DNA from: Candidatus Freyarchaeum deiterrae
GTDB taxonomy: Archaea; Asgardarchaeota; Jordiarchaeia; Jordiarchaeales; Jordiarchaeaceae
DNA length: 64,000 nt
Assembly: GCA_037305845.1 (NCBI GenBank)
Contig: CP147778.1
Location: 1,600,001 to 1,664,000 of the forward strand
Direction of reading: 5' to 3'
Shown: in pieces, positions 1 through 64,000 of the stretch
Layout of the letters: the number at the start of each line of letters is the position of its first letter
How positions within the stretch are numbered: position 1 is the stretch's first letter
The notes under the pieces: generated by a model
Told to the model about the DNA's origin: nothing
Database searches by the model: none
Seen by the model: the letters and a program-made list of their open reading frames with translations, nothing else
Made by a program: the position numbers and the translations under genes

Positions 1-438
1 TGGTTCTACAGCTCTCTCGTCCCCTATATCTCCGAGGCTTGCTATTGCTTCCTCTCGGATGTTTGCATCATTATAACCTAGTGCTTGTATTAGTGGTTCC
101 ACAGCTCTCTCGTCCCCTATATCTCCGAGAGCGTCTGCTGCCCTAGTTCGAACTTCTTTGTCTTCATCCTCTTTTAGTGTCTTTATGAGTGGGGTCACCG
201 CTCTTTTGTCTCCTATTTCTCCTAGGGCTGATGCGGCTTGTTCTCGGATGCCGCTGTGTTCGTTTTCCTCTAGAGCCCGTATTAGTGGTTCCACCGCTCT
301 CTCATCTCCTATATCTCCTAGAAGTCTTGCTGCTTCCAAAGAATACCTATCGTTCTCTAGGAGTTTTATTAATCCTTCGATATCGCCGTATCTTGCCATA
401 TTTTCTAAATCTGGCTTGTTTTGCTCAAATTCGTCCAT
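1..438 (-). CDS. HEAT (PBS-lyase-type) repeat protein, 3' end runs off the window
   Basis: Hand translation from ATG at 438: [27 protein letters not shown]... followed by four repeats of A..LG(D/E)IGD(E/K)RAVxPLI. Not in the supplied ORF track because it is truncated. Confidence 0.9.
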
Positions 439-450
439 CTCAACACCTGC

Positions 451-3400
451 TCATGCAAAATTATCTATACTGAATATTAGAAATTCAGCAAACGCATCCA
501 TTTTACCAGTTTTTCGCTCACTTATCCCCCAATTCTGCATCGCATCTAGTATTTTCCGCATCGGAGAAGGTAAAATAAGATAGTGGGTATCCTTGTAGTT
601 ATCGTTAAATTTCATTTCAAGACCCTTTAACGTCTCAGCCGGGGGTTGTTTAAATTTATCCCAAGCATTTCTAACCTTTACAGCATATCTCTCGTCTTCG
701 TAATCAATCCATTTTTTTTTGAGATTAAAGAACCAAGTATCTAAATCAAATTTTTCACCTACTGAAATTTTAGTGAATGTATTCCAATATAGATTAATTT
801 CATCCATTCTTTCTTGAGTAAGATTTTTTTCATATGGGATAAAATTAGGGCAATTAAGTTGAGCGAACTTTGGACTAAATATCTCCATAATAACTGATGG
901 TGCCAAGTCACTCTTGAGTTTAGTTCCTACACAAATCTGCTGTCCATCTATTTCTATCTTATATTCTTCACCAAGACGGGGATCATGGTTAGGATAAAGC
1001 GCCTCTTTCCCCCTAAACTTATCGATAGGAAGAATTACCTTAGCTTTTCTGCTTAAACCAAACATATGCAACATAAGTATAAATGATTTCATTGACGCCG
1101 GAACAGTTTCACGACTAGTATTAAGTGCGCATATTAAATCTAATTCCGATTTAGGAGCAAGTATAGCATTTCTTATATCTTCTTCGGTTCCCTCGCTCCT
1201 GTAAATGTTATATACAAAAATACCCTCTCCATAAATACTAGAACTTGCTGATAAAAGCATCCTTTCACGTAGGGATGCTATTCTCTCTAAAATGCCCATA
1301 GAATCTAACAAACGTAAACACTCCGTAGGATTGGTGAAAAGAAATCCTTGAAGCTGTTCATAAATTTTAGCAATACTACCGTGACTTGTTCCCTGCTCAG
1401 TACTGAGAAGTTCATGTGCATACTCGAACGTTTTTAGACCCTGATATACATCATTCAAAGCAATTGGAACGGATTTGCATTTATCCCAAACATTTGACCC
1501 TTTCAGTAAGTGATCATAACCGGGGATGGTTGTAATTTCTGGATTGGTAACGGGAGTTAAATCAAGTTTTCCATTAGAACCTATTTTGAGCCTGTATACT
1601 AAAAAGGAGTCAATTCTTGAAAAAAGTTTTTGTTCACAACTGGAAATTGGCATTTGTGGGCGTCTAGGGTCTCTGTTCCAAAATTTGAATAGTATTGATT
1701 CTGAGACAGTATCTTGAGTAATAGTAAATTTGTCGCCGTCAATAAGGCTTTGCTCACTTTTACTCTTCCAGATTGGAACATAGACATACGTATCACCATT
1801 TGGATCCCTTAGGCTACGTGCTTGATCTATAAAAGCAATAGTATCTTTAGCAGGGTCAAATTTTTCTTTAGAAAGCCACATAGTCTGGTCGTCTGGGTCT
1901 CTAGGACGCTCACTAATAGTATCTTTTGGAATTATCATAAATCCAAGGTTATCTATGTACTGTCCAAAATGCTTATGGAGTGAGGAGAGCTGGAGATTAT
2001 CAATTGTTTTGTCAATACTAATCTCTTTACCATCGTCAGTCTTCACTCTCCATCTATTATAGTTGAGCATATCGGCTGCTCTGTACTCGCCTAATAGGGC
2101 TACACCTTTTTGAGTCATTATTAAATGTTCAGTCATAAAACTTGCCTTATCGATGATATAAGTAACTCTTGAAAGTTCATTGCTAGGAATTGTAAGAAGC
2201 TTCTTCAACAAGTCTGGGTAGGATACACTTGATGCCCATTTACCTGACACATCTTTTTTTAACTCGGAGCCTAATCTGCCGTGAACATACCAAAGTGGTT
2301 TTCCAAGTATGTTCATGTATATTCCCCGCAATAAACTTCTAAGATGCTTGTTATCCGAAAATTTACCCTTTTCCGAGTTCCAAATGGGGGTCCATAATAG
2401 ACCAGTAACATGATCTAAGTTTTTTCTGAAAAAGCTGACCACTTCTGTAAAACCATCGTTCGACGCCGACCTTCTCCAAAATTCATATTCAGTACTACCA
2501 GACTGTGTTCGCATACCCTCTTCAGTTACATCAGTAGGAGGTTGCTTCAGATCTATCCATAGACCTGTATCTGGTTGGAAGAAAGCGATAATTTTCCCTG
2601 TTTTCCGATCGACTGTAAGCCGCACAATCGGCTGACCAGTCTGTGGGTCTATCGTTCTTCTAGCTAATCCGTTGTGTAATAGCCACTCATCATCCAGTAG
2701 ATATTTAGGATCTCTTGGGTCAGATTGTGAGGCAGTTAATTGTAAGAGTCCGATTCTTTTAGAACAAGCGTATGGACCATTATCAATTACTACTGTTACT
2801 TTGGGAACCGCATGCTCAGTGTCCTCAGTTACAATATATGAATATTTGAAAACCATTCCCCAAAAATCTAGACTAAATTCATTCTCATAATCGTCATATG
2901 CCCCAATTAAAGTTGATGTACGGTTGAAAAACACATTAGCAAAATCAACGGTATGCTCCCATAAAATTCCATAAAGCCCTAGTCCACCAGTAAACTTGCC
3001 TAATCCTCCGACGTACTCGTTTCGCCAAGTATAATACTTCGCCATTTTTTGATGTATTACGTTCCACGTGTTGTCCCTCTTTCCTACGATTTTATACGGG
3101 TTATAAGTCATCATAAGCCTTAGTAACATATTACCCCAAGTGGTTTGGCTCTCATCTCCATACCCGCCTGCTCTAGGCACATACACTATGAAATCATTCC
3201 AGATACCTGCGTGGTTTTTTGGGTCTAGAATCTCCTTTTGCCCATCCTTTAAAAGTTTATAAATCTCATTCCAATCGTATCCCAACCAATATTGCACAGC
3301 ATTAGTAGGCAAAGGTTCAGGATCGGCGTTGGTAGCGAAGCTGGTTTTTGAACTCCTTATCAATTGGGAGTACGATTTCTGGAATATCTGGTTGATTCTT

Positions 3401-5541
3401 CGCTGGACTTTTTCACTTGTTTCTTCCACGTATTTGAGGGCATCCATAAACACATCATATGGGAATTCGTGGCTCATGAGCCACTCGTCGAACAAGGTGT
3501 CGTAGAATATTGCTCTTCTTTTTTCCTTTCCCTCTTGCTCCGCAGGCTCTTTCATGCTATCCGCTTTCTTCGACACTTCCCCAGATAGTTTCAGAATCTC
3601 ATCCAAGGTTATGAAGTGAACTGTTCCATTTGGTTCACGGATGCGGAAAAATCCTTCAAGATTCAACGCTCCTTCCGTAGCGCGTAGAGCTTCCTTCGCG
3701 TTTTCATATATCTTGTTCAGAGTTTCCATCGTTCTTTTGGGTGTTCTCTCCAGTATTTTTACGAGTGATACGAAGGTCTGCTTATCCATTATTTTGTTCG
3801 TGTTGTACTCGTATCCGCGAATCTGTTTCTCGTCGAAGGGCAGTTTCCTTTTCTCCAGCGCCTGCACGACGTGATTCACATTACCCTTAAATTTCTCAAG
3901 AACTCTTTGCATCACGTTATCCATATCTCTACTCATAACCGGTTTGGGCATCACTACCCTGCGTTCACCAGCCTCTCTTCCCGAATCTCTTCCTTCAACC
4001 TTATTACCTTCTTTGGATGATTCCCCGCTTCTCTCTGCTGGTTCTCGCCTTTCTGCTTTCTCCGTCTTTTCGGGGGATTTATTGGAATCTGCTTCTTGGT
4101 TTTGTGGAATTTTTTCGGTTTCAGTCTTTTCTATTGGAGATAGGACTTGTTTTTCATCCTCGCTCTTCACTTCTTCTCCGGTGCTTCTCTCCTTAGGTGT
4201 GTATTCGACACTTACAGCCTTTTCCTCTGAGGAAATAAGGTATCTGTCTTCCTTCGCCTCGCCTCCACCCATCATTACATGTAGTGTTCCATTAGCTCCT
4301 CTATGCTCAGTTTCCACAGAGCCGATGTATTTCCCCTCAACTTTTCTTTCCCCCATTCCGAGGCTCCCCTCGCTTTTCTCAGAGCCTTCCGATGTGTGCT
4401 TCACCTCTTTTAGGGGTAAGTCTCCTTCTCTCTTCCAGAAATCCACCTCAATTGTTTTAACTGCGCCTTTGCCGTCTTCTCCCTCGGTTTTTTCGCGAAC
4501 CAGCATAGTTCCACTTATATGAGAATAACGAATATTCCCATCGCGGCTCAACCATTGCTCGGTTTTAGTCTTCCAGCCTAGTACGTTGGCGTAAGCGGGG
4601 TCGCTAGTTTGTTTTATTTCCGTCTTCACTTCGGGGGAATCCTTTAAAACGAGGATTGAGGCTTTATCTGAAGTGGTTTCCAATTTACTTTCCGATCTTT
4701 GCAGAGAAACGTCTAGGATATGTTTGATGTTGTCTACGAAGTCCTTCTGCTCCATGCTGAGCTCGAAACTTTTCCATTCTTGGCTCTGAATCCCTTCGGG
4801 TGTTTCGTGCGGTGGAACATTGGAACTCATACCACGAATATCCATGGAAAACGTTCCATCGTCATAATGAATTTCAACAGGTGGAAGATTCTCGTACCCG
4901 CTAACCCGCTCACCACTCGTTTCACTGTCCTTATTCTCTCCCTTCTTCTCTTCTTCTCTCCCTGCTTTCTCATATTCCCGCTTTTCCTTCTCCTCTACAT
5001 CATGTTCCCTCCTTAGTTCCTCCTCCTTCTCCTGCTGCTTCTCCTCTCTTTTCTCTGTCTCTTTCTCCGGTTCTTCTTCGCGATTTCTATCAGAGGCGGA
5101 CTCACTTTCTGGTTTTTCTGCGGTTTCCGGCTGGTCTCGGTTCTCCGCAAATTCCCCAGCTGGTTCAGAGTCTTCAGGTTTCTCTTTATCCTTTTCAGAC
5201 TCCTCTTCATGGCCTTCGGACGAAGGATGCTCTTCCTCAGTCTCTTTGGCGGCTTCCAACTGTTCTTCAGTCTCTACGTCTTCTCTGTTAGCCACTAAAT
5301 CCTCAGCACTACGCTCATCCATCTCCAAGTCTTCTCTGTTAGCCACTAAATCCTCTGCGCTTCGCTCATCTGCTTCCACATCTTCTCTATTCGCAACTAA
5401 ATCTTCAGCACTCCGCTCATCGTCCTCTAATCCCTTTTCATGAGCTTCGTCGCTATGAGGTTCCCTGTCTTCGTGTTTATCGGACGACCCTCTCTCTCCT
5501 CGCTCCATATGATTATTCCTTCCTCTGAGGGTATTTTTCAA
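451..5541 (-). CDS. Giant hypothetical protein (about 1696 aa) with acidic, low-complexity, repeat-containing N-terminus
   Basis: Long uninterrupted ORF overlapping the end of the upstream ATPase. E/K/R-rich first ~520 aa, globular-looking C-terminal ~1000 aa. No family recognised. Confidence 0.8.
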   Translation of the reverse strand: MKNTLRGRNNHMERGERGSSDKHEDREPHSDEAHEKGLEDDERSAEDLVANREDVEADERSAEDLVANREDLEMDERSAEDLVANREDVETEEQLEAAKETEEEHPSSEGHEEESEKDKEKPEDSEPAGEFAENRDQPETAEKPESESASDRNREEEPEKETEKREEKQQEKEEELRREHDVEEKEKREYEKAGREEEKKGENKDSETSGERVSGYENLPPVEIHYDDGTFSMDIRGMSSNVPPHETPEGIQSQEWKSFELSMEQKDFVDNIKHILDVSLQRSESKLETTSDKASILVLKDSPEVKTEIKQTSDPAYANVLGWKTKTEQWLSRDGNIRYSHISGTMLVREKTEGEDGKGAVKTIEVDFWKREGDLPLKEVKHTSEGSEKSEGSLGMGERKVEGKYIGSVETEHRGANGTLHVMMGGGEAKEDRYLISSEEKAVSVEYTPKERSTGEEVKSEDEKQVLSPIEKTETEKIPQNQEADSNKSPEKTEKAERREPAERSGESSKEGNKVEGRDSGREAGERRVVMPKPVMSRDMDNVMQRVLEKFKGNVNHVVQALEKRKLPFDEKQIRGYEYNTNKIMDKQTFVSLVKILERTPKRTMETLNKIYENAKEALRATEGALNLEGFFRIREPNGTVHFITLDEILKLSGEVSKKADSMKEPAEQEGKEKRRAIFYDTLFDEWLMSHEFPYDVFMDALKYVEETSEKVQRRINQIFQKSYSQLIRSSKTSFATNADPEPLPTNAVQYWLGYDWNEIYKLLKDGQKEILDPKNHAGIWNDFIVYVPRAGGYGDESQTTWGNMLLRLMMTYNPYKIVGKRDNTWNVIHQKMAKYYTWRNEYVGGLGKFTGGLGLYGILWEHTVDFANVFFNRTSTLIGAYDDYENEFSLDFWGMVFKYSYIVTEDTEHAVPKVTVVIDNGPYACSKRIGLLQLTASQSDPRDPKYLLDDEWLLHNGLARRTIDPQTGQPIVRLTVDRKTGKIIAFFQPDTGLWIDLKQPPTDVTEEGMRTQSGSTEYEFWRRSASNDGFTEVVSFFRKNLDHVTGLLWTPIWNSEKGKFSDNKHLRSLLRGIYMNILGKPLWYVHGRLGSELKKDVSGKWASSVSYPDLLKKLLTIPSNELSRVTYIIDKASFMTEHLIMTQKGVALLGEYRAADMLNYNRWRVKTDDGKEISIDKTIDNLQLSSLHKHFGQYIDNLGFMIIPKDTISERPRDPDDQTMWLSKEKFDPAKDTIAFIDQARSLRDPNGDTYVYVPIWKSKSEQSLIDGDKFTITQDTVSESILFKFWNRDPRRPQMPISSCEQKLFSRIDSFLVYRLKIGSNGKLDLTPVTNPEITTIPGYDHLLKGSNVWDKCKSVPIALNDVYQGLKTFEYAHELLSTEQGTSHGSIAKIYEQLQGFLFTNPTECLRLLDSMGILERIASLRERMLLSASSSIYGEGIFVYNIYRSEGTEEDIRNAILAPKSELDLICALNTSRETVPASMKSFILMLHMFGLSRKAKVILPIDKFRGKEALYPNHDPRLGEEYKIEIDGQQICVGTKLKSDLAPSVIMEIFSPKFAQLNCPNFIPYEKNLTQERMDEINLYWNTFTKISVGEKFDLDTWFFNLKKKWIDYEDERYAVKVRNAWDKFKQPPAETLKGLEMKFNDNYKDTHYLILPSPMRKILDAMQNWGISERKTGKMDAFAEFLIFSIDNFA
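5270..5422 (-). repeat. Three tandem 51-bp (17-aa) repeats DERSAEDLVANRED(V/L)Ex
   Basis: tcttctct(g/a)tt core recurs at 5279, 5330 and 5381. Confidence 0.9.
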
Positions 5542-8002
5542 CAGCTAGTTTTTGGAGAGTGCTTAGAATTTCCTCTTTTCTGTCTGGGGCGTTTTGGAAA
5601 CTGGCTATGTTTTCCGCGGTTCTCTCAAGAAAACGCGTCAGCTTTTGATACGGGGGTTGATTCATCTCTTGGTATATCTCGCCGAACTTTGCGGTGTTAA
5701 CTACCTCCCTGACTTTTGCATACAACCTATCCTCAACCGGCTCCTTCCCCACAACTGCTGCTGCTTTTACTGCATTTTCTCCTGTGTTTTCCTGATGGCT
5801 TGCGTGTTGAGCGTAGACTTCGCTGGGCATCACGTCTAGTAAGGGGTTGTGTTCACGCCAGCGGTACCTCTTGTAGAGGTGCTCCATGCTTTTCTTCACC
5901 GTCTCGTTGCTGACCGGCTGGAGGTCGTATCCCAGCTCCTTGAGGTTGGGTACCTTGACCTGCTTCACCGGCTGGCCCTGATTCCATAGGAGGGCGACCC
6001 CGGTCTCGAAGTCCAGTATGGCCCGCATCTGCTCCTCGTTCAGCCCAATGCTCAACCCCATGCGCTTCCGATCCTCCTCGTCCGGCAGCTGGAGCAGAAA
6101 CTTGGTGTTAGTGTTCTTCATAGCGTCCTCAGGCAGCCTCCCCGGGTACTGGTCGACGAGAACCACTCCCAACCCGAAGGATCGCGCCTCACTCAGAAGC
6201 TGACTCAGAACCTTGCTCGAGAACTCCCCCACACGTGATTTATCATCCCCGAAACTGCCCTTCCTGTTTCCAACGACACGGTGAGCCTCCTCTATGACGC
6301 ACAGCATATCCACACCCTCCTTCTTTTTCTCCCCATCTTTTTCCCTGACGCGTTGGTTCTCGTATATCCAGTTGAGGAGCAGGGAAGCTACGAGGGCTTT
6401 GTCATCATCTGACAGGCTCTGAAGCTCGAATACAGCGGGTTTCTCCAGGAGGACTTCGAAGGGCATGCTCTCAGTGGGAACCAGCATTCTGCCCCGAACG
6501 TCCATGGTTAGGCTGCGTATACGAGTTATGAAGGCTCCGATAACGTTGCGCTTGAATTCCTCATCGTAGGTTGCGTTTTGGGCGACCTCCCTCATCGCGT
6601 CGCACAGGTCTATTAGGTTTGGGGTGGTCTCTCCGTGAGCTTCTCCCTCCGTGTCCCATCCCTTCTTTCTGTAGGCTTGATTTAGAGACATTCGGAGGAA
6701 CTCGGGCATCGGGTCCCAGAGGTAGAAAACGTAGCTGAATATCTCGACGAGTTCCGCGATGTGCGTCGCCACCAGTATTCCCTTAGTCACTTCTAGCGGG
6801 TTGAATCTTATGGGGCAGAGGAGTTCGTTGCCAGCCGTGAACACGTTTATGTCCATGTAGTTCAGGAGGGCTCGGTACTCCTGCTTTATGGGTTCAATCA
6901 CGATAAAGTTTATCCCCATCTCTTGGAGTTTAATGCAGAAGTAGAGCATAAGGTTGCTCTTCCCAGCCTTAGTCGACCCCACAACCAGTACGTGCGCGTC
7001 GAGGAATCTGAGCTCGAGACCCACCTTCATATCCAGCATACGCCCATCCCTCATGAGGCTGCCCACCGGTAGGCTCGGACTCTTTGGGGACGTCGGGGCG
7101 TGGGCGAAGGCCGCAACCTTCCTGATCCTGACCCCCACATCCTTTCTGGGTAGCTGGAGCAGGGCTGAAGCTTCCCAGCGGGATATGTTCATGGGGGCTT
7201 CGCAGCGCAGGTTGATGAGTTCCTCCAGAATCTTTTGAGCCTTTGTGCCAGAGGCGGTCTTCAGATGATTGGGTTTCGGGTTCTCGAGACCTGAGGCTAG
7301 TGAGCCGGCTAGGGTTTCGGCGTTCAGTTGGGCTTCCTCGGCTGTTTTTCCGGAGACCACTACGTAGATGCCCATTTTCACCAGGCCGTGCTCTATTTCG
7401 AGCTGGAGCCGCTTCTCTCTGAGGGACATCTGGTAGTTTTTCTTCTCCGCCCTCTTCTGGGTGAGTTCATTGAACAGTTTTCTTCTCCGGTACAGGTGGA
7501 GCCTTTCGGATATGGGGGTGAGGGGTTCCACGTAGATGTACACGAAGCCGTTCAGCTCGCGCTGTACGAGTTGCTCGTAGACTGCTTCCAGGGGAAATTC
7601 CGCGAGGGGGCGGGCTTTTCCAGACAGGTGAATTATGAAGGCGTTCGGAACCACGATGTTCGCGTGTTTGGTATGTTCTGTTTTCAGCCCCGGGATGCGG
7701 GATTCGTAGATTGCTCCAAGGTATTGTGCCGCCTGTTCTCCGCCCTGAACTATGAAGAACATGCTTCCCACGCCCTTCGTGAAGCCGGTGATAAAAGCGA
7801 ACCTTCTCCTCTTAGCCGCCATGGCGTGGATGAGTGCCCTGGCTTCGGAGTTCTCCGGGACGGGGAGGGCGTCTGGTGGAGGCGTCTCGTGGTCTTGATC
7901 CTTCTTCAGTTGCCGTATGAGGTAGTTTTCGGGAATCTCTAGAATCTTGACGTATCCCAGTTCATACTTCTTCTTCCTGCGTCTCTTACTACTATTAGGC
8001 AC
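5513..8002 (-). CDS. HerA/FtsK/VirB4-like P-loop ATPase (DUF87-type)
   Basis: Walker A HVLVVGSTKAGKS, Walker B VIEEAH, EARSFGLGVVLVDQxP motif. Confidence 0.85.
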   Translation of the reverse strand: MPNSSKRRRKKKYELGYVKILEIPENYLIRQLKKDQDHETPPPDALPVPENSEARALIHAMAAKRRRFAFITGFTKGVGSMFFIVQGGEQAAQYLGAIYESRIPGLKTEHTKHANIVVPNAFIIHLSGKARPLAEFPLEAVYEQLVQRELNGFVYIYVEPLTPISERLHLYRRRKLFNELTQKRAEKKNYQMSLREKRLQLEIEHGLVKMGIYVVVSGKTAEEAQLNAETLAGSLASGLENPKPNHLKTASGTKAQKILEELINLRCEAPMNISRWEASALLQLPRKDVGVRIRKVAAFAHAPTSPKSPSLPVGSLMRDGRMLDMKVGLELRFLDAHVLVVGSTKAGKSNLMLYFCIKLQEMGINFIVIEPIKQEYRALLNYMDINVFTAGNELLCPIRFNPLEVTKGILVATHIAELVEIFSYVFYLWDPMPEFLRMSLNQAYRKKGWDTEGEAHGETTPNLIDLCDAMREVAQNATYDEEFKRNVIGAFITRIRSLTMDVRGRMLVPTESMPFEVLLEKPAVFELQSLSDDDKALVASLLLNWIYENQRVREKDGEKKKEGVDMLCVIEEAHRVVGNRKGSFGDDKSRVGEFSSKVLSQLLSEARSFGLGVVLVDQYPGRLPEDAMKNTNTKFLLQLPDEEDRKRMGLSIGLNEEQMRAILDFETGVALLWNQGQPVKQVKVPNLKELGYDLQPVSNETVKKSMEHLYKRYRWREHNPLLDVMPSEVYAQHASHQENTGENAVKAAAVVGKEPVEDRLYAKVREVVNTAKFGEIYQEMNQPPYQKLTRFLERTAENIASFQNAPDRKEEILSTLQKLAVEKYPQRKE

Positions 8003-8137
8003 TTATATTACCCTTTCAGAAATTTTTGTAAACAGCAAAATATTTTCTGAAGAAACTATTTAAAGACAGCAAATCTGGTGTTCTTTTGAAAAGGTAGAAG
8101 ATGTTATCGAAAAACTAATCTAGCTGTGAACTTTTTA

Positions 8138-8473
8138 TTAGATTAGTAGGAGTGCTGCGGCTGCGGCGGTTGTTGTGCCTCCTTGCTGGGCTAGCCATTG
8201 GTAGATGAGCGTGTAGAGGTAGATTGAGAGGTACTGCACCACTCCGCCCATGGCTTCCGAGATGAGGGGCAGGACGGTTTGCCATGTAACGGAGAGTCCG
8301 ATGATGAACAGGCTGACAATCAAACCTATAATGGGACCCGTGCGGTTGTAGGAGGTCGCCAGCTTCACCAGGTTAAGTACGAGCAGACCTATTCCGACCA
8401 CTAGGACAATCCCGAAGACAATGTTGAGCAGGCCATTAGTCAGAGGGTTGTACACAAACCAGAACGGATCCAT
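8138..8473 (-). CDS. Small hydrophobic membrane protein (2-3 TM, pilin/VirB2-like size)
   Basis: Hydrophobic segments. GGAGG-type RBS upstream. First gene of the minus-strand cluster. Confidence 0.75.
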   Translation of the reverse strand: MDPFWFVYNPLTNGLLNIVFGIVLVVGIGLLVLNLVKLATSYNRTGPIIGLIVSLFIIGLSVTWQTVLPLISEAMGGVVQYLSIYLYTLIYQWLAQQGGTTTAAAAALLLI

Positions 8474-8598
8474 GATAAACCATTCCTCCCTCTACTTTTT
8501 CAGGAAAGATATATGAACACCACGAAAAATGAAAAAACGGTGGGGGAAGAGAAACTCGCTCACTCACTCAAACCTCTAAACGTGTACATGTTTTACTC

Positions 8599-8717
8599 TA
8601 GGGAATAAGTACGCACCAGGCTACAAAAATAGAGATACTCCTATTCCGAAAAATAGGAGGAGAGGATTTGTGATGGACACGTACTGGAGCCTAGTGCGCT
8701 ACTTTATAGTTGCCCTA
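8599..8717 (-). ncRNA. Candidate structured RNA or cis element upstream of the membrane-protein gene
   Basis: 12-bp stem GCGCACUAGGCU/AGCCUGGUGCGU that pairs fully on the minus strand only (two G-U pairs). It encloses an 8-bp hairpin ctcctatt/aataggag. Confidence 0.35.
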
Positions 8718-9226
8718 AAGACTACATTCTCTAGTGGCAGCCTCAAATACTATGAAATCTCTTAAAAACCCCGCGTTACTGCAAATATTCCAAAATTTCT
8801 AGCAATATCCTCATTGCCAAGGCGATTTCAAGCGCCATTCTTCATATTCTCTAGATAATCCCATGTCTAAAGAACTATAACTAGAAGATAACTCTGAAAC
8901 AACAGAAGTACGGTGAGCAATTATATATAACGAACTATGTATAACGAATGGATAACAGATATCTGTAGAAAACACGATGGGGAAATATTTTGCCTGCCTG
9001 ATTCATAAACAGTATTCAGTAACTTGAACACGAGTTATGGATCAACCAAGTATAGCAACTACGTTTACGAGAAAAAATTTCCAGTGCATGTCCGAATATA
9101 TTTCAAAAAATTTTTATGAGGCCTAGGATCTCTCGGCATTTCTGTAATAATTATGAGATATTAATAACCATAAAAATTTTATCTATTAACCTCAAATATA
9201 TTTCAGCAACGAGAAGGATGAGAGTA

Positions 9227-12200
9227 ATGAACGTTAAAAATGAAACAAATTTAAGTGAAACGTTCTTGAAGCCGGGGAGTATTCTAGAAGGCCCTTTCTG
9301 GCCTGAACGCATAAAGATTATTTCTTATAAAGAAATTGGAACTGGCGTCGAAGTTCAAGGTATAGGTTTAAAGTCTGAGCGATTCTACTCGCGCATTCTG
9401 CGGAAAAGTGATTTGGAAAAGGTGAAGAGAGTTGATTTGAGAAGGAAGGATTTTTCTGGAGATTCGGAAGCTTTCTTTTTAGTAATGGAAGGTAAGAGAA
9501 TTCGTTTTGCTTTCCAGTTTGACCCTCTATACGCAGTTAATGTCTCACAAATCGACCCTTTGCCTCACCAGATCGACGCTGTTTATCACTACGTCCTAAA
9601 GCAGCCGAGAATTAGATTCCTTATTGCCGATGACCCTGGCGCCGGCAAAACCATCATGGCCGGGCTTATACTTAAAGAGCTAAAGCAGAGGGGAATAGTT
9701 GAGAGAGTTCTTATAGTTATACCTGGACACCTCAGGGATCAGTGGGTTAGAGAGCTTAAGGAGAAGTTTGGCGAAACTTTCCGTACTATGGATAGGTCTG
9801 TAATGGACGCTTCGTGGGGGCGTAACATTTGGCTGGAAGAGAACCAAGCAATAACTTCAATGGATTTTGCAAAACAGAAAGATGTTATATTGAGCTTGGC
9901 GGAAACAAGATGGGATTTGGTCATTGTTGATGAAGCACACAAGATGGCAGCTTACGAGTATGGCGAGAAATTAAAGAAAACTGATAGGTACCAGCTCGGA
10001 GAGCTTTTATCAAAAAACAGCAACTTCATGCTCTTTTTGACCGCCACACCCGACAGGGGAGACCCGAGCAATTTTAGGCTTTTCTTAGACTTGCTTGAAC
10101 CCGGATTCTTTGCAACGAATGAGATGCTTGCAGAATCCATACAAAATAAAGACAATCCTCTCTTCCTAAGACGAATGAAAGAACATTTAAAGAACTTTGA
10201 CAATACGCCTTTGTTCCCTCCAAGAAAAGTAATAACAATCAAATATCGTCTGAGCGAAGATGAGAAACGTCTCTACAATGCTGTAACAGAATACGTTGAG
10301 AAACATTATAATAGAGCTATGCAAAAAAATAAGAGGAATGTCGCTTTCGCTCTCCTGATTCTTCAGAGGCGATTGGCATCTAGTGTAAGAGCTGTGAGAA
10401 GATCCTTGGAACGGAGAAGAGACCGTCTTCTAGAATTACACGAGCAGGGAACAATAATACAAGAAGCAGGATATATAGACGAAGAAGCCTTGGATGATTC
10501 CACAGAGCTTGAGAGATGGAAAAAGGAAGACGAACTGCTAGAAAAACTCACTTCCGCCGAAACACTCGATGAACTTGAAGATGAAATCGAGAGACTTAAC
10601 GAACTCATTAAATTGGCTAAGGAAGCCGAAAAGAAAGAAGTTGAAACAAAGCTTAACGAGCTCAAAAAGGTGATAGATGAAGAGAAACTTAAGAATGGAG
10701 AAAAGCTCCTGATATTCAGCGAATCTAAAGACACACTTGAATACCTAGTTGAAAAAATACGCAAGTGGGGCTATTCTGTAACATACATTCACGGCGCAAT
10801 GAACCTTGATAAAAGAATAAACGCGGAGCATGAGTTCAAAGAGAAGGTCCAGATAATGGTTTCTACAGAGGCTGGTGGAGAAGGAATAAACCTTCAGTTT
10901 TGCTGGATAATGGTTAACTATGACATTCCTTGGAATCCTAATAGGCTCGAGCAGAGGATGGGACGGATACACAGATATGGACAGAAGTACGAAGCCCACA
11001 TTTACAATCTCGTAGCTATTGACACAAGGGAAGGCAGAATTCTTGAAACACTTTTCAACAAGCTTGACATCATCAGGATGCATCTGGGAAGTGACAGAGT
11101 TTTCGATGTCATTGGAGATGTGCTACCTGGACGGAGCCTTCAAGACCTTATTATAGAAGCCATCACAAACAAACGCTCTTTAGAGGATATATTGAAGGAT
11201 ATCGAAAGAATTCCTAATGAGGAAGCTATTAAAAGGACAAGAGAAGCAACTCTTGAAGGTCTCGCAACAAAATACATCGACTTGACCCGCATTCTGGGCG
11301 AGACAAGAATAGCAAGAGAAAGCAGATTAGTCCCAGAATACATCGAGAAATTCTTCCTCAAAGCCTCAGAGAAGCTCGGCTTGAAGGTAGAGAAGAGAAA
11401 GGACGGTTTCTACAGAATAGCTAGTATTCCATATGAACTTAGAAAACTTCCTTTCGAATTCAAAACCAAGTTCGGCGAAGTTTACAGAGAATATGGCAAG
11501 CTTTCTTTTGATAAAGAGCAAGCATCAAAGGGACAAGCAGAGTTTGCAGCACCCGGACATCCTCTTCTTGAGGCAGTGGTGGAGAAGATTTTCGAAAAAT
11601 ACAGTGATGATGTTGAGAAGGGCACTGTTTTCTTAGATCCTTCTTGCAATATGAATGGTTATATCTGGTTTTTAGAGAGTATGATAAATGACGGGACAGG
11701 CTCTGTTGCTGGCAAGAGAATTTTCGCGCTATATCAAGACAGCCAGAATGAAATAAGACAGATTTCTCCCTCGGTTCTCTGGGACTTAAAGCCTCATCAC
11801 GCTTCGATGAACACGGAATTGCTGAACGCAGTGCCAAATGAAGATGTGATTCTTACTTTTGCTGTGGAAACTGTTTTGCCAAAATACCTTGACGAGTTAA
11901 AGAAGCAAAGGGAGCATGATGCAGAAATCAAAAGAAAGTACGGAGTTAGGTCTATTAAAGAACTAATTCTGCAATCCGAGGGAAAATTGCTCGATTATGA
12001 AACGAGAAGAGCGAAGGGGGAAAACATTCCAGAAGCCACAATCCAGAATGAGAGGAGAAACCGGGAGGAGTTGGAGAGAAAGAAGGAACAGCTTGAAAAG
12101 CAAATAGAGGCAGAAGTCAACCTTTTACTGTCGCCGCCGAAAATTCTTGGGGTTGTGGTTGTGTTGCCTAAGCTACCCGAAGACGATACTCTTAAAGAGG

Positions 12201-12580
12201 ATAAGGAGATTGAAGAAATTGGGATGCGTGTTGCAATGGATTTTGAAATTGCTCAAAGTCGAAGCCCGGAGGATGTTGCCGCTCAGAATTTAGGCTTTGA
12301 CATACGTTCAAAAGCGACAGATGAGAACATTAGGTACATAGAGGTTAAAGCTAGGGCAAGAGAAAGCAAGATAGCACTTACCCCTAATGAATGGTTAATG
12401 GCTCATAGATTGGGAAACGAATACTGGCTTTATGTTGTGGTAAATGCTTCCAAGACACCTGAACTTTACACAATACAAAATCCAGCAGAGAAACTAAAAC
12501 CTGAGGAAGAGACAGAAGTCGTTCGATACATCGTAACAGAGTGGAAAGACGCAGCTAACAAAGAGATAGTAGATGGTTGA
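9227..12580 (+). CDS. SNF2-family helicase with C-terminal DUF3883-like nuclease domain
   Basis: [45 protein letters not shown]-terminal GFDIRS...YIEVK...LTPNEW. The start may lie further upstream (ORF opens at 9116). Confidence 0.9.
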
Positions 12581-15285
12581 TATGGAGGATAAAAGGCTTA
12601 TAGAAGTTGATTTCCCATTAAAAGAAGTAAGTGAAGAATCAGCGAGGGAGAAGAGCATTCATCGTGGTCATATTTCCGCCCTTCACATTTGGTGGGCTCG
12701 TCGACCACTAGCTGCGTCTAGAGCAACTACTTTTGAAGCTTTAGTTCTTGTGCCAGATAATCATGAAAAGTTAATGAAAAAACTCGAGTTTGTTGCAGAA
12801 CTTTCGAAATGGGAAAACTCTCTGAACCAAAATTTAATAGAAAAGGCTAGAGGAGAGATTAGAGATTTTTTTGGTGAAAGAATACCTAAAGTCTTAGATT
12901 GTTTCGCTGGCGGAGGAGCAATCCCTTTAGAGGCGCTAAGGTTGGGATGCAACACTTATGCGTTGGAATACAACCCTGTTGCTGTTTTGATACTTAAGGC
13001 TATACTCGAATATCCCCAAAAGTTTGGAAAAGGAAAAACTACAGTAAAAAGAGAGCTTCATTCAGCGAACAATCAGCTCATTGACGATGTTAAAAAATGG
13101 GGAAACTGGGTATTGGAGGAAACTAGGAAAGAAATCGGAAAGTTTTATCCACCAGACCCTGACGGAAGCACTCCTGTGGGTTATATATGGGCAAGGACTG
13201 TAAGATGCAATAATCCCTCCTGCGGCACTGAAATCCCTCTTGTAAGGCAAACTTGGCTTGCTAAGAAGAATGTCAAGAAGGTTGCTTACAAGGTTATTTC
13301 TGAAAACAATAAAATTGGGTTTAAAATTAAGGAAGATAATGGAATAGACTTTGACCCAGAAATAGGCACTGTTTCAAGAGCAAAGGTCATTTGCCCTTGT
13401 TGTAGAGGGGGGCTATCAGATAAAGAAGTAAGAAAACAATTTGTTGATAGAAAAGCGGGGCAGATGATGGTTGCAGTCGTGCTTCATCATTCGAAAAGGC
13501 CAGGCAAAATCTACCGGCCCTGTACTGAAAATGATATACACGTTTTCAGAGAAGCCGAGAAATATCTACAGAAGAAGAGAAAAGACCTCTTTGACAAATG
13601 GGGGTTCGATCCTGTGCCAGATGAACCAACACCAGAAGGAAAGGGTAGCGGGGCTGAAAGAGCATTTTCAGTACGTAGCTATGGTCTCGATACCTGGGGT
13701 GATCTTTTCAACTCAAGACAGAAATTAGCGTTAATAACCTTTGTAGAAAAAGTGAGAAATATAAATAAGAGTATAATCGAGAAAGGGTACGAGGAAGAAT
13801 ATGCAAAGGTCGTGGCGAGTTATTTGGCACTGGGAGTCGATAAAGTAGCAGATTATAATAATGTCTTATGTCAGTGGAGAAATAATCTTGAGACTGTTGG
13901 ACATGCCTTCGCAAGGCAAGCGTTACCAATGCTTTGGGATTATGTGGAGGGAAATCCAATAACGGGTACTTCAGGAACATGGTCAGGCGCAATTGAATGG
14001 ATTGGAATGGCAGTCGATGCTTCCGAAAAAGTTTCTTCTTTCTCTGCTACTTTATCTCTATCCTCTGCCACAGATCTTCCATATTCCGACGACTTCTTCG
14101 ACGCAGTAATCACTGATCCACCCTATTACGACAATGTGCCTTATTCTTACCTGTCTGATTTCTTTTACGTTTGGCTCAAAAGGACAATAGGGGATTTATA
14201 CCCTGAATTCTTCTCAACTCCTCTTACACCCAAATCAAAGGAGATCGTGGCTTATTCTCATGGTAAGAGTGGCTTAAGAAGGAAAAAGATCCTTTGAGGG
14301 TATGATTACTCAATCCTTTAAAGAAATCCATAGAGTTTTGAAGTATGATGGTATAGCCGTAATAGTGTTTGCTTACAAATCTACCGAGGCATGGGAAACC
14401 ATCATTAATAGTCTTCTAAAATCAGGTTTGGTACTCACAGCTTCTTGGCCAATTCATACAGAGATGAAGGCAAGGCTTAGAGCTATGGAAAGCGCAGCCT
14501 TAGCTTCTTCTGTCTATATGGTGTGTAGAAAGCGCACGGAAGAAAAGATTGCATATTTTAACGAAATAAAAGAAGAGATTGAAAGTAGAATCAAGGAAAA
14601 ACTTACCCAGTTTTGGCAACAGGGCATAAGCGGTGCGGACTTCTTTGTTAGCGCAATAGGTCCTGCTGTAGAAGTATTTGGAAAATACTCAAAGGTCGAA
14701 AAATTTTCGGGTGAAGAGGTTTCTGTTCAGGAATTGTTAGAATATGTGAGAAAAATTGTGAGTGAATTCGCTTTGGAAAGAGTTTTAAAAAGAGCGGATC
14801 TGGGAGGAATAGACGCTGAAACAAGATTCTACTTGCTGTGGAGATGGACATTTGGCAATGCCAAAGTGCCTTTTGACGACGCAATAAAACTTTCCAGACC
14901 CATGGGCGTTGAGCTTACAAAATTATGGGATGGTGGAGAACTCGTCAGAAAAGAAAAAGGATCCGTCAAAGTCCTTACTTCTCAAGACAGGGCAAAAGAT
15001 CCTTCCTTCTTAAGAAAAACAAAGTTCAAATCCATGATAGATGTTCTTCATTACGTGTTAGTGTTGTGGGAACATGGAGAAAGAGAAAAAGTCAAGGAAA
15101 TCTTGAGTGAGACAGGGTATGCTGGAAACGAGATATTTTGGCAAACTGCTCAAGCCATTTCAGAAATTCTTCCAAAAGGGGATAAAGAAAAGCAATTACT
15201 TCAAGGATTTCTTTACGGTAAAGAAGTTTATGTTAAAGCAGCTAGAGGAAAAACAAGTTTACTTGATTATATGGAGAGTGAATAA
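12573..15285 (+). pseudogene. DUF1156-family adenine DNA methyltransferase, split by a frameshift near 14275
   Basis: [23 protein letters not shown] and TDPPYY in ORF 12573-14297. The expected continuation [14 protein letters not shown] is in the frame of ORF 14302-15285. Could be an assembly indel. Confidence 0.75.
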
Positions 15286-17946
15286 ATGAGCGTAAAGCCT
15301 TGGTGGCAAGTCGCAGTCCCACATAAGGACATTCGAGAAGGCAGATTGGAAGAAGCTGTCTTCGCAGCTAATCTCGGGGATGTATTCCAAAACAAAGGCC
15401 CTATAGACTACAGAGACCCAGAACTCTTCTTTAAAGGAACATACTTCACCGCTGGACTAACCAATCTAATCGGAGCTGTTCTATCAAAACTCTCAGGCAA
15501 AAGAAAAGGCGACACAGTCGTCCAAATTCAAACACCTTTCGGTGGTGGCAAAACCCACGCGTTACTCGCATTATATCACACTTTCAAATATGGCAACAAA
15601 ATTGCACACATACCAATAGTTAAAAAAATACTGGAAGAAAATAAACTTGAAGGCATACCAGAAACAAAGGTCGTAGTTTTTGTAGGAGAATATGGAGACC
15701 CGCTTAAGGGCAAAACCCTCTGGGGAGAAATAGCCCACCAACTTAAATCTTATAAACTTATGGAGGAATACGACCAAAAGCGTGTAGCCCCTGGAAAAGA
15801 GCTAATAGCTGGCCTCCTCTCGAAAAACCAACCCGTTCTCATACTGATAGACGAACTCCTGCAATACGTTGTAAGAACCATGGGCGTTAAAGTTGAAGAA
15901 GGAACACTGAAAGGTCAGGTCGAAGCTTTTCTCAAGACGCTCACAGAAGCTGTGGCGTCCGCTGATAACTGCGCCATAATCTCTACGCTTCCTTCAAGTG
16001 TCTCTGAAGGCTTTGAAGATGCAGAAAAATCCGAAAGAATCTTGGGAGAACTTCAGAAAATCTTCGGAAGAGTAGAAAAAATCTATGCTCCAGTTGAGGG
16101 CGAAGAAATCTACGAAATAATAAGAAAGAGACTTTTCGAAGAGCTAGGAGATGAAAGCGAACATAGAACAGTCGCAGAAGAATACTTTAATATGTACCAA
16201 AAACTCGGCGAGGACATCCCATCCGAGTACAGAGAAGTGGCTTACAAAGAAAGAATTGTGCGAGCTTACCCTTTTCATCCAGAAACGATAGATATACTCT
16301 TTGAAAGATGGGCAACAATTCCCGGTTTTCAGAGAACTAGAGGGGTGCTGAGACTCTTAGCCGAAGTTGTGGCAGACCTTTTCATGAAAGAACATTCAGC
16401 TCCACTAATCCAGCCAGCCCACTTAAATTTCGAAAATACCTCCATAAGAAGAGAATTCGTTAAACATATTGGAAACGCATTCGAAGGAGTAATTGCTTCA
16501 GATGTTGACGGCCCAGCGGCTAAGGCACCGAAAATAGACAGAGAAATGGGAACAGAATATGCAAGGTTCAAAGTTGCAACAGGCCTAGCAACTTCCGTAT
16601 TTTTCTACTCATTTAGCGGCAGCGAAAGAAAAGGAGTAACTACTCAAAGACTTAGACTAGCGTTTCTCCGTCAAGGCATACCTGCTACAATTGTAACCGA
16701 CGCCTTAAGAAGACTTGAAGACGAACTTTGGTTCCTCCACTTCGAAAAGAACCTTTACTCCTTTAGCAGCACAGTTGGTCTTAACCGAGTCGTGATAGAA
16801 AAGGAAGAAGCAGTAAAAGATGAGGAAGTGGAAGGAGAAATTAGATGGAGAATAGAAAAGATCCAAGGCACAGACTTCACTGTCTACACATGGCCAAAAA
16901 CAAACAGCGATGTCCCAGACAACAAGAAACTCAAACTCATAGTGCTTTCCCCAGAGTTAATGATAAATGACCCAACAACCGAAAATTTCGTTCAAAATAT
17001 AATTAACAAATATTCAACTGGGTTCAGAACATACAAAAACACTTTAATGTTCCTGATAACCGATCCTAACGAGTACGAAGGACTTAAAAGAATCACTCGT
17101 CGCTTTTTAGCTCTCAACGCAATAAAGGAAGACAGTGAAACCATGAAAAGGCTCACCGAAGAGGACAGTAAACGAGTGGAGCAGAAGCTAAAAGATGCCG
17201 ATGCTTCCCTACCAATTAAACTTCTTTCAGCATATCGCTACTTGGCTAAGGCTTCAAGAGACGGAAACCAAACATTCGATCTAGGCATACCAACCATAGG
17301 TGAAAAGCCAAATCTCGCAAAAAGGGCAAAACAATATCTCAAAGACCAAGAAATAATACTAGGCAAAGTTTCCCCAAAATTCCTTTTAGAAAAAACATTT
17401 TCTAAAGAGGACGAACACAAAAGCGTCACAGAAATATGGGAAGCCTTTCTCAAATACCCAGAATTGCCAATACTTGAAGACGAAAAAGTGCTAAAAGACG
17501 CCGTAGTTCAAGGGATTCAAAACGGAACCTTCGGACTGCTGATAGATGACAAAATACAATACGGAGAAGTTATTTCTCTTCTAAAAGTTGCAGAAGAAGC
17601 TCAAATCATAAGAAAGGAAATCGCCCAAAGAATAAAAGGAGAAGAAGAAAATCCCACAATCAGAATAGAAACAAAACCCAAACCAGAGGATCAAGGCATA
17701 AAGGGCGCAAGCAAAAGTGGGGCCGTAAGGAAATTTATACTTAGAGCAAATGTGCCATGGGATAAACTTTCAGAACTAATGCGAGGAGTCTTCACACCCC
17801 TAAGTCACGAGGGAGCCCAAATATCTCTAGAGGTCAAAATAGAAGCGCAGTCTGAACAGGGAATCAGCAAAGATACCTTAAACCTGAAAATAAAAGAAAC
17901 ACTATGCCAAATAGGAGCAATTGTTTTAGAAGAGAAGGAAGAATAA
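15286..17946 (+). CDS. DUF499-family AAA+ ATPase
   Basis: PWWQVAVPH N-terminus, QTPFGGGKTH Walker A, LIDE, YPFHP, FQRTRGVLR. Confidence 0.9.
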   Translation: MSVKPWWQVAVPHKDIREGRLEEAVFAANLGDVFQNKGPIDYRDPELFFKGTYFTAGLTNLIGAVLSKLSGKRKGDTVVQIQTPFGGGKTHALLALYHTFKYGNKIAHIPIVKKILEENKLEGIPETKVVVFVGEYGDPLKGKTLWGEIAHQLKSYKLMEEYDQKRVAPGKELIAGLLSKNQPVLILIDELLQYVVRTMGVKVEEGTLKGQVEAFLKTLTEAVASADNCAIISTLPSSVSEGFEDAEKSERILGELQKIFGRVEKIYAPVEGEEIYEIIRKRLFEELGDESEHRTVAEEYFNMYQKLGEDIPSEYREVAYKERIVRAYPFHPETIDILFERWATIPGFQRTRGVLRLLAEVVADLFMKEHSAPLIQPAHLNFENTSIRREFVKHIGNAFEGVIASDVDGPAAKAPKIDREMGTEYARFKVATGLATSVFFYSFSGSERKGVTTQRLRLAFLRQGIPATIVTDALRRLEDELWFLHFEKNLYSFSSTVGLNRVVIEKEEAVKDEEVEGEIRWRIEKIQGTDFTVYTWPKTNSDVPDNKKLKLIVLSPELMINDPTTENFVQNIINKYSTGFRTYKNTLMFLITDPNEYEGLKRITRRFLALNAIKEDSETMKRLTEEDSKRVEQKLKDADASLPIKLLSAYRYLAKASRDGNQTFDLGIPTIGEKPNLAKRAKQYLKDQEIILGKVSPKFLLEKTFSKEDEHKSVTEIWEAFLKYPELPILEDEKVLKDAVVQGIQNGTFGLLIDDKIQYGEVISLLKVAEEAQIIRKEIAQRIKGEEENPTIRIETKPKPEDQGIKGASKSGAVRKFILRANVPWDKLSELMRGVFTPLSHEGAQISLEVKIEAQSEQGISKDTLNLKIKETLCQIGAIVLEEKEE

Positions 17947-18245
17947 CAAGAGTTTAGTGTCTTGATGGAGAACGAGAATACAGGACATTACTTGATACAG
18001 CTGAAAAGATGTTAAATGTATGCCTACTCAACCAACTATGACGAATTCCATTCATTAATGAAAACATAGTAAAGTCATCTAACCTCATATTTATTCACTC
18101 ACAAATTAGTAGTGCTTAAGAAGTTCACTAAAATTTTTTTGACACCTTTAATTTCTTGCCGACCGGTATTTGTACGAAATTAAGCCGGTTGTTTCCTTCT
18201 TATTCTAATTTTTGATTTTCGACTTGTTAATTTTCAAAAAGGAGA

Positions 18246-18383
18246 TGGCGCACGGAGAGGGATTTGAACCCCCGCATCCCGCAAGGGATACTGGCTCTCA
18301 AGGCCTACGCTTGAAAGAGATACCTCATTCAACCAGCGCCGTTTGGTGGCACATTTCATGTGCTTCCGCTTGGCTATCCGTGC
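18246..18383 (-). tRNA. tRNA-Ser(TGA) with two BHB introns (18344-18363 in D-loop; 18305-18333 at 29/30), CCA encoded
   Basis: Acceptor stem GCACGGA/TCCGTGC. After splicing the anticodon arm is CTGGC-CTTGAGA-GCCAG. Long variable arm, GTTCAAATC T-loop, G73. Confidence 0.9.
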
Positions 18384-18513
18384 TTTCTGTTATTTGTTAG
18401 GTGTGATTGGAATATATTTATTTTTAACTTTTCTTGTTCTTTAATAACTTACCGTTTATATTCGAATGTTCGGATATGAAATAGTGTTTATGAATGTTTT
18501 TCTATTTAAAAGT

Positions 18514-19332
18514 TTATTTTTTGCTAAGCTGGTATAGTTCATCGAATATTTCGGGTCTAAGGTCTCGTAGTACTGGTGCTGCTATTCTTGATGCTTTTAA
18601 ATCCGAATAGTCGATTGTTGCGGTTACTAGGTCTTCCTCATCGTATTTTGCTTTTATTATTATTGTGCCGTCTGGGCCAACTATGCGGCTTCCTCCCCAG
18701 AAAATTAAACCGTCTTCAACTCCTACTAGGTTCACGTAAGCCAAAAAAACCGTATTTTCCATGGCTCTGGAGGATATAAATGTTTCAAAGTACCCGGTGC
18801 GGGTGGCAGGTGAAGCTGATATACAAACTATTAATTGTGAACCCATGAGCGTGAGCTGGCGTGCGATTTCTGGGAAGTATATGTCGTAGCAAATCATTAA
18901 ACCGATTTTTCCAATTTCGGTTTCCAGTATTTGTGTCTCGTATCCTTGTCTGAAATATCTTTTTTCTTCGAAAACTAAGTGTGTTGGTAGATATTTCTTA
19001 CGGTACTTTCCAATATACCCTTTTGGCCCCACCATTACTGAAGTGTTATATAAGACGCCTTCTCCGGCTTCTTCTACCATTCCGAATACTACATGTATAT
19101 CATTCTTGTTTGCAGTGTTCTCTATTTTTTTCACCGAGGTTCCAGGGATGCTTTCTGCTAGGGAGTAGTATTGGTCTTTGCATGAGTAGCCGGTGAGTAT
19201 TAGTTCTGGGAAGATTACTAGCTGTGCTTTTTGGCTTGCCGCTTCGGCTATTATTTTATTCATTTTTTGCAGATTCTTTTCTTTGTCTTCGAGTGTTGGT
19301 ACCATTTGTGCTAGGGCTAGCTTTACTTTCAT
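18514..19332 (-). CDS. Nitrilase/carbon-nitrogen hydrolase family amidohydrolase
   Basis: FPEL, YRKKYL and ICYDIYFPE (E-K-C triad). Confidence 0.92.
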   Translation of the reverse strand: MKVKLALAQMVPTLEDKEKNLQKMNKIIAEAASQKAQLVIFPELILTGYSCKDQYYSLAESIPGTSVKKIENTANKNDIHVVFGMVEEAGEGVLYNTSVMVGPKGYIGKYRKKYLPTHLVFEEKRYFRQGYETQILETEIGKIGLMICYDIYFPEIARQLTLMGSQLIVCISASPATRTGYFETFISSRAMENTVFLAYVNLVGVEDGLIFWGGSRIVGPDGTIIIKAKYDEEDLVTATIDYSDLKASRIAAPVLRDLRPEIFDELYQLSKK

Positions 19333-19429
19333 AAGTTCGTCTCCAACAATTTAATATATTTTGGGAATTATAGTAGCTTGATACACTTTTATGTTTATAC
19401 AAGTTATTTCTTATGGAGGCTTTAGTAGA

Positions 19430-20305
19430 ATGAAACTTTCAAAAGAGGTACTTAATATTGAGCCAGAATTTGTTGAGAAGCGTGTTCTTAAATTTATTCG
19501 TGCTCGGGTTACTGATGTGGGTGTTTCAGGAGTGGTTATGGGTCTGAGTGGAGGTATTGATTCTTCGGTTGTTGCTGCTCTTTGTGTAAAAGCTTTGGGC
19601 CCGGAAAGAGTATTAGGGCTGATGTTACCCGAGAAGGATAGCGATCCTAACGATATTAAAGATGCTGTAAAAATAGCTAAGCAGCTTGAAAATCCCTATG
19701 AAGTAGTAGATATAACTTCAATAATTAATGCTTGCCGGGAAACCTATTTAAAGGATGCCTCGGATGCTCCTACAGTAGTGGGAAATGTGAAGGCACGTGT
19801 ACGCATGTTAACACTTTATTGCTATGCAAATAAACTGCATCGCTTGGTCGTTGGTACTGGAAATAAAAGTGAAATATTAATCGGATACAGTTAACGGTTG
19901 ATCACCGTAACTGCCGAAAACTTTACCAAGTACGGCGACGGCGGCTCAGATATATTACCAATAGGTGATCTTTATAAAACCCAAGTTCGTCAACTGGCAG
20001 ATTTCCTAGAAATCCCAAAAGAAATAATTAAGAAAACTCCTACTGCGGGACTTTGGAAGGGTCAAACGGACGAAGCCGAAATTGGTGTTTCATACGATGT
20101 TTTGGACCTGATACTTTATGGTTTAGAACATTGGATGAATGAGTCGGAAATAGCGGAAGAACTCAATGTACCACTTGAAAAAGTGAATAAAATAGTAGAA
20201 ATGTGGAGGAAAAGTGAACATAAAAGAAAAGGCCCGGTTGTCTTTAAATTATCACATAGAACTCCAAGTTTAGACTGGAGGATTCCATTTAACTATTATG
20301 TGTAA
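19430..20305 (+). CDS. nadE: NAD+ synthetase, two exons (19430-19886, 19920-20305)
   Basis: GLSGGIDS, NVKARVRM and PTAGLWKGQTDE. Removing the 33-nt insert restores GTGNKSEILIGYFTKYGDGG. Confidence 0.92.
19887..19919 (+). other. 33-nt BHB-type intron in nadE mRNA
   Basis: TCGG-AT^A-[CAGTT a ACGGT tgatc ACCGT AACTG]-CCGA-AA^A. Contains an in-frame TAA. Confidence 0.85.
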
Positions 20306-20328
20306 AATAATGAAAAGGAGTGAATGAA

Positions 20329-20583
20329 ATGGGGCGTAGAAGAAGGAAAAAGGTTCAAAGAAGACCCGAAAAACGGATACCCACGGTGTTTACCTGCCCC
20401 TCATGTGGAGAGGATAGTGTAAAAGTGGAGATTAAAAAAAACGAGGGATACGCAGTGGTAGGATGTGGTAATCCTAATTGCGGGTTAAAGAAGAATATAA
20501 AAATTGGCAAACTTACGGAACCGGTAGATGCGTATAGCGAATTTGTGGATTCATTTTATGAAGAAGAAAAAGCAGCCAAATAA
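20329..20583 (+). CDS. elf1: Transcription elongation factor Elf1
   Basis: MGRRRRK, FTCPSC, CGxxxCG and EPVDAYSEFVD. Confidence 0.92.
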   Translation: MGRRRRKKVQRRPEKRIPTVFTCPSCGEDSVKVEIKKNEGYAVVGCGNPNCGLKKNIKIGKLTEPVDAYSEFVDSFYEEEKAAK

Positions 20584-20613
20584 GAAAGATATGGGGGCTT
20601 TTATTCTCTTTTT

Positions 20614-21522
20614 CTAGAATAGTAATAGGTAGATAGCAAAGGCACTAATTGCTCCAACGGCTGTTGAAACAAAATTAACGATATTGTTATCAATGGCTTT
20701 GTGTCCTCTCAAGTGGACTGTTATCTCTCCGCAGTGAATATCGTGCTCAGTGATTTTACCGCACACTGGACATTTGTAGAGTGCTTGAATCGTGGCGCCT
20801 ATTACACTATCCGCTGTGCTTCCAACAAATCCTGCTCCTATAGCTATTATCAGTAGTTTTAATCCAGTAGGTAAGCCGAAGCTTAGCGTATCTAACCAGG
20901 GGAACAAACCTAATCCAAGAAGGTTAAAATGCTGCATGAGAAAAGCCATACCACCAGTGAGTAAACCACCCAAGAGTATTGCAAGTTCTCCTAGAGGTGA
21001 AACCCCTCCTGAAGTGCCTGCTACGACTTTTTTCTTTAGGTTTGTTATTAATCTGGGAGGATGAGGATTTAACAAGCCGACCTCAGTGGCTAATGTATCT
21101 GCAGCGGCTGTAGCTACTACCCCCAGGAAGCCAGCAAAGAAAATGTCAAAGGGGCCTGATGGAATGAAAAATAAGAATACTCCTTCCATTACTGCAAGGA
21201 ATGCGGCGAGTCCTCCGTTGGCGATGACGTTTGTCCATGCTCTGGCTCCACCTTTTTCCTGAGCTGCTCCCAATCTTCTTTTTCGTTCATACTTGAATTT
21301 CGTGAACACCGCGGAAGCTAAGAAGAATACCAGTATAACTAAAAACCACGCCCAGTTGCCAAATATCCATACCGCTAAACCCACGACTAGCCCAGCTAAG
21401 AACCCCGAAAAATCGACGGCGTGTAATTTGATCGAGAGAGCTCCTACTCCTCCGACTACCGCAATACCAATTAAGAGATAAATTATATTTGTGAATTCGT
21501 TACTGAACAATGATTCAAACAT
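20614..21522 (-). CDS. DUF92/TMEM19 family membrane protein
   Basis: GARAWTNVIANGG, AADTLATEVG, GTSGGVS, DSVIGATIQ and DNNIVNF. Confidence 0.9.
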   Translation of the reverse strand: MFESLFSNEFTNIIYLLIGIAVVGGVGALSIKLHAVDFSGFLAGLVVGLAVWIFGNWAWFLVILVFFLASAVFTKFKYERKRRLGAAQEKGGARAWTNVIANGGLAAFLAVMEGVFLFFIPSGPFDIFFAGFLGVVATAAADTLATEVGLLNPHPPRLITNLKKKVVAGTSGGVSPLGELAILLGGLLTGGMAFLMQHFNLLGLGLFPWLDTLSFGLPTGLKLLIIAIGAGFVGSTADSVIGATIQALYKCPVCGKITEHDIHCGEITVHLRGHKAIDNNIVNFVSTAVGAISAFAIYLLLF

Positions 21523-21846
21523 TTTTCACGCGCCTCAATGTAAAGCATTTGCAAGGTAACGGCGGTATTTACATCCGGGGTGAATATAAAGTACTAATAT
21601 TTTGCATAGTCTTTTTTGTTTTTAAGATAAAAACGTTTCCCAAGTTCTATGCTTTAAATCGTGTTGTGTCGAAATAATAGTGGTTCTACATAAAAAGCCG
21701 AAAAATATAAGAGCTAATAATAATCCCCTGAACCTTAAAAAATATACAAGTCCATGTTTAAATTTGTACAGCACCGAAGGTGTAAAACTTTATAAAAACT
21801 AGTATAGGTATACTTTTCTAAGATTGATAGGAAGCGATGAAAAGAC

Positions 21847-22548
21847 ATGTCAAAAGTCCTTTGTGTCTCTCCAGCTTATAACGAGGAAAAAGCAGTTTCT
21901 AAAGTAATAGAAGGCGCCTTAAAAAGTACTGATGGAATAATTGTCGTCGATGATGGAAGCATAGATAACACCTTCAAAGAGGCAAGCAAGGCAGGGGCTA
22001 CAGTCGTTCAGCATGATAGAAACAGGGGCAAAGGAGTTGCACTAAAGACTGGTTTTAAAAAGGCTTTAGAGATGAACGCAGATATAGTAGTTGTTTTGGA
22101 TGCAGATGGTCAACATAATCCAGAAGAGATACCCAAACTGCTTAAAACCATGAATCGTGAGAATTCAGATGTAGTGGTGGGATCCAGATTTCTAGGGGAT
22201 ATAAAGGGTATGCCTCGAGCTCGAATTCTAAGCAACACATTAACTACAAGGATTTTACGCTTGTATTTTGGCTTACCTATCACTGATAGTCAAAGTGGTT
22301 ATAGGGCGTATAAAAGACAGCTTTTGGAAAAAGTCGAGTTTTCAGCTACCCGATTTTCTGCCGAAACAGAGATATTGGTTGATGCGTGTAGGAAAGGCTT
22401 TAAAATATCAGAGACAAAAATTCAAACGATTTATGGAGAAGAAAAATCGAAAATGCGAGTTTTTGGAGACACAGTACGTTGGCTTTGGGATGTCGACAAG
22501 CAACTAATTAAAAGTCTGAGCTATAGGCTCTCACATCGAAGCAGATAG
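21847..22548 (+). CDS. GT2 glycosyltransferase (DPM-synthase-like)
   Basis: PAYNEE, VDDGS, DADGQH and DSQSGYR. Confidence 0.92.
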   Translation: MSKVLCVSPAYNEEKAVSKVIEGALKSTDGIIVVDDGSIDNTFKEASKAGATVVQHDRNRGKGVALKTGFKKALEMNADIVVVLDADGQHNPEEIPKLLKTMNRENSDVVVGSRFLGDIKGMPRARILSNTLTTRILRLYFGLPITDSQSGYRAYKRQLLEKVEFSATRFSAETEILVDACRKGFKISETKIQTIYGEEKSKMRVFGDTVRWLWDVDKQLIKSLSYRLSHRSR

Positions 22549-22594
22549 GTGACCTATCATTCACCTATTGAAAGTTTTTAGAGACAAATATTTT

Positions 22595-24895
22595 TTAAAG
22601 ATAGTATTGTTTATCTCTGATTTCGTGTTCCTCCCATTTGGGGGTTGTGGGTAAGATAAAGTAATGGCCAATATTGCGGCTATATCTTGCTAAGTTGTCC
22701 ATTGAAGAACCACATTCCGGGCACTTGCTTTGAACACCATTGAATGATTTCGAGCAATGAAAACAGTATGTAATATCTCTAGTAAAGGCAAAATTTCCGA
22801 TTTGTGTCTCTTTACAAATCTTTTCACTTAACTCTATTAGTTTATCAGAAGATACTTTTTTTTCAAATGAAATATTCATTAGGTGTCCACCTGAGAGTAA
22901 TGGATGAAACATATTTTCTAATTTTATTCTTTCATCAAGAGTTAAGGGCGATGAAACTCGAATATTACTGGTTGAATAATAAACATTACTACCCGTGCCT
23001 CTCACATTAACGTTTTTTTTGCCAAATTTTTCAACATCTAGCTTCGCTAGTCTATTTACAGAGGAATCGGTTGTAGGTTGAGTTACTACCCATCTTAGCC
23101 CTGTGTTCGTTTTTAACTCATTTGCACGCTCGTTAAAATATTTTAAAATCTTTAACGCAAAATCTAAAGAGGACTTATTACTATCGATTGGTGTGCCTAC
23201 TTGTTTTTTAGTTGCTTCATCTAATCCAACAAAACTCAGCGAAAGTGCCGCGTTATCTATTCTATAGTATGATTCGCCTTCCAAGTCAGAACTTAGAGCA
23301 GTTAGTGTTTTATCATTAAACATTCGTTCTCTAATTGCTTCTAATTTTATTGTAAGTGCAGTTGAAGCCAAGTTTAGTCTATCATTAAGCAACTCAAAAA
23401 AAAGTTCATCATCACCATTTGATTCATAAGCAATTCTAGGCAGATTAACGATTACTGTACCGAGATTCCCAGTTCTTAGAGTATCAAGCTCCCAATCTTT
23501 ACTCCAGTCAGTACCTAGGCGTTCTAACCCTCCAGTGTAGTTAACGTTCCCATTTTGCCATATAGGTGAAAAATTGGCAAAAAATGGGTTCCCCCAAGTG
23601 GCTGAGAGTTCAAACATCTTATTAAGAACTGGCAGCAGTGTATCATCTCCCCAAATGTCAGGTCTTAATTTAAAAACTATGTTGCAATTAAGAGTCGGCT
23701 TGTCTGCCAAAGTTTCTTCTTTCATTAAAACTTCAATTAAGGCATTAACGAATAATTGGGCTTCTGCCTCAAAATCTTCGTATTTTCCTACAATTTTTCC
23801 GTTTGGGCCTATCGCAGGTTTGTTTTTCAAATGTTTGGGTGTTATGAGCTCTAAATTAAGGCTGGTTGAATGATTTATGTTACGGCATAATTCACTAATT
23901 AAACAATGCGCAACCCTTTTTGTTTCCTCGTAAGACATACCCTTTAGAAAGGGGGCCAAAAGAATGTTAAAATTGTCAATAGACTGCTCCCCACTTAAAT
24001 CGGTTTGAAACAATTCCAGCAATCTAGACAATTGCGCAATTATAGTCTCTGCAGAGACTATACTGCTTAGTGGGGTAAATAACCCTGCTTTGGATCTCAA
24101 TTCTAAGGAGAGCAGACTGTAGATATCATGTTGAATGTTATTCGGGCGTAGTACCCAGTAACTGGCATCAGGAATATGTATGACTCCAGAAAGGTGAGCA
24201 TCAGCTATTTCTCTAGGCAAGACCTTCAAAAGAAGATACTGTTCTAGAACAGCGTCCCCCGCAAGCTTATGAATGCTTTCAGAGTTTGAAAACTCAGTCT
24301 TGGGATTTTTTATTATAGTCGTAACATCGTAAACTGGAAGCCCTAGACGGGTTAATGCGTGACGATACTCTTCCAATCCTTTCTCTAATAAAATTGCATT
24401 AACAAATTCACGAATTAAGGGGGCGGTTAGATATCTTATTTTAGATTTAATCAACCGCTCTTCAGCTTCGGTAGCGATATTTTCTGCGAGTTGCCGTGGA
24501 ACTTTAGCTTCTCTTACCAATGAATCTGCAATTTTTTTTCTTTCAAATCTTTCTATTGCTAATCTTGAAGTTCTAACGAAGAGTTCCCCCTTTTCTCGTC
24601 GACTAAACTCTTCTAACATTCTAATAAATTCAACTACCTTTTCTCCTAAACTTGTTAGTGTATAGTTGTTATCTTCATCGCAGTTTACTAGCTGAGCTTT
24701 TTTGGTTAGTTCCCCAAGATGATAAGCAAACTTTCCTGCTTCTTTTTTTGTATCCATTTCCAGTAGCTGCATAATTTTAGTAAAAGAGAGAGAGCTTTTC
24801 ATACTGAGAGCTTTTAATATCTGGATGCGTGTTTCGCTAGATAACGCAGACAAGACCGCTGAAGTCAACTCCCAGTCTTCTGATTCTCCAGACAA
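22595..24895 (-). CDS. ArsR-type wHTH + ATP-cone + class III ribonucleotide reductase (NrdD)-like protein, probably catalytically degenerate
   Basis: N-terminal HTH (TRIQILKAL...YHLGEL), ATP cone (FERKKIADSL...TAPLIRE), AHLSGVIH, GNLGTVIVNLPRIA and C-terminal CxxC...CPEC. Confidence 0.8.
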   Translation of the reverse strand: MSGESEDWELTSAVLSALSSETRIQILKALSMKSSLSFTKIMQLLEMDTKKEAGKFAYHLGELTKKAQLVNCDEDNNYTLTSLGEKVVEFIRMLEEFSRREKGELFVRTSRLAIERFERKKIADSLVREAKVPRQLAENIATEAEERLIKSKIRYLTAPLIREFVNAILLEKGLEEYRHALTRLGLPVYDVTTIIKNPKTEFSNSESIHKLAGDAVLEQYLLLKVLPREIADAHLSGVIHIPDASYWVLRPNNIQHDIYSLLSLELRSKAGLFTPLSSIVSAETIIAQLSRLLELFQTDLSGEQSIDNFNILLAPFLKGMSYEETKRVAHCLISELCRNINHSTSLNLELITPKHLKNKPAIGPNGKIVGKYEDFEAEAQLFVNALIEVLMKEETLADKPTLNCNIVFKLRPDIWGDDTLLPVLNKMFELSATWGNPFFANFSPIWQNGNVNYTGGLERLGTDWSKDWELDTLRTGNLGTVIVNLPRIAYESNGDDELFFELLNDRLNLASTALTIKLEAIRERMFNDKTLTALSSDLEGESYYRIDNAALSLSFVGLDEATKKQVGTPIDSNKSSLDFALKILKYFNERANELKTNTGLRWVVTQPTTDSSVNRLAKLDVEKFGKKNVNVRGTGSNVYYSTSNIRVSSPLTLDERIKLENMFHPLLSGGHLMNISFEKKVSSDKLIELSEKICKETQIGNFAFTRDITYCFHCSKSFNGVQSKCPECGSSMDNLARYSRNIGHYFILPTTPKWEEHEIRDKQYYL

Positions 24896-25104
24896 ATTTA
24901 AACCCCGTGCTAATTAGGTTTCATTTATTTTAAATACTTATTGAACAACATATTGAAAAAAATTTTTGTTTTTTACTTATTCCCATCTTTGATTAAATGT
25001 ATAAACGTAATTGTACAGCAAGCCGCCTCTCCTCACCATCTTACAAAGCACCCTATAGATAAAACGAATTTAAATGAATTAGAAATTAATGAAGAATTTA
25101 AAAT

Positions 25105-25833
25105 TCATGAAGGACTAATCTGCCTTAATTCTTTAATCATGTCCTCAACGGATTCTATTTTGGATATTGCCAATGGAATGCCTTCCTTCTTTGCCAGCTC
25201 GATTGCAAGAGGATCAGGATCTACAAGCCCATGTAAAACGATCAGACTTGGTTTGCGCGCATTAATTTTTATGGTGATTAACGGGGAGCGCCCCGTACTA
25301 GCATTTGTGAAAATAACTCCTCTTTCGCTAGATGCATCGTACAACTTAAGAAAAGCATCACCAGAAAGCTCTCTAAAAGCACTAATACTATCAACAACTA
25401 CATATCCAAATAAATTCCTATCTAGAAACTCCTCTCCTACAACACATTCCGCCCGGATAGTAGAACAAAACTGCCGGGCATTTACAGGAGTAGTGAATTC
25501 CCGTATATCTAGAATTATGTCCGTAGGAATCTCAACACTCATTAACCGCCCAAACGCAACAGTTATTTGCCCTCCATTCTTTTCATCGATTGCAAGTAGC
25601 CCCTCAACAAAACGCTTTATAGTTTTAGTTCCAGGAGACTTTCTCCTGCTTCCCTCATAATCACTAATAACTGAAGGAGAAACATCCAAATATTCTGCTA
25701 AAATAATTTGAGGTACATGAAAAAGTTCCCGCCACTTACGCATCATCTTGCCCGGATCATCTGAAAGAGAAACCTCACCTGCCACTCTTCGAGCTAACCT
25801 CTCTGAACTACTTTTATAGATGTTCATATTCAA
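25105..25833 (-). CDS. Conserved archaeal XRE-HTH transcriptional regulator
   Basis: RVAGEV, RKWRELF, SPSVISDYEGSRRKSPG and STGRSPLI. Confidence 0.88.
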   Translation of the reverse strand: MNMNIYKSSSERLARRVAGEVSLSDDPGKMMRKWRELFHVPQIILAEYLDVSPSVISDYEGSRRKSPGTKTIKRFVEGLLAIDEKNGGQITVAFGRLMSVEIPTDIILDIREFTTPVNARQFCSTIRAECVVGEEFLDRNLFGYVVVDSISAFRELSGDAFLKLYDASSERGVIFTNASTGRSPLITIKINARKPSLIVLHGLVDPDPLAIELAKKEGIPLAISKIESVEDMIKELRQISPS

Positions 25834-25967
25834 GTTTCATAGAATTAACGCACATAAATATTTCGGCTATTATCGAAAATTATAAAAATCAGAAATTCGA
25901 AATCCTCAACAAAAATCTTATCTGTTAAAACAACTTAACCCAAACAAAGGATTTTCTAATAAACTAT

Positions 25968-26071
25968 GGGCGGATGGTCTAGAACTCTTCCTATGAGAAG
26001 AGGAGTGGAAAGTTTGGTATGATTCCTGGTTCGGGACCAGGAGGCCGTCGGTTCAAATCCGGCTCCGCCCA
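25968..26071 (+). tRNA. tRNA-Pro(CGG) with a 30-nt intron at 15/16 (25983-26012)
   Basis: Acceptor stem GGGCGGA/TCCGCCC, anticodon arm CTGGT-TCGGG-ACCAG, GTTCAAATC. The intron forms a BHB-like motif. Confidence 0.92.
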
Positions 26072-26214
26072 TCAAAAATACAAGGTATTTATTCTCCACT
26101 TTGGGGCGCTGATTCCGGCATTTCATTTAAGGAATTTTCCGGCAAATATTTTTAAGTAGATACAATTCTAAGTGTAATCAATTCGAATTAAGCTAATTTA
26201 GCGGTTAAAGGAGA

Positions 26215-28014
26215 TTGCTGAAATTGGCGGTTAAAGAAAGAATCGGAAAGATAATTAGAGTTACCGGACCTGTAATCGAAGCGGAAGGACTAATCGGAAT
26301 TCAAATGTATGAAGTATGCCGAGTTGGAGACGAAGAATTAATTGGCGAAGTAAACAGAGTTGAAGGTTCAAACGCAACAATTCAGGTTTACGAAGAAACG
26401 ACGGGCTTGAAGCCGGGCGAAAAGGTCGTAGCTACTGGAGCACCTCTATCTGTAGAGCTGGGTCCTGGTCTTATAGGTCAGATTTTTGACGGCATTCAAA
26501 GACCATTACCTATTCTCAAAGAGCAGACTGGAGACTTTATTCATAGGGGAGTGTTAGCAAAAGCTCTGCCTCGAGATAAAAAATGGAAATTTACACCAAC
26601 TGTTGAAGAAGGTGCTACGGTATCTCAGGGAGATATTGTAGGACTCGTACCCGAAACAACTACAGTAACCACTAAAATATTGGTACCGGTAGGCATCAAC
26701 GGTAAGATTACCAGCTTGGTCTCAGAAGGGGAATATACTATAGAGGACACCATAGCGCGTATTAAAACACCCCGTGGAGAGCAGGAAATCACCCTTATGA
26801 CTACTTGGCCTGTACGGCAGGGGCGTCCTTATCTCAGAAAAATGGGATCAACAACCCCCCTGATAACCGGACAGCGTGTAATCGATACTTTCTTCCCCAC
26901 AGCGAAAGGCGGAACAGCAGCAATACCCGGAGGGTTTGGCACAGGAAAAACAGTAATGCTTCACCAGCTTGCAAAATGGGCAGACAGCCAAATAGTAGTA
27001 TACTGTGGTTGTGGTGAAAGGGGTAATGAGATGACGGAGGTTTTGGAAGATTTTCCAAAGCTGGAAGACCCACGCACTGGTGAACCGCTTATGCAGCGTA
27101 CAATACTGATCGCTAACACTTCAAACATGCCCGTAGCCGCTCGAGAAGCCTCTATCTACACTGCGATTACTTTAGCCGAGTATTTCAGGGATCAAGGATA
27201 TGACATTGCGTTAATGGCCGATTCAACTTCGAGATGGGCTGAGGCACTGAGAGAGATAAGTGGAAGACTCGAAGAAATGCCTGGTGAAGAGGGGTATCCA
27301 GCATATTTGGCCTCGCGTCTCGCAGAGTTTTATGAAAGAGCTGGACGCGTTGAAACATTAGGCTCCACAGAGAGCAACCAAAGACTAGGTTCAATAACCG
27401 TTACCGGAGCTGTGAGCCCACCAGGAGGCGACTTTTCCGAGCCTGTTACCTCAAACACACTCCGCGTGGTGAAGGTCTTTTGGGGGCTAGATAAGGATTT
27501 AGCAAGCAGAAGGCATTTCCCAGCGATTAATTGGTTAAATAGTTATAGTTTGTATATTGAAAATCTAAAGGAATGGTTTTCGGCTAATGTTAATAAAGAA
27601 TTTTTAGATTTACGAAGTGAGGCTATGACATTGCTTCAGCGCGAAGATGAACTCCGTGAGGTTGTACAATTAGTTGGCCCTGACGCGCTTCCAGAAAGTG
27701 AGCGTGTGGTGCTTGAGGCAGCCCGTATGATCCGTGAGGATTACTTGATGCAATCAGCTTTGCATCCTGTTGATACTTATTGTAGCCCAGAAAAGTCGTA
27801 TGAGATGCTGAAAATTATTTTGAAATTTTATAATCAAATGAAGAACGCAGTGGAAAAGGGGGTTCCTATCACTTCGATTCAGAAAATGAGTGTACTTAGC
27901 GATATTTCTCGTTTTAAAATTGTGCCCCCAGATGAAGTTGACAAGCGTGTTAATGAAGTGTTTAAAAAGATTGACGCAGAATTCGCATCTCTGACAGTAG
28001 AAAGCCTAGCTTAA
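26215..28014 (+). CDS. atpA: A/V-type ATP synthase subunit A
   Basis: [26 protein letters not shown] and [10 protein letters not shown]. Confidence 0.97.
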
Positions 28015-28225
28015 ATTTTCCCACATTTCTATTTTTCCATAAAAATTTCTTATATTTTTATCTTTATTTCATATTCTTGATTAGCAATATAAATTCAGAA
28101 AATCTTAATAGTCTATTGTCAGAGACTAGGAAATTAGCTTAATTGCAAAATTAATTAGACCTTTCCCAAGAATAAATTAAGAATTAGTAAGAGAGATTTT
28201 TCAATATAGTTTTGTTATTTTATTT

Positions 28226-28549
28226 TCAAACCTTGATTTCTATTCCCACGGCTCGTTTGATTAGAGTTAATATTGGATCCTCACCTTTTCTTTCACCTAA
28301 CCGGCTCGGAATTTCTAGTATAATAGGAGTTGGGCTGTCTTCGGTTAGTTTATTCAGAAAGGGGCGTATTTGATCTGCTAAAATATCTGTTGTTATGATG
28401 AGCCCCACCTCTGGTTCCTGAAAAAATTCTCGTATCTTGTGCTGCGCTTCTTCCTTATTGTTTGTCTCGAATGTTTTCGAGACTCCTGCTAGTTTTAATC
28501 CCAATATAGTATCTTTGTCCCCGACAATAGCGATTTCCAAATTCTTCAC
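28226..28549 (-). CDS. atpF: A/V-type ATP synthase subunit F
   Basis: IAIVGDKDTILGLKLAGV...PIILEIP...IKRAVG. Confidence 0.9.
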   Translation of the reverse strand: MKNLEIAIVGDKDTILGLKLAGVSKTFETNNKEEAQHKIREFFQEPEVGLIITTDILADQIRPFLNKLTEDSPTPIILEIPSRLGERKGEDPILTLIKRAVGIEIKV

Positions 28550-28730
28550 CTTGATTTACTGAGTTTTTCTTTCCATTCCCCCAATAAGGGAAGGGGATTA
28601 ATATTCTTTATGCTTGAATTTAAAATCAAAACACATTATCGTGTTGTAAATGTGCTATCTTATATTGGTTAAAATTGTTTTTTACAGAGACTTGTACAAT
28701 TTTAGATTTCTCTCATTATTTGGGGGGAAT

Positions 28731-29195
28731 TTAGATATTAGCAACTATATCCTCGAACTCCATTATTAAGTTACAATATCTGCATCTAATTCTTACTGGA
28801 TCCTTGGATATAACTGTAAATGAGGGCTGGGCTGGCTCTCTACTATTTATAATACAGTTAGGATTAACACAGCGGGGAAAACCAGTAATAACGGAGGGTA
28901 GCGATACTCTTTGCTTTTCAACTACCTCGTAGTTACGAATAATATTGATTGTTGCTTTGGGGGAAATCAGTGCTATTTTGTCCACCTCTCGGGGGTCCAA
29001 CTCTCTTCCTTCAATTTTTACTACATCCTTTCTTCCTAATTTACTGCTAGGTGTATTAATCAAAATGCTTATCGTGTATCCTTCTTTACCAGTTAACCCA
29101 AGTATTTTAAAAACGTCCAAAGCGGTACCGGCGGATATATGATCAATTACCGTACCGTCACGAATTTTACGAATCCTAAGCTCCTTTTCGGTCAT
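28731..29195 (-). CDS. pyrI: Aspartate carbamoyltransferase regulatory chain
   Basis: IRDGTVIDHI, KDVVKIE, CVNPNCI and CRYC. Confidence 0.95.
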   Translation of the reverse strand: MTEKELRIRKIRDGTVIDHISAGTALDVFKILGLTGKEGYTISILINTPSSKLGRKDVVKIEGRELDPREVDKIALISPKATINIIRNYEVVEKQRVSLPSVITGFPRCVNPNCIINSREPAQPSFTVISKDPVRIRCRYCNLIMEFEDIVANI

Positions 29196-29476
29196 AAAAT
29201 GCCTCTCGAAATTAATTCTATAACATTTCAAGTGCATAAATAATTTATTACTCTTTGGTATAACTAACTCCAATTACACTCCAAAAGATTTGCAGTAACA
29301 CCAATCTAGATAAGAACTCTATTAAATAAAGCCTCATGAAACGACAAGTATAAGTATCATGAATAGATATTACCAATCGAGACAGCGACTTATGTTTTGA
29401 GAGAACCAAGTCATTAATAAAAAGGTTTAAATGAAGGTTTTAAAAGACAAATAAAATTAGAAAGAGGGAAAAAAAT

Positions 29477-29743
29477 ATGAGCGGTACCGCAGAAAAAATG
29501 GAACAAGCGATGTTTATTTTAAAACAAATCTCAGAGGATACTGCAACCCCCCGTAACATACGCAGAGCAGCGATACAAGCAATGGATGCGTTGCAGACTA
29601 ACGAGGATTCTTCGGCAGTTAAAGCCTCAAACGCTATATCCATACTGGATGAAGTATCACAGGACCCAAATTGTCCATTACATAGCAGGACAAAAATTTG
29701 GAACACAGTTTCGATATTAGAAACGATTAGCGACGAGGAGTAA
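29477..29743 (+). CDS. UPF0147 family protein
   Basis: D.ATPRNIRRAA and ILDEVSQDPNCPLHSRTKIW. Confidence 0.9.
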   Translation: MSGTAEKMEQAMFILKQISEDTATPRNIRRAAIQAMDALQTNEDSSAVKASNAISILDEVSQDPNCPLHSRTKIWNTVSILETISDEE

Positions 29744-29988
29744 TCTGAAAAATGTTTTGTTTAAAAAAGAAAATTGAAGCCCATAAATTAATTATTGGTA
29801 AAAGTATAAACACAGCTGTTCTTGCAAGTTTAATCAAATTCTTTGCAGCTTGACTTTTTCTAGATACATTTTGAAATCTAGAATTAATATGATATCATTT
29901 GGTTAATAAAGTCATATTTACAAATTTTAATATTTTTGATACAAAAAAACTATAAGTAATTGAGAACGATTATTTTTTGGTTTTATAA

Positions 29989-31416
29989 TTGACTCGGCAA
30001 TCAATTTTAATTAAAATTCGAGGAATATATTCAACAGCATTTACTAAAATTGTGAGAGACAGTGGATTTAAAATTACGCAAGCCACACCCGTACAAGTTG
30101 AAAGATTTAATTTAGAGAATAATTTTGAGCAGCCAGATGTGGATATAGTTGATTTCGAGAATAAACAGGGAGTTATAATTACCGGAGAAACCAGTAAAGT
30201 AAAAAAATTTGAAGAAGTATTAAGAACAGAACTCGAAGATGCAGTGTTTAGAATACCAATTATTAAATTGAACTCGCTGTATAAAGGAAAAGTAGTAAAA
30301 ATTGCAGGCAATAAAGCATTTGTTGATATTGGTAACTGTCACGCTCTTCTCCTAGACGAGGCAGTAAATGAAGGAGAAGAACATGTGATCGAAATTGTAA
30401 AAACAAATATACAAAATCCCATAGCAACAACCGAGATTTCAATAATCGGAAAGTATGTAATACTAATCGAGCAAGAAGGCATCAAAATCAGTAAAAAAAT
30501 CAGAAACAGCGAAAACAGACAAGAGCTATACTCACTGGGGGAGAAAATAAAACCAGATAACTGGGGGATAATTTTTAGGACCGGAGCAGCAAATCAAGAT
30601 CCAAACGTTTTAATTCAAGAAGTATCCGAACTAAACAAAAAAGCAAAGGAGTTAATGAAAAGAAAAAAAGAAACCACAAGCCCAGCACTTCTGTTGGAAG
30701 GCAATGAAAATATATTCATCGAGTTTACAAGCAAAGCTAAGAAAAAGCTGGATGATATCAGACAAGAAATCGTAAAAACCATTAATCAGCATCATTACTA
30801 TAAATCAATAGGACATGAATATTCTCTACTCGTTGACTTTGCAGAAGAAATTTTAACAAAATACCCAAAAATGGAAAATAGCGTCCTAGAAATTTTTAAC
30901 AAAATATACAACAGCGAATTTCCCAAAGAAGGTGACCCAATCCTAATCGAACACATAAAAATAAACGGCTATCAATTCATACTTTCCGGCATTCTAACCG
31001 ACATAGAACCCCACAATCACAATTTGGTTGTGAGACGGCAGTTTAAAGGCGGCGGATACTTTGATGGACTCAATACACCTAAGCAAACAGGAGACTACGG
31101 AATAACCGAAATCAAACTCGGATCCTGGAACCTACAAACAGAATATTACTCAAAAAATGGTGAATTTAAGGGAGCATACTACAACATAAACTCGGGAATA
31201 GAGTTTTATCCACCTAACAGACTTAGATACATAGACCTCGCTATAGACGTAATAAAATGGCCCAATGGAGAAGCAAAAATCATAGATAGAGAAGAACTCA
31301 ACGAAGCGTGCAAAAGCAAGCTAATATCAGAAAAGCTGAAAATAAAGGCTGAACAAGAAGCCGAGGGAATACTTGAAAAATTGGAAACGGAAAACAAAAC
31401 TAATAATTCCACATAG
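29989..31416 (+). CDS. fau-1: FAU-1-like RNA-binding ribonuclease (RNase E/G-like + DUF402)
   Basis: IRGIYSTA N-terminus, HHYYK, C-terminal GAYYNIN...RYIDLAIDV. Confidence 0.85.
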   Translation: MTRQSILIKIRGIYSTAFTKIVRDSGFKITQATPVQVERFNLENNFEQPDVDIVDFENKQGVIITGETSKVKKFEEVLRTELEDAVFRIPIIKLNSLYKGKVVKIAGNKAFVDIGNCHALLLDEAVNEGEEHVIEIVKTNIQNPIATTEISIIGKYVILIEQEGIKISKKIRNSENRQELYSLGEKIKPDNWGIIFRTGAANQDPNVLIQEVSELNKKAKELMKRKKETTSPALLLEGNENIFIEFTSKAKKKLDDIRQEIVKTINQHHYYKSIGHEYSLLVDFAEEILTKYPKMENSVLEIFNKIYNSEFPKEGDPILIEHIKINGYQFILSGILTDIEPHNHNLVVRRQFKGGGYFDGLNTPKQTGDYGITEIKLGSWNLQTEYYSKNGEFKGAYYNINSGIEFYPPNRLRYIDLAIDVIKWPNGEAKIIDREELNEACKSKLISEKLKIKAEQEAEGILEKLETENKTNNST

Positions 31417-31534
31417 AGAAAAAATAATATATAATGGGAAAACTTTTAAAAAAACACGACCATTCTCCTTTAGAAAATCTAATAAAAATTTTTGTCTACA
31501 AATGAGCCCCAAAGTGTAATGTGGTATTAAAGTT

Positions 31535-31720
31535 GCGGGGATTTCCAAGTGGTCAAAGCCTGACGGGTGGCCAGAGGAGGCAGACAGGAATCAAATCCCT
31601 GGCCGAGGCTCAGGACCTGCTGGCGCAGAGGCTCTCTGAAAGCTAGAGCCGCGAAAGCCTTCGCGTGTTCGAATAGAAGCATCATAAAGATGCTCCTCGA
31701 GTGTCACGCTCCCCGCACCA
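31535..31720 (+). tRNA. tRNA-Leu(CAG) with four BHB introns (31557-31574, 31584-31607, 31629-31656, 31674-31703), CCA encoded
   Basis: Splicing at canonical BHB cut sites gives an 86-nt cloverleaf: GCGGGGATTTCCAAGTGGTCAAAGGAGGCAGGCTCAGGACCTGCTGGCGCAGGCCTTCGCGTGTTCGAATCACGCTCCCCGCACCA. Confidence 0.9.
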
Positions 31721-31872
31721 TTTTCTAAATTTTTCAAATTTTAATTCTGAGTACCAATGTTTAGTTTTATGTATTAGAAATACTAATAGAAGGTAATAAG
31801 TTTCATAATATTTATAAGTTAATGGGGTGAATGTTAGTCTAGCTTTGCAAGTTTGTTTTGAGGCTGAAAGGT

Positions 31873-32220
31873 TTGAAGAAAATTACGGTTGTAATATCTA
31901 GTGGGCCTTACACTCATGAGAGGTCTTATACTGCATTGAGACTAGCCCTTACATCTCTGGTTGAGGGGATGGAAGTTAATTTATTTTTGGTTGAAGATGG
32001 AGTATTTTTAGCACATAAAGGACAAGAACCTAAAGATTATGCAAATGCATTAGAATGGTTACAAAGAGCTATGGCCGAAGGCGCGAAGGTACGGGTCTGT
32101 GGGGTGTGTGTCCAAGGAAGAGGATTAAAACAAGAGGAGTTAATAGAAGGAGCTGAAGTGACAACAATGGAAGGACTAACCGACTGGATACAAGAAAGCG
32201 ATCAAACAATTTGGATATAG
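31873..32220 (+). CDS. DsrE/TusD-like sulfur relay protein
   Basis: GPY..E....ALRLA, LFLVEDGV and VCGVCVQGRGL. Confidence 0.88.
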   Translation: MKKITVVISSGPYTHERSYTALRLALTSLVEGMEVNLFLVEDGVFLAHKGQEPKDYANALEWLQRAMAEGAKVRVCGVCVQGRGLKQEELIEGAEVTTMEGLTDWIQESDQTIWI

Positions 32221-32232
32221 GAGATGGTTTGA

Positions 32233-32457
32233 GTGGAGGCGGAGTATCATCTGGACGTGAAGCAAAAGGCTTGCCCAATTCCAGTAATATTGATGAGAGA
32301 TAAACTTAAAGAAATGAAAGAGGGGGAAGTGATAGAAATTATTACTGACTTTCCCTCCTGCAAGAATAATATAGAAAGAGCTGCCACGAAAGCGGGACAT
32401 GAAATTTTGGGAATAATAGAAGACAAAGGAAACTTCAAGATATATGTAAAGAAGTAG
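32233..32457 (+). CDS. tusA: TusA-family sulfurtransferase
   Basis: LDV....CPIP motif in a 74-aa protein. Confidence 0.88.
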   Translation: MEAEYHLDVKQKACPIPVILMRDKLKEMKEGEVIEIITDFPSCKNNIERAATKAGHEILGIIEDKGNFKIYVKK

Positions 32458-32630
32458 GAATTAAAGAGTTAAAGAGCGTGGCATGTATATATTTTGGCTA
32501 ACCAATTTTTTTACGGGAAATGATGTGAATTTCAGCATTAGATTTAAACCATCTAAATACTTATTTTGAATAAAGTATATTTTGATAATGTAATCTAGAA
32601 TAGAATTCAACTTACTAGAGGAGAAATTCA

Positions 32631-33521
32631 TTGCGTATTGATTTTTTAAAAACCTTTTTGGAAGTTGTTTCTGCTGGAAGTTTCCTTGAAGCAGCGAAGA
32701 GGTTGAAAGTAACACAAGCCACAGTAAGTAATCAAATAGCTTCTCTCGAGGAATATTTTGGAGTTAAACTTTTCGTGAGAACTAGAGATGGAGCTTACCT
32801 TACAGAAGAAGGTAAAATTCTAAACAAAAGGGCTCAACAGATTTTGGGTCTGGTGAACATCACTAATAAAGAAATTAGCAACTCCTCAGAAAAATTGAGA
32901 GGTATAATAAAGATTGCAGCGAGCACAACTCCCGGTGAAAACATCTTACCAATTATTGCAGGAAGCTTCAAAAAAGAGCACCCTGAGGTAGATATTGAAA
33001 TAGAAATTGGAGACACAGGAACTAGCCTAAAAAAGCTCGCTGAGGGACGCGTTGACTTCGCTGCAATTGGTAGTTTAATGGATACTCAAAACATGTTTGA
33101 AACCAAAGTAATCGTAAGAGAACGCTTAGTAATTATAACCTCGGTTAATCACGAACTATCTAATAAAAAAGCTCTCGAACTCTCAGAAATTTTAAATTAC
33201 CCTTTTGTGTCAAGGGAACAAGCTTCAGGTACCAGAAACGAAATTAACAAGATATTTACCGAGCAGCACATTGACCCCAAAAAATTAGACATTATATTAG
33301 AATTGGGAAGCACAGGGGCTGTGATTACCGCGGTTTCAGAAGGAATCGGAATTAGTATAGTGTCTTCAATAGCAGCGGAGAAAGCTAAGGCAGCAGGATT
33401 GGTGAATATAGTTGAAATAAAGAATGCGAGAAATTGGCGTGAATTATTTCTCGTTAGACAAAAAAAACCAGAATACCCAGAAACATTAGAAAAGTTCTGG
33501 GAAAGCGTAAAAAAAGTATGA
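32631..33521 (+). CDS. LysR-family transcriptional regulator
   Basis: GSF..AA..L.VTQATVS.QI..LE and REQASGTR. Confidence 0.92.
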   Translation: MRIDFLKTFLEVVSAGSFLEAAKRLKVTQATVSNQIASLEEYFGVKLFVRTRDGAYLTEEGKILNKRAQQILGLVNITNKEISNSSEKLRGIIKIAASTTPGENILPIIAGSFKKEHPEVDIEIEIGDTGTSLKKLAEGRVDFAAIGSLMDTQNMFETKVIVRERLVIITSVNHELSNKKALELSEILNYPFVSREQASGTRNEINKIFTEQHIDPKKLDIILELGSTGAVITAVSEGIGISIVSSIAAEKAKAAGLVNIVEIKNARNWRELFLVRQKKPEYPETLEKFWESVKKV

Positions 33522-33603
33522 CCCCATTTTAATCATTCATCCAACTTTGGAAAATATACTTGTATTTAGAAGAACGTTAATTATAAATGTTGAACATTAA
33601 AAA

Positions 33604-34571
33604 CTAAGTTAAGTCAGCAATATCGATTCCACATTCGGCTATTCTGTCAAGCATATCCACTATAGTATTTAGTGGGGTTGCTAAAACTGGTGCTTGATTT
33701 AGGATTTCTTCGTATGCTTCGTTTAAAGCTTTTTCTAGTTCAGGTTTTTTATCTATGGTCTTAGCCGCTAAATTCACGTCTTTTCTCAATAGTGCCTCGA
33801 TTGCATTTGAGTGAATCTCTTGTGTTATTTTACTTGTTTCTAGAATTTTTTGCAGCACAGTTTGGGGTATTGGTGTTTTCTGGAGCAGTGTAATTTGCCT
33901 AGCCATTTTTACAGCATGATCCGCTAGGGTTTCGATGCTTTTTACCACCGCACGATAGTCTAGACATTCTATTGCAGTTACTCCCATTTTCTCTGCTAAC
34001 CGAGGGTCTTGTATTGCGGCTCTGAGTTGCCGAACTATTAAGAAATAAAGCCTATTGACTTCTTCGTCACGGTTAATAACGTTCTTTGCCAGTTTATCAT
34101 CAAGCTCTTTAAGAGCGGTAATTACCTCTTCCTGCATTTTGGCGGCGATTAGATAAGTCCTTTTCATTGTTCTCCTTAAAGGAACCGCAGATGGAGACAG
34201 TAAACATTGTAGGGTAATATCCCGAGCATCTTCCTCAACTATTTCCACGCCCACCAGCTGTTGCAATGATTTTTTAACCTCTTCTCTTTGGTAAGGATTT
34301 ATTCGAGGGCCCTTTGATTTTAAACGAATAATATCATAGCCATAAAGATACTTTGCTGTAATTTCACGGGTGAAACCTTCATCCATTTCAATTTCAGCGA
34401 CTCTCAAATTTTCTCTTTCCGAATATTTAGGATCTACTAAAAGGGCTCCATCTCCTCTTTCGGTGATTGCAACCAAATCTCCTCTTTTTAATCCAAGACG
34501 TTTTATCCATTCCTTAGGGAGACTTATAAAAAAGTGCTGCCTCCAGTTTTCTGCAATTTTCGGATTTCCAT
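33604..34571 (-). CDS. phoU: AbrB-PhoU phosphate regulator with an apparent 1-nt frameshift near its 5' end
   Basis: Canonical start MEIRKLQKTGGSTF (ATG at 34571) is out of frame with ISLPKEW... across a T6 run (34528-34533). Two PhoU repeats follow. Confidence 0.8.
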
Positions 34572-35000
34572 ATTTTTCAAACCCCATTTGATTAAAAGAT
34601 ACTGACTAGTTTACAATATGCTATCAGAATATCATAAAAAGTTAAAATTTATAGTTCTTTTAAATTATTCAACGGAATTCTTTAGAAGTATATATAGTTT
34701 TGGGTATCTTAATATAGTACTAATTTTTTGTCTTTACTACAAAGAGTTTAGAAGTATGACCCATCTCTTAAAGGGATGTAATGAAACACAGCAAGTTTAA
34801 ACACCGAAAAAAAGAAAAAAAGTAATAGGATATGCCCCACTGAAATAACAGGCAAATACTATTAACAGGACGGCGATGCGCCCACCCTAGGCCTAATAAT
34901 GATAGCCCTCTGACCCTTTGTATTTGGAATTAGGCCAGCAAAAGCTATATCTTCCCAATAAACTTGTAAAGAATTAGAGTTTAATAGAAGTTGAAGAATC

Positions 35001-36620
35001 GTGCAAGCCAAGGATAGAGTCAAGAAAACATTAAAAATTATTCTCGAGGCAGGTTATCAGGTAACTCCAGACGCGTTGAAAGCCTTTTCACTTTATGAAA
35101 ACCCTGAAGATCTTGCAAAGGAGTTAATTTCGAAAATCGAAGAAGACTCGGAAAACATCATTACTATAGACAACAAATACATTAACGCATTAGAAGAAAA
35201 CCTTGAAACGGATAAGGAAATAGAACCGTCGGACCCCTCGAAGATAAAAAATCAAATCAGTGAGATAGCAAAACCAGAAAAAATAACACCAAAAACCCAA
35301 GAAACCATTAACAAAAATACAGAAACCCAAGAAATCAATACTAACAATCAATCTCTGTTAACTCAAGCAAGCCCAAAGAAATATTTAGCGAAAGATATTG
35401 ACGCAAGATTCGAAGTGATATTTGATCCAACCGGAAGAATGAAGGGTAAAGGCACATTTGAAAATTTCATAAACTATTTCAGAGACAGATACATGAGAAT
35501 TTACAATATCTTCCTTAAAAGGGGGGATATGGAAAATATTTCAAAATTTTCGGAAATTCCACCAGGCAAAGATAAGCAAACCAAAATAATAGGAATAATA
35601 ACCTCAATACAAAAAACGAAGTCTGGCAATATTCTAATGGAATTAGAAGACCTTGAGGGCTCAATCAAAGCAATCATCAATGAGAAGAATAGCGATGTAA
35701 TAAAAAAGGCAGAATATGCAATGTTGGATCAGGTATTATGTTTTGAAGGATATTTATCTAACGATATGTTCATCGTAAATGATTTCTTGTGGCCAGATAT
35801 TCCAATTAAACGAGAAAGGAATAAGTCGGATGAACCAATCTGTGCAGCGTTCATTTCGGATACACACTTTGGTAGTAGGGAATTTCTATCCGACTCATTT
35901 AAACGGTTTACCCAATGGTTAAAAGGACAAGTAGGAGACGAGAGAAGTAGAGAATTGGCAGGGCGTGTAAAATACCTAATAATTGCCGGAGACATAGTGG
36001 ATGGTATAGGTATCTATCCCACGCAGGAAGAAGATCTAGTAGTTACTAATATCCATGAGCAGTACGAGCTAGCAGCAAAATATTTTGAAGAAGTACCAGA
36101 TTATGTAAAAATGATCGCGATACCTGGAGGCCATGATGCAACTAGAATAGCACTCCCTCAACCCGCAATACCTAAGGAATACGCGGAACCCTTATACGAA
36201 ATCGGTGTAGAGATGTTAGGAGACCCCGCCCAGATTTTAACCCACAACGTGGAAACACTAATTTTTCATGGTGAAAGCTTAAACGATGTCACAGCAGCTA
36301 TACCTATAGAACAAACAAAACCACACAAAGCAATGACAGAATTAATAAAAGGAAGACATCTGAATCCAATATACGGAAATACACCAATAGCCCCTGAACC
36401 ACAAGATTGGCTTGTAATAGAAAGAGTTCCAGACATAGTACACTGCGGCCATATACATATCAATGATACAGGAGGATATAGAGGAGTAATCCTATTAAAT
36501 TCTGGAACTTTCCAATCACAAACAGCATATCAAAAATCGATGGGGCTAGAACCAACCCCCGCAAAACCATTAATTCTCGACCTGCAGTCGTATAAAATGA
36601 TTCAATTAGATTTCCTCTAA
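35001..36620 (+). CDS. polB: DNA polymerase D small subunit (DP1, proofreading exonuclease)
   Basis: OB fold, ISDTHFGS, AGDIVDGIGIYP, HGES, GHIH and NSGTFQSQT. Confidence 0.95.
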   Translation: MQAKDRVKKTLKIILEAGYQVTPDALKAFSLYENPEDLAKELISKIEEDSENIITIDNKYINALEENLETDKEIEPSDPSKIKNQISEIAKPEKITPKTQETINKNTETQEINTNNQSLLTQASPKKYLAKDIDARFEVIFDPTGRMKGKGTFENFINYFRDRYMRIYNIFLKRGDMENISKFSEIPPGKDKQTKIIGIITSIQKTKSGNILMELEDLEGSIKAIINEKNSDVIKKAEYAMLDQVLCFEGYLSNDMFIVNDFLWPDIPIKRERNKSDEPICAAFISDTHFGSREFLSDSFKRFTQWLKGQVGDERSRELAGRVKYLIIAGDIVDGIGIYPTQEEDLVVTNIHEQYELAAKYFEEVPDYVKMIAIPGGHDATRIALPQPAIPKEYAEPLYEIGVEMLGDPAQILTHNVETLIFHGESLNDVTAAIPIEQTKPHKAMTELIKGRHLNPIYGNTPIAPEPQDWLVIERVPDIVHCGHIHINDTGGYRGVILLNSGTFQSQTAYQKSMGLEPTPAKPLILDLQSYKMIQLDFL

Positions 36621-36715
36621 TTATCCAATTATTTTATAAAATATTAAGTTGTAAAAAATTATTTTAACTAAAAAGTCTAGATATCAATTTTAGATATCAA
36701 CCACTGATATCATCA

Positions 36716-37954
36716 TTAGCCTTGTGGGAGAGGAGGAACGTAATTAACCGTTTTTTTAATGTGATAATCGTTTTCGAGTATCCCTTTTATCTGTTCAGGA
36801 GGCATGTTGATCTTAATTTGTTTAGTCATGCCGTAACGACCCTCACTCTTGAGCTTAGCAATTATTATTCCGAGCATATCTAACTCTGCGATAAGTCCAC
36901 TGACACGCCTTTCTCCCAATATTTCCAGATTAACAATTTTACAAAGATCCGAATATACATCATAAACCAAACCAGTGGTTATTTTTGAGGATTTATTCCT
37001 GTCTAATAAGTAAATACTATAGAGGACAAGCTTAGATTGAATAGGAAGAGTTGAAATCACTTCCGAAACACGATCAGTCTCTAAAATACTTTGAGCCAGC
37101 TTAACACATTCCTGAGTAATTTTAGTCGCTCCCAGTCTTTCACCCTGCTCACCCGCAACACGCAAAAGATCCAAAGCGCGTCTAGCATCACCATGCTCTC
37201 TAGCCGCAAGAGCAGCGCAAAAATTAATCACGCCCGGTTCATCTAACACACCATCAGCGAAACTCATTTTCGCCCTCTCCCTAAGAATATCCTGCAACTC
37301 CAAGGCCCCATAAGGCGGAAAAACCAGCTCCTCTTCGCCCAAACTACTCAAAACCCGGGGATCCAAATTTTCTTTGAACTTTAGATTATTGGTAATGCCA
37401 ATAATACTGACACAAGCCGCCTTCAAAATAGAATGGTTAATCCTTGTTAAGTCATAAAGTACAGAATCTCCATCTTTATCCACTAATTTATCAACTTCAT
37501 CTAAAACAATAATCATAAGTCCCTTTCTAGAGTCCATTGCCGAGATAAAACGGTTGTAAACCTCGTCAGTAGGCAACCCTGTGAAGGGCACCTCAACACC
37601 AAGATTCTCACACAAATGAGCCAAAACACGATAATTAGTGTTAACAGTACTACAGTTCAAGTAAACATAATTGGGCGTTGAAACACCCATCTCTCTACAC
37701 TTTTCAGCCAAGTGTTTTAAAACATATTTAACCACTGCTGTTTTACCGGTTCCAGTTTTTCCATAAAGGAATACGTTAGACGGAGTTCCACTCTTTAGAG
37801 CAGTGGCTAAAATAATTCCCACTCGCCCTATCTCCTTAACACGATGCGGCAAGTTATCTGGAATATAAGTCGGACGAAGGACCTCCCGATCTTTGAATAT
37901 TCCTGGTCCCGAAAGGTATTTTTCGAATATGGAATCAAGGGGCTTCTCGCTCAT
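36716..37954 (-). CDS. cdc6: Orc1/Cdc6 replication initiator
   Basis: YIPDNLPHR, GKTGTGKT, VLDEVD, GDARRALDLLR and C-terminal wHTH. Confidence 0.96.
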   Translation of the reverse strand: MSEKPLDSIFEKYLSGPGIFKDREVLRPTYIPDNLPHRVKEIGRVGIILATALKSGTPSNVFLYGKTGTGKTAVVKYVLKHLAEKCREMGVSTPNYVYLNCSTVNTNYRVLAHLCENLGVEVPFTGLPTDEVYNRFISAMDSRKGLMIIVLDEVDKLVDKDGDSVLYDLTRINHSILKAACVSIIGITNNLKFKENLDPRVLSSLGEEELVFPPYGALELQDILRERAKMSFADGVLDEPGVINFCAALAAREHGDARRALDLLRVAGEQGERLGATKITQECVKLAQSILETDRVSEVISTLPIQSKLVLYSIYLLDRNKSSKITTGLVYDVYSDLCKIVNLEILGERRVSGLIAELDMLGIIIAKLKSEGRYGMTKQIKINMPPEQIKGILENDYHIKKTVNYVPPLPQG

Positions 37955-38290
37955 GCTTCAACCTCTATTATTTGATGTCTACGATTTAAACTTTAATCTT
38001 GGTATTACACCCGTAGGATACTCCAACCTCTATTAGTTGATGGTTTCCTCAAGTAGCTAAGCAGCTGAATAAGAAACCGTTTCAACACCAAGCTCTTGAG
38101 AAAACAGTCCATCCTCCAGGGAGGGAACTAGCAAAAATTGCTTTGGAAATCAAGGTAATAAAGGTTGCGCAGAGGTATAATAATAAATAATTGAATAACA
38201 GACGCGAAATGATGAAATCATTAAAAGATATCAAGCTAGATATCATAAAAAGTAATCCAAAAAAGGATACCAGAACAGGATATCAACAGT

Positions 38291-38782
38291 TCAAGTAAAC
38301 AGATAATCAAGTTGAGAGACGGCCTCAATCCTATCCTTCACTTTTTCTGTTCTAAGACGGTAACGATACTGTTTACGAGTACCAGTTCTCTCAAGCATAG
38401 ATTCCTTACTCTCGTCATAAATTCTAGCAAGGTAAGTAGACATAGTACTCAGAGGAAGACCCTCTTTAAAGAGATTAACATACTGCTCCTGAACATCATT
38501 AGAAGTAAACCACCCATGCTTGAAACACTTCAATAAAACAATCTCCACCTTCTCCTTCAGAGAGAGACTATCCAAATCAGTATAGGTGGCAGACACAGAA
38601 CTATCGCCAGAAGAACTATTACTAGAAACTTCGGACTCAACTTCAAACGAAGAAAATTTTTTTGATAGCGCCTCTACCAATGAGGCTGCTAAATGGGGTG
38701 GTATATCCCCCTCTAGGGTAAGCGTTACTTTGCGATCTGTTTCCGAATCCGAAATCTCAAACTTGTATTTTCTTTTTGGCAA
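38291..38782 (-). CDS. Winged-helix DNA-binding protein upstream of cdc6
   Basis: C-terminal WFTSNDV...LSTMSTYLARI...LERTG...YRYRL pattern. Confidence 0.75.
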   Translation of the reverse strand: MPKRKYKFEISDSETDRKVTLTLEGDIPPHLAASLVEALSKKFSSFEVESEVSSNSSSGDSSVSATYTDLDSLSLKEKVEIVLLKCFKHGWFTSNDVQEQYVNLFKEGLPLSTMSTYLARIYDESKESMLERTGTRKQYRYRLRTEKVKDRIEAVSQLDYLFT

Positions 38783-39070
38783 GCAGTTCCACCCGAAATT
38801 GAGGTACGGTAATAATTGTATTCACATGTATATATAGTTTATCTTTTAATAAGAAATTTGTGAACCAACCGATAAAAGAATCATAAAGAAAACAATAAAA
38901 CATAGTATAATATTTTACAAAATAAACACGAAATATTGACCAAAATACAAAAAAGAGGAAAAAATAAACCTTAAACAAAAAATAGAGTGCATTTTCCATA
39001 TTTTTTTATATTCACAGATTCACAAAAACACCATACTTAAAAACAATAAAAAAGAATTTTTATTAACAAT

Positions 39071-39090
39071 CTCCACTGGAAACAAAGGGG
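39071..39090 (+). promoter_or_regulatory. ORB element 1
   Basis: CTCCACTGGAAACAAAGGGG matches the TCCA-N-TGGAAA-N4-GGGG consensus. Confidence 0.88.
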
Positions 39091-39494
39091 TAAGTAATAA
39101 AAATGACATTAACACAAAAAGCCGAAATCTTTTCTAAAAATAACCAATTTAAAGCCTTATTTCAACAATCAGATTAACAAATGACGCGTCAACTGTGAAT
39201 GACATTAACACTGGAGATCCCAAGGAAAATTCTACTAATAATCAAAACACCGCCCCAGGAAGGTGAGAAAACAAGTTTCCTGAAGATAATTTCAAGATAT
39301 GATACCAATTTCAGATATCAATATTTGATATCATGGTTTTTTTAAACAATTAAAAAGCTTGGAACACATGTTCTAACAAAAACATCTGGGGCATATCAAA
39401 TTTTAATATGTCTTATACCTAAAAGAAAAATCAAACTGACTATAAAGAGGGACTTGAAATTAATTACATTTATGTATATGACATTCTACCGGGC

Positions 39495-39746
39495 ATGAAA
39501 AGAGATCCAGTGAGGATGAAGTTTTATAAAGAGTTGTTCGGCTTCAATTATTCTTGGGAAACAAAGAACCAAAGAAAAGTTAAATATCAACCCGGTTTGC
39601 TAGACTATGAGGGATGCGAGACGGCGGGTGACAGCGCAATATTAGTTCCTGAAGAGTATGTAGAAGAGTTCAATTCCTTTTTCAGAAAGTATCGGAATAT
39701 TATCTCATGCCGAGTTTTTATAGTACAAGAGGAAGTAAAACTATAG
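39495..39746 (+). CDS. Small hypothetical protein inside the origin, possible ferredoxin-like (Cas2/VapD-like) fold
   Basis: The frame stays open upstream through YIYVYDI, then R.KFYKELFG...GLL...S.ILVP. True start uncertain. Confidence 0.6.
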   Translation: MKRDPVRMKFYKELFGFNYSWETKNQRKVKYQPGLLDYEGCETAGDSAILVPEEYVEEFNSFFRKYRNIISCRVFIVQEEVKL

Positions 39747-39815
39747 AAATTAGAACACGTGTTCTAATTAATTAAAATTCGGCCCTCAAAAGGTAAAAAG
39801 TCAATCAAACCCCTA

Positions 39816-39836
39816 CCCCAACATTTCTACTGGAAA
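39816..39836 (-). promoter_or_regulatory. ORB element 2 (inverted)
   Basis: Minus strand reads TTTCCAGTAGAAATGTTGGGG. Confidence 0.82.
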
Positions 39837-39991
39837 TACTAACTACCCTTAGCATGGTATTTGTTTGTTAGTTAGTAACTACTCCCCCGTTTAAAATTGT
39901 TTCTTTCTATATTTAAACATACTTATCAAAGTTTTTCGATTAACAACTCAAGATTTATTTCCAATAAAATTTGTAATCAACAGTAAACAGT

Positions 39992-40012
39992 TTTCCAGTA
40001 GAAACCAAGGGG
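39992..40012 (+). promoter_or_regulatory. ORB element 3
   Basis: TTTCCAGTAGAAACCAAGGGG. Confidence 0.85.
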
Positions 40013-42099
40013 TGCGTTTTTAAAACTTTCCAAGTCACCTTCCAGGATTAGAGAACCGAACTAAACTTTTCAAAAAATAGTAAACCCATTGGAATAGCTC
40101 TTAGAGTTAATTTATGGTAACTAAATGAGCAGCATACAAATTAAAGAACTGTGGTCAGTAAAGAATGGTTTCATTTCTTGTATTAGTGAACAATGTGAAT
40201 CTTTCTGAAAAAGAAAGTTACGAGTATCAAAAAAGTAATATCTGGATCCGCGTCGTCATTATTTTTTCGAACGATGTTTAACCGGTAACTAATGCTATAC
40301 CTCATCAGCACGCTATCTATTTTTGATTTCGAGAGTAGACATCATTGTCTGATATCAATTTTTAGCATCATTTTTTGATGTCAAGGTATTCTTAGTAGTC
40401 GGATTAGAATTTGTGCTGATAATCAAATCGAGTAGTACAATCTAATTCCTTTGAAATTGGTTGCAAACATGTAGTTCTTGACCGTTCAGGCACTATGAGA
40501 ACCTGAGTTAATTGTCCTGTAATCATAATTCCTGTAATTTAGTTTACTGCAGCTCTCAAAATTATTCTAAATTGTCAAATATTAAAAGTTTAAACCAATG
40601 GAACTAGGTGGATCTGTTTTTATGAATTGGATATATTTGGGGGCTTTTATTATTTCGAGAATATTGAAGATTGTAACTGCTATCCTTTTTACGAAGATCA
40701 AAGCAAGAAAACCTCATCACCTCTCAAAAGGTAGGGAATAAATTTACAGGGTTTAAAATGCAAAAAGGAAAAAAGTATAATGGGACTGGATTACCCTGAA
40801 AGTTGGGAAGATATTAATTTGAGGGTGATATGCCCCGCATTTCTAACTATAATTCAGAAGTGTAGATCCTAACCTTCAATTTTTTGGGGTATTCCAGAAT
40901 AAGCAGACAGCAATATTTGGGGGCATTCCCTCTTTCTATATATTGATTCAAAAACTCGCGTGGGATTGATCCGGAAAAGATAATTTCATTTTCTTACTTT
41001 TATTCGCCCCTATTTAATGTAAATTTGGAAGAGCCGAAATTTTGATATCAAAAGATGTAATCCATAAATGATATTTAATGCAGATATCAGATATCTTAAA
41101 TAGATATCAAAAATGATATCAAGCAGTTAGAGGAATAAGAAATCAGCGGCAGGACCAGGACTTACAAGACGTTGGCCTGCTTTACTTTAATCGAGGTAGA
41201 AAAGCTGAAGAATAAAAACAAAAAGATATCATTGTTATTGCTCTTAATCTGAAAGAATTATCTAGAAAATTTAGAAAAATGTTTACAAAAGTGTATACGG
41301 AGAACCCTCCTCCGTAGGAACCGCGAAAATTTCTTACTATATTAAGGGAGTAATATCTAGATAGTCTATATGGGTTAAAAAACGCATAAAAACCGATATT
41401 TTAACCGAACTCATTGAGATAATAGACAAAAAAGATTTTTAAAAAAGAAAATAATAGAGCTTTTCAACAAAAATAACGAATTTTAATCTTTGAATTTTCG
41501 TAAAATGAATGATATTAAGCGAGGCAATAACCCTTGGTAGTAATTTTTGAAACATAGATTTTGAGAATTAGCCTGGGGCTACTATCAAAATATACCAGCG
41601 CTTGCAAATCTTATCATATCTACGACTGGTTCCTATTTTTTCATTGTTTTTTAAAAAGACCACTGGTAAACCTGTTGCTTGAGTAAAGCTGAAAATTATA
41701 ATTCCAGCAATTGTAACGCTTGGCTTCGGAAATTGCACGCATGGAAAATTCTTTCGGATTAACGGTCAGGGTCTTGATCCCTTTTAGTTTTTAACTTTTT
41801 TATTATTTGAGTTGGTTTTCTACTATTACTGTTCCTCTCGTTTGTAGCTCTTTGATGCATTTTTTTATTACGTCTCGACCCTTTGATATCTCTTTCTGAT
41901 ATCTTTTTCTGAAATCAGTATCTGATTTCGATATCTTTATCAATTATGAGTAATAATAAAATATTTGCCAATTGTTATTTATTCCGTAGCCAGTTGGAAA
42001 TCATTTGAGTATATCATTAAATAATGGTTGAAATGTTATCCAAGGGCGTTGTTTCGTCTTTATTGTATGGTTGAAGCATTTAATTTAGAGGTGATACTC

Positions 42100-43161
42100 A
42101 TGGAAGAAAAGTCTGGTGTTGTTGGTAAGCTTTATCCTGGTGTGGCTGAGGCTAGAAATGCTTATTATGAGCGTGTTGGATGGAAGTGGAATCCTTTTGC
42201 TAAGGTTCGCTTGAGCGACCCTGAACTCTTTGTTGCTTCTACCGATGTGATTTTAGAGATTGATGATTATATTAAGGCGAAGGAAAGGCATCTCCTAATT
42301 ACGAGTGAAGAACCTGGTATGGGTAAGACTATGCTTTTGGAGCTGATTTTTAATGATCTTATTCTGTTGTCTAAGCAGGAGAATAAAGAGTATTTGTTTA
42401 ATCCCATAGTGGTGAATCAGAGTAAATTGTTTGTGCGTCAGATGGGAGAGGTGATAGCGAAGAAGTTGGATATAAAATACACGAGTAAAATGAGTTCTGA
42501 GGATATTTACACGTTGATTAAGAAGGATATTATGACGCGTTTTCTTTTGACGAATTGGATGACTCTGATTTTTATTGATGATTTTGGTGATAATGATTCC
42601 GAGGTTTTTATTAAGCTTAAGGAGTTGGGTGATCTAACCCAGAAAGACGCTAATAATTATCTTTTTAACCAAGAATCTGATTTTAAGAAGTATGCTAGTT
42701 CTGCGAATTATCAATTATCTAAGGACAAATTGAATGAGCTGAAAAAAAACGCTTTGGATCCTGAAAGTAGGGATCAAATGATTTGTATGCTGATACTTAC
42801 TGGAACTAAATCTCATGCGTTGGGGCTAAAGACCGGGGTTCCTCATCTTTATGATCGTTGCTGGGAAATTGAACTCGACAGACTGGATAGAAAAAAGGTT
42901 CGGGAGCTTATTGGAAGAAGATTGTATTGGGCAGGTGGAAAACTGGCGAGTTTTAAAGAGGACAACTTTGAAACTTATCCCTTTGATGAGGACGCCATTT
43001 CTGTTTTGACGGAAAAGGCTCACGGCGTAGGGCGGGACCTACGTCTGCTTTGTAATCAGGCAGTGTTTGTTGCAGCTTCAAACTTGAAGGACGGGCGAAG
43101 CGAAAGGATTACCAAAGAGATAATCGAATCTTTGCCACCGGTAGAAAAATTAGTAGATTAA
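42100..43161 (+). CDS. AAA+ ATPase (ExeA/Cdc6-like architecture)
   Basis: GAGGTGA RBS, N-terminal W.WNPF, Walker A EEPGMGKT, Walker B IFIDD, and YPF...G.GRDL..LC lid. Confidence 0.85.
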   Translation: MEEKSGVVGKLYPGVAEARNAYYERVGWKWNPFAKVRLSDPELFVASTDVILEIDDYIKAKERHLLITSEEPGMGKTMLLELIFNDLILLSKQENKEYLFNPIVVNQSKLFVRQMGEVIAKKLDIKYTSKMSSEDIYTLIKKDIMTRFLLTNWMTLIFIDDFGDNDSEVFIKLKELGDLTQKDANNYLFNQESDFKKYASSANYQLSKDKLNELKKNALDPESRDQMICMLILTGTKSHALGLKTGVPHLYDRCWEIELDRLDRKKVRELIGRRLYWAGGKLASFKEDNFETYPFDEDAISVLTEKAHGVGRDLRLLCNQAVFVAASNLKDGRSERITKEIIESLPPVEKLVD

Positions 43162-43259
43162 CTATAGTGATATCTAAAAGAGATATTTAATGAAACAATA
43201 ATGACCGATATCTTAATATTGACATCCTGATAATGATATCTTAATAATGATATCAAAAA

Positions 43260-43727
43260 ATGGTTTCAGGAGTAGATATCTTGCCTAGGCTTACTAAAAT
43301 CGCCGAGAAGGCGCGTGAACAAGAAGCTTTAAAGCAAGCGTCTGAGGATGCTTCTAAATCTCTTAGTACTGAAAACGTTGAAATTGCAAATTTAAAAACT
43401 TCAGATGCCATTGGTCGATTAACTGCGAGCGGTGGATTAGCTGGATTAGAGCACAGCCCCGAAGGCGTTAAGATTGTTGAGAAGATTGTTTATCGTTATG
43501 TAAGAAAGGATCCTGACACTCGGCTCGATACTAATTTTAATGTTAGAATGCCCAGTAACTACTTGGATTTTTTAAAAGGTAGATTTGGAGAAAGAGGCGC
43601 AACTGTTTTTTGTAGGATAGCAATTCTTGAGAAAATGGAGAAGGCTTTTTCAAAACCAGAGCTTGATCCTCTTAAGCTTTTTGAGTTATTGGATGAGCAA
43701 AAACAGAATCTCTCTCGAAAATCGTAA
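43260..43727 (+). CDS. Hypothetical protein with probable C-terminal ribbon-helix-helix domain
   Basis: TNFNVRMP-SNYLDFLK-GRFGERG-ATVFCRIAILEKM fits the beta-alpha-alpha pattern. Flexible N-terminus. Confidence 0.7.
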   Translation: MVSGVDILPRLTKIAEKAREQEALKQASEDASKSLSTENVEIANLKTSDAIGRLTASGGLAGLEHSPEGVKIVEKIVYRYVRKDPDTRLDTNFNVRMPSNYLDFLKGRFGERGATVFCRIAILEKMEKAFSKPELDPLKLFELLDEQKQNLSRKS

Positions 43728-43962
43728 ACATTTTTTTATTTTCCCTAATTTTTGATATCATTTTTTGGTATCTTTTTGTGCTATCTTATTTATTTTTGCA
43801 TTTATATAATTTGACAATTTGCTTTTTAGTATATTATATTTGCAGTATACTTTTCTGGAAATAGGAAATGAGAAAGCAATGGACGCTAGTCCTCGCTATA
43901 AAAGATTTGGTAGGTTACGAAAGAGATTGTATTGAAGAAAAAACTGAGGGATGTGATGCGTG

Positions 43963-44511
43963 TTACTCTTTTCGTCCGGTTAGGAAGAAGGGGTTTGCGT
44001 ATTTTTGGATCATGTCTAGTAGGTTTTTTTCTAGTATTTTGAGTGCCGCTTTTTTCTCTTTGGTTTGTTCCTTTTCGTGACTTAGTTCCATCTGCTCCAT
44101 GTAGTTGCTTATAATGTTGGACATGTCGAGATATGGATGTAAGCTTGGGCTATCCAGAATACCGACGTAGCCCAATAGCACGAGAGAGTATATTGCTTCT
44201 ATTAGGTTGGTACAGGCCTGTCCTAGAACTCTTCTAAAGGCGCCACGTGTAACCCCTTTTGTTTTTAATGGTGCGCGAAATTTACGCTTCTGGCTAGGCG
44301 CTCTTAAGAATCCTTTAATTTTATACTTTACAGGTTTGCCGGCGCCTTCATCCAGTAGGAAATTAATCATGAGGGTCTCAAATTGGACTGGCGTAATATT
44401 AGATGAACTGAGTAGTTTACTAACGATAGGATCTGCTAATATATTCTCAACATATTCCCGAACTTTCTCAATATCTCGCTTTTCTGAATCACTGTCATTT
44501 TTAGATAGCAT
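43963..44511 (-). CDS. Conserved-looking archaeal hypothetical protein (possible HTH)
   Basis: SNIT..QFETL...VTRGAF.R.L.QA..N...AIY..VLLGYVG. Flanked on both sides by GATATC clusters. Confidence 0.75.
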   Translation of the reverse strand: MLSKNDSDSEKRDIEKVREYVENILADPIVSKLLSSSNITPVQFETLMINFLLDEGAGKPVKYKIKGFLRAPSQKRKFRAPLKTKGVTRGAFRRVLGQACTNLIEAIYSLVLLGYVGILDSPSLHPYLDMSNIISNYMEQMELSHEKEQTKEKKAALKILEKNLLDMIQKYANPFFLTGRKE

Positions 44512-44581
44512 CTTATGCTCCCTTCTTTAAATTTTTATTATAGTAATGATGTCACTAATTGATATCATTTCACGAAATCTT

Positions 44582-46897
44582 TTAGTTTTGAGCTGCGACT
44601 ATTGCTTGCCCGATGCTAACGCCTGCGTCTCCTGGAGGAGTTTTTTGGTGCTGAATGAATTTTAGGTTATTTTCTTTTACTAGTTTGCTTATTATCTTGT
44701 TTATGGCTTCGTTGTATGCTACACCGCCCGTAAATCCTATAGTTTTTATTCCTGTTTTCTCCGCTGCTATTATTGCCATTTGTGCTAGCCCTTCTGCGAA
44801 TGCTCTTTGGCCTGAAGCTGCTAGGTCTTGGATTTTGTGCTGATTTATTTTTTCTAGAATGTCATTTAATAGTTTTGTAGTGTCGAATATATGCACGCCA
44901 TTTTGTTTGATTATTTCTGGGGTGATTCTTATGGAATCGTTGCCTTTCGCAGCCATTGATTCCAGTCTTATGGATGGTTCTCCTTCGTATGTTTTTTCTA
45001 GACAAATTTTTAGTAGTGCCGAGATTGCGTCTAGAACTCTCCCTGAGCTAGTAGTTGTGATGTAATCTTTTTTTCTTAAAATATTAAGAACTGCTTCCAT
45101 CTCCTGTTTGCCGTATTTAAATCCATCTAGATAGTTCTTAACTAGCATTTCTCTGAGTTCGTCTTCTGGTATTGCATCGCTGAGTATTGCGGTTAACATG
45201 CGTGTGGGGTATTTAGTACTAACATCCCCCCCTGGCATAGGTTGCGATTTTAGGTGTGCTAGTCTTTCTATGGAATTGTATGAGGTAAGCAGAATTTCGC
45301 CACCCCATATTGTTCCATCTAGTCCGTATCCTACTCCGTCGCTGGCTATGCATATTATTGGCTCCTCGATGTTGTTTTCAGCCATTAGTTTTGCTGCGTG
45401 GGCATGATGGTGTTGAACTCTTACCAATTGAATATTGTGAGAATCCGCGAATTCTTCCGCGTATCTTGTGGTGTAAAAATCAGGATGCAAATCACAAGCA
45501 ATCAAGTCGGGTTCTACGAGAGTTAATTTCAACATTTGATTGACTACACTTTTGTGGAATTCTATGGTTTCTAGGTCTCCTGATAAGTTTCCTATATGTT
45601 GGCTTGGAAAGCATCTGTTCCTTTTCATTACAGTTATAGTTGCAGTTAGTTCAGGGCCTACTGCTAAAATGCCTTGTCCTTTATACTCTATGATTGTGTC
45701 TATTGGTTCTGGTACATAACCTCGGGATCTGCGGATAATTTTTGGATTGCCGTCAATTATTCTTATAACGGAGTCGTCACACCTCTGATAGATTTCTCTG
45801 TTATGCAGTAAGAAGAAATCAGCGAGATGCGCTAATTGTGAAATTATCTCATTATTTGACGTCGCCATAGGGTTGTCTGTCAAGTTGCCACTTGTCATCA
45901 CAATAGCTGGATCATTAATTTGTTGAAGAATTAGGTTGTGAAGTCCAGAGTATGGAAGCATTACGCCGACATTGTGAAGCCCGGGGCTTATCTCCTCGGA
46001 TAGGTTGTAGTTTTCAGATTTTTTGAGTAAAACTATTGGGCGTCTAAACGAAGTAATCATATCTTCTTCATATTCATTTACAAAGGCATATTCTCGGACT
46101 TTATCAAGGTTTAGAGACATTATTGCGAAAGGTTTGTATTTTCTCTTTCCTTTTCGTCTGCGTAATTCTAGTATGCATTCGTCGTTGGTTGTTAGGGTAG
46201 CTAGATGGGTGCCACCGATTCCTTTTATCGCTAGAATCCTTCCCTCCTCAATTAAATTTGCAGTTTCTTTTATAGGATTCTCACAATTTACAGTATTACC
46301 GTTTTTGTCATAAAGAGTTAATTTCGGCCCACATATCGGGCAGCAAATACCTTGAGCATGATATCTTCTGTCTAGGGGGTTCTTATATTCCTGATTACAG
46401 TACGTGCATAAAGGGAACTTGCTCATGGTGGTTCTCATTCTATCATATGGTAACTCAATAATTGAAGTGAACCTAGGACCGCAGTCCACGCAACATGTAA
46501 AAGCATAGTTATAATGGCGGTCCGCCGGATTAAGGATGTCATTTAGGCAATTGCCACAGATTGAAATGTCGGGAGGAATATATGAACTTTTTAGAGTGCC
46601 TTCCTTTGAGCTTTTTCTGATATTGAAAGTTTTAAAGCGCCCTTGGTACCGTTTCCAATTTACATCTATTTTTTCATATCTAGCCATGGGCGGTTTTTCT
46701 TTTTCCAAATCTTGAATAAAGTTCTCTATCGCACTTCTCTCCCCTTCAACTACGATGCGAACCCCTGCGTCGCCAAGGTTAAGAACATATCCAGTAAGCC
46801 CCCACTTAACCGCAATTCTATAAACAAAAGGCCTCATCCCAACTCCTTGTACAATACCACTGCAGTTAATTTCACAAGAAGCTTTCAAGAAAATCAA
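44582..46897 (-). CDS. hypF: [NiFe]-hydrogenase maturation carbamoyltransferase
   Basis: GIVQGVGMRP, zinc fingers CxxC/CGPRF, QHHHAH, DGVGYG and GDAGVSIGQ. Confidence 0.96.
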   Translation of the reverse strand: MIFLKASCEINCSGIVQGVGMRPFVYRIAVKWGLTGYVLNLGDAGVRIVVEGERSAIENFIQDLEKEKPPMARYEKIDVNWKRYQGRFKTFNIRKSSKEGTLKSSYIPPDISICGNCLNDILNPADRHYNYAFTCCVDCGPRFTSIIELPYDRMRTTMSKFPLCTYCNQEYKNPLDRRYHAQGICCPICGPKLTLYDKNGNTVNCENPIKETANLIEEGRILAIKGIGGTHLATLTTNDECILELRRRKGKRKYKPFAIMSLNLDKVREYAFVNEYEEDMITSFRRPIVLLKKSENYNLSEEISPGLHNVGVMLPYSGLHNLILQQINDPAIVMTSGNLTDNPMATSNNEIISQLAHLADFFLLHNREIYQRCDDSVIRIIDGNPKIIRRSRGYVPEPIDTIIEYKGQGILAVGPELTATITVMKRNRCFPSQHIGNLSGDLETIEFHKSVVNQMLKLTLVEPDLIACDLHPDFYTTRYAEEFADSHNIQLVRVQHHHAHAAKLMAENNIEEPIICIASDGVGYGLDGTIWGGEILLTSYNSIERLAHLKSQPMPGGDVSTKYPTRMLTAILSDAIPEDELREMLVKNYLDGFKYGKQEMEAVLNILRKKDYITTTSSGRVLDAISALLKICLEKTYEGEPSIRLESMAAKGNDSIRITPEIIKQNGVHIFDTTKLLNDILEKINQHKIQDLAASGQRAFAEGLAQMAIIAAEKTGIKTIGFTGGVAYNEAINKIISKLVKENNLKFIQHQKTPPGDAGVSIGQAIVAAQN

Positions 46898-47160
46898 CCG
46901 TTTAATTTAATTTCAATTTAATCTTAATTTTTATTAATTCTCCAATTTTAGAGCATTACTAGAATTATATAATTTTTCTCGGTTGCTAGACCGCTAAATC
47001 TTTTATTATCTTTTTGAGCTTCCCTTTCTAGAGAATTATAGAGAGGTCTTTATCATGCCTAACGAACGACAAAGGTGAAATTAATATTCTCATGAGTAAT
47101 ATTCTTAAGGGTAATATTCCAAATATGTTTAGAGTTATCTTTTATTAGGGTGGGTTTAAT

Positions 47161-47715
47161 TTGTTTCGACTTCCAACTCCAGAAGATGTTAAAAAACTTA
47201 GGAAAAAGGTGGGTCTAACACAAACTGAATTGGCAGAAAAGGCAAGTGTAAGTCAATCTCTTATAGCTAGAATAGAAAGCGGCTCAGTGGATCCCCGCTT
47301 ATCTACACTACAAAAAATTTTGAATGCCATGCAAATAGCGGATGAGGGATCCTTAACTGCAAAAGACATTATGTTTTCTCCAGTCGTAACAATAGATTCA
47401 GATGCACAGATTCTTGAAGCCACCGAATTAATGAGAAATAAAGACATTTCCCAGCTTCCTGTTGTTAAACAGGGGCGGCCAGTAGGAAGTGTAAATGACC
47501 AGATCATAGTTCAGCATCTGTCCAACGGGCAACAAATTTTCCAGAAGAAGGTAGAGGAAATAATGGAAGAAGCTTTTCCCAGTGTAAGCCCATCAACTAA
47601 GGTAGAAATTATACACCAATTACTCGCAAGAGGCCACCCAGCTGTATTAGTGACAGACAAGGGCGCAATTGTAGGAATTGTTACAAAAATAGATTTAATA
47701 TCAGGCGCAAGATAA
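47161..47715 (+). CDS. XRE-HTH + CBS-pair transcriptional regulator
   Basis: TQTELAEKASVSQSLIARIE.G.VDPRLST followed by two CBS domains. Confidence 0.92.
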   Translation: MFRLPTPEDVKKLRKKVGLTQTELAEKASVSQSLIARIESGSVDPRLSTLQKILNAMQIADEGSLTAKDIMFSPVVTIDSDAQILEATELMRNKDISQLPVVKQGRPVGSVNDQIIVQHLSNGQQIFQKKVEEIMEEAFPSVSPSTKVEIIHQLLARGHPAVLVTDKGAIVGIVTKIDLISGAR

Positions 47716-47847
47716 AACCCAATTCAGATACCAAAATCAAAAATTTATACGATATTTTGTTCCTTAAAAAAAGAAAAAACAACAAATTAATATATGGGTT
47801 AATTCTTAAACCAAGTCTTGAAAAAATTATAAAATCAAAATATTTTT

Positions 47848-48026
47848 GCAGGGTTAGCCAAGATTCCACATAGTTTTGTGTGGAATGGGAACGGTACGGC
47901 GGTAGAAACAGCCTCTATTATGAGATGTTGCAGAAGCTCGAGATCACCTATGGCCAATAAAGTGGGTCAGAACGTGAAACTTACTGGCGGGTTTCCGCCG
48001 CGTGAGTTCAAATCTCACACCCTGCG
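47848..48026 (+). tRNA. tRNA-Ser(CGA) with three BHB introns (47863-47891 at 15/16; 47906-47935 at 30/31; 47943-47978 at 37/38)
   Basis: Acceptor stem GCAGGGT/ACCCTGC. Spliced anticodon arm GTAGG-CTCGAGA-CTTAC. Variable stem GGCGG/CCGCC, G73. Confidence 0.9.
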
Positions 48027-48220
48027 CTTACAAACAATATCAAATATGGGTAGGTATTCTTTTTGGAGACTATTTTACTTCGGTGTTTGTAATCTTTTTT
48101 CGATATCAAAAAAAGATATCTGAATGCGGTGTGTTTTCCTCTCATCCTGCGTTTTTGCTTTTCAAAGTAGGCTTGTAATTATTTTTTGGCGCCTTTTAGA
48201 CATTTATTCCCAAAGATATG

Positions 48221-48718
48221 TTACCCCAGTAGGTACCCCAGTTTTTTTACAAGGTCTCTTCTTTCTTGTCTTTGTTTTTCGTTTTCGATGGCGGTCACTT
48301 TTTGGCCGTCGACTGCACCAAGTATTGCTCTACCGAGCGAAGTTTCTGCTAAAATTATCTGAACCGGATTCGCTGATGCTACTGTGATGTTGCAAACTGT
48401 GGCTACGTTTTTTAAGGCTCCTAAAACATGTATTGGGTAAGCGTTCGTCATTAGAATAACGAATGCGTGGGATGCTCCGATTGCTAGTGCGTTTTTCGCT
48501 GCGAGTTTGGCTAATCTATCATCGTTTCCATTGAATCTTACCAATTTTGGGACTGCTTCATTCATCGCGACTCCAAATTTAATACCCGGAGCCGCTGCGA
48601 CAATTTCCCTGAAAAGATAGTCAACAGTATAAATAGAAAAATTAGCCATACCGCAAATAAACTGGTCATCTTTTTCTTTCTCGATATCCAACGTTATTAT
48701 TTTAATATCCTGAGCCAT
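48221..48718 (-). CDS. Adenosine-specific kinase / DUF355 family protein
   Basis: FGVAMNEA, AIGASHAFVI, NAYPI, ASANPVQII and GRAILGAVDG. Confidence 0.85.
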   Translation of the reverse strand: MAQDIKIITLDIEKEKDDQFICGMANFSIYTVDYLFREIVAAAPGIKFGVAMNEAVPKLVRFNGNDDRLAKLAAKNALAIGASHAFVILMTNAYPIHVLGALKNVATVCNITVASANPVQIILAETSLGRAILGAVDGQKVTAIENEKQRQERRDLVKKLGYLLG

Positions 48719-48899
48719 ATTATCACCAACACTTTTATCTCTTTAAGAATTTCAAATTCTAAACTCCTCTAATATAAACTGTCACAAAAAAACTTTATGT
48801 TTGTGATATTTGAGTTGTAAAAATAAAATTTTTATCGGTAACAGTAATTAACATTTTTTATCGATTTTGTGGTGTCTCTGGTAATGTTTATTAACTGAG

Positions 48900-50189
48900 T
48901 TAGTATGAAATTTTTGCACTGTAAGGTAGTCCTAGGACTTTTTCTGTTGCTTTTGCTACTGCTTCCCTATTATCCTTATCCGTGTATACTCTTATAATAT
49001 TTAGAAAGCCTTTCATAACTTCAACTATGTTAGAAACTTCTGATAGACTGCGTGGTACTTTTTCACCTTCTTGTGTTACTTGAAATATAGGGATTTCCAT
49101 TGGTTCTAGACTTATTGAATGATGGTACGGCACGGAGGGCAGTGTTGGTACATCTATGTAGACTTTTTCTCTTTCAACTCCTGCCTTTTCCGCAACTTCT
49201 CCTTCTATTTCGTGGCGTATTTTATCTTTGGTTATAATTGTTGAGAAAGCTTCATCCTTCGCAAAAGAGATTCTTTCGTACGCGACCTTTAGCAACTTTC
49301 TATTTTTCAAACAATTAATTATCTCTTTTGAAGCCTCACATTGTTCTAACATTGTCCACATAGTATAATCGTCTAACTTCAAGTAGTCGTATACCGATTC
49401 AAAGTTCATGAATTCTAATTGTTCATTTGCTTTCTCCATAGCTGTTTCTAGCATGATTTGAGCGGCACGAGAAGCTTTGTGGAAATAAATTGTTTTAAAA
49501 AGTTCTAAACGAGCAACAAAAAAAGTTTCTAGAGTAGATATGGAATTCAAATTTACTGCGAGGTTTTCGTCTAAAAGATCCATAGTGTAAATCAAACGAA
49601 AAATATCAATAGAACCAAAATCGCCACCAGTATGATAACTATCCCTCAGGCAGTAATCAAATTTATCCACATCTACCGCACTAGAAATAATTTGATCCAA
49701 AAACAATCTATTTTTTTCCTCCAGTTTTCCAACAGCTAGCCTAGCAATCTTCTCAGTATCTAAACCCAAAGTGCTTATTATATCATTTAATTCAGAGTTT
49801 CTAATCATCCAAGAGGTGAAATCCTCGTGGGTCTTTTCTAAATGCCTTAATAATAAAGCTTCAAAAATGTGCGAATAAGGCCCGTGACCGACATCATGCA
49901 ATAGACTTGCGATTTTTGCCATTGTTATTTCTAAGGGGTCGATCTCAACTTTTTGTGCGAGAGAATTTAATAATTGCTCTGCTAGGTACATGGTTCCTAA
50001 AGAGTGTTCGAATCTTGTATGCACTCCTGCTGGATAAACGTATTCGCTTCCTGCTAATTGTCTTATGCGCCGTAGTCTTTGGACGGGTTCGGCGTCAATT
50101 ATTTTTTTCTCGTCATATGAAATGTTTATGTAGCCAAAAATTGGGTCTTTAATGAATGACCATTTCCCCTTTTTTCTATTTTCTATCAT
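48900..50189 (-). CDS. HD-domain phosphohydrolase (SAMHD1/dNTPase-like)
   Basis: QRLRRIRQL, HTRFEHSLG, LLHDVGHGPYSH and DVDKFDYCLRD. Confidence 0.92.
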   Translation of the reverse strand: MIENRKKGKWSFIKDPIFGYINISYDEKKIIDAEPVQRLRRIRQLAGSEYVYPAGVHTRFEHSLGTMYLAEQLLNSLAQKVEIDPLEITMAKIASLLHDVGHGPYSHIFEALLLRHLEKTHEDFTSWMIRNSELNDIISTLGLDTEKIARLAVGKLEEKNRLFLDQIISSAVDVDKFDYCLRDSYHTGGDFGSIDIFRLIYTMDLLDENLAVNLNSISTLETFFVARLELFKTIYFHKASRAAQIMLETAMEKANEQLEFMNFESVYDYLKLDDYTMWTMLEQCEASKEIINCLKNRKLLKVAYERISFAKDEAFSTIITKDKIRHEIEGEVAEKAGVEREKVYIDVPTLPSVPYHHSISLEPMEIPIFQVTQEGEKVPRSLSEVSNIVEVMKGFLNIIRVYTDKDNREAVAKATEKVLGLPYSAKISY

Positions 50190-50600
50190 TCTAAATCCCC
50201 TATTCTGTATTACTTTATGCATAATGTTACTTTATAATTTTGATAGATGTATTCCGAATCTTCTCTAATAACTTTTCTATTATATCTCTGGATTTATAAG
50301 CCAAATGCTTTTTCTCACATTAATACTTGACTTTTTGGGTTGTTTCTTCGTGTTTTATACATATTTGAGGTATAGGTGTAAATTGTAGTTGGGCTGACTT
50401 CCATAATTTTCGGAATTTTATTTTTTTATTCTCAGTAATCGCGTATTAGAAACCAGTCTACCCTTTCATCCGCTAAGATTGGAAAAAATAAAACCCCCAC
50501 GAAAATATGGAAAATACCATAATTAAAATAAGAAATGAGAAGCCATAAAATGCTTCATGAAAAATTAGGCTAATAACCTCTCAACTAATATTTTTGAGAT

Positions 50601-50909
50601 TTATAAAAGTTCGACTTCAATATAAACATCTTCGGGTACACGGATACGCATAATCTGCCTTAATGTTCTTTCATCAGCGTCAAGATCAATCAATCTCTTG
50701 TGAATCCTTATTTCCCACCTTTCCCAAGTGGCATTACCCTCACCACTGGGGCTTTTACGGACAGGGACTCTTAGCCTCTTAGTGGGAAGAGGAACTGGAC
50801 CGGACATTCGAATTCCGGTTTTCTGAGTAATATTCTTAACCTGATTGCAAACCGTGTCCAACTTTGAAGGATTAGTACCGGAGAGTCTGATTCTAGCCTT
50901 TTGTACCAT
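50601..50909 (-). CDS. rps10: 30S ribosomal protein uS10
   Basis: [10 protein letters not shown]...[23 protein letters not shown]. Confidence 0.97.
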
Positions 50910-51331
50910 TGTTTATTCGTCCAGAATATTTTTTCCACATGTAATTGCAAAGCCTTCATAAAATTTGAAGCTTAAAAAACTTTTCCCCAAATTCAATTTT
51001 CGGCAAAGTACTTCAGCAGGGGGGACTTTCAATAAGTAATTCTTTTTTTAAAAGATAAGAATTCTCTACAAATGTGTCTGGTTTCGAGCTTTTTTTGAGC
51101 GAATTATTCTTAAATTTTTAAGGTTCATTTATTGGATTGGGGTAATAACCCAAAATTAAGAGAATTTTCTTCTAAAAATGCTGGATTTTTTAAAGGGGAC
51201 GACGCGTTGTTAAACGTTCTGTGGCGTTTATAGAAGGAACTAATAGTAAAGTATGCTAAATGAGTAGAATAATCTTTTAGAAAAAGAAAAGTTTAAGAGG
51301 GATTAATACACATTTTTGTTCGCAAAGGGTT

Positions 51332-51462
51332 GCCGAGGTAGCTCAGTTGGTAGAGCGTCAGGCTGTTAACTTGATGGTCAAGAGGTCTGTTTAAGATCTC
51401 TCCACAAGCAGGTCCGAGATGATATTGAAGCGTTTCATATCACGGATATCCTGTCCTCGGCG
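51332..51462 (+). tRNA. tRNA-Asn(GTT) with two BHB introns (51380-51407 at 48/49; 51419-51448 at 59/60)
   Basis: Acceptor stem GCCGAGG/CCTCGGC, anticodon arm TCAGG-CTGTTAA-CTTGA. Spliced T-arm GCAGG-TCCGAGT-CCTGT. Confidence 0.9.
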
Positions 51463-51666
51463 CCTTTATTTAGTTAGTTTATGGCATATAAGACTTCATA
51501 GTTTGGTTGTTTTTAGGTTCGCTTCATATTTTTATAAAAAAGTATATAATAAAATCCGTATAGTTATAATATTCCACTCGAATAGGTGTTGCAAAACTTT
51601 TAATAAGTAATAAGAAAACTTGTTTGATATCCTTATAATAACATTTGCAAAATGGAGAGATGCTTT

Positions 51667-51957
51667 ATGAAGAAATCAAGGGGTTATCGTTCTGGAACTC
51701 GGAATGTATTAAAGAAGTCTGTTAGGGAACGTGGGCTTCCACCTCTAAGTAGGCTTTTACGAACATATGAGCCAGGGGAGAAGGTTAGCATTGTTATCGA
51801 CCCTAGTATTCACAAGGGCCAACCGCATAGAAGATTTCATGGAAGGGTTGGAACCGTATTAGAGAGACGTGGACGAGCTTATGTAATTTCTGTTTATCTT
51901 GGAAATAGTAAGAAGACTCTCATTTCTAGACCTGAACATATGAGGCCTATTAAATAG
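51667..51957 (+). CDS. rpl21e: 50S ribosomal protein eL21
   Basis: S.GYRSGTR, IDPSIHKGQPHRRFHG and RPEH. Confidence 0.96.
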   Translation: MKKSRGYRSGTRNVLKKSVRERGLPPLSRLLRTYEPGEKVSIVIDPSIHKGQPHRRFHGRVGTVLERRGRAYVISVYLGNSKKTLISRPEHMRPIK

Positions 51958-51970
51958 GAGGTAGGTCCTT

Positions 51971-52300
51971 TTGCCTGTTAAAATTTTGAAAGAAAAACTT
52001 CTTAATTTAGCAGAGGTTAAAAAAATTTTGGAGGAGCGTAGCGCAAAGGGAGAGTTAAGCTATGTTCAACGTGTCACATTAGATTATGCTACTAAGTTTT
52101 CACAATTTCCTGTTGAAAAGTCTGTAGAAATTATTAGAAAGTTAATCGAAACCTTTGGAATAAGCGAGAGTACTGCTATCCAAATTGTTAATGCAGTTCC
52201 AAAGAGTATTGATGAGCTTCGTGCCTTTTTAACAAACGAGCAAAAGACTTTCACTGAGGGTGAATTAGGAGAACTTTTAAAGATTCTGGAAGAAACATAA
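51971..52300 (+). CDS. rpo4: RNA polymerase subunit Rpo4 (RpoF)
   Basis: ELSYVQR.TLDYA.KF...P.S.DELR. Conserved rpl21e-rpo4-DUF655-rsmA order. Confidence 0.9.
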   Translation: MPVKILKEKLLNLAEVKKILEERSAKGELSYVQRVTLDYATKFSQFPVEKSVEIIRKLIETFGISESTAIQIVNAVPKSIDELRAFLTNEQKTFTEGELGELLKILEET

Positions 52301-52337
52301 CTCTAATTCTACTTACTATCGGAGGCGGGAGTAGAGA

Positions 52338-52919
52338 ATGATGTTTAGTTCTAAGAAGTATGAAGAGTTTGCATACGTGTTAGACCATCTACCAACAGGA
52401 CATGCAGAAGACCCGCGGCCCTCTTTTCAGAGGGAACCCCTTACACAAGCTCTTGGAGAAACATATTTCACATTACTAGAACTTGTCCCAAGAAAAGGAG
52501 CTACATTTTCTTTACATGAAAGAATTTACATCGGAAAAGGCTCTCGTAAAAAAATTGATCATGTTCAAAGGCGTATCCGTTATGAGGATATCACTTCAAC
52601 CGCTAAATCCGAACTTCCATTTGTTATTGAAAAAATAGTACAGCTAAGAGAAAAGGAATTTGTATACTTCTTCAATAATGCTCGTCCAATTACTACAAGA
52701 ATGCATCAGTTAAAGCTTATTCCTGGTATAGGAAAAAAGACAATGTGGCTCATTCTTGAGGAAAGAAAGAAGGCCCCCTTTAAAAGCTTTGAAAACATTA
52801 GCGAAAGGGTGCGAATGCCTGAACCCAAAAAGACCATAGTCAATCGAGTAATGAGTGAATTAAAAGGAGAAGACAAATATTACCTATTTACCCGCCCATA
52901 CACAACTAGCCAAGAATGA
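52338..52919 (+). CDS. DUF655 putative nucleic-acid-binding protein
   Basis: EEFAYVLD, GETYFTLLE and RMHQL.LIPGIGKK. Confidence 0.9.
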   Translation: MMFSSKKYEEFAYVLDHLPTGHAEDPRPSFQREPLTQALGETYFTLLELVPRKGATFSLHERIYIGKGSRKKIDHVQRRIRYEDITSTAKSELPFVIEKIVQLREKEFVYFFNNARPITTRMHQLKLIPGIGKKTMWLILEERKKAPFKSFENISERVRMPEPKKTIVNRVMSELKGEDKYYLFTRPYTTSQE

Positions 52920-52926
52920 TTTAGAA

Positions 52927-53760
52927 TTGAATAAGAACAATCTATTTTTAGAAACCATAAAAACATTGAGAAACCACAATATTAAAGTAAGCAAGAAAAA
53001 GGGGCAACATTTTCTAGTCAGCTCTAACCTGCTTAAAAGGGAGATAGAATACTCGGAAATGCAATCCTCCGATACGGTACTTGAAATAGGTGCGGGACTA
53101 GGAACGCTAACGAGAGCTCTGGCGGAGAAAGCAAAAAAGGTTTTTGCTATAGAAAAAGATCAAAAGTTACTCCAAGCCCTAAGAGACAATTTATCTAGTT
53201 TCAATAACGTTGAAATAATTTCTGGTGACGCCTTAAAGTTAGAGTTCCCACCAACTCAAAAAATCGTCTCAAACATACCCTACTCTATATCTTCTCCGTT
53301 AACTTTCAAAATACTCTCAACAAAGTATGAAAGAGCTGTTTTAACCTATCAACTTGAATTTGCAGAGCGTTTGGCTGCAAAACCTGGTACAAAAAATTAT
53401 GGTAGAATAACTGTTGGGGTATACTATAAGGCAGAAGCGAAGTTACTGGAGAAGATTCCAAGAATCGCATTTTATCCTCCACCAAAAGTCGAATCGGCAA
53501 TAGTTATGCTGAAACCCAAGCCGCCGCCATTCGAAACATTAAACGAAAAAACATTCTTTGAGATAGTGCGTTTTCTATTTATGCACCCCAATAAAAAGGC
53601 AAAACATGGTGTAAGATATTATCTAGAAAATAAGAATGGTACAGATATCAAACTTTCTGATCTAGAATTCCTCCCTGAAATTTTGGAAAAACGAGTAAGG
53701 AACCTAACGCCGAGTGAAATAAACGAAATCTCAAACATCCTAATTTCGGAGTATGAATAG
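52927..53760 (+). CDS. rsmA: 16S rRNA adenine dimethyltransferase (KsgA/Dim1)
   Basis: GQHFL, VLEIGAGLG, SNIPYSIS and F.PPPKVES. Confidence 0.95.
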   Translation: MNKNNLFLETIKTLRNHNIKVSKKKGQHFLVSSNLLKREIEYSEMQSSDTVLEIGAGLGTLTRALAEKAKKVFAIEKDQKLLQALRDNLSSFNNVEIISGDALKLEFPPTQKIVSNIPYSISSPLTFKILSTKYERAVLTYQLEFAERLAAKPGTKNYGRITVGVYYKAEAKLLEKIPRIAFYPPPKVESAIVMLKPKPPPFETLNEKTFFEIVRFLFMHPNKKAKHGVRYYLENKNGTDIKLSDLEFLPEILEKRVRNLTPSEINEISNILISEYE

Positions 53761-53763
53761 TCC

Positions 53764-54378
53764 ATGAAAAACTTCGAGTATAAAGGCTTCAAATTTCAAG
53801 TCTTTAAAGATGTTTATGCCCCCTCAGATGATACCTTCTTGTTAGCGGAGAATTTAAATGTTTTCGAAAGTGACTATGTTCTTGATATGGGTACAGGCTG
53901 TGGTATTTTGGCTATTATTGCGGGGAACCTAGCCGCAAAGGTGGTAGGCGTTGATATCTCCGAAAGAGCCGTTATGAATGCGAGAATAAATGTGACTTTA
54001 AACAATATGGAGAGTCGTGTTGAAATACGTTTAGGAGATTTATGGAACGCTTTAAAATCTGATGAGCGGTTCAATTTGATACTGTTTAACCCGCCTTATT
54101 TACCGATTTCAAAATCTGAGACGAATACAGGTGTACTTGAAAAGGCATGGAACGGAGGCGAGAATGGGAGAGAAATAATTGATGTATTTCTCGCAAAATT
54201 TGATGATTTTTTAGAGGGAGAAGGGCGCGTACAGATGGTTTTGTCTTCATTATCCGGAATTGAAACCACTCTATCTTACCTTGAAAAGAAAGGATTTCAA
54301 GTTGAAAAAAAGACTGAAAAGAAATTTTTCTTTGAGAAATTGGTTTTAATTAAAATCAAAAGAGTGCAATTTGTTTGA
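53764..54378 (+). CDS. HemK2/PrmC-like N5-glutamine methyltransferase
   Basis: VYAPSDDTFLL, LDMGTGCG, FNPPY and GGENGR. Confidence 0.9.
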   Translation: MKNFEYKGFKFQVFKDVYAPSDDTFLLAENLNVFESDYVLDMGTGCGILAIIAGNLAAKVVGVDISERAVMNARINVTLNNMESRVEIRLGDLWNALKSDERFNLILFNPPYLPISKSETNTGVLEKAWNGGENGREIIDVFLAKFDDFLEGEGRVQMVLSSLSGIETTLSYLEKKGFQVEKKTEKKFFFEKLVLIKIKRVQFV

Positions 54379-54478
54379 ATCTTAATATTAGACATATTTA
54401 AAAATATAACAATTTTTTATTTTAATGAAGGTTAAGACTCTACCAGTAAGAAATACTTTGATTCTTGAAGGGACCGGG

Positions 54479-55639
54479 TTGCCAATAAATTTACATCCTG
54501 AAGCTCAGAAGGCTCTGAGAAAATTAGAAGAAGCAGAAACAAAGGAAGAGAAAGTCGTTGCTATACAAGAGTTATTACAGCACCTGAACAAGCATAAAGG
54601 AACAGAAAAATTTGAAAATCAGCTCAAAAAGCGATTGACGAAACTTAGAGCTGAACTTGAAAAAGAAAAATTAAGGAAATCTGGTGCATCTTCTGTTTTT
54701 AGTGTCAAGAAACAGGGGGCGGGGCAGGTAATTTTAGTTGGTTTAACAAATACCGGGAAGAGCGCTATTTTAAACCATCTCACAAGAGCTAAAGCTAGAG
54801 TTGATGATTATCCCTTCAAGACAACTCGCCCTGAAGTTGGAGTTTTAGATTTTAACTCAGCCCCCGTACAGATAGTCGAAGTTCCCGCGCTTTTTGAAGG
54901 TTTCAGCGGAAGTGAAAGTGGCCCTCAAATACTGTCCACTATTAGAAATGCTGACTCCATAGTTTTGGTCATTGACTTATCTCAGGACGTTTTGGAGCAG
55001 GTTAAAATTTTGTTGAATGAATTGGAGTCTGCTGGAATACTACTTAATCTAAGTCATCCCCCCGTTGAAGTAAAGAGGACTGGGAGTGGCGGAATCCAAT
55101 TAAGGGGAATTCAGTTTTTTGACGGGTCGCCTGAAGAAATTACAAATTTTTTGAATAAGAAACGCCTGGTTAACGTGGTGGTTCGTATTAGGGGTAAGGT
55201 TTCCTTAACTGATATCGAATTAGCTATGGATACTGGTATATTATACAAGAAGGCCATAATGGTTGCTACCAAGGGAGATTTGGTTGGGTCTTCAGAGAAT
55301 TATCAAAAGCTTCTGGATACTTACGGTCAAAGATTTGATATTTATCCTATATCTGTTTTAAAGGAAAAGGGGGTTGAGGAGTTTAAAGAGGGGATATTCA
55401 AATCACTCAGTGTTATTCGAATTTACACTCGGGAGCCTGGAAATGTTATTTCTGATAAACCACTAATTATTGAAAGGGGCGCCAGCGTCGAGGATGTAGC
55501 AAAAAAGCTTCATACACGTTTCATTAAAAATTTCAAGTGCGCTCGCATCTATGGCAAATCTGCGAAGCATGAGGGTGAAAGAGTAGGATTGGACCACGTG
55601 CTCGAAGATAATGATACTGTTCAGTTTTATCTCAATTGA
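54479..55639 (+). CDS. DRG/OBG-family GTPase with TGS domain
   Basis: TTG start MPINLHPEA, HKGTEK, GLTNTGKS, YPFKT, TKGD and C-terminal TGS. Confidence 0.9.
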   Translation: MPINLHPEAQKALRKLEEAETKEEKVVAIQELLQHLNKHKGTEKFENQLKKRLTKLRAELEKEKLRKSGASSVFSVKKQGAGQVILVGLTNTGKSAILNHLTRAKARVDDYPFKTTRPEVGVLDFNSAPVQIVEVPALFEGFSGSESGPQILSTIRNADSIVLVIDLSQDVLEQVKILLNELESAGILLNLSHPPVEVKRTGSGGIQLRGIQFFDGSPEEITNFLNKKRLVNVVVRIRGKVSLTDIELAMDTGILYKKAIMVATKGDLVGSSENYQKLLDTYGQRFDIYPISVLKEKGVEEFKEGIFKSLSVIRIYTREPGNVISDKPLIIERGASVEDVAKKLHTRFIKNFKCARIYGKSAKHEGERVGLDHVLEDNDTVQFYLN

Positions 55640-55644
55640 AGTAG

Positions 55645-56364
55645 ATGGTAATATTGCTAAAAACTAAAGTGGTTGTTTTAGAACCGGAAAATGCGGGAAA
55701 TGTTGGTGCAATAGCGCGCGCCATGAAAAATTTTGCTTTAGAAGAACTTGTACTTGTTAATCCCAAATTTGAGGATATGCTTGAAGCCGAAATACGCACG
55801 ATGCATGGCATAGATGTTCTCAAAAATATGAAGGTGGTTAATAGCTTCGAAGAGTCGATTTCGGACGTGGATTTTATAGTAGGTACAACAGCAAAAACTG
55901 GAATGAATTATAATGTTCTTAGAACTACTATCACTCCCGATTTGCTAGTAGAAAGACTTGTGAGTGTTAATGGAAAAATTGCTTTACTATTTGGGCGAGA
56001 AAGCATGGGGCTAACTAATGAAGAATTAGCGAAAGCGGATACCATTGTTACAATCCCGGCTTCAAATTATTCCACTCTAAATGTTTCACATGCTGCTGCA
56101 ATTATATTTTATGAAATTTACAAAAGCCAGGCGCATAAGAAAAAGGGCGCCCCAAGAAGCGCCTCAAAAGTGGAAAAAGACAAGGCCTTAGACTACTTTT
56201 CCCTTATTTTGAAGGACATAAAATATCCTTCTTTTAAATATGGAATTGCGGAAAGAGTTTTTCATAATGTTATTTCAAGAGCATTTATTTCAGGGCGCGA
56301 AATTTACACCCTAATAGGCGTTCTTCGTAGAATACATTCATTTTTATCTTCAAAAAATACATAA
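55645..56364 (+). CDS. trmJ: TrmJ-family SPOUT tRNA methyltransferase
   Basis: NVGAIARAMKNF, LLFGRESMGLTNEEL and LNVSHA. Confidence 0.9.
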   Translation: MVILLKTKVVVLEPENAGNVGAIARAMKNFALEELVLVNPKFEDMLEAEIRTMHGIDVLKNMKVVNSFEESISDVDFIVGTTAKTGMNYNVLRTTITPDLLVERLVSVNGKIALLFGRESMGLTNEELAKADTIVTIPASNYSTLNVSHAAAIIFYEIYKSQAHKKKGAPRSASKVEKDKALDYFSLILKDIKYPSFKYGIAERVFHNVISRAFISGREIYTLIGVLRRIHSFLSSKNT

Positions 56365-56459
56365 AGATAGGTTAATAAATCAGAATAAATTGAATCTCTT
56401 AGTTTAAAGTATTTCTGTTATACTTGCAGAGGTATCTTAGTGGATTATGGTGCTTTGAC

Positions 56460-58241
56460 ATGATGGTTCAAAACGAGTTATCTGAGTTATCAATTTTATT
56501 TGAGGTTGGTTTCCTTTCTGATAAAATTGTAAAATCCATTCTCAGTTCCGCCTCTGGATTACCGCTAATAAATGAAGATGTTTTGAAGGAAGCCTTAACA
56601 TTCCTTGAAATAGTTAAGAACGTTAAAGACAATTTCCCTCCAAAGACCCTTGAAGAAGTCACAACTACACATTTAACAATCTACCGCCTCGCATTGTTTG
56701 TCTATTCAGGGCTAGATGAAAAGAGTTTCATGATTGAAATCTCCAATATGATAAAAAAATTAGAAAAACTAATAGTTGAAAAAAATACTAACGAAGATTT
56801 AACTAATATAGTAAATTTTTTTAGTAAAATTAGCCAAAAAACTTTAGAAGAAAGCGATGAATTTTTCAAAGTATTCGAGTCTTACAAAGAATTCGCTAAC
56901 GCTAAAAAACTCATAGAATTTGAAATAGAAAAAAATTTATCGCAAAACCGTTTATTGAGTCGGCTTCGATCAGAAGAGTTCCCAACAGATGCGCAAGTGA
57001 AGGCCATAAACCTACTATTAAAAACCTCTTCAATGTTATATACAAAGTTGTTTTCCATTTTAGGAGAACTTGAAAGCGCGGATAAATTGCCTCATGAGAA
57101 GCAAGAGCAATTATGTCAGATAATTGAAACTACTGGAGAAAGATATAACCACATTACCGAGATAATACGAAGAATAACCAAATTTATAGAAGCATCTAAC
57201 ATAAGAAACTTCCCACTGGGCATATTCTACACTCTGGAAAATGTGATAAACACGTTTCAAAAAAATATCCTTCTAATTGTGAGTGTTTCAGGCGAGAACA
57301 GCTTTTCATATATAGATCTTTTGGTCATCTTAAAAGGCCTATTAAAAAATGCTCTAGATAAAGAAGAAATAAAAAAATTGGAAGAGGGCTGCTCTCAATG
57401 TATCCTGCTTTTTAATCTTCCAGTGCTTGAAAAAGAGAATATACTTTTACAATGCCTTGTAGCAAATCCGATAGGTAACTACATAATTGAATGCAATAAC
57501 CTTTTTCAAAAAATAGTGAAGACAGAAGATTTCTCTAAATTTCTCCATTTTTCTAAATCAAACTCTTTTCCGAATTTTAAAGAAAAAGAATTAGAAAATG
57601 TTAGAATCGTTGAACAAACTCTAGAAAAAATTAAAAATTGGATTACATTTATTTCCTCAGACTTGTTAGCAATTCACACTTTTGGGCCATCATACCTATT
57701 CGCTTTTTTCAAACACATTTTTTATATCAACAACTACAAATTGAATGCCCCACCAAAAAGTCGTTTAAAAGTTATGGTGGAAGAAATTAAACAGTTGAAT
57801 TATACAAAAAACATTCAAATAAGTAAAGAAATTCAAAAATTAGAAAAATACACCGAAGATGAAACCAGCTACGCAAAGGACGAAATAACGAATCTAATTC
57901 CCAAAATTATAGAGGAAATAAAAAAATTGACGAAGGGAAAGCGGTATACTCTTCAAATTTTTGAAGAAGAAGTTCCTTTCTTAATTTCATCGCTTCTAAA
58001 CCTTATACCTCCAAACGAGATTCTAGATTTTAGAAATAAAACTAGTCGCCCTGCAAGAATAATCTCAATTTTAAACGCAGGCTGGTTATTGATACTAACC
58101 CAAATAAATAAAGTATATCAAATGCTTAGTGCCAAAACCCCCGAAGAAAAAAGCCAAGTAGATATTAAACTAAACCGTCTAATACAAAAGTCAATAGAGC
58201 TAAGCGAAATACACAGAAAGATGGGAGAGGTAGCAGAATGA
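56460..58241 (+). CDS. Large AT-rich hypothetical protein, possible degenerate zincin-like domain
   Basis: Long ORF whose stop overlaps the dcd start (ATGA). Contains SDLLA...FGPSY and PP..SR. Confidence 0.7.
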   Translation: MMVQNELSELSILFEVGFLSDKIVKSILSSASGLPLINEDVLKEALTFLEIVKNVKDNFPPKTLEEVTTTHLTIYRLALFVYSGLDEKSFMIEISNMIKKLEKLIVEKNTNEDLTNIVNFFSKISQKTLEESDEFFKVFESYKEFANAKKLIEFEIEKNLSQNRLLSRLRSEEFPTDAQVKAINLLLKTSSMLYTKLFSILGELESADKLPHEKQEQLCQIIETTGERYNHITEIIRRITKFIEASNIRNFPLGIFYTLENVINTFQKNILLIVSVSGENSFSYIDLLVILKGLLKNALDKEEIKKLEEGCSQCILLFNLPVLEKENILLQCLVANPIGNYIIECNNLFQKIVKTEDFSKFLHFSKSNSFPNFKEKELENVRIVEQTLEKIKNWITFISSDLLAIHTFGPSYLFAFFKHIFYINNYKLNAPPKSRLKVMVEEIKQLNYTKNIQISKEIQKLEKYTEDETSYAKDEITNLIPKIIEEIKKLTKGKRYTLQIFEEEVPFLISSLLNLIPPNEILDFRNKTSRPARIISILNAGWLLILTQINKVYQMLSAKTPEEKSQVDIKLNRLIQKSIELSEIHRKMGEVAE

Positions 58242-58843
58242 CTGTACTTTCAACAAAGAGTATAACAGAAAGACTTTTCCACGAAGACCCCTTGAAAAGG
58301 CTGGTTATTACACCAATAATTCGTCACGAAACTCAAATAGCTCACGGTTCAATAGACCTAAGACTGGGAACGGAATTTATCATCACAAAAAGAACTAAAT
58401 ATCACCTTTTGGATCCCCTGCAGGAAGACGTCGAATCACAAATAGAACAATACCAAGATAAAATCTACATAGGGTACAAAGGAAAACTTATCCTCCAACC
58501 CCACCAATTCGTGTTGGGAAGCACCTTAGAATATATAAGATTACCCAACGACCTTCTAGGATATGTAATCGGAAGATCCTCTTGGGGGCGCGTTGGACTA
58601 ATAATTGCTACGGCAACAATGGTGGGACCGGGCTTCGCAGGATCACTAACGCTCGAGCTTGTCAACTTGGGTGAAGCCGATTTAGCATTATACCCCGGAA
58701 CCAGAATAGCCCAATTAGTACTCCATACCTTGGATCAGGAAGATGCTGGATACATTAGCAAACCTGAGTCAAAATATATAGGCGCTGTGGGCCCAGAATT
58801 CAGCAAAATATACACAGACAGGGAATGGAAACTCCTGAGATAG
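58238..58843 (+). CDS. dcd: dCTP deaminase
   Basis: SIDLRLG, GRSSWGRVGL, PGFAGSLTLEL and IAQL. Confidence 0.92.
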   Translation: MTVLSTKSITERLFHEDPLKRLVITPIIRHETQIAHGSIDLRLGTEFIITKRTKYHLLDPLQEDVESQIEQYQDKIYIGYKGKLILQPHQFVLGSTLEYIRLPNDLLGYVIGRSSWGRVGLIIATATMVGPGFAGSLTLELVNLGEADLALYPGTRIAQLVLHTLDQEDAGYISKPESKYIGAVGPEFSKIYTDREWKLLR

Positions 58844-58926
58844 AAAATAACACAAAAACAAGTGGAGAAAAATAGTTAAAGAATTAGGAATGCATTAGAC
58901 AAAAATTAAATGGGAGAAGAACATCC

Positions 58927-59448
58927 CTAACTTTTATTTTCTTCAGATACAAGCTTAACTCTGGAGGGTCTAGGGAGTTTCATGCCACCTATGTGAAGAA
59001 TTTTCTTTAACACTTCTCTGTTCTTTGGTGAATCATTCACCCAAGCACTGCAAATAACCTGGTTTTCATGAACGCGAGCTGCACTGCCAACAGGCTTACC
59101 AAACGCCCGACGCATGCCGTCCTGCAAACGGTCTGCACCCGCAAAAGCCATCATCCTGTTTTCTCTGATAACATGGTATGGTTTTACATGTATGACGAAG
59201 TGGAAGTCATTATTTCCCATCATATTTGTAAGGTTTCTGTTAACTGAGATACGCAAAGCTTCAAGCGCCTTGTGGCTAATTTGGCACCTCTCGTTCATGA
59301 GAAGGTCGCCTCTTAGATTTAATTTTACTTGACGATTACCCATGTCATAGATTCTTATTTTCGATTCTGGACCACCACGGACGTATTCCCTTCTAGTGTA
59401 GGGCGGGCGGTCAATTTCGGTATAGCATTTTGCGGGTCTCTTAGACAT
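58927..59448 (-). CDS. rpl10e: 50S ribosomal protein uL16 (L10e)
   Basis: RPAKCY, PYTRREY and REN.M..AGADRLQDGMRRAFGKP. Confidence 0.96.
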   Translation of the reverse strand: MSKRPAKCYTEIDRPPYTRREYVRGGPESKIRIYDMGNRQVKLNLRGDLLMNERCQISHKALEALRISVNRNLTNMMGNNDFHFVIHVKPYHVIRENRMMAFAGADRLQDGMRRAFGKPVGSAARVHENQVICSAWVNDSPKNREVLKKILHIGGMKLPRPSRVKLVSEENKS

Positions 59449-59621
59449 TTTCTTCACCTCTGTGTAAGTCACAAAAATAAACTTCAGAATCCCATATTAA
59501 TCTTTCCATGTTTCCAATTTTTTCTAGCAAATTCTTTGTAATACTGTAGAACGACTAGTCATTGTAGTATATTTCATTTAAGCATTTTATTAAAAAAAAT
59601 GGGTGGTGAGTGATGTAACTA

Positions 59622-62069
59622 TTAGTCCTCAATCAACTTCCAGAACTCCACATCATCCATAAAGCTCTTACCCACCCGTATACGCGAAGGCCCCGTAACA
59701 TTTTCCAATAATAACTTGCGTTCGATTTTGTCGACCATGCGACGCGAGAACAAAACTGTATCTGGATTTACACTAATGCTGTTAGCTCCTAATCGAACTA
59801 GAAACTCCAAATAATCAGGGTAAACACTGGGGGCCTGTCCACAGATAGAAGTAGTTACTCCGTATTTTTTACATATCTTAATAGTAAATGCTATTGCACG
59901 TAGAACTGCTAAATTACGCTCATCATATATCTCTTGAACACTAGCATCGTTTCTATCTACACCCAGAATTAACATTGTTAAATCGTTAGTACCAAAGCTA
60001 ACTCCATTGATTCCTTCTTGACAGAATTTGTCTATTAATAGTACACAGCTTGGAACCTCAACCATAATCCAGATTTGGAAGTCTGGGTCTACTCCCGGAT
60101 CTAGTCCTTCTTCTTTCATAATCTGTTTTACTTTCCTGAAAACGTCTACTGATTGCACAAAGGGTAGCATTACCCAGAGATTTCTCAGCCCGAATTCTTC
60201 TCTGACTTTTTTTATTGCTCTACATTCAAGTCGAAAAACATCGGGTTCTTTTATGTATCGGAATTGCCCTCTGTATCCTATCATAGGATTGGGGCCTACA
60301 TGCCCCGTTTCTTCCTCGTATTTCCTTCCACCTTCTAAAGCCAAGAATTCATCGGGTTTAAAGTCTAGAAATCTGTACACCACTGGACCTGGGCTGAAGG
60401 CATCGGCGACTTTTCTTACTCCGTCTGCAAATTGGTCTATCATTTCTTGTTCCCCGCCTTCTTCAATGAGTTTTCTTGGGTGTTTCCCTAATGTTATCAT
60501 CAAGTGCTCTGCTCTGAGTAGTCCAACACCATCCGCCTGTGTCTGTTTTGCAACTCTTTCTGCTATTTCAGGCATCGATAAGTTCACGTAGATTTTAGTA
60601 GCTGTAGATGCTGTCGTTGTGCCTACAGGCGCGGCTACGGTTTCTTCTTCCTTTTCGGCTTTTAGAATTCCTCGATATATCAGTCCTTTTCCACCATCAA
60701 CAGTTATTTGCCTCTCGCTTTGTAGAACATTGGTTGCCTTTTTTGTTCCTACTACACAGGGGATTCCGAGTTCTCGGGATACTATTGCCGCGTGGCATGT
60801 GTACCCTCCTTCGTCAGTTACTATCGCGGCTGCTTTTTTCATTACTGGAACCCAATCAGGTGTAGTCATTCTAGTCACTAAAATGTCTCCTTCCTTCAAT
60901 TCTCCTATGTGATTAATGTCTTTAATGACTCTCACCGGGCCAGCTCCTATTCCTGGGGATACGCCTAGTCCCTTAAGTATCATCTCTCGTTCCGTAGTAG
61001 TTTCTGGTTGGTTGGTTTTGGTATTTTTTTTTGCGGGTCCTGTGCTTGAACCATGTACTGTTTCCGGCCTAGATTGAAGTAAGTATATTTCTCCCTTTTG
61101 ATCTACTGCCCACTCGATGTCTTGAGCTGTTTTATAATGTTTTTCGATTTGTTTGCCATACTGGGCTATTCTCTTTATTTCTTCATCTGTTAAGGCTGGG
61201 ATATTTTGTCTTTCCGGAGGGATTTCTAAATGTTCAGTCTTTTCTGTACTAGGGTTTAATGCGTACTCGAGCTTTTTGGTTACAATGTGTTTTTCGACTA
61301 TTTCTAGATTAGATTTGTTCACTACATACGTGTCTGGTGTTACTGCCCCACTTACTACCGCTTCTCCCAGCCCCCAATTAGCTTCTATCATTATTTTTGT
61401 ATTATCCCCCGTTGCTGGGTGAAGTGTAAACATAACTCCCGCTGATTTTGGCTCAACCATAAGTTGAACAGCCACGCTAATGAGGACGTCTTGATGTCTG
61501 AATCCCTTTTCTTCTCTGTAAGTTATGGCTCTTTTTGTAAATAGGCTACTCCAACATTTTTCTACGGCTTCCAGCAACCCTTCTCTATTTTCGTTTAGAA
61601 AGGTCTCCTGCTGTCCTGCAAAAGAAGCGCCTGGCAATAGGGGAAGAATGGTTTAACCCATTACTTTATCCTCTGCGGAGGCGCTCGATCTGACCGCTAC
61701 TAATGGCTCTTTCTCTTTTACTCTCTTAGCTAGTTCGTCATAACTTTTCATTATTGCTTCTTGAATCTCTTCAGGGATTGGTGTAGATTCAATAAGTTGC
61801 CTGATTTTGTTTGATGCTTCTTCAAGTTGTTGGAAGTCTTTAGTGTCGGCTTTTTCAAGTATTTTGAATACTTTATTTTTTATATTTGTGTCTTCTAGGA
61901 ATTTCTTGTAGGCATAGGTAGTAATTGAAAAACCTGGTGGAACTGGGACTTTGGCTTTTGTTATTAGTTCACCCAAATTAGCGTTTTTTCCTCCTACCTT
62001 GGACACGTCTTCCTTTCCTACCTCTTCAAACCATAAGATTAAATCATTTTCATCGCGGCTCATATTCAC
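59622..62069 (-). CDS. ppsA: Phosphoenolpyruvate synthase, two exons (62069-61668, 61637-59622)
   Basis: VGGKNANLGE, GGYTCHAAIVSRE and SFGTNDL. Removing the 30-nt insert restores VRSSASAEDLPGASFAGQ. Confidence 0.93.
61638..61667 (-). other. 30-nt BHB-type intron in ppsA mRNA
   Basis: GCA-GAGG-AT^A-[AAG t AATGG gttaaa CCATT CTT]-CCCC-TA^T-TGC. Contains an in-frame TAA. Confidence 0.83.
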
Positions 62070-62227
62070 ACCCTTAGCTTTAAGTGTACTATGTCAATTG
62101 ATACAACTTTTTTATTAATGTTTTGTACCTAGGCGATATGAAATGGTTTTTCCAAATTGCTTAATAACTTATATTACTATAAAATAGAATATTAAAAAAT
62201 ATCAAATCATGTTTTCTTTATCTATTT

Positions 62228-62668
62228 TTACCCTTCTTTAATCTGAAAAATGTTTAATACTGTTTTTTTATAATTTATGATTCTGTGTTTTGGATGATTA
62301 ACACAAACGGTCTCATTTGTTAGTAATCTGAGTATTAGGTCTGATTTTACGGTGTTTGCTATTCTCAAAAGATAATATTGCAATTCGGGCGGTGGGCGAA
62401 TAGAATAGATAAGGTCACTATTCTTGTATATTCTCATATTCGGTGAGGTTACGTCATCAATGACGGATTTAATATGGTGGCAATTTGATAGTTGTACTAG
62501 AATATTAGGAATTACGTCTGTAACTATGATTTCTGCATCTGGTAGTTTCTCCTTAAGTGCAATAGCTATTTCAGGGAGCCTTCCTACTCCTACTTCAACA
62601 ATTTTTCTAGAGTTACTGTAATTACTCACAATGTACTCAATTATGTTTTCAGTATCTATTAGCTTCAT
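62228..62668 (-). CDS. UPF0146 family protein
   Basis: KIVEVGVG, DDVTSP...Y and LIYSIRPPPEL. Confidence 0.88.
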   Translation of the reverse strand: MKLIDTENIIEYIVSNYSNSRKIVEVGVGRLPEIAIALKEKLPDAEIIVTDVIPNILVQLSNCHHIKSVIDDVTSPNMRIYKNSDLIYSIRPPPELQYYLLRIANTVKSDLILRLLTNETVCVNHPKHRIINYKKTVLNIFQIKEG

Positions 62669-62716
62669 TTTCTCAACATTGGGTATTTTTTTACAGAGAT
62701 GAGTTCTAAAACTTTT

Positions 62717-63955
62717 TCAAATTGGAGGTTTAGACATAGGTATCTTGAGTGTATCCTCTATTCTGATAAGCTCATTGATCTTAGCCATGCGTTCCCCTCC
62801 CATTATCCCTATTTTAATTATTGGACAGTTTAGCCCAACGGCAATATGTGCTAAGGCTGGATCTGTTGTTTCTCCTGATCTGTGGGATGCAGCTGGGATT
62901 ACTTTGCTTTTATGACATAGCTCAACAGTGGATTTGGTGTCTGTTAGGGTGCCTACCTGATTAGGTTTTATTATGGACCCAGTTATCGAATTTTTTTCTA
63001 TTGCTGTTTGAAGACGTTTTTTATTGGTTACTATGAGATCATCCCCTGTTATTATACATTTATTTTTAGTATTTGCGGTTAACTTCGCGAAATACTCAAA
63101 GTCCTCTTCTCGAAATGGATCTTCAAAGAATGTAATTTCATAGTTGTGTATAAGTTCTAGTACATACTCCAGTTGTTGTTCTGAGGTTAATCTTTTGTTT
63201 TCTTTTTTGTAAACATATTCCTCTTTTCCACTATCCCATAATTCTGATGCTGCTGCATCTATCCCTATTTTTGCTCTTACTCCGGTCTCTTCTTCCACTT
63301 TTTCTATTGCTTTGGTTAGTATTTCTAAGGCTTCGTTTATTGTTAGTGGAGCTGCCCATGCTCCTTCGTCATTTCTTCCGAGTACATAGTTTGGATATGT
63401 TTTTGTAATTATTTCAGCTACTGCTCGGTGAACCATTACATTGGTTTCCGCTGCCACTTCAAATGTTTTGGCCCCTAATGGTAGAACCAAAAACTCTTGA
63501 AAGTCTATAGCGTCACCTTTTGTGTGAACTCCGCCTCCGATAACATTACTCAGAGGGAAGGGAAGTTTTAGGTTACTGCCTAAATATTGACAAAGCATTA
63601 GATTTTTGTTTTTAGATGCGGCTTTGGCTACAGCAATAGAAGTGGCTATTGCTGCATTTCCGCCAATTTTACTCAGATTTTTTGTGTCATCAACTTTCCA
63701 TATAATTTTGTCAATTTCTGCTTGATTTTCTGTGTTCATTCCTTTTATTTTAGTGGACAACTCATTTTCTATAAGTTTTATTGAACTTTCCACTCCTCCT
63801 TCAGGAAAGGCTTGAGCTTCGAATTTTCCAACACTAGCTCCTGATGGAGCGCAGGCAGCTATTTTAAAACTTTTAGTGTGGATTACAACTTCTATTGTGT
63901 ATTTACCTCGAGAATCAAGAATTTTACGCGCAGAAATCCCTTCTATTGAAGACAA
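62717..63955 (-). CDS. eno: Enolase
   Basis: ILDSRG, PSGAS, EDPF, GDDL, KPNQ and SHRSGET. Confidence 0.95.
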   Translation of the reverse strand: MSSIEGISARKILDSRGKYTIEVVIHTKSFKIAACAPSGASVGKFEAQAFPEGGVESSIKLIENELSTKIKGMNTENQAEIDKIIWKVDDTKNLSKIGGNAAIATSIAVAKAASKNKNLMLCQYLGSNLKLPFPLSNVIGGGVHTKGDAIDFQEFLVLPLGAKTFEVAAETNVMVHRAVAEIITKTYPNYVLGRNDEGAWAAPLTINEALEILTKAIEKVEEETGVRAKIGIDAAASELWDSGKEEYVYKKENKRLTSEQQLEYVLELIHNYEITFFEDPFREEDFEYFAKLTANTKNKCIITGDDLIVTNKKRLQTAIEKNSITGSIIKPNQVGTLTDTKSTVELCHKSKVIPAASHRSGETTDPALAHIAVGLNCPIIKIGIMGGERMAKINELIRIEDTLKIPMSKPPI

Positions 63956-64000
63956 TTTCTATCACCTCTCCGAAAATTTTGCTTCTGCGATAAGTTAAAT

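Follow-up and report, generated by a model that had tools for sequence, protein, structure and literature searches.

The locus raises two questions: whether the short inserts that interrupt tRNA and protein genes in this window (the whole 64,000-nucleotide stretch of DNA that was analyzed) are introns of the BHB type, and whether their host splices mRNA. The host is Candidatus Freyarchaeum deiterrae, an Asgard archaeon, an affiliation that the first-pass annotation had raised as a condition. That annotation listed 14 inserts, 12 in tRNA genes and 2 in protein genes. All 14 are real, and the sizes and size range claimed for the tRNA inserts hold (Table 1). An Rfam search of the window found tRNA as the sole class.

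Table 1. Interrupted genes and their introns, by position in the window
Feature	Position	Strand	Details
tRNA-Ser(TGA)	18246..18383	-	Introns 18364-18343 (22 nt, D-loop), 18333-18305 (29 nt, anticodon stem)
nadE exon 1 (NH3-dependent NAD synthetase)	19430..19886	+	Pfam NAD_synthase positions 4-137
nadE BHB intron	19887..19919	+	33 nt; in GY|FTKYGDG motif; central helix UCGG/CCGA (4/4); in-frame TAA
nadE exon 2	19920..20305	+	Pfam NAD_synthase positions 138-242; no start codon close to junction
tRNA-Pro(CGG)	25968..26071	+	Single intron 25984-26011 (28 nt)
tRNA-Leu(CAG)	31535..31720	+	Introns 31557-31574 (18 nt), 31584-31607 (24 nt), 31629-31656 (28 nt), 31674-31703 (30 nt)
tRNA-Ser(CGA)	47848..48026	+	Introns 47863-47891 (29 nt), 47906-47935 (30 nt), 47943-47978 (36 nt, canonical 37/38)
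tRNA-Asn(GTT)	51332..51462	+	Introns 51380-51407 (28 nt), 51419-51448 (30 nt)
ppsA exon 2 (PEP synthase)	59622..61637	-	671 codons; in databases as truncated protein
ppsA BHB intron	61638..61667	-	30 nt; between AED and LPGASFAG; bulges AU^A, UA^U
ppsA exon 1	61668..62063	-	132 codons; Pfam PPDK_N positions 2-113

With the inserts excised, ARAGORN called five tRNAs (Ser-TGA, Pro-CGG, Leu-CAG, Ser-CGA, and Asn-GTT); in the unspliced window it called two tRNA genes only, one of them misnamed. At cut sites chosen by the analyst, at least three of the four central-helix positions pair in 10 of the 12 tRNA introns. Two introns pair at 4/4 (Watson-Crick or G-U), several are relaxed, and one Ser D-loop intron reaches 2/4. 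The tRNA introns of Freyarchaeum are a phenomenon already in print for the same genome (PMC11291895; bioRxiv 10.64898/2026.10.13.758758), and identical gene and intron starts are listed for tRNA-Ser(TGA) in Supplementary Data 4 of PMC11291895. The published Freyarchaeum tRNA table lacks Leu-CAG and Ser-CGA, which carry seven introns (PMC11291895).

The nadE split falls between adjacent positions 137 and 138 of the Pfam NAD_synthase domain, and the ppsA split falls between positions 113 and 115 of PPDK_N, adjacent within one domain. Excision restores a single domain in nadE (spliced product, 280 amino acids) and likewise the PPDK_N domain in ppsA (803 amino acids). The ppsA intron has an outer helix of 3 bp (GCA/UGC) and a central helix, GAGG/CCCC, with three of four positions paired. 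Exon 2 of ppsA starts with TTG, and in G009 with CTG. An example of a junction peptide predicted from splicing is SAEDLPGASFAGQQETF. The traits ascribed to both inserts, namely, a GGAT^A context, a multiple-of-3 length, and an in-frame TAA, are as stated. As rules, the first two fail: over the 24 protein-gene introns described below, GGAT^A occurs in three and lengths modulo 3 are distributed 9/7/8, so that the multiple of 3 was an accident of two cases.

Mapping of the intron sites in relatives, as the first-pass annotation had proposed, placed the ppsA intron in all Jordarchaeales read and the nadE intron, among the Asgard copies aligned, in G000 and G002 only. The ppsA intron occupies a single site in all nine Jordarchaeales genomes with a match (eight readable) at 18 to 30 nt, with lengths in relatives including 29, 28, 20, and 19 nt, and is absent outside Jordarchaeales. 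Its central helix pairs at 4/4 in seven of the eight distinct Jordarchaeales inserts listed. In those within-genus comparisons that have unsaturated synonymous sites, dN/dS of the ppsA exons is 0.04 to 0.11. In nadE, the intron ends are equal in G000 and G002 and the loop has diverged; the intron is missing in G003 to G005 and every other aligned Asgard copy. Exon 2 of nadE compared to that of G002 gave a pN of 0.05 and a pS of 0.62. The genome holds paralogues of nadE, which could be dispensable. We found no intron-less copy of Freyarchaeum's own nadE, and the full-length nadE contigs L243 and L244 were rejected as proof of splicing because they come from other species (80% identical).

The genome scan for further BHB inserts, also proposed in the first-pass annotation, did find them. 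The census stands at 24 inserts in 22 protein genes, including rtcB, cbf5, gatE, kae1, and tyrS, with three introns in ahcY. Thirteen were backed by homology first, seven were added later, and four entered on motif only; fold and motif are the sole basis for the HD hydrolase, radical SAM, CxxC, and RLP inserts and for the insert at 2494680. This census is a lower bound, with 0.4 Mb of Odinarchaeum and 1.55 Mb of one congener as the outgroup. The introns are 18 to 56 nt long, apart from one of 191 nt (ahcY-3), and the central helix pairs at 4/4, including G-U, in 22 of the 24. Excision gives an ungapped match to uninterrupted homologues in nadE, ppsA, rtcB, cbf5, kae1, pcm, and ahcY. In a 950-kb alignment with close relatives, to which no motif filter was applied, all eight indels of 27 to 33 nt are hairpins with at least three of four central pairs, compared to none of the nine indels of 15 to 22 nt. 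A structure-only BHB scan returned approximately 6,000 matches per strand, equal to the mirror control, with no genome-wide enrichment of the shape. A reading-frame-rescue scan returned 22 strict matches versus 0, 10, and 8 in three controls.

Most remaining candidates of the rescue scan were rejected as gene junctions or long, weak hairpins. Matches at genome positions 1152664, 1339649, 3145768, and 578428, shared with G003, have interiors conserved like their flanks and are therefore gene junctions, and the match at 1538447 (unrelated to alba) was rejected as another. Within the window, candidates at 28822, 29588, and 47135 were too weak and were left out. A ychF insert and a 59-nt RLP insert were not located with the filters applied and stand outside the 24. 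The tyrS parse in G006 and G011 was a pattern artifact and was disregarded. A first codon-model filter was over-strict, overlooking both the nadE and ppsA introns, and raw tblastn gap lists were excessively noisy.

The cbf5 intron lies at the catalytic Asp, between bases 1 and 2 of its codon, in all 11 Jordarchaeales examined and in two further Asgard genomes (27 to 41 nt; central helix, 4/4). Introns in kae1, pcm, ahcY, and tyrS occupy sites common to several species and have diverged interiors; the kae1 site is occupied in Odinarchaeum too. The ahcY-3 site holds 191 nt in Freyarchaeum and 34 nt in Atabeyarchaeia and is empty in G003. Within the genus, the nadE, ahcY-1, ahcY-3, and alba introns vary. 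Close relatives differ at single intron sites. We found no intact second genomic copy of rtcB, cbf5, kae1, or ppsA and no second genomic copy of any mRNA intron. A comparison with group I and group II introns gave no match, the inserts being far shorter than the large conserved ribozyme core. The introns do not follow the spliceosomal GT...AG pattern: 19 of the 24 begin with A, and the final two bases are mostly AA. The longest, at 191 nt, is too short for the LAGLIDADG-type open reading frame (ORF) of homing BHB introns.

Intron-less forms of ppsA and rtcB were found in assembled contigs (cDNA or DNA, not reads) of a relative with approximately 80% nucleotide identity to the Freyarchaeum genome. 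Across 15,894 nt, contigs L229 and L230 differ by the 30-nt ppsA intron alone; across 4,161 nt, L236 and L237 differ by the 29-nt rtcB intron alone, with zero slide. Both intron-less junctions coincide with the BHB-predicted cuts, and there is no direct repeat. The split forms of both genes come from runs SRR28530382/83 and the intron-less forms from SRR28530378/79; the SRR285303xx runs are named in no paper of the literature searched. We infer that the intron-less contigs are cDNA.

A check on the EndA type and RtcB, suggested at the outset, identified both. Two EndA paralogues are encoded, in the regions of genome positions 1921033 and 1733162. The catalytic subunit most resembles the Aeropyrum (alpha-beta)2 chains 3p1z_B/3ajv_B, keeps the Tyr, His, and Lys, and aligns across the N-terminal loop of the Aeropyrum enzyme. 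There is a single rtcB in the genome. Judged by sequence, the host is predicted to have an EndA of the (alpha-beta)2 type, able to take relaxed motifs, plus the RNA ligase RtcB, and these two would be the cutter and joiner of the introns. In our model, four exon bases before the 5' cut would pair with four near the intron 3' end of the precursor RNA, two 3-nt bulges would flank this central helix, and the intron interior would form a short hairpin. Cleavage by the (alpha-beta)2 EndA would fall after base 2 of each bulge, and RtcB would join the exons. One machinery would serve tRNAs as well as some two dozen mRNA sites, that of rtcB itself among them. The first-pass proposal that introns spread from tRNAs into coding genes found no support, as no mRNA intron resembles a tRNA locus more than shuffled sequences do (all p at least 0.08); introns would have arrived with no detectable copying from tRNA introns.

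Taken together, the BHB geometry, the restored tRNAs and motifs, the conserved sites and folds with free length and loop, the purifying selection on exons, the intron-less copies, and the enzymes lead us to believe, with a probability of about 0.92, that the inserts are genuine archaeal BHB introns spliced by the tRNA machinery. Multi-gene mRNA splicing in Jordarchaeia is nearly as well assured, and Freyarchaeum very probably must splice many mRNAs. The earlier suggestion of genome-wide mRNA splicing by EndA thus stands as to many genes (24 inserts in 22 genes, intron-less ppsA/rtcB contigs, and EndA and RtcB present) and falls short in reach, as the sites are sparse (about two dozen, all within 0.99 to 2.64 Mb).

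Expression without splicing would mean two polypeptides (stop and re-initiation), a frameshift, read-through, or ribosome bypass. The TTG that opens ppsA exon 2, which databases call a protein, would suit this, as would six more introns with an in-frame start codon by the junction. [quoted passage not shown] The exact intron-less ppsA/rtcB pairs largely refute unspliced expression, which we regard as very improbable. The genome is metagenome-assembled and nadE has paralogues, which could point to assembly errors or pseudogenes, but the chance of either is negligible: the nadE insert recurs in four independent Logan assemblies, i.e., those reaching the site, several species carry the ppsA, cbf5, and kae1 inserts, whose stems show compensating changes, the exons are under purifying selection, and the essential genes lack a spare copy. 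If the intron-less contigs were instead DNA alleles, reflecting precise intron loss in part of the population, the inserts would still be introns, and the contigs would give no direct view of spliced RNA. As in DNA assemblies, the contigs cross divergent genes and intergenic DNA with ends equal in both forms, and nadE, ahcY, and other introns do vary inside the genus. Such alleles nevertheless appear unlikely to us, since two unlinked genes would have to lose the intron exactly while 20 kb of sequence stayed otherwise unchanged, and since both genes divide the runs in the same way (82/83 split and 78/79 intron-less). The simplest route to exact loss at BHB cuts would itself involve a spliced RNA template, a route proposed for cbf5 too (PMC2738675).

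The introns appear to be mostly tolerated passengers rather than switches. They would persist because an intron set in an invariant motif can be lost viably only if the loss is exact. Alternatively, selection might maintain them as regulatory gates that make expression of RNA-processing and metabolic genes depend on EndA/RtcB activity, rtcB then forming a feedback loop; for the cbf5 intron, a role in regulation has been proposed (PMC2738675). Several hosts act on RNA (rtcB, cbf5, kae1, gatE, tyrS, and alba), some introns are kept over an order or more, and no homology-backed stop-free in-frame insert occurs among 704 testable candidates. Still, introns are gained and lost inside the genus, and a conserved gene is also the place where an intron is least easily lost and most readily noticed. 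The excess of stop codons is weak, at four independent cases, and owes something to the design of the search itself. We regard selected gates as doubtful. As to origin, the micro-introns could be remnants of mobile homing-endonuclease BHB introns that were aimed at conserved DNA motifs and lost the nuclease, a possibility that we hold tentatively and at less than even odds. Deletion derivatives are known among rRNA introns (PMC2738675), and distant lineages share occupied sites in a patchy way (for cbf5, Crenarchaeota plus three Asgard groups; for ahcY-3, Freyarchaeum and Atabeyarchaeia; for kae1, Odinarchaeum as well). Against this, no intron holds a nuclease-sized ORF, and the patchiness also fits an ancient gain followed by repeated losses, or recurrent gains at the few BHB-capable sites.

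Archaeal coding sequences are treated as intron-free except for cbf5. As the first-pass annotation predicted, standard annotation goes astray here: the 13 closest ppsA clusters and the closest rtcB clusters (at least 84% identical) stand as N-terminally truncated proteins. If our reading is true, many essential Asgard genes have been deposited as truncated proteins or split ORFs, a pattern seen family-wide for ppsA and rtcB, which affects metabolic reconstructions and the phylogenomic markers of lineages that place eukaryotes. Testable questions are how EndA chooses among thousands of chance BHB-like mRNA folds, how short introns arrive, and whether rtcB feeds back on itself. A fuller picture, improbable in our estimate, is that Jordarchaeia, and patchily other Asgard archaea, routinely use the tRNA machinery to splice dozens of core genes, that of the ligase included, whose micro-introns are actively gained and lost and form a shared post-transcriptional gate; introns would then have proliferated in the protein genes of a prokaryote with neither spliceosome nor ribozyme involved.

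Asgard mRNA introns were not reported anywhere in the literature searched, most subscription journals lying outside that search. The first-pass annotation saw a bearing on HAC1/XBP1-like splicing. HAC1/XBP1 introns are cut by IRE1 at two stem-loops and are stress-regulated, and EndA is not known to be related to IRE1. Both cases involve protein-only cutting and joining of a short mRNA intron, a likeness best regarded as analogy, not homology: the Freyarchaeum fold is one BHB, presumably cut by EndA, with no shared site or sequence. What survives of that bearing is the shared ligase, as RtcB has this role in animal HAC1/XBP1-type splicing according to PMC8718801; the nadE and ppsA introns each occur within a single lineage, and the introns by themselves give no link to spliceosomal or IRE1 splicing.

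Both papers on the tRNA introns of Freyarchaeia/Atabeyarchaeia note that annotation overlooks some, and both left protein genes unanalyzed for introns (PMC11291895; bioRxiv 10.64898/2026.10.13.758758); the preprint likewise finds no copying route for tRNA introns. Transposed tRNA intron families of the Thermoproteales type consist of near-identical copies between loci, which the Freyarchaeum mRNA introns lack. Archaeal rRNA BHB introns with homing endonucleases share the motif, the conserved sites, and short deletion derivatives (PMC2738675) but differ in that the Freyarchaeum introns have no nuclease ORF and target mRNA. The 5'-untranslated-region BHB intron of Haloferax volcanii HVO_1309 likewise belongs to an mRNA on which EndA acts, as demonstrated both in vivo and in vitro, but is a single case in an untranslated leader with the frame unbroken (PMC7714728). 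In the literature searched, an archaeal coding-sequence intron is documented only for cbf5, whose pre-mRNA intron in Crenarchaeota (Desulfurococcales and Sulfolobales) was shown by experiment to be spliced (PMC2738675). That intron is BHB-bounded, 16 to 44 nt, ORF-less, set in an invariant motif, variable in length, and gained or lost by lineage, as in Freyarchaeum, and the Freyarchaeum cbf5 intron is at the identical position (PMC2738675). The evidence there is experimental splicing, whereas in Freyarchaeum it is exact intron-less contigs (cDNA or DNA); and where Crenarchaeota have one such gene, Freyarchaeum has approximately 22, with ahcY interrupted three times and the gene for the splicing ligase included.

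By the sequence tests applied here, the inserts in Freyarchaeum mRNA genes belong to the archaeal bulge-helix-bulge (BHB) intron class. The insert in nadE cuts a single Pfam domain in two at positions 137/138, and its removal gives a 280-residue protein that aligns without a gap across the junction with Asgard homologues. A sister species (G002) carries a 33-nt insert with identical site and ends and a different loop, while the site is empty in three other congeners. The nadE intron is a recent gain. Four independent Logan assemblies carry the insert without any change, which rules out an assembly error.

The second gene, ppsA, had a match in nine Jordarchaeales genomes (databases file the relatives of Freyarchaeum as Jordarchaeales/Jordarchaeaceae). 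The same position is interrupted in every one of them, with the site masked in one. Insert lengths were 30, 29, 29, 29, 29, 20, 19, and 18 nt in these genomes, and metagenome contigs had inserts of 28 and 30 nt as well. In each copy, exon bases GAGG pair with the 3' end of the intron. We found no ppsA insert outside Jordarchaeales, the site being empty in the homologues compared. The Glu codon was always GAG in intron-bearing copies and was GAA in 17 of 23 distinct intron-less contexts, among which kin are not independent. The gene is single copy in each genome, with exons under purifying selection. Representatives of the 13 closest protein clusters were all truncated (~670 amino acids), and one such cluster included an 802-residue member, encoded on a contig of run SRR28530378.

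Contigs without introns were found for two genes. The ppsA contigs of runs SRR28530378 and SRR28530383 are identical over 15,894 nt save for the 30-nt intron, and the intron-less junction is the predicted cut, with no slide possible. For rtcB, a 485-residue cluster member is encoded by an SRR28530379 contig, found in two samples, that is identical to its SRR28530383 counterpart over 4,161 nt save for a 29-nt BHB intron. Both genes are split in SRR28530382, as in SRR28530383. The organism of the intron-less contigs is ~80% identical to the Freyarchaeum genome, i.e., a different species. This run pattern, known from assembled contigs alone, would be as expected of paired DNA and RNA libraries. 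If the intron-less contigs are instead DNA forms, two genes would have lost their introns precisely at the BHB cuts, which would still imply a spliced template.

The BHB shape by itself was ubiquitous in a structure scan of the genome. Our census combined it with rescue of the reading frame and with homology, the comparison set being fetched loci, 1.55 Mb of congener G003, and 0.4 Mb of Odinarchaeum. The first-pass annotation suggested that splicing may extend beyond nadE and ppsA; the genome yielded at least 24 mRNA introns in 22 genes, a lower bound. The hosts are an HD hydrolase gene, alba, hdrC, rtcB, gatE, cbf5, a CxxC protein gene, porA, nadE, ppsA, a radical SAM gene, tyrS, ahcY (three introns), a RuBisCO-like gene, kae1, pcm, an endonuclease Q-like gene, a ferredoxin gene, a LeuC-like gene, and three unnamed genes; apart from nadE, ppsA, rtcB, cbf5, ahcY, kae1, tyrS, and pcm, names are putative, mostly assigned from recognized motifs. 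Homology (an uninterrupted homologue, or a relative interrupted at the same site with a different interior) supports 19 introns; fold and motif alone support five. A motif-free check agrees with the census: all eight indels of 27 to 33 nt between Freyarchaeum and close relatives were BHB-like hairpins, compared to none of nine shorter ones. Two of the eight are inserts in G003 with none in Freyarchaeum, and introns therefore turn over in both directions. All 24 introns lie within genome positions 0.99 to 2.64 Mb, the span that holds nearly all tRNA genes. Judging from genome size, about 1% of genes probably carry one.

Rules proposed from the first two introns did not extend to the full set. 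Lengths fell into classes 0, 1, and 2 modulo 3 in 9, 7, and 8 cases, and the GGAT^A context occurred in 3 of 24. The introns share an A that stands first in the 5' bulge in 21 of 24 and second in the 3' bulge in 22 of 24, although one scan was prefiltered on A (the homology scan was not). Every census intron blocks translation by a stop or frameshift, which is partly built into the search design; a separate search found no stop-free in-frame insert among 704 testable candidates, which is suggestive only. The proposed spread from tRNAs into coding genes is unsupported, since none of the 24 resembles a tRNA locus. A regulatory function and a connection to HAC1/XBP1 are speculation.

For tRNAs, the claim of 12 hairpin inserts (18 to 36 nt) was confirmed. 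ARAGORN called just two tRNA genes in the raw window, one misnamed, and excision at the BHB cut points gave five correctly called tRNAs. Ser-TGA (1618383-1618246), Pro-CGG (1625968), and Asn-GTT (1651332) have exactly the same coordinates in the Freyarchaeia genome of Supplementary Data 4 of PMC11291895. By this match the window, which spans bases 1,600,001-1,664,000 of a single 3,576,204-bp contig, belongs to Ca. Freyarchaeum deiterrae, an Asgard archaeon. Introns in 92 to 95% of tRNA genes of such genomes were already published. A 2026 preprint (bioRxiv 10.64898/2026.10.13.758758) gives a motif-free tRNA-intron census with BHB enrichment, reports that most genomes have an (alpha-beta)2 EndA, and identifies no general arrival route for introns. 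The published tRNA table lacks Leu(CAG) and Ser(CGA) because of their four and three introns; these two genes, with seven introns between them, are our sole addition to that picture.

The genome encodes two EndA paralogues. In one, the catalytic residues Tyr, His, and Lys are all retained, and the protein is nearest, N-terminal loop included, to the catalytic subunit of the (alpha-beta)2 enzyme from Aeropyrum, in which that loop gives broad specificity. The second paralogue has no catalytic His. The only rtcB gene is itself intron-split in Freyarchaeum and throughout the genus and is uninterrupted in the sister family.

Coordinates of introns and other features
Feature	Coordinates	Strand	Details
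nadE insert	window 19887-19919		33 nt, contains stop
ppsA insert	window 61667-61638	minus	30 nt, between AED and LPGASFAG
tRNA-Leu(CAG)	window 31535-31720		4 introns
tRNA-Ser(CGA)	window 47848-48026		3 introns
Third ahcY intron (L292)	genome 1876203-1876393	minus	fold -61 kcal/mol
cbf5 intron, first 17 nt (L280)	genome 1483430-1483446		
Antisense match to cbf5 intron	genome 1700971-1700987		unrelated coding sequence
G003 inserts without Freyarchaeum counterpart (L072, L035)	genome 1673692 and 1970006		31-33 nt, BHB-like
ATP synthase subunit A gene, A/V type	window 26215-28014		immediately after tRNA-Pro
cdc6/orc1 gene	window 36716-37954		
Repeat with 'caacctctatta'	window 37950-38060		two or three copies, just upstream of cdc6
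AT-rich stretch	window 39050-40010		gene poor, adjoins cdc6/orc1
ORFs, 80-377 aa	window 24941-25833, 38291-38999 (overlapping pair), 42028-43161		no Pfam match among those tested

Elements resembling origin recognition boxes occur at least three times in the AT-rich stretch, near 39072, 39830, and 39995; two of them end in a G-run. With cdc6/orc1, the stretch is probably the replication origin, judged from sequence, and lies at the center of the intron-bearing core region. The repeats beside cdc6 could be more origin elements or a degenerate array.

Several intron sites are common to distant lineages. One kae1 site is interrupted in Freyarchaeum, G003, G006 (another compared genome), and Odinarchaeum (G011, L298), and pcm is interrupted in Freyarchaeum, G003, G006, and Atabeyarchaeia. 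At the third ahcY site, the insert is 191 nt in Freyarchaeum and 34 nt in Atabeyarchaeia, and G003 has none. Beyond Jordarchaeia, ahcY, pcm, and cbf5 are split in Atabeyarchaeia (G021; L290, L316, and L283) and kae1 in Odinarchaeum. Old gains followed by losses would fit this patchiness, as would repeated gain at the few motif-capable sites or past homing. The 191-nt intron, much longer than the others and very stably folded, may contain a small RNA, a second intron nested inside it, or what is left of a mobile element. The exact antisense match of the cbf5 intron (E of 0.003, one of 24 queries) is probably chance.

The cbf5 intron splits the catalytic Asp codon between its first and second bases. 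All 11 Jordarchaeales genomes have it, as do two other genomes from Asgard archaea, and 17 lack it; the spliced crenarchaeal cbf5 intron has the same position (PMC2738675). That intron is the one coding-sequence case of the archaeal BHB class in print, alongside one 5'-UTR case (PMC7714728), and we found no report of multigene mRNA introns in Asgard archaea in the literature searched. Compared to these two cases, the novelty in Freyarchaeum is the scale of coding-sequence BHB introns: they occupy some two dozen sites, affect essential genes, and turn over inside the genus.

What the first reader, a model, noticed from the sequence alone, without database searches (positions are those of the whole stretch)
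19881..19921. BHB (tRNA-type) intron inside the protein-coding gene nadE
Seen: nadE is broken by a 33-nt insert containing TAA in the conserved GY|FTKYGD motif. The pre-mRNA folds as a 4-bp helix TCGG/CCGA, two 3-nt bulges (ATA, AAA) and a 10-bp inner hairpin (CAGTT.ACGGT/ACCGT.AACTG). Established: the archaeal splicing endonuclease EndA cuts after the second nucleotide of each bulge. Applying that rule removes 19887-19919 and gives ATC GGA T|AC TTT ACC AAG (IGYFTK) exactly. The only well-established archaeal mRNA intron of this type I know is in crenarchaeal cbf5. Inference: a normally essential gene depends on pre-mRNA splicing by the tRNA machinery.
Basis: partly seen in the sequence, partly recalled or inferred. 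Interest (0 to 1): 0.95.

Follow-up and report, generated by a model that had tools for sequence, protein, structure and literature searches.

The report
tRNA-type intron in Asgard archaeal nadE
In this Asgard archaeon the gene for an NAD-making enzyme is interrupted by a conserved 33-base hairpin shaped like a tRNA intron; it and about fifteen other protein genes of the same genome probably need cutting and re-joining by the tRNA-splicing enzymes, which has so far been shown for the coding region of only one archaeal gene.

Summary
Removing 19887-19919 gives a 280-aa NH3-type NadE. The junctions fold as a relaxed bulge-helix-bulge (no outer exon-exon helix). Five divergent relatives in the Jordarchaeum/Freyarchaeum group carry the same 33-nt insert. 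It is far more conserved than neutral sites (3/33 changes against 46%), and exon 2 is under strong purifying selection, so this is neither decay nor an assembly error. Close kin lack it precisely. A Bathyarchaeia-type nadE has a 33-nt insert at the same site with identical helix and bulges but an unrelated hairpin. The genome has a two-subunit EndA with the substrate-relaxing loop, RtcB, and a cbf5 intron at the crenarchaeal site. A motif-free census found 9 of 15 short insertions fitting the motif (about 0.3 expected), giving about 16 candidate genes; Atabeyarchaeum shares the cbf5 and pcm sites. 'Essential' is not supported: an intact glutamine-dependent NadE is present. This scan noted the system before: other genes of this genome, and nadE in a Bathyarchaeia genome. 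I found no paper describing it.

The parts
19430..19886 (+). nadE exon 1 (ATG 19430 after a GGAGG at 19416-19420; an upstream in-frame ATG lies at 19391); ends on the first base of the Tyr codon of GYFTK
   Evidence: profile positions 4-148
19881..19884 (+). exonic strand of the central 4-bp helix (TCGG)
   Evidence: invariant in 5 variants; identical in the Bathyarchaeia-type gene
19885..19887 (+). 5' bulge AT|A, predicted 5' cut after 19886
   Evidence: cut rule from PMC2738675
19887..19919 (+). 33-nt intron with in-frame TAA (19892-19894)
19888..19913 (+). inner hairpin, 10 pairs with one bulged A and a 5-nt loop; one C-G/U-A compensatory change among relatives
19914..19917 (+). intronic strand of the central helix (CCGA)
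19918..19920 (+). 3' bulge AA|A, predicted 3' cut after 19919; no outer helix follows it
   Evidence: (outer pairs 0)
19920..20305 (+). nadE exon 2, under purifying selection (dN/dS about 0.04 against G002)
   Evidence: profile positions 150-264
19898..19900 (+). in-frame TTG inside the intron, used by gene callers as start of a 135-aa second ORF (basis of the split-protein rival)
18514..19332 (-). divergent nitrilase/amidase-family gene, kept beside nadE in all loci read and in the Bathyarchaeia-type locus; possibly a stand-alone glutaminase partner (inference)
20329..20583 (+). elf1-like gene directly downstream, probably co-transcribed
25984..26011 (+). 28-nt D-loop intron of tRNA-Pro(CGG) (gene 25968-26071) with the same 4-bp helix, two 3-nt bulges and inner hairpin: internal comparator
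61638..61667 (-). second candidate mRNA intron in this window: 30 nt with in-frame TAA in a PEP-synthase-like gene, in the SAED|LP motif; central helix 3 of 4 pairs

Best explanation
The 33 nt are a protein-spliced intron of the archaeal tRNA type. Shown: the pre-mRNA can fold into a 4-bp helix with two 3-nt bulges on opposite strands around a hairpin; excision at the bulge rule restores the invariant Tyr codon from one base of exon 1 and two of exon 2; insert and both exons are under purifying selection; the genome encodes a catalytic and a structural EndA subunit and RtcB. Inferred: the two-subunit EndA, whose crenarchaeal-type loop admits relaxed motifs, cuts after 19886 and 19919; RtcB joins the exons (and probably circularises the intron); unspliced mRNA stops at the TAA and yields no enzyme. 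The intron was gained once near the base of the Jordarchaeum/Freyarchaeum group and lost precisely at least twice. It is best read as a tolerated by-product of a permissive splicing machinery that has let such introns into about 16 protein genes of this genome, rather than a regulatory switch. The matching site in Bathyarchaeia is more likely a parallel gain at a favourable sequence than shared descent.
For: Five distinct 33-nt variants at the same site in relatives. Intron differences 1-6 of 33 where four-fold sites differ 27-64%; window against G002 3/33 versus 15 expected, P 5e-6 (kin are not independent). Changes fall in the loop and closing pair, in one C-G/U-A double change, and in one change absorbed by moving the bulge. 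Exon 2 dN 0.051 against dS 1.42, exon 1 0.152 against 0.74. Bathyarchaeia-type gene L291: same cut sites, helix and bulges, unrelated hairpin, a different stop (TAG) that removes the Tyr unless spliced. EndA alpha is closest to A. pernix 3p1z_B (E 7.7e-43), with Y125, H133, the SVRKK lysine and loop K44 aligned; second subunit lacks the His. The genome's cbf5 has a 32-nt motif intron between bases 1 and 2 of the catalytic Asp codon, the site where splicing was shown in crenarchaea. Structure scan: 10 frame-restoring hits against 0, 3 and 0 with decoy bulge sizes. Motif-free census: 9 of 15 short insertions fit with 4/4 helix, 2 more with 3/4, about 0.3 expected; many are 28-32 nt and shift the frame, which only excision repairs. 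92-95% of tRNA genes in these genomes carry introns (PMC11291895).
Against: The covariation test is not significant (182/500 shuffles as high). The outer helix is missing. In one relative (L288) the central helix has low predicted probability in a 150-nt context. An in-frame TTG or ATG lies inside the intron in all five variants. Four of the 15 census sites did not fit the motif at the best register.
Confidence: 0.85

Rival explanations
1. Split enzyme: translation stops at the TAA and re-initiates at the TTG at 19898, giving two chains (154 and 135 aa) that assemble into one NadE.
For: An in-frame TTG or ATG follows the stop within 3-6 nt in all five variants and in L291, and gene callers annotate two ORFs. 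It would also explain purifying selection on both halves.
Against: Third codon positions in the insert (ACT GCC GAA AAC) are invariant where synonymous sites elsewhere differ by about half. The start codon sits inside a stable stem with no Shine-Dalgarno match. In L291 the first chain would end at Gly and lose the invariant Tyr. A Bathyarchaeia-cluster protein reads PEDF instead of PENF, a change at the one base of that codon that lies inside the intron. It does not explain the bulge geometry or the frame-shifting inserts in other genes.
Confidence: 0.06
2. Recoding on unspliced mRNA: stop read-through giving an 11-residue insertion, or ribosomal bypassing of 33 nt helped by the hairpin.
For: The insert is a multiple of three in all six versions, and a hairpin follows the stop, as in known recoding signals (own knowledge).
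Against: TAA is the commonest true stop of this genome (1191 of long ORFs). The motif is contiguous in the other homologues aligned here and in the solved archaeal NadE 2e18. The stop differs in type and position in L291 and the inserted residues are unrelated. Take-off and landing codons do not match (TAC/AAC). Same-shaped inserts of 28, 29, 31 and 32 nt elsewhere cannot be read through.
Confidence: 0.04
3. The insert is removed from the RNA, but by another hairpin-recognising nuclease rather than by EndA.
For: The motif is relaxed; hairpin-triggered, spliceosome-independent excision exists in animals (SOS splicing, PMC12779559, abstract).
Against: The 4-bp helix with 3-nt bulges and cuts after the second bulge base are the EndA signature, fit the window's tRNA-Pro intron, and beat decoy bulge sizes.
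Confidence: 0.03
4. Inactivating insertion or assembly artefact; the gene is a pseudogene covered by the glutamine-dependent NadE.
For: An intact second NAD synthetase is present.
Against: Same split in six Logan contigs from public runs and in four other lineages from JGI, ENA, NCBI and Logan; no other lesions; dN/dS 0.04 downstream of the stop.
Confidence: 0.02

Closest known systems
cbf5 pre-mRNA intron of Desulfurococcales and Sulfolobales (Watanabe 2002; Yoshinari 2006; Yokobori 2009, PMC2738675)
   Same: Short intron inside a coding region, splitting a codon of a conserved motif after its first base; relaxed BHB; cut between second and third bulge base; two-subunit EndA; patchy with precise losses; 33-nt examples exist there too.
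   Different: Different gene (a metabolic enzyme), different superphylum, one of about 16 candidates in the genome rather than a lone case; splicing shown by cDNA for cbf5 but not here.
Haloferax volcanii HVO_1309 mRNA BHB intron (Schwarz 2020, PMC7714728)
   Same: EndA substrate in an mRNA, confirmed in vivo and in vitro.
   Different: Lies in the 5' UTR and does not interrupt a reading frame.
Non-canonical tRNA introns of Freyarchaeia and Atabeyarchaeia (PMC11291895; bioRxiv 10.64898/2026.10.13.758758)
   Same: Same lineages, same motif and size, repeated gains, two-subunit EndA as a permissive background.
   Different: Those papers treat tRNA genes; a text search of both found no mention of introns in protein-coding genes.
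Ire1/RtcB splicing of XBP1/HAC1 mRNA in eukaryotes (own knowledge) and SOS splicing (PMC12779559)
   Same: Non-spliceosomal removal of a structured intron from an mRNA; XBP1 is joined by RtcB.
   Different: Different nuclease and recognition structure; XBP1/HAC1 is a regulated switch, for which there is no evidence here. Resemblance in working only, not membership.

Membership tests
Archaeal BHB (EndA-spliced) intron | 4-bp central helix between exon 1 and intron end | tested here: met
   TCGG/CCGA, invariant in 5 variants and L291
Archaeal BHB (EndA-spliced) intron | 3-nt bulge at the 5' site followed by an intron-intron helix | tested here: met
   ATA then 10-pair hairpin, pair probability 0.99-1.0
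Archaeal BHB (EndA-spliced) intron, strict hBHBh' form | exon-exon helix closing the 3' bulge | tested here: not met
   outer pairs 0; fits the relaxed HBh' class described in PMC6379350
Archaeal BHB (EndA-spliced) intron | cuts after the second base of each bulge give the mature sequence | tested here: met
   restores GYFTKYGD; same rule restores tRNA-Pro and cbf5
Archaeal BHB (EndA-spliced) intron | host has an EndA able to cut relaxed motifs, and a ligase | tested here: met
   two EndA genes; triad and loop lysine aligned to A. pernix alpha; rtcB. Sequence level only
Archaeal BHB (EndA-spliced) intron | structure maintained by compensatory change | tested here: inconclusive
   one double change, 182/500 shuffles as high; overall conservation strong
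Archaeal BHB (EndA-spliced) intron | spliced RNA exists in the cell | not testable with these tools
Archaeal BHB (EndA-spliced) intron | cleavage by EndA in vitro | not testable with these tools
   needs biochemistry
NH3-dependent NAD synthetase (PRK13980) | full-length match with SGGxDS and GYFTKYGD motifs | tested here: met
   halves score 160 + 149 bits on adjoining profile positions, cut-off 255
Curated RNA families (self-splicing introns, riboswitches) | Rfam match | tested here: not met
   only two tRNA matches in the window, none at 19887-19919
Mobile or repeated element | further copies in the genome | tested here: not met
   no match longer than 12 nt elsewhere

The most novel reading that the evidence does not exclude
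Several Asgard and Bathyarchaeia lineages run routine pre-mRNA splicing of many housekeeping genes with EndA and RtcB, and some intron sites are inherited from a common ancestor of Asgard and TACK archaea: cbf5 (Freyarchaeia, Atabeyarchaeia, crenarchaea), pcm (two Asgard classes) and nadE (Freyarchaeia, Bathyarchaeia). Intron-containing mRNAs and exon ligation would then predate the spliceosome in the lineage leading to eukaryotes.
Probability: 0.25. Interest if true: 0.95.

Novelty: new variant of a known kind. Interest (0 to 1): 0.8.

Why it matters
The papers read here name cbf5 as the only archaeal coding region known to be spliced. A conserved intron in nadE, among about 16 candidate genes in one Asgard genome, would make tRNA-type mRNA splicing a regular step of gene expression in close relatives of eukaryotes. 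It makes testable whether protein-spliced mRNA introns predate the spliceosome, and how introns are gained and precisely lost in archaea. In practice, gene callers report these genes as two fragments, so core genes (cbf5, gatE, rtcB, tyrS, kae1) are being mis-annotated as broken. Metatranscriptomes of the source soil exist (PMC11291895), so the decisive test needs no culture.

Tried and rejected
I looked for a spliced product among 5.8 billion proteins: the closest intact NadE is only 74-77% identical, and the one Logan contig read (L140) also spans the divergently transcribed neighbour gene, so it looks like DNA of an intron-less relative. A loose structure scan without bulge-sequence limits did not separate true from decoy geometry; only the tighter scan did, and its limits were chosen after seeing the first candidates, which is why the motif-free census was run. 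A first excision script mis-scored in-frame inserts and was corrected. The metagenome locus search returned 80 distant nadE genes, none with an insert at this site. ARAGORN found only 10, mostly mis-called, tRNAs. Whole-gene transfer between Bathyarchaeia and Freyarchaeia is not supported: each NadE groups with its own phylum (quick tree). A single intron-bearing clade was rejected (p-AU 0.009). A junction pattern was not found in 148 other Asgard genomes searched (exact pattern, incomplete genomes, so not proof of absence). Seven literature searches found no report of Asgard mRNA introns; the library lacks most subscription papers.

Full report
Source. The window lies at C1:1600001-1664000 of a single 3,576,204-base contig. 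That size, the soil-Asgard relatives and the congener G002, named Ca. Jordarchaeum madagascariense, fit the complete 3.58-Mb genome of Ca. Freyarchaeum deiterrae (PMC11291895). The identification is an inference from size and kin.

The observation. nadE starts at 19430 and is broken by 33 nt holding an in-frame TAA. Removing 19887-19919 gives a 280-aa ORF. Only 33-nt deletions starting at 19887, 19888 or 19889 restore GYFTKYGD, and all give the same mRNA. The halves cover adjoining parts of the NAD synthase profile, and the motif is contiguous in the solved archaeal enzyme 2e18. The RNA folds as TCGG/CCGA, bulges ATA and AAA, and a 10-pair hairpin with one bulged A. No exon-exon helix closes the 3' bulge, so this is the relaxed HBh' form. 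Six Logan contigs from public sequencing runs carry the same split gene.

Conservation. Four other lineages have a 33-nt insert at the same place: L132 (JGI), G002, L284 (ENA and Logan; its protein cluster has 22 members) and L288. A further NCBI assembly shows the same two-ORF pattern at protein level. Between pairs the insert differs at 1-6 of 33 sites while four-fold sites of the exons differ at 27-64%; for the window against G002 it is 3 observed against 15 expected (P 5e-6; related genomes are not independent, so these P values overstate). The central helix never varies. Changes fall in the loop and its closing pair, in one C-G to U-A double change, and in one change absorbed by shifting the bulge. 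The formal covariation test is not significant with five sequences. Exon 2, downstream of the stop, has dN 0.051 and dS 1.42; exon 1 has 0.152 and 0.74. The gene is therefore maintained, and the stop must be got round.

History. Intron-less genes occur inside the same group: G003-G005 and the clusters of P0002, P0003 and P0004. The carriers do not form one clade (p-AU 0.009; same picture). The intron-less genes nearest G002 keep GTC GGA TAC, the exon half of the motif, while G003-G005 read ATT GGY TAC. One gain and at least two precise losses is the simplest reading (inference). The junction pattern was not found in the other Asgard genomes among 150 searched, and nadE was intact in 25 more distant Asgard loci.

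A second phylum. An earlier scan note (e1-1400339) reported a similar insert in Bathyarchaeia. I tested this independently. Short NadE fragments beginning with a foreign peptide before FTKFGD led to L291. It has a 33-nt insert at the same site and phase, with the same helix and both bulges, an unrelated inner hairpin (13 of 33 bases shared overall, most of them in the constrained ends) and a TAG that removes the Tyr unless spliced. Related fragments are labelled Bathyarchaeia, and the spliced protein groups with Bathyarchaeia NadE (SH-aLRT 98) while the window's groups with Asgard NadE. Whole-gene transfer is thus unlikely. Parallel gain at a site whose Gly-Tyr codons offer a ready helix and bulge, transfer of the intron alone, or ancient inheritance remain open; I favour parallel gain because all intermediate lineages read lack it.

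Machinery. The genome has two EndA genes. One is closest to the A. pernix catalytic subunit (E 7.7e-43) and keeps Y125, H133, the SVRKK lysine and loop lysine K44; that loop confers cutting of relaxed motifs (PMC6379350). The other lacks the His and is read as the structural subunit. rtcB is single. A tRNA-Pro gene in this window has a 28-nt intron of the same build, and 92-95% of tRNA genes in these genomes have introns.

Not a lone case. A structure scan of the genome gave 10 frame-restoring hits against 0, 3 and 0 for decoy bulge lengths. One is cbf5, with a 32-nt intron between the first and second base of the catalytic Asp codon, the site where splicing was shown in crenarchaea: an internal positive control. 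To avoid circularity I fetched 2.8 Mb of the complete Atabeyarchaeum genome G021 and defined insertions by protein homology alone. Of 15 sites with a 27-39-nt best excision and a score gain of 25 or more, 9 fit the motif with a full helix and 2 with three of four pairs, against about 0.3 expected from the per-register chance of 0.0035. Four did not fit at the best register; one of these looks like a plain TGG to TAG change and one fits at 34 nt. Both scans together give about 16 candidate genes: an HD hydrolase, alba, hdrC, rtcB, gatE, cbf5, porA, nadE, ppsA, a radical SAM gene, tyrS, ahcY, kae1, pcm, endoQ and selD (names assigned from motifs, from my own knowledge or from earlier notes, not from a library search). 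Inserts of 28, 29, 31 and 32 nt shift the frame, which read-through or re-initiation cannot repair. G021 itself has introns at the identical cbf5 and pcm sites, one 4 nt away in gatE, and several of its own, but an intact nadE. Earlier scan notes list several of the same genes; they are AI notes and are not counted as support.

Essentiality. The genome also has an intact glutamine-dependent NadE above its family cut-off and a divergent paralogue. NAD synthesis therefore need not depend on this splice. The dependence argument fits single-copy genes such as rtcB better.

Mechanism. Shown: fold, frame restoration, selection, enzymes. Inferred: EndA cuts after 19886 and 19919, RtcB ligates, and the unspliced message yields a truncated product. 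The strongest rival is a two-chain enzyme by re-initiation at the TTG inside the insert; it fails to explain base-level conservation, the lost Tyr in L291 and the frame-shifting cases.

Comparison and verdict. It works like the crenarchaeal cbf5 intron and meets every sequence-level feature of the relaxed BHB class; spliced RNA and cleavage are untested. The papers read name cbf5 and the Haloferax HVO_1309 5' UTR as the only known mRNA cases, and the searches found nothing on Asgard mRNA introns. The chemistry is known; its spread to many coding genes and to shared sites across classes and phyla is not described in what I could search. Novelty: new variant of a known kind. Interest 0.8.

Noticed in passing
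window 61638-61667 (-): 30-nt insert with in-frame TAA in the SAED|LP motif of a PEP-synthase-like gene; relaxed BHB with 3 of 4 central pairs and 3 outer pairs; removal restores VRSSASAEDLPGASFAGQ.
   Followed up: partly
G000 C1:1483415-1483446 (-) and G021 C1:383798-383838 (+): cbf5 introns (32 and 41 nt) at the same base of the catalytic Asp codon as the crenarchaeal cbf5 intron, with five or more outer pairs in G000.
   Followed up: yes
G021 C1:305604-305631, 2219068-2219108, 654017-654054, 443949-443979, 2712459-2712486, 980252-980286, 320516-320569: Atabeyarchaeum also has candidate mRNA introns: pcm at the same site as G000, gatE 4 nt away, and at least five others.
   Followed up: partly
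window 14270-14300 (+): The DUF1156/DNA-methylase-like gene (12573-15285) changes frame here; one extra A near 14275 explains it, so it looks like a plain frameshift rather than an intron. It lies with a large ATPase gene (15286-17946) in a block absent from the relatives' loci upstream of the archease/nitrilase genes, next to a tRNA gene: possibly an integrated defence island.
   Followed up: partly
window 18246-18383 (-): tRNA gene of about 138 nt, apparently with more than one intron; mis-called by ARAGORN and missed by Rfam. Not resolved.
   Followed up: no
L141/L284 about 1.1-1.7 kb upstream of nadE: Archease, the RtcB cofactor, lies two genes from nadE in all relatives read, including intron-less ones; probably ordinary synteny.
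   Followed up: no
G000 C1:1806198 (+): A TAG stands where the Atabeyarchaeum homologue has Trp (HAGCNG-W-DNGF) with both flanks well conserved: nonsense change, sequence error or read-through.
   Followed up: no
G000 C1:2161351-2161383 (-) and 2636147-2636176 (-): Stop-containing inserts of about 33 and 30 nt in conserved genes that did not fit the motif at the best register; unexplained.
   Followed up: partly
G000 C1:294030-294938 (-); L121-L129: Divergent nadE paralogue family with an internal insertion and an altered motif (SNYDEHGD in place of GYFTKYGD), in one to two copies per congener; substrate unknown.
   Followed up: no

Follow-up and report, generated by a model that had tools for sequence, protein, structure and literature searches.

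The window analysed here is a stretch of 64,000 nucleotides from Candidatus Freyarchaeum deiterrae (contig CP147778.1, positions 1,600,001 to 1,664,000 of the forward strand), and coordinates are those of the window unless genome coordinates are indicated. On its plus strand, at 31535-31720, lies a tRNA-Leu(CAG) gene of 186 nt, which begins with GCGGGGA and ends with TCCCCGC-A-CCA. Four inserts, which together account for 100 of the 186 nt, divide it into five exons (Table 1). The locus forms a G+C island (57-61%) between flanks of 23-30% G+C. That this DNA holds a tRNA-Leu(CAG) with four introns had been proposed in an initial annotation, and the identification is borne out both by ARAGORN, which calls the spliced form as Leu(cag), and by colinearity with homologous intronless genes. 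The insert lengths given there (18, 24, 28 and 30 nt) add up as stated, and all four sites (D-loop, 30/31, variable-arm loop and T-loop 59/60) were recovered.

Table 1. Features of the tRNA-Leu(CAG) locus, in window coordinates.
Feature	Position	Strand	Length (nt)	Description
Promoter-like purine-rich stretch and A/T box tagaaaatctaataaaaattttt	31471-31493	+		42-64 nt upstream of the mature 5' end
Exon 1	31535-31556	+	22	acceptor 5' strand, U8, D-stem 5' strand, D-loop to A21
Intron 1, D-loop 21/22	31557-31574	+	18	H GGUC/GGCC, 4/4; bulges AA/A and AG/A; h' GCCU/GGGU, 4 bp
Exon 2, micro-exon AGGAGGCAG	31575-31583	+	9	positions 22-30: D-stem 3' strand, G26, anticodon-stem 27-30
Intron 2, anticodon stem 30/31	31584-31607	+	24	H AGGC/GCCG, 3/4; bulges AG/A and AG/G; h' CAGG/CCUG, 4 bp
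Exon 3	31608-31628	+	21	G31, anticodon loop CUCAGGA, anticodon-stem 3' strand, variable arm to loop GCAG
Intron 3, variable-arm loop	31629-31656	+	28	H GCGC/GCGA, 3/4; bulges AG/A and AA/G; h' a 6-bp hairpin GGCUCU/AGAGCC
Exon 4	31657-31673	+	17	variable-arm 3' strand, T-stem 5' strand, T-loop UUCGAA (54-59)
Intron 4, T-loop 59/60	31674-31703	+	30	H UUCG/CGAG, 4/4; bulges AA/U and UG/U; h' 2+6 bp
Exon 5	31704-31720	+	17	U60, T-stem 3' strand, acceptor 3' strand, discriminator A73, encoded CCA
T-rich trailer (ttttct)	31721-31726	+		follows CCA; possible archaeal terminator

Removal of the four inserts leaves 86 nt, the length that had been predicted for the mature form. The cuts rebuild a clean cloverleaf, as had also been claimed: ARAGORN draws it completely, with an acceptor stem of 7 bp, a D-stem of 3 bp and a variable arm of 14 nt. 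The molecule has the properties of a class II tRNA-Leu, namely a leucine anticodon in a 7-nt loop (CUCAGGA) with U33 and R37, a long variable arm and A73. According to the spliced sequence and the ARAGORN drawing it also keeps U8, A14, G18G19, G53-U54-U55-C56 and C61; its T-stem is GCGUG/CACGC and its CCA end is encoded. The conserved class II tRNA-Leu positions and A73 are Leu identity elements. The D-stem is weak, comprising 3 bp only and including U10:A25.

In view of its RNase E/G and DUF402 domains, the 475-aa product of the gene directly upstream (29989-31416, plus strand) is probably an enzyme of RNA processing; that this gene lies next to Leu(CAG) may be coincidental.

Detection of the gene and search for a second tRNA-Leu(CAG)

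The locus is not called by ARAGORN, with or without intron mode, in the window or in the whole genome, and the Rfam tRNA model RF00005 gives no match there, nor does it do so in a genome-wide search with relaxed E-values. The earlier expectation that standard tRNA finders would overlook such a gene thus holds for both tools.

Whether the genome contains another Leu(CAG) gene, a point raised with the initial annotation, was addressed in several ways. None was detected by ARAGORN, by RF00005 or in the published tRNAscan-SE/R2DT table, by BLAST searches of the genome with either the precursor or the spliced form, or by structural scans for acceptor and T-arm. The structural scans recover 27 of the 38 published tRNAs, and a second, even more disrupted Leu(CAG) gene may lie beyond their reach. 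CUG makes up about 15% of the Leu codons in long ORFs; decoding of CUG by Leu(UAG) via wobble could in principle occur.

Searching the genome for CAG anticodon loops enclosed by pairing acceptor strands gave 1081 unspecific matches. After filtering for A73 and a T-arm, those remaining were the Leu(CAG) gene itself and a spurious match inside Pro-GGG. A 'Leu(cag)' reported by ARAGORN at 47848-48027 was rejected; it is a tRNA-Ser(CGA), as its discriminator is G73, the TCAGA is not conserved, and CTCGAGA is invariant in five orthologs. This Ser(CGA) gene (47848-48026, plus strand) has a long variable arm and is interrupted by inserts in the D-loop and at positions 30/31 and 37/38. Its orthologs in the four other genomes of the genus carry an extra 16-nt insert in the variable arm that is absent from the copy described here.

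Conservation of the gene and distribution of its introns

The genome of the window (G000) was compared with four genomes of the same genus (G001-G004), one of the same order (G009) and more distant relatives. The whole 186-nt architecture, with all four inserts, is found in G001-G004 at 84-87% identity. Among the five orthologs of the genus mean pairwise identity is 94% for the exons, 69-89% for the introns and 49% for the flanks. Substitutions in stems are compensated, G3:C70 being replaced by U:A in the acceptor stem and U:A by A:U in the T-stem. The 9-nt exon 2, AGGAGGCAG, is invariant in the five orthologs, and in G018 and G048 the corresponding nine positions are contiguous with those of the neighbouring exons.

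Although the flanks are only 49% identical, an element similar to the one upstream of the gene, gaaaa-(c/t)ttaa(a)ta, lies at the same distance in the four orthologs, and the other Leu genes of G000 have A/T boxes at about -36 to -50. We consider the element a putative promoter.

It might be argued that the locus is a decaying pseudogene, a relic Leu gene that has been loaded with insertions and has lost its expression; its absence from the published tRNA list and its weak D-stem would fit such a history. However, all stems are intact in five species with their substitutions compensated, the exons are far better conserved than the flanks, and the promoter-like element has been retained. No other Leu(CAG) gene was found in the searches described above, and U10 is present also in the Leu(CAG) gene of G018, which has a single intron. 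Decay is therefore very unlikely, and conservation of this kind argues for a functional gene.

The spliced form was aligned with the intronless Leu(CAG) gene of G048, another Asgard genome, over positions 1-86 at 85% identity, and it matches intronless genes in G016, G034 and G013 as well. In the alignment against intronless Leu(CAG) genes the four inserts appear as clean gaps. A chance resemblance, with no tRNA gene at the locus, would be in keeping with the failure of the standard finders, and nothing else speaks for it; the full-length match to intronless Leu(CAG), the conserved orthologs and the complete ARAGORN cloverleaf refute it, and we give it practically no weight.

Relatives differ in the number of introns in this isoacceptor, which form a series of 0, 1, 3 and 4. 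The D-loop 21/22 site is empty in G018, G048 and G016, and occupied in G009. The variable-arm site is occupied in both G018 and G009; G048 and G016 lack an intron there, their arm being UGGCG(C/U)AGGCC. In G018 the variable-arm intron, at the same site, is the only one; in the G009 gene the D-loop and variable-arm introns occupy the same positions as here, a T-loop intron lies at 57/58, and the 30/31 intron is missing. The latter was not found in G009 or in any more distant Leu(CAG), so that among the genomes searched it is seen only in this genus. The introns of Leu(CAG) have accumulated stepwise, the variable-arm and D-loop sites being common to other families or the order.

Several of these sites are also used elsewhere in the genome. 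Leu-TAG, Leu-GAG and Leu-TAA of G000 also have an insert at D-loop 21/22, and the D-loop 21/22, variable-arm and 59/60 sites recur in its other Leu genes; among the five Leu genes an intron at 30/31 is seen in Leu(CAG) only. In the Leu(UAG) genes of G005, G003 and G001 (L006, L009 and L010, at about 1400-1575), the T-arm with its 59/60 intron is 84-86% identical to that of Leu(CAG), a likeness that the Leu(UAG) gene of G000 itself does not share. It is a hint that Leu isoacceptor genes may have recombined or undergone gene conversion with one another.

Two further observations concern the leader and the number of orthologs. A leader motif, GTGGTATTAAAG (31521-31532), resembles the junction of D-loop and intron 1, GTGGTCAAAG, and its GGTA is conserved in all five orthologs, whose flanks are otherwise only 49% identical. 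In a consensus fold that included the flanks no leader-tRNA pairing was predicted, and the motif had no partner. A metagenome scan with the 16-mer GAGGAGGCAGACAGGA, intended to provide more orthologs for covariation, returned unspecific matches only, none of them a tRNA.

Bulge-helix-bulge motifs and splicing

A bulge-helix-bulge (BHB) motif was taken to consist of a helix H of 4 bp flanked by two bulges of 3 nt, each of which is cut after its second nucleotide. The same definition is applied in a 2026 preprint (bioRxiv 10.64898/2026.10.13.758758). In each of the five species, every one of the four boundaries fixed by homology has a BHB motif, and all four motifs are reproduced by short local folds; that of intron 1 yields the D-stem, H, a bulge and h'. 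The motifs are not of equal grade. Intron 4 alone is a strict hBHBh', in which the 5-bp T-stem serves as outer helix h; the motif of intron 1 is a canonical HBh'. Those of introns 2 and 3 are of a relaxed grade, with three of four pairs in H, an h' of 4 and 6 bp, respectively, and outer helices of 1-2 bp. The earlier claim that each insert has BHB geometry is thus sound for introns 1 and 4 and applies only loosely to introns 2 and 3.

At random genome positions with fixed boundaries, motifs of equal grade occur at rates of 5e-4, 3.5e-3, 4e-4 and 2e-5 for introns 1 to 4. A scan of the precursor with free boundaries finds 52 BHB-like pairs, and the relaxed class is frequent by chance if boundaries are free, according to the 2026 preprint (bioRxiv 10.64898/2026.10.13.758758). 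The BHB evidence is strong here because homology fixes the boundaries independently of the motif. For intron 2, the junction has a single possible placement in G004, G001 and G003. For intron 3, one H pair covaries as C-G, U-G and U-A across the orthologs. An alternative placement of intron 3 at 31626-31653 also gives 86 nt and an ARAGORN cloverleaf, with GAAA as variable loop; it was rejected in favour of 31629-31656, because it has no BHB and because the loop of intronless homologs is GCAG/GUAG (arm UGGCG(C/U)AGGCC).

Other kinds of interrupted tRNA gene do not match the locus. All five exons follow one another in order on a single strand within 186 nt, which is not the arrangement of a split or permuted gene. 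Self-splicing introns of group I or group II have a ribozyme core of hundreds of nucleotides; the inserts measure 18-30 nt, and an Rfam scan of the window found no intron family.

The relaxed motifs bear on the possibility that the gene is real and incompletely spliced, the 30/31 insert, the variable-arm insert or both being retained in a non-standard or inactive tRNA while Leu(UAG) reads CUG. Introns 2 and 3 have H helices of 3/4 and weak outer helices, motifs of this class are common by chance, and the BHB of intron 2 is hidden when the full precursor is folded. Yet a 24-nt insert in the anticodon stem would be incompatible with a working tRNA, whereas the exons are 94% conserved in five species with changes compensated. 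Moreover, the h' helices of the two introns, 4 and 6 bp long, directly adjoin the bulges, at the low null rates given above (3.5e-3 and 4e-4). The H pair of intron 3 covaries, the variable-arm intron of G018 has an H of 4/4, and Ser(CGA) of the same genome likewise carries an insert at 30/31. We regard retention of an insert as improbable. Much the best account is that 31535-31720 is a functional tRNA-Leu(CAG) gene of Ca. Freyarchaeum deiterrae with five exons and four protein-spliced introns, a reading in which we have high confidence.

The genome encodes both a candidate splicing endonuclease for non-canonical sites, in the form of two EndA paralogs, and the RNA ligase RtcB. The EndA paralogs are 211 aa and 198 aa long and 32% identical. 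The best matches of the 211-aa protein are the chains 3p1z_B, 3ajv_B and 2zyz_B, which we take to be catalytic subunits of crenarchaeal heterotetramers (A. pernix, P. aerophilum). In a pairwise alignment it has a His where the 198-aa paralog has a Thr; this is presumably the catalytic His of the EndA Tyr/His/Lys triad. Judged from these sequences, the pair fits an (alpha-beta)2-type enzyme, with a predicted heteromeric assembly and specificity. The (alpha-beta)2-type is one of only two EndA types that cut non-canonical introns (PMC5829648).

We infer that the precursor is probably transcribed from the BRE/TATA-like element about 45-60 nt upstream. Each intron with its flanking exon would fold into a BHB motif, and the archaeal splicing endonuclease would cut after the second nucleotide of each 3-nt bulge. 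The enzyme most likely combines a catalytic with a structural EndA paralog in a heteromer, a type that accepts non-canonical sites. RtcB would then ligate the exons, and RNase P and a 3' nuclease would trim the ends, CCA being already encoded. The mature molecule is predicted to be a class II tRNA of 86 nt whose discriminator is A73 and whose variable arm has 14 nt.

When the full precursor is folded, the MFE structure joins the 3' part of intron 1 (31568-31578) to the 3' part of intron 2 (31596-31605). This 10-bp helix also takes in the start of exon 2 and dominates the fold, from which the BHBs of introns 1 and 2 are missing. The intron 4 motif is present both there and in the consensus fold. 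A conformer with all four BHBs is about 24 kcal/mol less stable. As the MFE fold prefers the inter-intron helix, thermodynamic folding of the whole precursor is uninformative on the BHBs.

The inter-intron helix stays paired through all five ortholog substitutions that affect it, including a double change from G-C to A-U in G002. It is also able to adopt a 'rogue' canonical BHB, and cleavage of this motif, after 31574 and 31606, would leave out the 9-nt exon 2. In silico loss of intron 2 brings the intron 1 BHB into the MFE fold, and the reverse is not the case. In these models the helix and the asymmetric refolding may reflect ordered splicing, a hazard, or coincidence.

Relation to published tRNA genes and significance

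The genome of the window is the complete 'Freyarchaeia' genome (3.58 Mb) treated, alongside complete Atabeyarchaeia genomes, by Valentin-Alvarado et al. 2024 (PMC11291895), and the coordinates in their table are those of G000. Their Supplementary Data 4 contains 38 tRNAs, with CAA, GAG, TAG and TAA for Leu and no CAG; Phe, His, Cys and Glu are also missing from it, and so are Ala-GGC and Pro-TGG. Introns are found in 92-95% of tRNA genes in that study; four are listed for Arg-TCT and Ile2-CAT, and four are given by R2DT for Leu-GAG. The published genes resemble Leu(CAG) in their non-canonical BHB introns, with four per gene and, in Leu genes, the same D-loop, variable-arm and 59/60 sites, and differ in that Leu(CAG) is not among the 38. 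The initial annotation had assumed that three introns are the usual maximum for an archaeal tRNA. This premise has been overtaken by the four-intron genes already in print (PMC11291895) and by the up to five introns per Asgard tRNA gene reported in the 2026 preprint (bioRxiv 10.64898/2026.10.13.758758). The Leu(CAG) gene is an unlisted member of a published class, and the new part is its absence from the 38-tRNA list.

The 2026 preprint is a census of Asgard tRNA introns, and it agrees with the present case in the inclusion of Freyrarchaeaceae, the BHB definition, the use of compact relatives to set boundaries, repeated gains, and at most five inserts per gene. It differs in that the census starts from tRNAscan-SE 2.0.12 calls, so that a wholly missed gene would not count. 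Leu(CAG) may escape a census of this design, because the 2024 list suggests that tRNAscan-SE misses the gene entirely.

Other tRNA-like loci are unlisted too. The Ser(CGA) gene at 47848-48026 is likewise missing from the published list of 38. At genome coordinates 1547619-1547839 (plus strand) there is a 221-nt tRNA-Phe(GAA)-like gene, GCCGTCG...CGACGGC-A-CCA, with the anticodon arm CCGGA...CTGAAGATCCGG, several inserts and an internal second copy of GCCGTCGT. Three more such loci are a class II sequence with G73 and CTGCTAA at 1690305-1690133 (minus strand), probably Ser-GCU; an initiator-like sequence, AGCGGG...CTCATAA...ACCA, at 1729308-1729443 (plus strand); and GCTCCGG...CCGGAGC-ACCA at 1790195-1790049 (minus strand), for which Glu is suspected. 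The tRNA genes show strong regional clustering, 34 of the 38 published ones and all the unlisted ones found lying within 1.11-1.89 Mb of the 3.58-Mb chromosome.

In Thermoproteales tRNA genes carry up to three introns, and sites of the 59/60 and 30/31 types occur. Genes of this kind were reportedly described by Sugahara and colleagues in 2008 (cited in PMC11291895). Likeness to them extends to protein-spliced BHB/HBh' introns at non-canonical positions and to two EndA paralogs in the genome, as in the heteromeric type, whereas the phylum differs, the four-intron Leu(CAG) gene being Asgard.

As four introns per gene are already in print, the advance made with Leu(CAG) is incremental. The gene adds a missing tRNA to the decoding set of a reference Asgard genome. 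Four introns that break every arm can cause tRNAscan-SE, ARAGORN and the Rfam model to lose an entire gene; figures for the intron burden of these lineages are therefore likely to be underestimates. A wider and rather doubtful proposal is that the most-interrupted Asgard tRNA genes as a class are the ones that go wholly unseen, biasing censuses low, and that, given the 'rogue' BHB, maturation of Leu(CAG) may need an enforced order, for example co-transcriptional splicing with intron 1 removed first. The series of 0, 1, 3 and 4 introns in one isoacceptor provides material for studying the gain of BHB introns, and the precursor with its 9-nt micro-exon provides material for testing splicing order and exon skipping.

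Follow-up and report, generated by a model that had tools for sequence, protein, structure and literature searches.

Phased GATATC arrays around the oriC of Candidatus Freyarchaeum deiterrae: candidate centromere-like sites

The window, a 64,000-nucleotide stretch of the chromosome of Candidatus Freyarchaeum deiterrae (contig CP147778.1, positions 1,600,001 to 1,664,000 of the forward strand), includes a zone with a canonical ORB-type oriC, marked by an inverted ORB pair, a cdc6 initiator gene, and the gene for DP1. The same zone carries the genes for an ATPase (u377), a small protein (u155), and a helical protein (u182), hereafter the module, and ten clusters of the palindromic hexamer GATATC. 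The genes and origin elements, in window coordinates, are:

35001..36620, + strand: DP1, small subunit of PolD and origin marker (Pfam DNA_pol_E_B, 2.3e-14)
36716..37954, - strand: Orc1/Cdc6 initiator gene, origin marker (Pfam Cdc6_C, 1.9e-28; Cdc6_lid, 9e-23)
39071..39091, + strand: ORB1, a weaker ORB with G-string, CTCCACTGGAAAC-AAA-GGGGT; read from the sequence, with equivalents in relatives
39815..39835, - strand: ORB2, TTCCAGTAGAAAT-GTT-GGGGT, inverted relative to ORB3
39836..39992, unstranded: AT-rich candidate duplex unwinding element between the inverted ORB2 and ORB3
39993..40013, + strand: ORB3, TTCCAGTAGAAAC-CAA-GGGGT, paired with the inverted ORB2
42028..43161, + strand: u377, AAA+ ATPase (predicted Orc1/Cdc6-like fold), likely start at 42100
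43260..43727, + strand: u155, probable ribbon-helix-helix (RHH) protein (sequence pattern, sub-threshold hits)
43963..44511, - strand: u182, helical protein ending in a helical hairpin, with the sigma-r4/LuxR-type HTH at about residues 36-121

The canonical archaeal oriC layout makes the AT-rich segment between ORB2 and ORB3 a candidate for duplex unwinding. The three Orc1/Cdc6 genes all lie within 47 kb at a turning point of the cumulative skew. The cumulative GC skew reaches its maximum at the zone, with a polarity opposite to the bacterial convention, and genes on both sides are oriented away from the zone. We designated the region an origin because of its ORBs, cdc6 genes, and gene orientation rather than from replication data. 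ORBs with G-strings also adjoin the module in Jordarchaeales, in families f2, f3, f20, and f26, and in two Thorarchaeota (f7) genomes. Thus, six of the seven families examined have ORBs beside the module, and in the two 20-kb loci of the seventh (f27) none was detected.

All ten GATATC clusters reported by the initial annotation were found again. They are unstranded and occupy the following positions:

36680..36711: Array 1, three exact GATATC hexamers with a 13-bp period, in the gap where DP1 and cdc6 converge at their 3' ends
38214..38284: Array 2, six hexamers, with cdc6 260-330 bp downstream and the 3' end of u163 directly adjoining
39301..39332: Array 3, three hexamers within oriC, with ORB1 on one side and the u83 gene on the other
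40312..40382: Array 4, six degenerate hexamers, 300 bp to the right of ORB3
41044..41120: Array 5, seven hexamers that fall into two sub-registers, where ORFs are scarce
41885..41935: Array 6, five hexamers on the upstream side of u377 (ATPase)
43169..43280: Array 7, eight hexamers spaced at 13 or 14 bp that take up the intergenic DNA separating u377 from u155
43754..43785: Array 8, three hexamers between u155 and u182, whose 3' ends face each other
44548..44579: Array 9, three hexamers within the 70 bp that separate hypF from u182
48089..48120: Array 10, three hexamers, the outermost site, downstream of an intron-rich tRNA-Ser gene

Array 7 abuts the likely TTG start of u155 at 43281, Array 9 precedes the start codon of u182 by 37-68 bp, and Array 10 is also past the 3' end of the ORF at 48221-48718. 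The clusters hold 47 hexamers, 26 of them identical to GATATC, 15 with one mismatch, 5 with two, and one (AGCATC at 40364, the most degenerate) with three. Conservation is highest at G1 (46/47), T5 (45/47), and C6 (45/47), and information content is confined to the hexamer, which is flanked by W positions. Steps within clusters are 13 bp in 28 of 36 cases, 14 bp in four, and 12 bp in two. The spacers are 85% A+T, compared to 69% in the non-coding DNA around them, in agreement with the mostly 7-nt, A/T-rich spacing first described. Matches to GATATC-N7-GATATC with up to two mismatches numbered 29 in the window versus 2.7 expected from shuffles, and none of 100 shuffled windows had as many.

The arrays are also confined to the origin at the scale of the chromosome (3,576,204 bp), of which the zone (window positions 36680-48120) represents 0.32%. 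All six exact period-13 GATATC pairs in the genome are inside the zone, as are 16 of the 22 pairs with at most one mismatch (binomial P = 9e-36). The six pairs beyond it are at background level, as control periods of 9-11 and 14-17 bp give 3-9 pairs. Furthermore, exact GATATC occurs 28 times in the zone (2.8 expected), and 9 of the 17 chains of at least three sites fall within it, the remaining eight including degenerate hexamers. The genome-wide scan proposed by the initial annotation thus returned the origin-restricted enrichment that it had predicted.

Conservation in relatives, the second check that it had suggested, gave a concordant picture. Synteny of the block with its arrays holds across Jordarchaeales: it is kept in four of five genomes of the same genus, the other being a MAG from which the whole region is missing, and in five genomes from a second family. 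Array 1 keeps its register in G003 and G004, both of the same genus, Array 9 does so throughout the genus, and Array 10 has an equivalent in G002 and G003. An array at the position of Array 6 is also present in f2, Thorarchaeota, and f27 loci. Across the genus, the hexamers hold their register while the spacers drift, a pattern suggesting that selection acts on the boxes and not on the spacers.

The u377 ATPase has Walker A (GMGKT) and Walker B (IFIDD) motifs, a lid motif (GVGRDLRLL), and a candidate arginine finger (R277). The two Walker motifs and the Arg-finger and sensor-2 candidates are invariant in the family alignment, and the deviant Walker A typical of ParA-type partition motors is absent. 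A confident AF2 model of the protein (pLDDT 84) matched Cdc6/Orc1 (Z 19), TnsC (Z 18), and MuB (Z 16) in Foldseek and VIA comparisons. The predicted fold is that of an Orc1/Cdc6-like AAA+ protein with no winged-helix domain. By sequence, its weak relatives are AAA_22, ExeA, and TniB, which are nearer than Cdc6. Assignment to the AAA+ proteins of the ORC/ExeA/TnsC kind rules out a ParA-, ParM-, or TubZ-like motor and therefore places the system outside the known partition types. No AAA+ protein is known to drive a partition system, which, like the missing deviant Walker A, counts against the centromere-like reading.

The small protein encoded downstream, u155, has a conserved N-terminal helix (PRLTKIAEKAREQEA) followed by a variable linker and a C-terminal strand-helix-helix (TNFNVRMP / SNYLDFLKGRF / GERGAT / VFCRIAILEKM). 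Weak matches to Pfam Arc (E 0.02-0.05) in 8 of 17 family members, together with this pattern, make u155 a probable RHH protein. Its ESM neighbours include one cluster that is 97% PF18064 (CB_ParB_C; score 0.88), which we treat as a lead only.

We also identified a second motif in Thorarchaeota and f27, whose genomes carry GTAWTAC-N2 arrays with a 9-bp period at the same module, comprising the ATPase, a small RHH-type ORF, and a u182 homologue adjoining HypF. The arrays flank the ATPase and RHH genes on both sides and also occupy the gap between the two. Matches to this repeat are concentrated in a single zone per genome, with 70 of 73 in-zone over five genomes (11/12, 10/10, 17/18, 24/24, and 8/9). 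By comparison, in five Asgard genomes that lack the ATPase the matches are dispersed and number 1-5 per genome, no more than in the controls. The sites extend over 40 kb in one Thorarchaeota genome (G127), many of them within coding sequences of unrelated housekeeping genes; genes with or beside sites in Thorarchaeota include those for NAC, AtpD, a CoA ligase, and saccharopine dehydrogenase. Furthermore, hypF-internal sites are at identical codon positions in all six f7 loci. This repeat is an independent second instance and strengthens the case for centromere-like sites. Simple scans detected no arrays in f3, f20, and f26, where the module is present; the arrays are therefore either not obligatory or were missed.

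We favor, with moderate confidence, the interpretation that the GATATC arrays are cooperative protein-binding sites and a unique landmark of the origin-proximal region of the chromosome, and propose u155 as their reader. The strand of the RHH reads N-F-N-V-R in both Jordarchaeales families, which have GATATC, versus I/V-I-S-x-S/T-V in f7 and f27, which have GTAWTAC. This apparent covariation with the array motif counts for u155 as the reader; profile comparison of the Jordarchaeales and Thorarchaeota small proteins did not show homology. Characterized RHH arrays have periods of 7-11 bp, shorter than the 13 bp found here, which counts against an RHH reading.

From this organization, we infer a binder, a recruitment step, and a cellular role. 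Each u155 dimer would place a two-stranded beta-ribbon in the major groove of a single palindromic hexamer, and the 13-bp register and AT-rich spacers would let adjacent dimers touch and coat each cluster. The conserved N-terminal peptide of u155, held on a flexible linker, may then recruit or stimulate the u377 ATPase. ORC/Cdc6, TnsC, and MuB all oligomerize on double-stranded DNA in an ATP-dependent manner. The nucleoprotein zone around oriC could serve as a centromere-like handle or origin-domain organizer for positioning or segregating newly replicated origins. Arrays overlapping promoters would add autoregulation of the module, as in plasmid par operons. No description of the arrays or of the ATPase-RHH pair was found in the literature searched, and the ten arrays with this conserved pair look like a new centromere-like chromosome landmark.

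The proposal of the initial annotation that the clusters are centromere-like sites for arrayed dimers is supported in part, by a layout that parallels parH/ParG/ParF, and departs from that precedent in the NTPase. In the type Ib partition system of plasmid TP228, an NTPase gene precedes a small RHH gene whose product has a flexible, functional N-terminal tail (PMC3130281). One dimer binds each of the short degenerate boxes of parH, which have AT-rich spacers and double as operator and centromere (PMC3130281). Gene order, N-terminal tail, and boxes with AT-rich spacers are alike in the two systems. However, ParF is a deviant-Walker ParA whereas u377 is a classical-Walker AAA+ protein with an ORC/Cdc6-like fold, and parH is one plasmid site of ~100 bp with 4-bp boxes at 8 bp, unlike the 6-bp palindromes at 13 bp dispersed here in ten clusters over 11.5 kb of chromosome. 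The archaeal SegAB system is also chromosomal and has an RHH binder with disordered regions and a centromere-like repeat within reach of an origin. Its SegB protein, which has the RHH, binds a 7-bp repeat in three copies (PMC12139799), the segS site of Sulfolobales being an [AGNGTNN]x3 tandem repeat near the operon (PMC12139799, PMC8682754). Unlike u377, SegA is ParA-like. The complete segS is found a single time and partial sites are scattered over the genome, whereas the ~47 boxes here are in one zone, with none outside it. No sequence relationship was found between SegAB and the system described here.

A rather doubtful alternative, and the best of those considered, is that the arrays control replication initiation, acting as accessory initiator sites on either side of the ORBs. 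Once bound by the RHH protein, they would recruit the winged-helix-less, Orc-like ATPase beside Orc1/Cdc6 to promote or hold back melting of the origin, loading of MCM, or re-initiation. Comparable modes of action are those of iterons, DnaA-box clusters, and extra ORC subunits. Consistent with this role, the top structural matches of u377 are Orc1/Cdc6 and eukaryotic ORC/Cdc6, on which its base and lid superpose; Arrays 3 and 4 are inside or beside the ORB core; and the module adjoins ORBs and cdc6 in six lineages. However, sites extend over 11.5 kb here and much farther in Thorarchaeota G127, even into gene interiors far from ORBs, and in f7 and f27 the main cdc6 orthologue lies at a distance of 49 kb to 1 Mb. 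The sequence affinity of u377 also lies outside Cdc6. As a comparison with known initiators and their sites, u377 lacks the winged-helix DNA-binding domain of Orc1/Cdc6, and the arrays are unlike the genuine ORBs, which are present separately.

It is unlikely that the arrays are only a local network of tandem operators by which an RHH or HTH protein controls its own operon and some neighbouring genes, and that they play no part in chromosome structure or segregation. MetJ, an RHH repressor, binds its tandem operators cooperatively with one dimer per short palindromic box, the boxes abutting; it differs from the system here in being a metabolic repressor with a genome-scattered regulon and no partner ATPase. 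Tandem-box operators are typical of RHH repressors, as for ParG at OF (PMC3130281), and the starts of u377, u155, and u182 are closely preceded or overlapped by Arrays 6, 7, and 9. The initial claim that the arrays are not simply promoter operators stands in part. It was right about the convergent gene pairs at Arrays 1 and 8, and three arrays in all occupy non-promoter gaps, between convergent 3' ends or past a tRNA gene. Several others overlap the module's own promoters, and regulation alone could therefore explain part of the pattern. Weighing against this explanation are the many Thorarchaeota sites inside coding sequences or beside functionally unrelated genes and the number of clusters and boxes, which is far above the needs of autoregulation.

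Similarly improbable is that u182, the winged-helix protein u163, an HTH-CBS protein, or Cdc6 reads the arrays and the ATPase-RHH pair is a mere neighbour. The u182 protein (AF2 pLDDT 76) has a predicted HTH-like domain, with a VIA Z of 7.5 to the DNA-binding domain of EsrB and matches to DesR, SigL r4, and SigR r4, and a homologue is present in the zone of every lineage examined; u163 homologues have weak BlaI-type wHTH matches. However, the putative recognition helix of u182 is invariant between the GATATC/13 and GTAWTAC/9 lineages, which disfavors it as the binder, and its large family, some members of which are labelled UPF0251 DNA-binding, reaches far beyond array-bearing genomes. The u163, HTH-CBS, and cdc6 genes were not found by tblastn in the 20-kb Thorarchaeota and f27 loci around the arrays, which disfavors the winged-helix protein and Cdc6, and Cdc6 already has ORBs of its own in this zone. 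A 7-bp box every 9 bp would probably also be too tight for HTH dimers. Hence, of the four binders named initially (the RHH protein at 43260, the wHTH at 38291, the 43963 protein, and Cdc6), the first is favored and the others are not. In Thorarchaeota and f27, a Cdc6 paralogue lies 8-25 kb from each array zone.

Very improbable is a terminus-domain marker acting like matS/MatP, organizing Ter or coordinating it with division: MatP contains an RHH, matS is a 13-bp palindrome, and the zone is at the cumulative GC-skew maximum with a strand-independent skew sign as at a bacterial terminus, but the inverted ORB pair, AT-rich core, DP1, and all three Orc1/Cdc6 genes lie in this region rather than at the opposite pole, genes point outward on both sides, and ORB adjacency is kept in six lineages. 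Least likely of all is a mobile element (remnant or active) or defence island near oriC with a Rep-like ATPase, RHH regulator, and iterons: u377 is closely related in structure or sequence to TnsC, MuB, and TniB and a tRNA gene adjoins Array 10, but no u377 relatives were found in 72,556 plasmids, 50,697 phages, or IMG/VR contigs, a Pfam scan of zone genes found no transposase or integrase domains, and vertical inheritance and synteny are kept across Asgard classes at 27-65% protein identity.

In the favored interpretation of a protein-coated landmark near the origin, MuB, TnsC, and TniB, whose folds are close to u377 (Z 16-18), are informative in another way. They differ in context, as the system here has no transposase, TniQ, or transposon ends and the module is vertical and fixed beside oriC. 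These proteins polymerize on non-specific double-stranded DNA while a separate sequence-specific partner sets position and turnover, and thus provide a mechanistic precedent for an adaptor-controlled AAA+ protein on DNA.

The initial annotation had reported ten clusters of phased GATATC hexamers in the zone between window positions 36680 and 48120, and all ten were found. The clusters contain 47 hexamers (26 exact matches to GATATC, 15 with one mismatch, five with two and one with three), and 28 of the 36 steps inside clusters measure 13 bp. The hexamer alone carries information content (G at position 1 in 46 of 47 sites, T at position 5 and C at position 6 in 45 of 47 each), with W in the flanks. 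The array spacers are 85% A+T versus 69% in the surrounding non-coding DNA. Pairs of the form GATATC-N7-GATATC with up to two mismatches number 29 in the window versus 2.7 expected. The proposed restriction of these pairs to the origin was settled by a genome-wide scan of the closed chromosome (3,576,204 bp, with the window at 1,600,001-1,664,000), in which phased pairs were concentrated in the zone. All six exact period-13 pairs lie inside positions 36680-48120, as do 16 of the 22 pairs with at most one mismatch, in an interval equal to 0.32% of the genome's length (binomial P = 9e-36); the six pairs outside match the background level of control periods. GATATC is mildly under-represented genome-wide (888 versus 1144 expected), but restriction-site avoidance or a methylation signal was rejected as an explanation because it would leave the phasing unexplained. 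An Rfam scan found no known RNA or repeat family in the zone.

The zone also holds the gene for the small subunit of PolD (DP1), a bona fide Orc1/Cdc6 gene and three G-string-bearing origin recognition boxes (ORBs), of which two are inverted around a 157-bp AT-rich core. Five conserved open reading frames in the zone (u163, u83, u377, u155 and u182) were named by no library, and Pfam and NCBIfam gave nothing above threshold for u163, u83, u155 and u182. The remaining genes encode HypF, an HTH-CBS protein and a tRNA-Ser missed by ARAGORN and Rfam. The features discussed below are as follows (window positions).

36716-37954, minus strand: cdc6
38291-38782, minus strand: u163, putative winged-helix protein
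39071, 39815 and 39993: ORBs
39495-39746, plus strand: u83
39815-40013: inverted ORB pair and AT-rich core
42028-43161, plus strand: u377, AAA+ ATPase
43260-43727, plus strand: u155, probable ribbon-helix-helix (RHH) protein, with a likely TTG start at 43281 and the conserved N-terminal peptide PRLTKIAEKAREQEA
43963-44511, minus strand: u182, sigma-r4-type HTH protein
44582-46897: hypF
47848-48026, plus strand: tRNA-like gene, uncalled by ARAGORN and Rfam, with ends that resemble an acceptor stem and T-arm
48089-48120: outermost GATATC cluster (array 10)

The paper on the complete Freyarchaeia genome gives a proportion of 92-95% for tRNA genes with introns (PMC11291895). We rejected the arrays as ORB or mini-ORB repeats because their sequence differs from the ORB consensus, TTCCAGTGGAAAC, which a G-string often accompanies, and because genuine ORBs are present separately. 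The 3.2 kb between 38800 and 42027 are nearly free of open reading frames (u83 only) and contain the ORBs and arrays 3-5; no feature could be assigned in positions 40400-41900. Gene u83 lies between the first and second ORB, and Pfam gave no support for a Cas2 or VapD identity. Weak BlaI-type winged-helix matches were obtained for three of five u163 homologues.

The u377 protein has a classical Walker A motif (GxGK[ST]) and an ORC/Cdc6-like AAA+ fold. In an alignment of 12 divergent homologues, Walker A, Walker B, a sensor-1 GT, the lid motif GxxRDxRxL and a candidate Arg finger (DR) are invariant. The confident AlphaFold model (pLDDT 84) matched Pyrobaculum aerophilum Cdc6, Aeropyrum pernix ORC1 and Drosophila Cdc6 with VIA Z scores of 19.2-19.4 (~250 residues, rmsd ~3 Å), and TnsC (Z 18) and MuB (Z 16) were also matched. 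The model comprises the AAA+ base and lid of the Orc1/Cdc6 initiator clade. The protein ends after the lid and lacks the C-terminal winged helix, and the alignment covers only residues 1-~290 of Cdc6; unlike the true cdc6, u377 has no match to the Pfam families Cdc6_C or Cdc6_lid. Its match to AAA_22 (PF13401; the ExeA-TniB group, COG3267) was below the cut-off (E 0.098), and the family was matched by some thorarchaeal homologues and by all ten weak relatives scanned. An exhaustive HMM search delimited a discrete clade (nine representatives with E < 1e-30), separated by a gap from ~700 weak matches of the AAA_22/ExeA/TniB type.

The gene directly downstream, u155, encodes a protein whose N-terminal helix is conserved and whose variable linker leads to a C-terminal part with an invariant strand-helix-turn-helix pattern, as is typical of RHH proteins. 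The strand residues alternate and a G-x-S/T/N turn separates the helices; this pattern is invariant in 17 homologues, eight of which have sub-threshold matches to Pfam Arc (best E 0.02), and we regard u155 as a probable RHH protein on the basis of its sequence. ESM feature neighbours of u155 scored below 0.9; PF18064 (CB_ParB_C) makes up 97% of one cluster among them. The third protein, u182, is helical, aligns over residues 36-121 to LuxR and sigma-r4 HTH domains (Z ~7) and belongs to a large family that extends to Bathyarchaeota; Foldseek returned nothing for it. No useful match came from profile searches of the PDB with u155, u377 and u182.

Synteny of the block PhoU-DP1-cdc6-u163-u83-u377-u155-u182-HypF-HTH/CBS extends to four metagenome-assembled genomes of the same genus and, with proteins 45-65% identical, to the loci fetched from two genomes of a second Jordarchaeales family. 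The conservation of the arrays in related genomes, a check proposed in the initial annotation, was borne out in both groups, where GATATC or GGTATC arrays occupy equivalent positions. In alignments of orthologous spacers, the hexamers stay in register and the 7-nt spacers vary. A fifth same-genus genome (G005) was uninformative about co-loss because the whole region is missing, a loss that we attribute to an assembly gap since cdc6 and full-length hypF are missing there as well.

Full-length u377 homologues (27-30% identity) are encoded in 69 of 76 genomes of one family (f7, Thorarchaeota by database names) and in four further families (f27, f3, f20 and f26); the u377 query found none in the unmatched families, for example f5 (0/29) and f9 (0/68). 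Eight thorarchaeal and f27 loci retain the order ATPase, ~105-aa open reading frame, u182 homologue and HypF. In the ~105-aa protein, a conserved N-terminal peptide (MSLLxKYRKE) precedes a basic linker and a C-terminus that is RHH-like. Homology to the small protein of Jordarchaeales was not significant by hhalign, and the two are counterparts by position and architecture only. GATATC arrays are absent from these eight loci, which carry GTAWTAC boxes at 9 bp. In both Jordarchaeales families, Thorarchaeota and f27 alike, the repeats adjoin the operon before, between and after the ATPase and small-protein genes. Genome-wide scans of five thorarchaeal and f27 genomes for GTAWTAC-N2-GTAWTAC (at most one mismatch) placed almost all matches in one zone per genome; in five Asgard genomes without the ATPase, the 1-5 matches were dispersed and did not exceed the reversed-pattern control.

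GTAWTAC matches located in the zone, per genome
G237: 11/12
G198: 10/10
G015: 17/18
G127: 24/24
G244: 8/9

Linkage to the origin extends to other Asgard families. The u182 and ATPase genes lie directly beside DP1-cdc6-u163-u83 in f3 (a closed 1.418-Mb genome) and f20, and beside cdc6-u163-u83 in f26; an RHH-type open reading frame follows the ATPase in the two of these families examined, f3 and f26. ORB pairs with G-strings adjoin the module (ATPase, RHH protein and u182) in both Jordarchaeales families, f3, f20 and f26. Among Thorarchaeota, G077 has an inverted ORB pair 2.7 kb from hypF and G127 a perfect ORB within the array zone. Scans for k-mer phasing, one-mismatch tandems and k-mer enrichment detected no phased arrays in the f3, f20 and f26 loci; GTATAC is ~2-fold enriched in the f3 locus, unphased. 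Directly next to cdc6 and the ORBs, the genes u163 and u83 are conserved in Jordarchaeales, f3, f20 and f26 (including loci L065, L066 and L067), making them candidate origin-associated proteins of Asgard archaea.

The best-supported model is one in which the RHH protein would coat the arrays at the origin and the ATPase would be loaded onto the coated DNA to form a nucleoprotein landmark, with autoregulation where arrays overlap promoters. ORC/Cdc6, TnsC and MuB are ATP-dependent assemblies on double-stranded DNA. Adaptor-controlled loading of u377 is plausible by analogy, since the position and turnover of MuB and TnsC are set by a separate sequence-specific partner. The proposed module would work similarly to parH/ParG/ParF (PMC3130281) and resembles SegAB/segS (PMC12139799). 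The initial annotation had likened the arrays to the centromeres of plasmids (parC/parH). The adjacent arrays and the gene layout agree with this view, as gene order and the N-terminal tail of the putative RHH protein fit a type Ib partition architecture, but the motor does not. ParA-based systems (types Ia and Ib, SegAB) rely on a ParA/MinD-type motor with the deviant Walker A KGGxGK[ST], which u377 lacks, and the module is thus not a member of these families; the ParA/MinD-like genes of this genome are sited elsewhere, none near the arrays. It also differs from Orc1/Cdc6 initiators, whose winged-helix domain (Cdc6_C) binds ORB DNA, and from Tn7- and Mu-type modules, in which the AAA+ regulator sits beside a transposase and within element ends.

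It is possible, if doubtful, that several Asgard lineages (Jord-, Thor- and Odin-type and allies) share an unrecognised machine for chromosome partition or origin anchoring, in which an RHH adaptor loads an ORC/MuB-like AAA+ motor, rather than ParA, actin or tubulin, onto lineage-specific tandem-box 'centromeres' flanking oriC. The layout of tandem boxes, RHH adaptor and NTPase is known; the motor class, the confinement to a chromosomal origin zone and the phyletic range are new. Full-text literature searches returned no account of these arrays, of any pairing between an RHH protein and an Orc-like ATPase that lacks the winged helix, or of a segregation system of Asgard archaea, and SegAB was described only in Sulfolobales in the literature searched. 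Asgard archaea are the closest known relatives of eukaryotes, and their segregation and origin organisation are essentially uncharted. The system is concrete and testable, with short, countable boxes in one place per genome and two small soluble proteins, and the exchange of GATATC at 13 bp for GTAWTAC at 9 bp is a natural lineage swap. A centromere-like or origin-anchoring role would add a new motor class for DNA partition and a handle on how adaptors redirect an ORC-type ATPase. That the arrays and ATPase instead control origin firing, next to the ORBs that they adjoin, is unlikely.

Less credit still is due to a purely local operator network. Arrays do flank the module genes, but sites also fall between convergent genes, within coding sequences and next to unrelated genes. 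For example, the 40-kb zone of the thorarchaeal genome G127 has many GTAWTAC sites within genes of unrelated housekeeping functions (hypF has five, and a CoA-ligase-type gene, a HEAT-repeat gene and further genes have others), and the phased hypF sites fall at identical codon positions in all six thorarchaeal loci. Should the role prove to be regulatory alone, the findings would still define how oriC is built in several Asgard classes (ORBs, two conserved small proteins associated with the origin, and the module), and they warn against reading GC-skew polarity in these genomes by the bacterial convention. HypF adjoins the u182 homologue in Jordarchaeales, Thorarchaeota, f26 and f27 (L054-L061 and L065-L067) in tandem, divergent or convergent orientation; adjacency independent of relative orientation suggests a positional rather than operonic linkage.

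We assign the RHH protein as the array reader with moderate confidence. The putative RHH strand differs with the motif (N-F-N-V-R in both Jordarchaeales families, with GATATC, versus I/V-I-S-x-S/T-V in Thorarchaeota and f27, with GTAWTAC), whereas the putative recognition helix of u182 (GV[ST][RK]GAFxRxLxQAxxN) is invariant across all these groups. Furthermore, tblastn did not find u163, HTH-CBS or cdc6 in the 20-kb thorarchaeal and f27 loci around the arrays. The geometry of a 7-bp box every 9 bp would suit one RHH dimer per box, as in parH/OF (PMC3130281), and not HTH dimers. A reader other than the RHH protein is unlikely. The Jordarchaeales ATPases have a helical insertion of ~32-40 residues (u377 residues ~205-245; window 42640-42770), absent in Thorarchaeota and f27, and their RHH proteins have an extra conserved segment (VKIVEKIVYRYVRKDP) ahead of the strand; both might be related to the longer 13-bp register.

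The chromosome's cumulative GC skew turns at a maximum at ~1.655 Mb (window ~55000). By bacterial convention, a skew maximum is the terminus, and the arrays would then be terminus markers, which we consider very improbable. Genes point outward from 1.655 Mb (minus-strand genes make up 55% on the left side, plus-strand genes 52% on the right) and the strand-independent skew of DNA outside open reading frames is +0.032 to the left and -0.037 to the right, which together imply that the leading strand would be C-rich. An origin rather than a terminus is the better reading of this region because the ORBs, DP1 and all cdc6 genes are located here. On this reading, GC-skew polarity in this genome is inverted relative to the bacterial convention, and skew-based origin and terminus calls for these Asgard genomes may be swapped. 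The report of the complete Freyarchaeia genome (about 3.6 Mb) derived bidirectional replication from GC skew only, and cdc6 and these repeats both go unmentioned there (PMC11291895). A mobile element is the least credible reading: synteny is deep and vertical across Asgard classes, the zone genes scanned with Pfam gave no domain of a transposase or integrase, and no u377 relatives were found among plasmids, phages and viral contigs.

The genome's only further Orc1/Cdc6 paralogues lie at 1.681-1.684 Mb. They form a divergent pair (chromosome positions 1681371-1683911) ~33 kb to the right of array 10, with 30% and 25% identity to the cdc6 of the window. In each of the five thorarchaeal and f27 genomes tested, the equivalent paralogue is 8-25 kb away from the array zone. 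An isolated ORB-like element with a G-string (TTCCAGTGGAAAT-AAAGGGGC) is present at chromosome position 287377, far from any cdc6 gene.

Follow-up and report, generated by a model that had tools for sequence, protein, structure and literature searches.

A candidate partition system with an AAA+ ATPase at the replication origin of Candidatus Freyarchaeum deiterrae and other Asgard archaea

Beside the replication origin of Candidatus Freyarchaeum deiterrae (Freyarchaeia), genes for an AAA+ ATPase and a small protein are bracketed by GATATC arrays phased at 13 bp. We suggest, with a probability of about 0.65, that the gene pair and its arrays serve in DNA partition, with an AAA+ ATPase as the motor. 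It also seems reasonably probable that this is a new partition class, in which a motor of the Cdc6/TnsC/MuB group segregates the chromosomes of several Asgard classes by means of rapidly diverging, origin-spanning repeat centromeres, and which is interchangeable with ParABS and present on haloarchaeal plasmids. Positions refer to the window, a 64,000-nt stretch of contig CP147778.1 from the complete 3.58-Mb genome (GCA_037305845.1).

Both genes are real open reading frames in the same (+) orientation. The original prediction had placed them about 2 kb from the origin recognition boxes (ORBs), with GATATC clusters directly before, between and after them. Both statements were confirmed: the ORB-like boxes and the first of these clusters are separated by about 1.9 kb, and the hexamer positions, listed individually, fall as described (Table 1). 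Between 41885 and 43785 there are nine exact hexamers (0.47 expected), and the region from 36.6 to 48.2 kb holds 28 (2.9 expected; Poisson p 1.5e-18), as compared with 9 in the richest other window of 11.6 kb. All eight triples with a 13-bp period in the genome fall at 36680-44548. When no more than one mismatch is allowed, the genome has 22 13-bp dyads, of which 16 lie in a 12-kb region around oriC and six in the rest of the genome. The operon is thus flanked by iterated sites in the layout by which type I partition loci are recognized.

Table 1. Genes, origin boxes and repeats of the locus (positions in the window).
Feature	Position	Strand	Details
GATATC triple where the 3' ends of DP1 and cdc6 converge	36680..36711
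cdc6/orc1 with winged helix (context)	36716..37954	-	Pfam Cdc6_C, Cdc6_lid
GATATC cluster upstream of cdc6	38214..38284
Replication origin, ORB-like boxes	39071..40012		Boxes 39071(+), 39816-39835(-), 39993(+); relatives have comparable boxes at this locus
GATATC triple between two inward-facing ORB boxes	39301..39332
Degenerate GATATC array	40312..40382		13-bp period
GATATC cluster	41044..41120
GATATC array upstream of ATPase gene	41885..41935		13-bp period; exact 41885, 41898, 41930; variants 41911, 41924; conserved in relatives
AAA+ ATPase, candidate partition motor	42100..43161	+	353 aa; ATG 42100, stop 43161
GATATC array between the two genes	43169..43280		13-14-bp period; 43169, 43207, 43235, 43249, 43275 and variants; conserved in relatives
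Small protein, candidate centromere-binding adaptor	43260..43727	+	155 aa
GATATC array downstream of small gene, between convergent 3' ends	43754..43785		43754 plus 43767, 43780
Helical protein, conserved	43963..44511	-	182 aa; travels with locus; also adjoins ParAB in Atabeyarchaeia
GATATC triple upstream of 43963 gene	44548..44579
Outermost perfect GATATC dyad	48102..48120		Equivalent dyad in two congeners

The ATPase gene is immediately preceded by GAGGTGA. Its AF2 model (pLDDT 88) is a P-loop AAA+ fold with a helical lid, and a structure search with this model led to Cdc6/ORC, TnsC and MuB (VIA Z 19.7-16.8). The motifs EEPGMGKT and IFIDD are present, and Walker A K76, sensor I T236, a DR arginine finger, sensor II R312 and a helical insert after strand 2 are retained, as in the AAA+ initiator/TnsC/MuB group. 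The Walker B motif departs from hhhhDE, with DD in the Freya and Jord lineages, ED in Thor and Gerd, DQ in some haloarchaeal copies and DE in Odin, f20 and f12. Because the usual glutamate is missing in Freya/Jord and ED replaces it in Thor/Gerd, ATP hydrolysis in these proteins may be slow. Neither the deviant Walker A of ParA (KGGxGK[ST]) nor the SIMIBI fold is found in the ATPase, an AAA_31 search gave no match at the gene, and the confident AAA+ model differs from the actin and tubulin folds of ParM and TubZ. The prediction of an AAA+-like NTPase without KGGxGK was therefore borne out, and profile and fold searches narrow it to the Cdc6/TnsC/MuB/ExeA group, with an initiator-clade fold and an ExeA-like sequence.

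Within this group, the AAA+ core is structurally closest to Cdc6/Orc1 (Z 18-20), which is likewise origin-linked, but identity is only 10-15%, the protein ends after the lid without a winged helix, Cdc6 chains align over the AAA+ part only, and the true cdc6 lies 4 kb away. MuB and TnsC share the fold (Z 16.8-17.5) and also lack the winged helix; here, however, the partner is a small RHH-like protein and the gene is fixed, chromosomal and single-copy. The nearest named sequence family is ExeA/GspA/MshM: homologues match Pfam AAA_22, the Odinarchaeia homologue is annotated as an "ExeA family protein", and the best NCBIfam match is TIGR03015. At 17.9 bits this match is far below the cut-off of 324.5, and the ATPase, in contrast to that family, has no C-terminal envelope domain and lies among origin genes and repeats rather than secretion or PEP-CTERM genes. 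PDB sequence searches with either protein gave no useful matches.

The second protein had been predicted to combine a flexible N-terminus with a C-terminal ribbon-helix-helix (RHH). Alignment supports the first part, with a conserved helix at residues 8-25 preceding a variable, low-complexity linker. The second part fared less well, in that the Pfam Arc match to residues 89-132 (E 0.053) is below cut-off; positional equivalents reach or come near the cut-offs in matches to RHH_1 (E 2.2e-4, above cut-off) and Arc (E 7e-4), and judging from these profiles the region is probably an RHH. Structure prediction, confident for the ATPase, was of low confidence for the small-protein monomer (pLDDT 54), and a fold search returned generic helical pairs only. 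A complex prediction (two ATPases, small protein, ATP/Mg) scored 0.00; it gave no answer and is counted neither way. An ESM Atlas feature search yielded only leads below 0.9, one of them a ParB C-terminal cluster. The Pfam ParB N-terminal domain and HTH, which score clearly in the ParB of Atabeyarchaeia, have no match in the small protein or its homologues. HHalign comparisons between partner proteins of different lineages were not significant, and homology among them is not detectable. Translation may start at TTG 43281, which has GGAG 8 nt upstream and gives a 148-aa form present in databases.

In several Asgard lineages the pair is near universal, origin-linked and nearly always single-copy; it keeps a fixed position across classes, and the ATPases cluster by lineage in a tree. 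Where a clear motif is present, the phased repeat is particular to the lineage and, across the genome, is almost confined to the locus of the pair. Repeat and ribbon strand vary together (GATATC x13 with NFNVR, GTAWTAC x9 with VSFSI/ISATV, TTCAWTGAA x9 with ISASV), a pattern that draws on only about four independent lineages. Comparison across genomes shows that the arrays follow the gene pair rather than cdc6 or other neighbours. In Thor genomes the pair is 9-15 kb from the ORB boxes, and the main cdc6 is 75 kb to 1 Mb off. For Odin, f20 and f33 no genome-confined array was found, and a search for GTAWTAC dyads gave no origin cluster. One congener (G005) lacking the pair was rejected as a true loss and attributed to an assembly gap, since cdc6 and the 43963 gene are missing there too.

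These comparisons bear on two other explanations. The RHH protein might be a repressor like aCcr1 of Sulfolobales (PMC9976892), acting on an origin-proximal cell-cycle regulon, with the ATPase as modulator. Clusters do precede the genes for the ATPase, the small protein, Cdc6 and the 43963 protein, all Freya clusters are intergenic, and operon autoregulation is likely under any model. We nevertheless regard control of transcription as quite improbable: the sites are almost confined to the locus of the pair instead of occurring at promoters genome-wide, about a third of the Freya clusters lie between convergent 3' ends, and 50 of 100 Thor clusters are inside coding sequence (16 between convergent genes), a placement as for parS and not for operators. 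The ATPase could also be left over from a mobile element, as an ATPase of TnsC/TniB/IstB type, or be an ExeA involved in secretion, the repeats being incidental. It resembles TnsC, MuB and ExeA in both fold and sequence, and relatives occur on plasmids and in other contexts, but the gene is intact, single-copy, fixed in position across classes and clustered by lineage in the tree, and no transposase or secretion gene was recognized among conserved neighbours (scanned in part against transposase families). Such an origin is very improbable; the conserved synteny and the confinement of the arrays to the origin already go most of the way to refuting it.

Further evidence for partition comes from Atabeyarchaeia. 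All three genomes have the order DP1-cdc6-ORB-[gene]-ParA-ParB-43963 homologue-HTH/CBS, which matches that of Freya/Jord except that ParAB stands where the pair would be; arrays are absent from all three. Because Atabeyarchaeia keep these genes without arrays, the 43963 protein, the 38291 protein and Cdc6 were set aside as array binders. For the 43963 protein that role is accordingly unlikely, and it is possibly an accessory factor; equivalence to SegC was not supported, as SegC structures gave no sequence match. In its Odin homologue an apparent in-gene TAG falls upstream of the probable start. No ParA was found in the complete Candidatus Freyarchaeum deiterrae genome, in which ParA-like matches appear, on reading their sequences, to be CooC, Mrp, ArsA and RadB. 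Strong ParA matches are absent from the 37 other genomes of f1, f2, f3, f12, f20 and f33, and occur in one of the 12 f25 genomes and one of the 89 genomes of a mostly Thor group. Against partition, many Asgard lineages have neither pair nor ParA, and at four origin loci the slot is empty; in f9 the pair is found in 0 and ParA in 9 of 135 genomes.

A related ATPase gene, a gene for a tailed RHH-like protein and repeats are also found on three complete haloarchaeal replicons: pNG100 of Haloarcula marismortui, a 29.8-kb Natrinema plasmid and a 58-kb Natronosalvus plasmid-prophage. On pNG100 the cassette occupies about 17.3-18.9 kb. The repeats lie before and between the genes in all three and also after them in two. 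None of the three carries ParA, and two also lack cdc6. The ATPase tree leaves its deep branches open and does not set the Asgard and haloarchaeal sequences off from ExeA as a single clade, so that the cassettes on plasmids may have been recruited independently.

The plasmids help to weigh two further alternatives. The arrays might act without active movement, as nucleation sites for an origin domain that is compacted or tethered to the membrane or as loading sites for an SMC-type complex, with the ATPase as remodeller. Sites scattered over 12-30 kb, many within genes, would suit such an organizer, and bacterial ExeA relatives often have envelope-binding C-terminal domains; the 353-aa ATPase, however, has no membrane segment or extra domain in its model, and large-scale organization is unlikely to matter on plasmids of 30-58 kb, which makes this distinctly unlikely. 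Alternatively, the RHH protein may coat sites in and around oriC, and the role of the Cdc6-like ATPase may be to license, block or sequester the origin, or to set the copy number of a plasmid; it might do so by, for instance, assembling together with Orc1 or loading the helicase. The top fold matches are to Cdc6/ORC, one array lies between inward-facing ORBs, and on three plasmids, pNG100 among them, orc1/cdc6 directly follows the cassette. Against this stand the two cassette plasmids without cdc6, Thor sites that extend 20-30 kb from the origin, and the substitution in Atabeyarchaeia by ParAB, which is not a replication factor. Origin control is hence unlikely, although it and partition are not mutually exclusive; bacterial Soj, for instance, also regulates DnaA. 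Of the undescribed non-ParA partition or origin-licensing system originally proposed, the partition half is strengthened by the exchange of slot in Atabeyarchaeia, the missing ParA, the arrays that track the pair and the ParA-less plasmids. The licensing half is weaker: where cdc6 has moved away, the pair is still close to the ORBs, and plasmids that lack cdc6 carry it as well.

As a partition system, the locus would work as follows. Dimers of the small protein would use the RHH ribbon to bind the palindromic hexamers and would assemble closely along the phased arrays, building a centromere over 12-30 kb around oriC. The ATPase would bind ATP and form oligomers on non-specific DNA, as do its structural relatives MuB and TnsC, which offer a precedent for a DNA-bound ATPase cleared by a site-bound partner. 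By analogy with ParG/ParF and MuA/MuB, the N-terminal helix of the adaptor, on its flexible linker, would touch the ATPase and cause hydrolysis and release. Either a diffusion ratchet or the growth and shrinkage of filaments could then separate new origin copies; the data fit both.

In layout the locus resembles type Ib (ParF-ParG-parH) and type II (ParM-ParR-parC) systems, with an NTPase gene followed by that of a small adaptor with a flexible tail and (here probable) RHH, iterated repeats that both flank and separate the genes, and related cassettes on small plasmids. It differs in its AAA+ motor, which replaces a deviant-Walker ParA or actin, and in being chromosomal and origin-linked with widely spread sites. 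SegAB-segS of Sulfolobales is likewise archaeal and chromosomal, with an ATPase, an RHH adaptor whose N-terminal part binds the ATPase, and an adjacent triple repeat, but SegA is of ParA type and segS of S. acidocaldarius is 166 kb from oriC2, whereas the arrays here surround oriC (PMC12139799, PMC11381335). SegA, SegB and SegC structures gave no sequence match to the proteins of the locus. The chromosomal ParABS of Atabeyarchaeia shares the slot next to oriC and origin-confined sites, many of them in genes; here ParA and the ParB N-terminal (CTPase) domain are absent and short phased repeats replace the 16-bp parS.

A literature search, with many subscription papers outside its coverage, found no published description of such a cassette, and on chromosome segregation in Asgard archaea a 2024 review points only to ParA/ParB homologues (PMC7617429). 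Strong ParA matches were found in only 23 of 400 Asgard genomes. With the cassette of pNG100 the idea can be tested in hosts that are culturable and genetically tractable, and the repeats of each lineage supply exact binding predictions, such as GATATC-N7-GATATC for the small protein here and GTAWTAC-N2-GTAWTAC for that of Thor. To our knowledge, the partition motors described are ParA, actin or tubulin. An AAA+ motor, if true, would therefore be a fourth type, and would tie partition to the pattern-forming chemistry of MuB and TnsC.

The genome of Candidatus Freyarchaeum deiterrae is a single contig of 3,576,204 bp. Both genes of the original prediction, an AAA+ ATPase gene followed by a small-protein gene (the pair), were found in it, as were all three GATATC clusters said to bracket them. 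Between 36.6 and 48.2 kb of the window 28 GATATC sites were observed against 2.9 expected, with 13-bp phasing and A/T-rich spacers. All 8 GATATC triples of the genome, and 16 of its 22 dyads when up to one mismatch is allowed, lie inside the 12-kb stretch at the pair and the origin, where spacings of 8-11 and 15-17 returned none.

Coordinates of features at the origin of Ca. F. deiterrae (window) and on contigs of relatives
Feature	Sequence	Position	Strand	Remark
cdc6	window	36716-37954		winged helix present
163-aa gene	window	38291-38782	-	directly upstream of cdc6
ORB-like boxes	window	39071, 39835, 39993		
83-aa ORF	window	39495-39746	+	between inward-facing ORBs; start may be earlier
AT-rich stretch	window	39750-42100		~2.3 kb; no convincing ORF; several arrays inside
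ATPase gene	window	42100-43161	+	
Small-protein gene	window	43260-43727	+	
GATATC sites in ATPase gene	L025 (Jordarchaeales)	10124-10170		
Pair with neighbours	L093 (metagenome contig)	2820-19954		
ATPase relative	L097 (Bathyarchaeia)	2990-5021		
Word close to TGTTACATAAGA	L116 (Atabeyarchaeia)	8950-9350	both	
Word close to TGTTACATAAGA	L117 (Atabeyarchaeia)	9030-9170	both	
Word close to TGTTACATAAGA	L118 (Atabeyarchaeia)	near 10900-11000	both	

Other features of the locus were also seen. Related palindromes near 39360 and 39750 lie on either side of the 83-aa ORF, whose homologues occupy the origin locus of most of the Asgard lineages examined, pair-less ones included. The origin position of the 163-aa gene is likewise conserved across Asgard lineages; its product has no Pfam match. 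In Jordarchaeales and family f20 a 115-130-aa gene occupies the position of the AT-rich stretch. Cumulative G-C skew peaks at 1,660-1,684 kb of the genome, 20-40 kb from the origin recognition-like boxes (ORBs) and adjoining two divergent cdc6 paralogues at 1,681-1,684 kb. By bacterial convention a skew maximum marks the terminus, so that either the leading strand is C-rich here or the assignment is questionable.

Relatives are grouped in numbered families, to which lineage names were provisionally assigned: f1 probably Freyarchaeia, f2 Jordarchaeales, f3 Odinarchaeia, f7 Thorarchaeia, f13 Atabeyarchaeia and f25 Gerdarchaeales. In five Freyarchaeia and Jordarchaeales relatives, all perfect copies of GATATC-N7-GATATC are at the pair locus. 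Thorarchaeia and Gerdarchaeales have no perfect copy; there, GTAWTAC recurs every 9 bp upstream of, between or downstream of the pair genes. In five of these genomes 8 of 9, 5 of 5, 16 of 18, 17 of 18 and 11 of 11 genome-wide GTAWTAC dyads lie near the pair (within ~3 kb in Gerdarchaeales, 12-40 kb in Thorarchaeia), a confinement that is not circular, unlike counts in the flanks from which the motifs were chosen. A third motif, TTCAWTGAA, also of 9-bp period, is nearly confined to the pair locus in family f12. The predicted ribbon strand of the small protein differs for each motif. On sequence comparison, the repeats accompany the pair, and the two vary together. In Odinarchaeia, f20 and f33, GTAWTAC-like words occur at the ends of the pair genes, and a search for a locus-confined array found none.

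The pair and its arrays might possibly control transcription or organise the chromosome, and both roles are compatible with partition. Of 100 site clusters in Thorarchaeia, 50 fall within coding sequence and another 16 lie between convergent genes; such a distribution suits centromere sites more than operators. Autoregulation through the array upstream of the ATPase gene is likely whichever model holds. Four Jordarchaeales genomes (L025, L026, L027, L029) have three GATATC sites at 13-15 bp spacing within the ATPase coding sequence; L025, L028 and L029 have 1-2 GTAWTAC words ~110-130 bp upstream of it, perhaps the remnant of an older site.

A profile search found the ATPase in 4/5 Freyarchaeia, 5/5 Jordarchaeales, 4/4 Odinarchaeia, 3/3 f20, 1/1 f33 and 9/12 Gerdarchaeales genomes, and in 78/89 of a mostly thorarchaeal group, nearly always as one copy; 135 f9 genomes gave no match. 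In genus g13 of f12 a diverged, longer ATPase lies with the same partner at the origin locus. The distance from pair to cdc6 is at most ~5 kb in Freyarchaeia, Jordarchaeales, Odinarchaeia, f20 and f12. In three Thorarchaeia genomes 75 kb to 1 Mb separates the pair from the main cdc6, yet ORBs still lie 9-15 kb from the pair, which is thus tied to the origin rather than to the cdc6 gene. In Gerdarchaeales no ORB was found on the contig with the pair, and a second cdc6 paralogue lies at 11 kb. Origin control by the pair and arrays is possible, and is itself compatible with partition. On the metagenome contig the pair lies 6 kb from cdc6, near topoisomerase VI, gyrase and a ubiquitin E1/E2/Ub-like cluster. 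On Bathyarchaeia contigs (L097, L091) a close relative of the ATPase is preceded by a 69-aa RHH-like gene and followed by a KaiC/RecA-like ATPase gene, with a D5 primase nearby; this arrangement differs from that of the pair and is possibly mobile.

Strong ParA matches occur in only 23 of 400 Asgard genomes and are nearly missing from genomes with the pair; in the present, complete genome all ParA-like matches read as CooC, Mrp, ArsA or RadB. The pair is missing from all three Atabeyarchaeia genomes, where its exact slot, from the ORBs to the homologue of the helical-protein gene at 43963, is occupied by canonical ParA and ParB. Judged from gene position, no other single argument for the putative partition function is as strong as this replacement. 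Neither GATATC nor GTAWTAC arrays were found in these three genomes, which share the neighbouring genes; thus the pair, and not its neighbours, is the putative array binder. At the origin loci of four other lineages neither pair nor ParAB was present within ~10 kb, so the slot need not be filled. Atabeyarchaeia have, between the ORBs and parA, a repeated word close to TGTTACATAAGA, a candidate archaeal parS or operator of a local 120-aa gene.

In agreement with the original prediction, the ATPase is not a ParA. Its confidently predicted structure (pLDDT 88) resembles the AAA+ portions of Cdc6/ORC (Z 18-20), TnsC (17.5) and MuB (16.8). The closest named sequence group is ExeA-like (TIGR03015, AAA_22), with scores far under the family cut-offs, and there is no winged helix or other additional domain. 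The Walker A lysine, sensor I, arginine finger and sensor II are conserved across lineages, and Walker B reads DD in this genome, ED in Thorarchaeia and Gerdarchaeales and DE in Odinarchaeia.

For the small protein, the predicted flexible N-terminus was refined to a conserved helix followed by a linker of variable length. The conserved C-terminal part aligns as strand-helix-helix and is probably RHH (Pfam Arc, E 0.053). Same-position genes of other lineages share this architecture, and some score more clearly as RHH (RHH_1, E 2.2e-4 for Gerdarchaeales; Arc, E 7e-4 for a haloarchaeal copy), with weak matches to NikR and Rv0298; profile-profile comparison between lineages did not demonstrate homology.

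More distant ATPase relatives led to haloarchaeal plasmids: pNG100 of Haloarcula marismortui (33 kb), a 29.8-kb Natrinema plasmid and a 58-kb Natronosalvus plasmid-prophage. On all three the ATPase gene precedes a 70-106-aa tail-plus-RHH-like gene, with short repeats of their own before and between the two, and also after them in pNG100 and Natrinema. None of the three has ParA, and the Natrinema and Natronosalvus replicons have no cdc6; orc1/cdc6 lies directly downstream of the cassette in pNG100 and in two larger plasmids. The ATPase tree did not establish orthology with the Asgard proteins.

Most likely, RHH dimers would occupy the phased repeats and so build a centromere that surrounds the origin, and the ATP-bound ATPase would coat DNA, as MuB does when ATP-bound (PMC3894238). 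The adaptor tail would then trigger ATPase release, and sister origins would move apart. A literature search found no paper on this module, and reviews on Asgard archaea mention ParA/ParB alone. Pair and repeats share their layout with a known class of systems; the motor would be of a new type.
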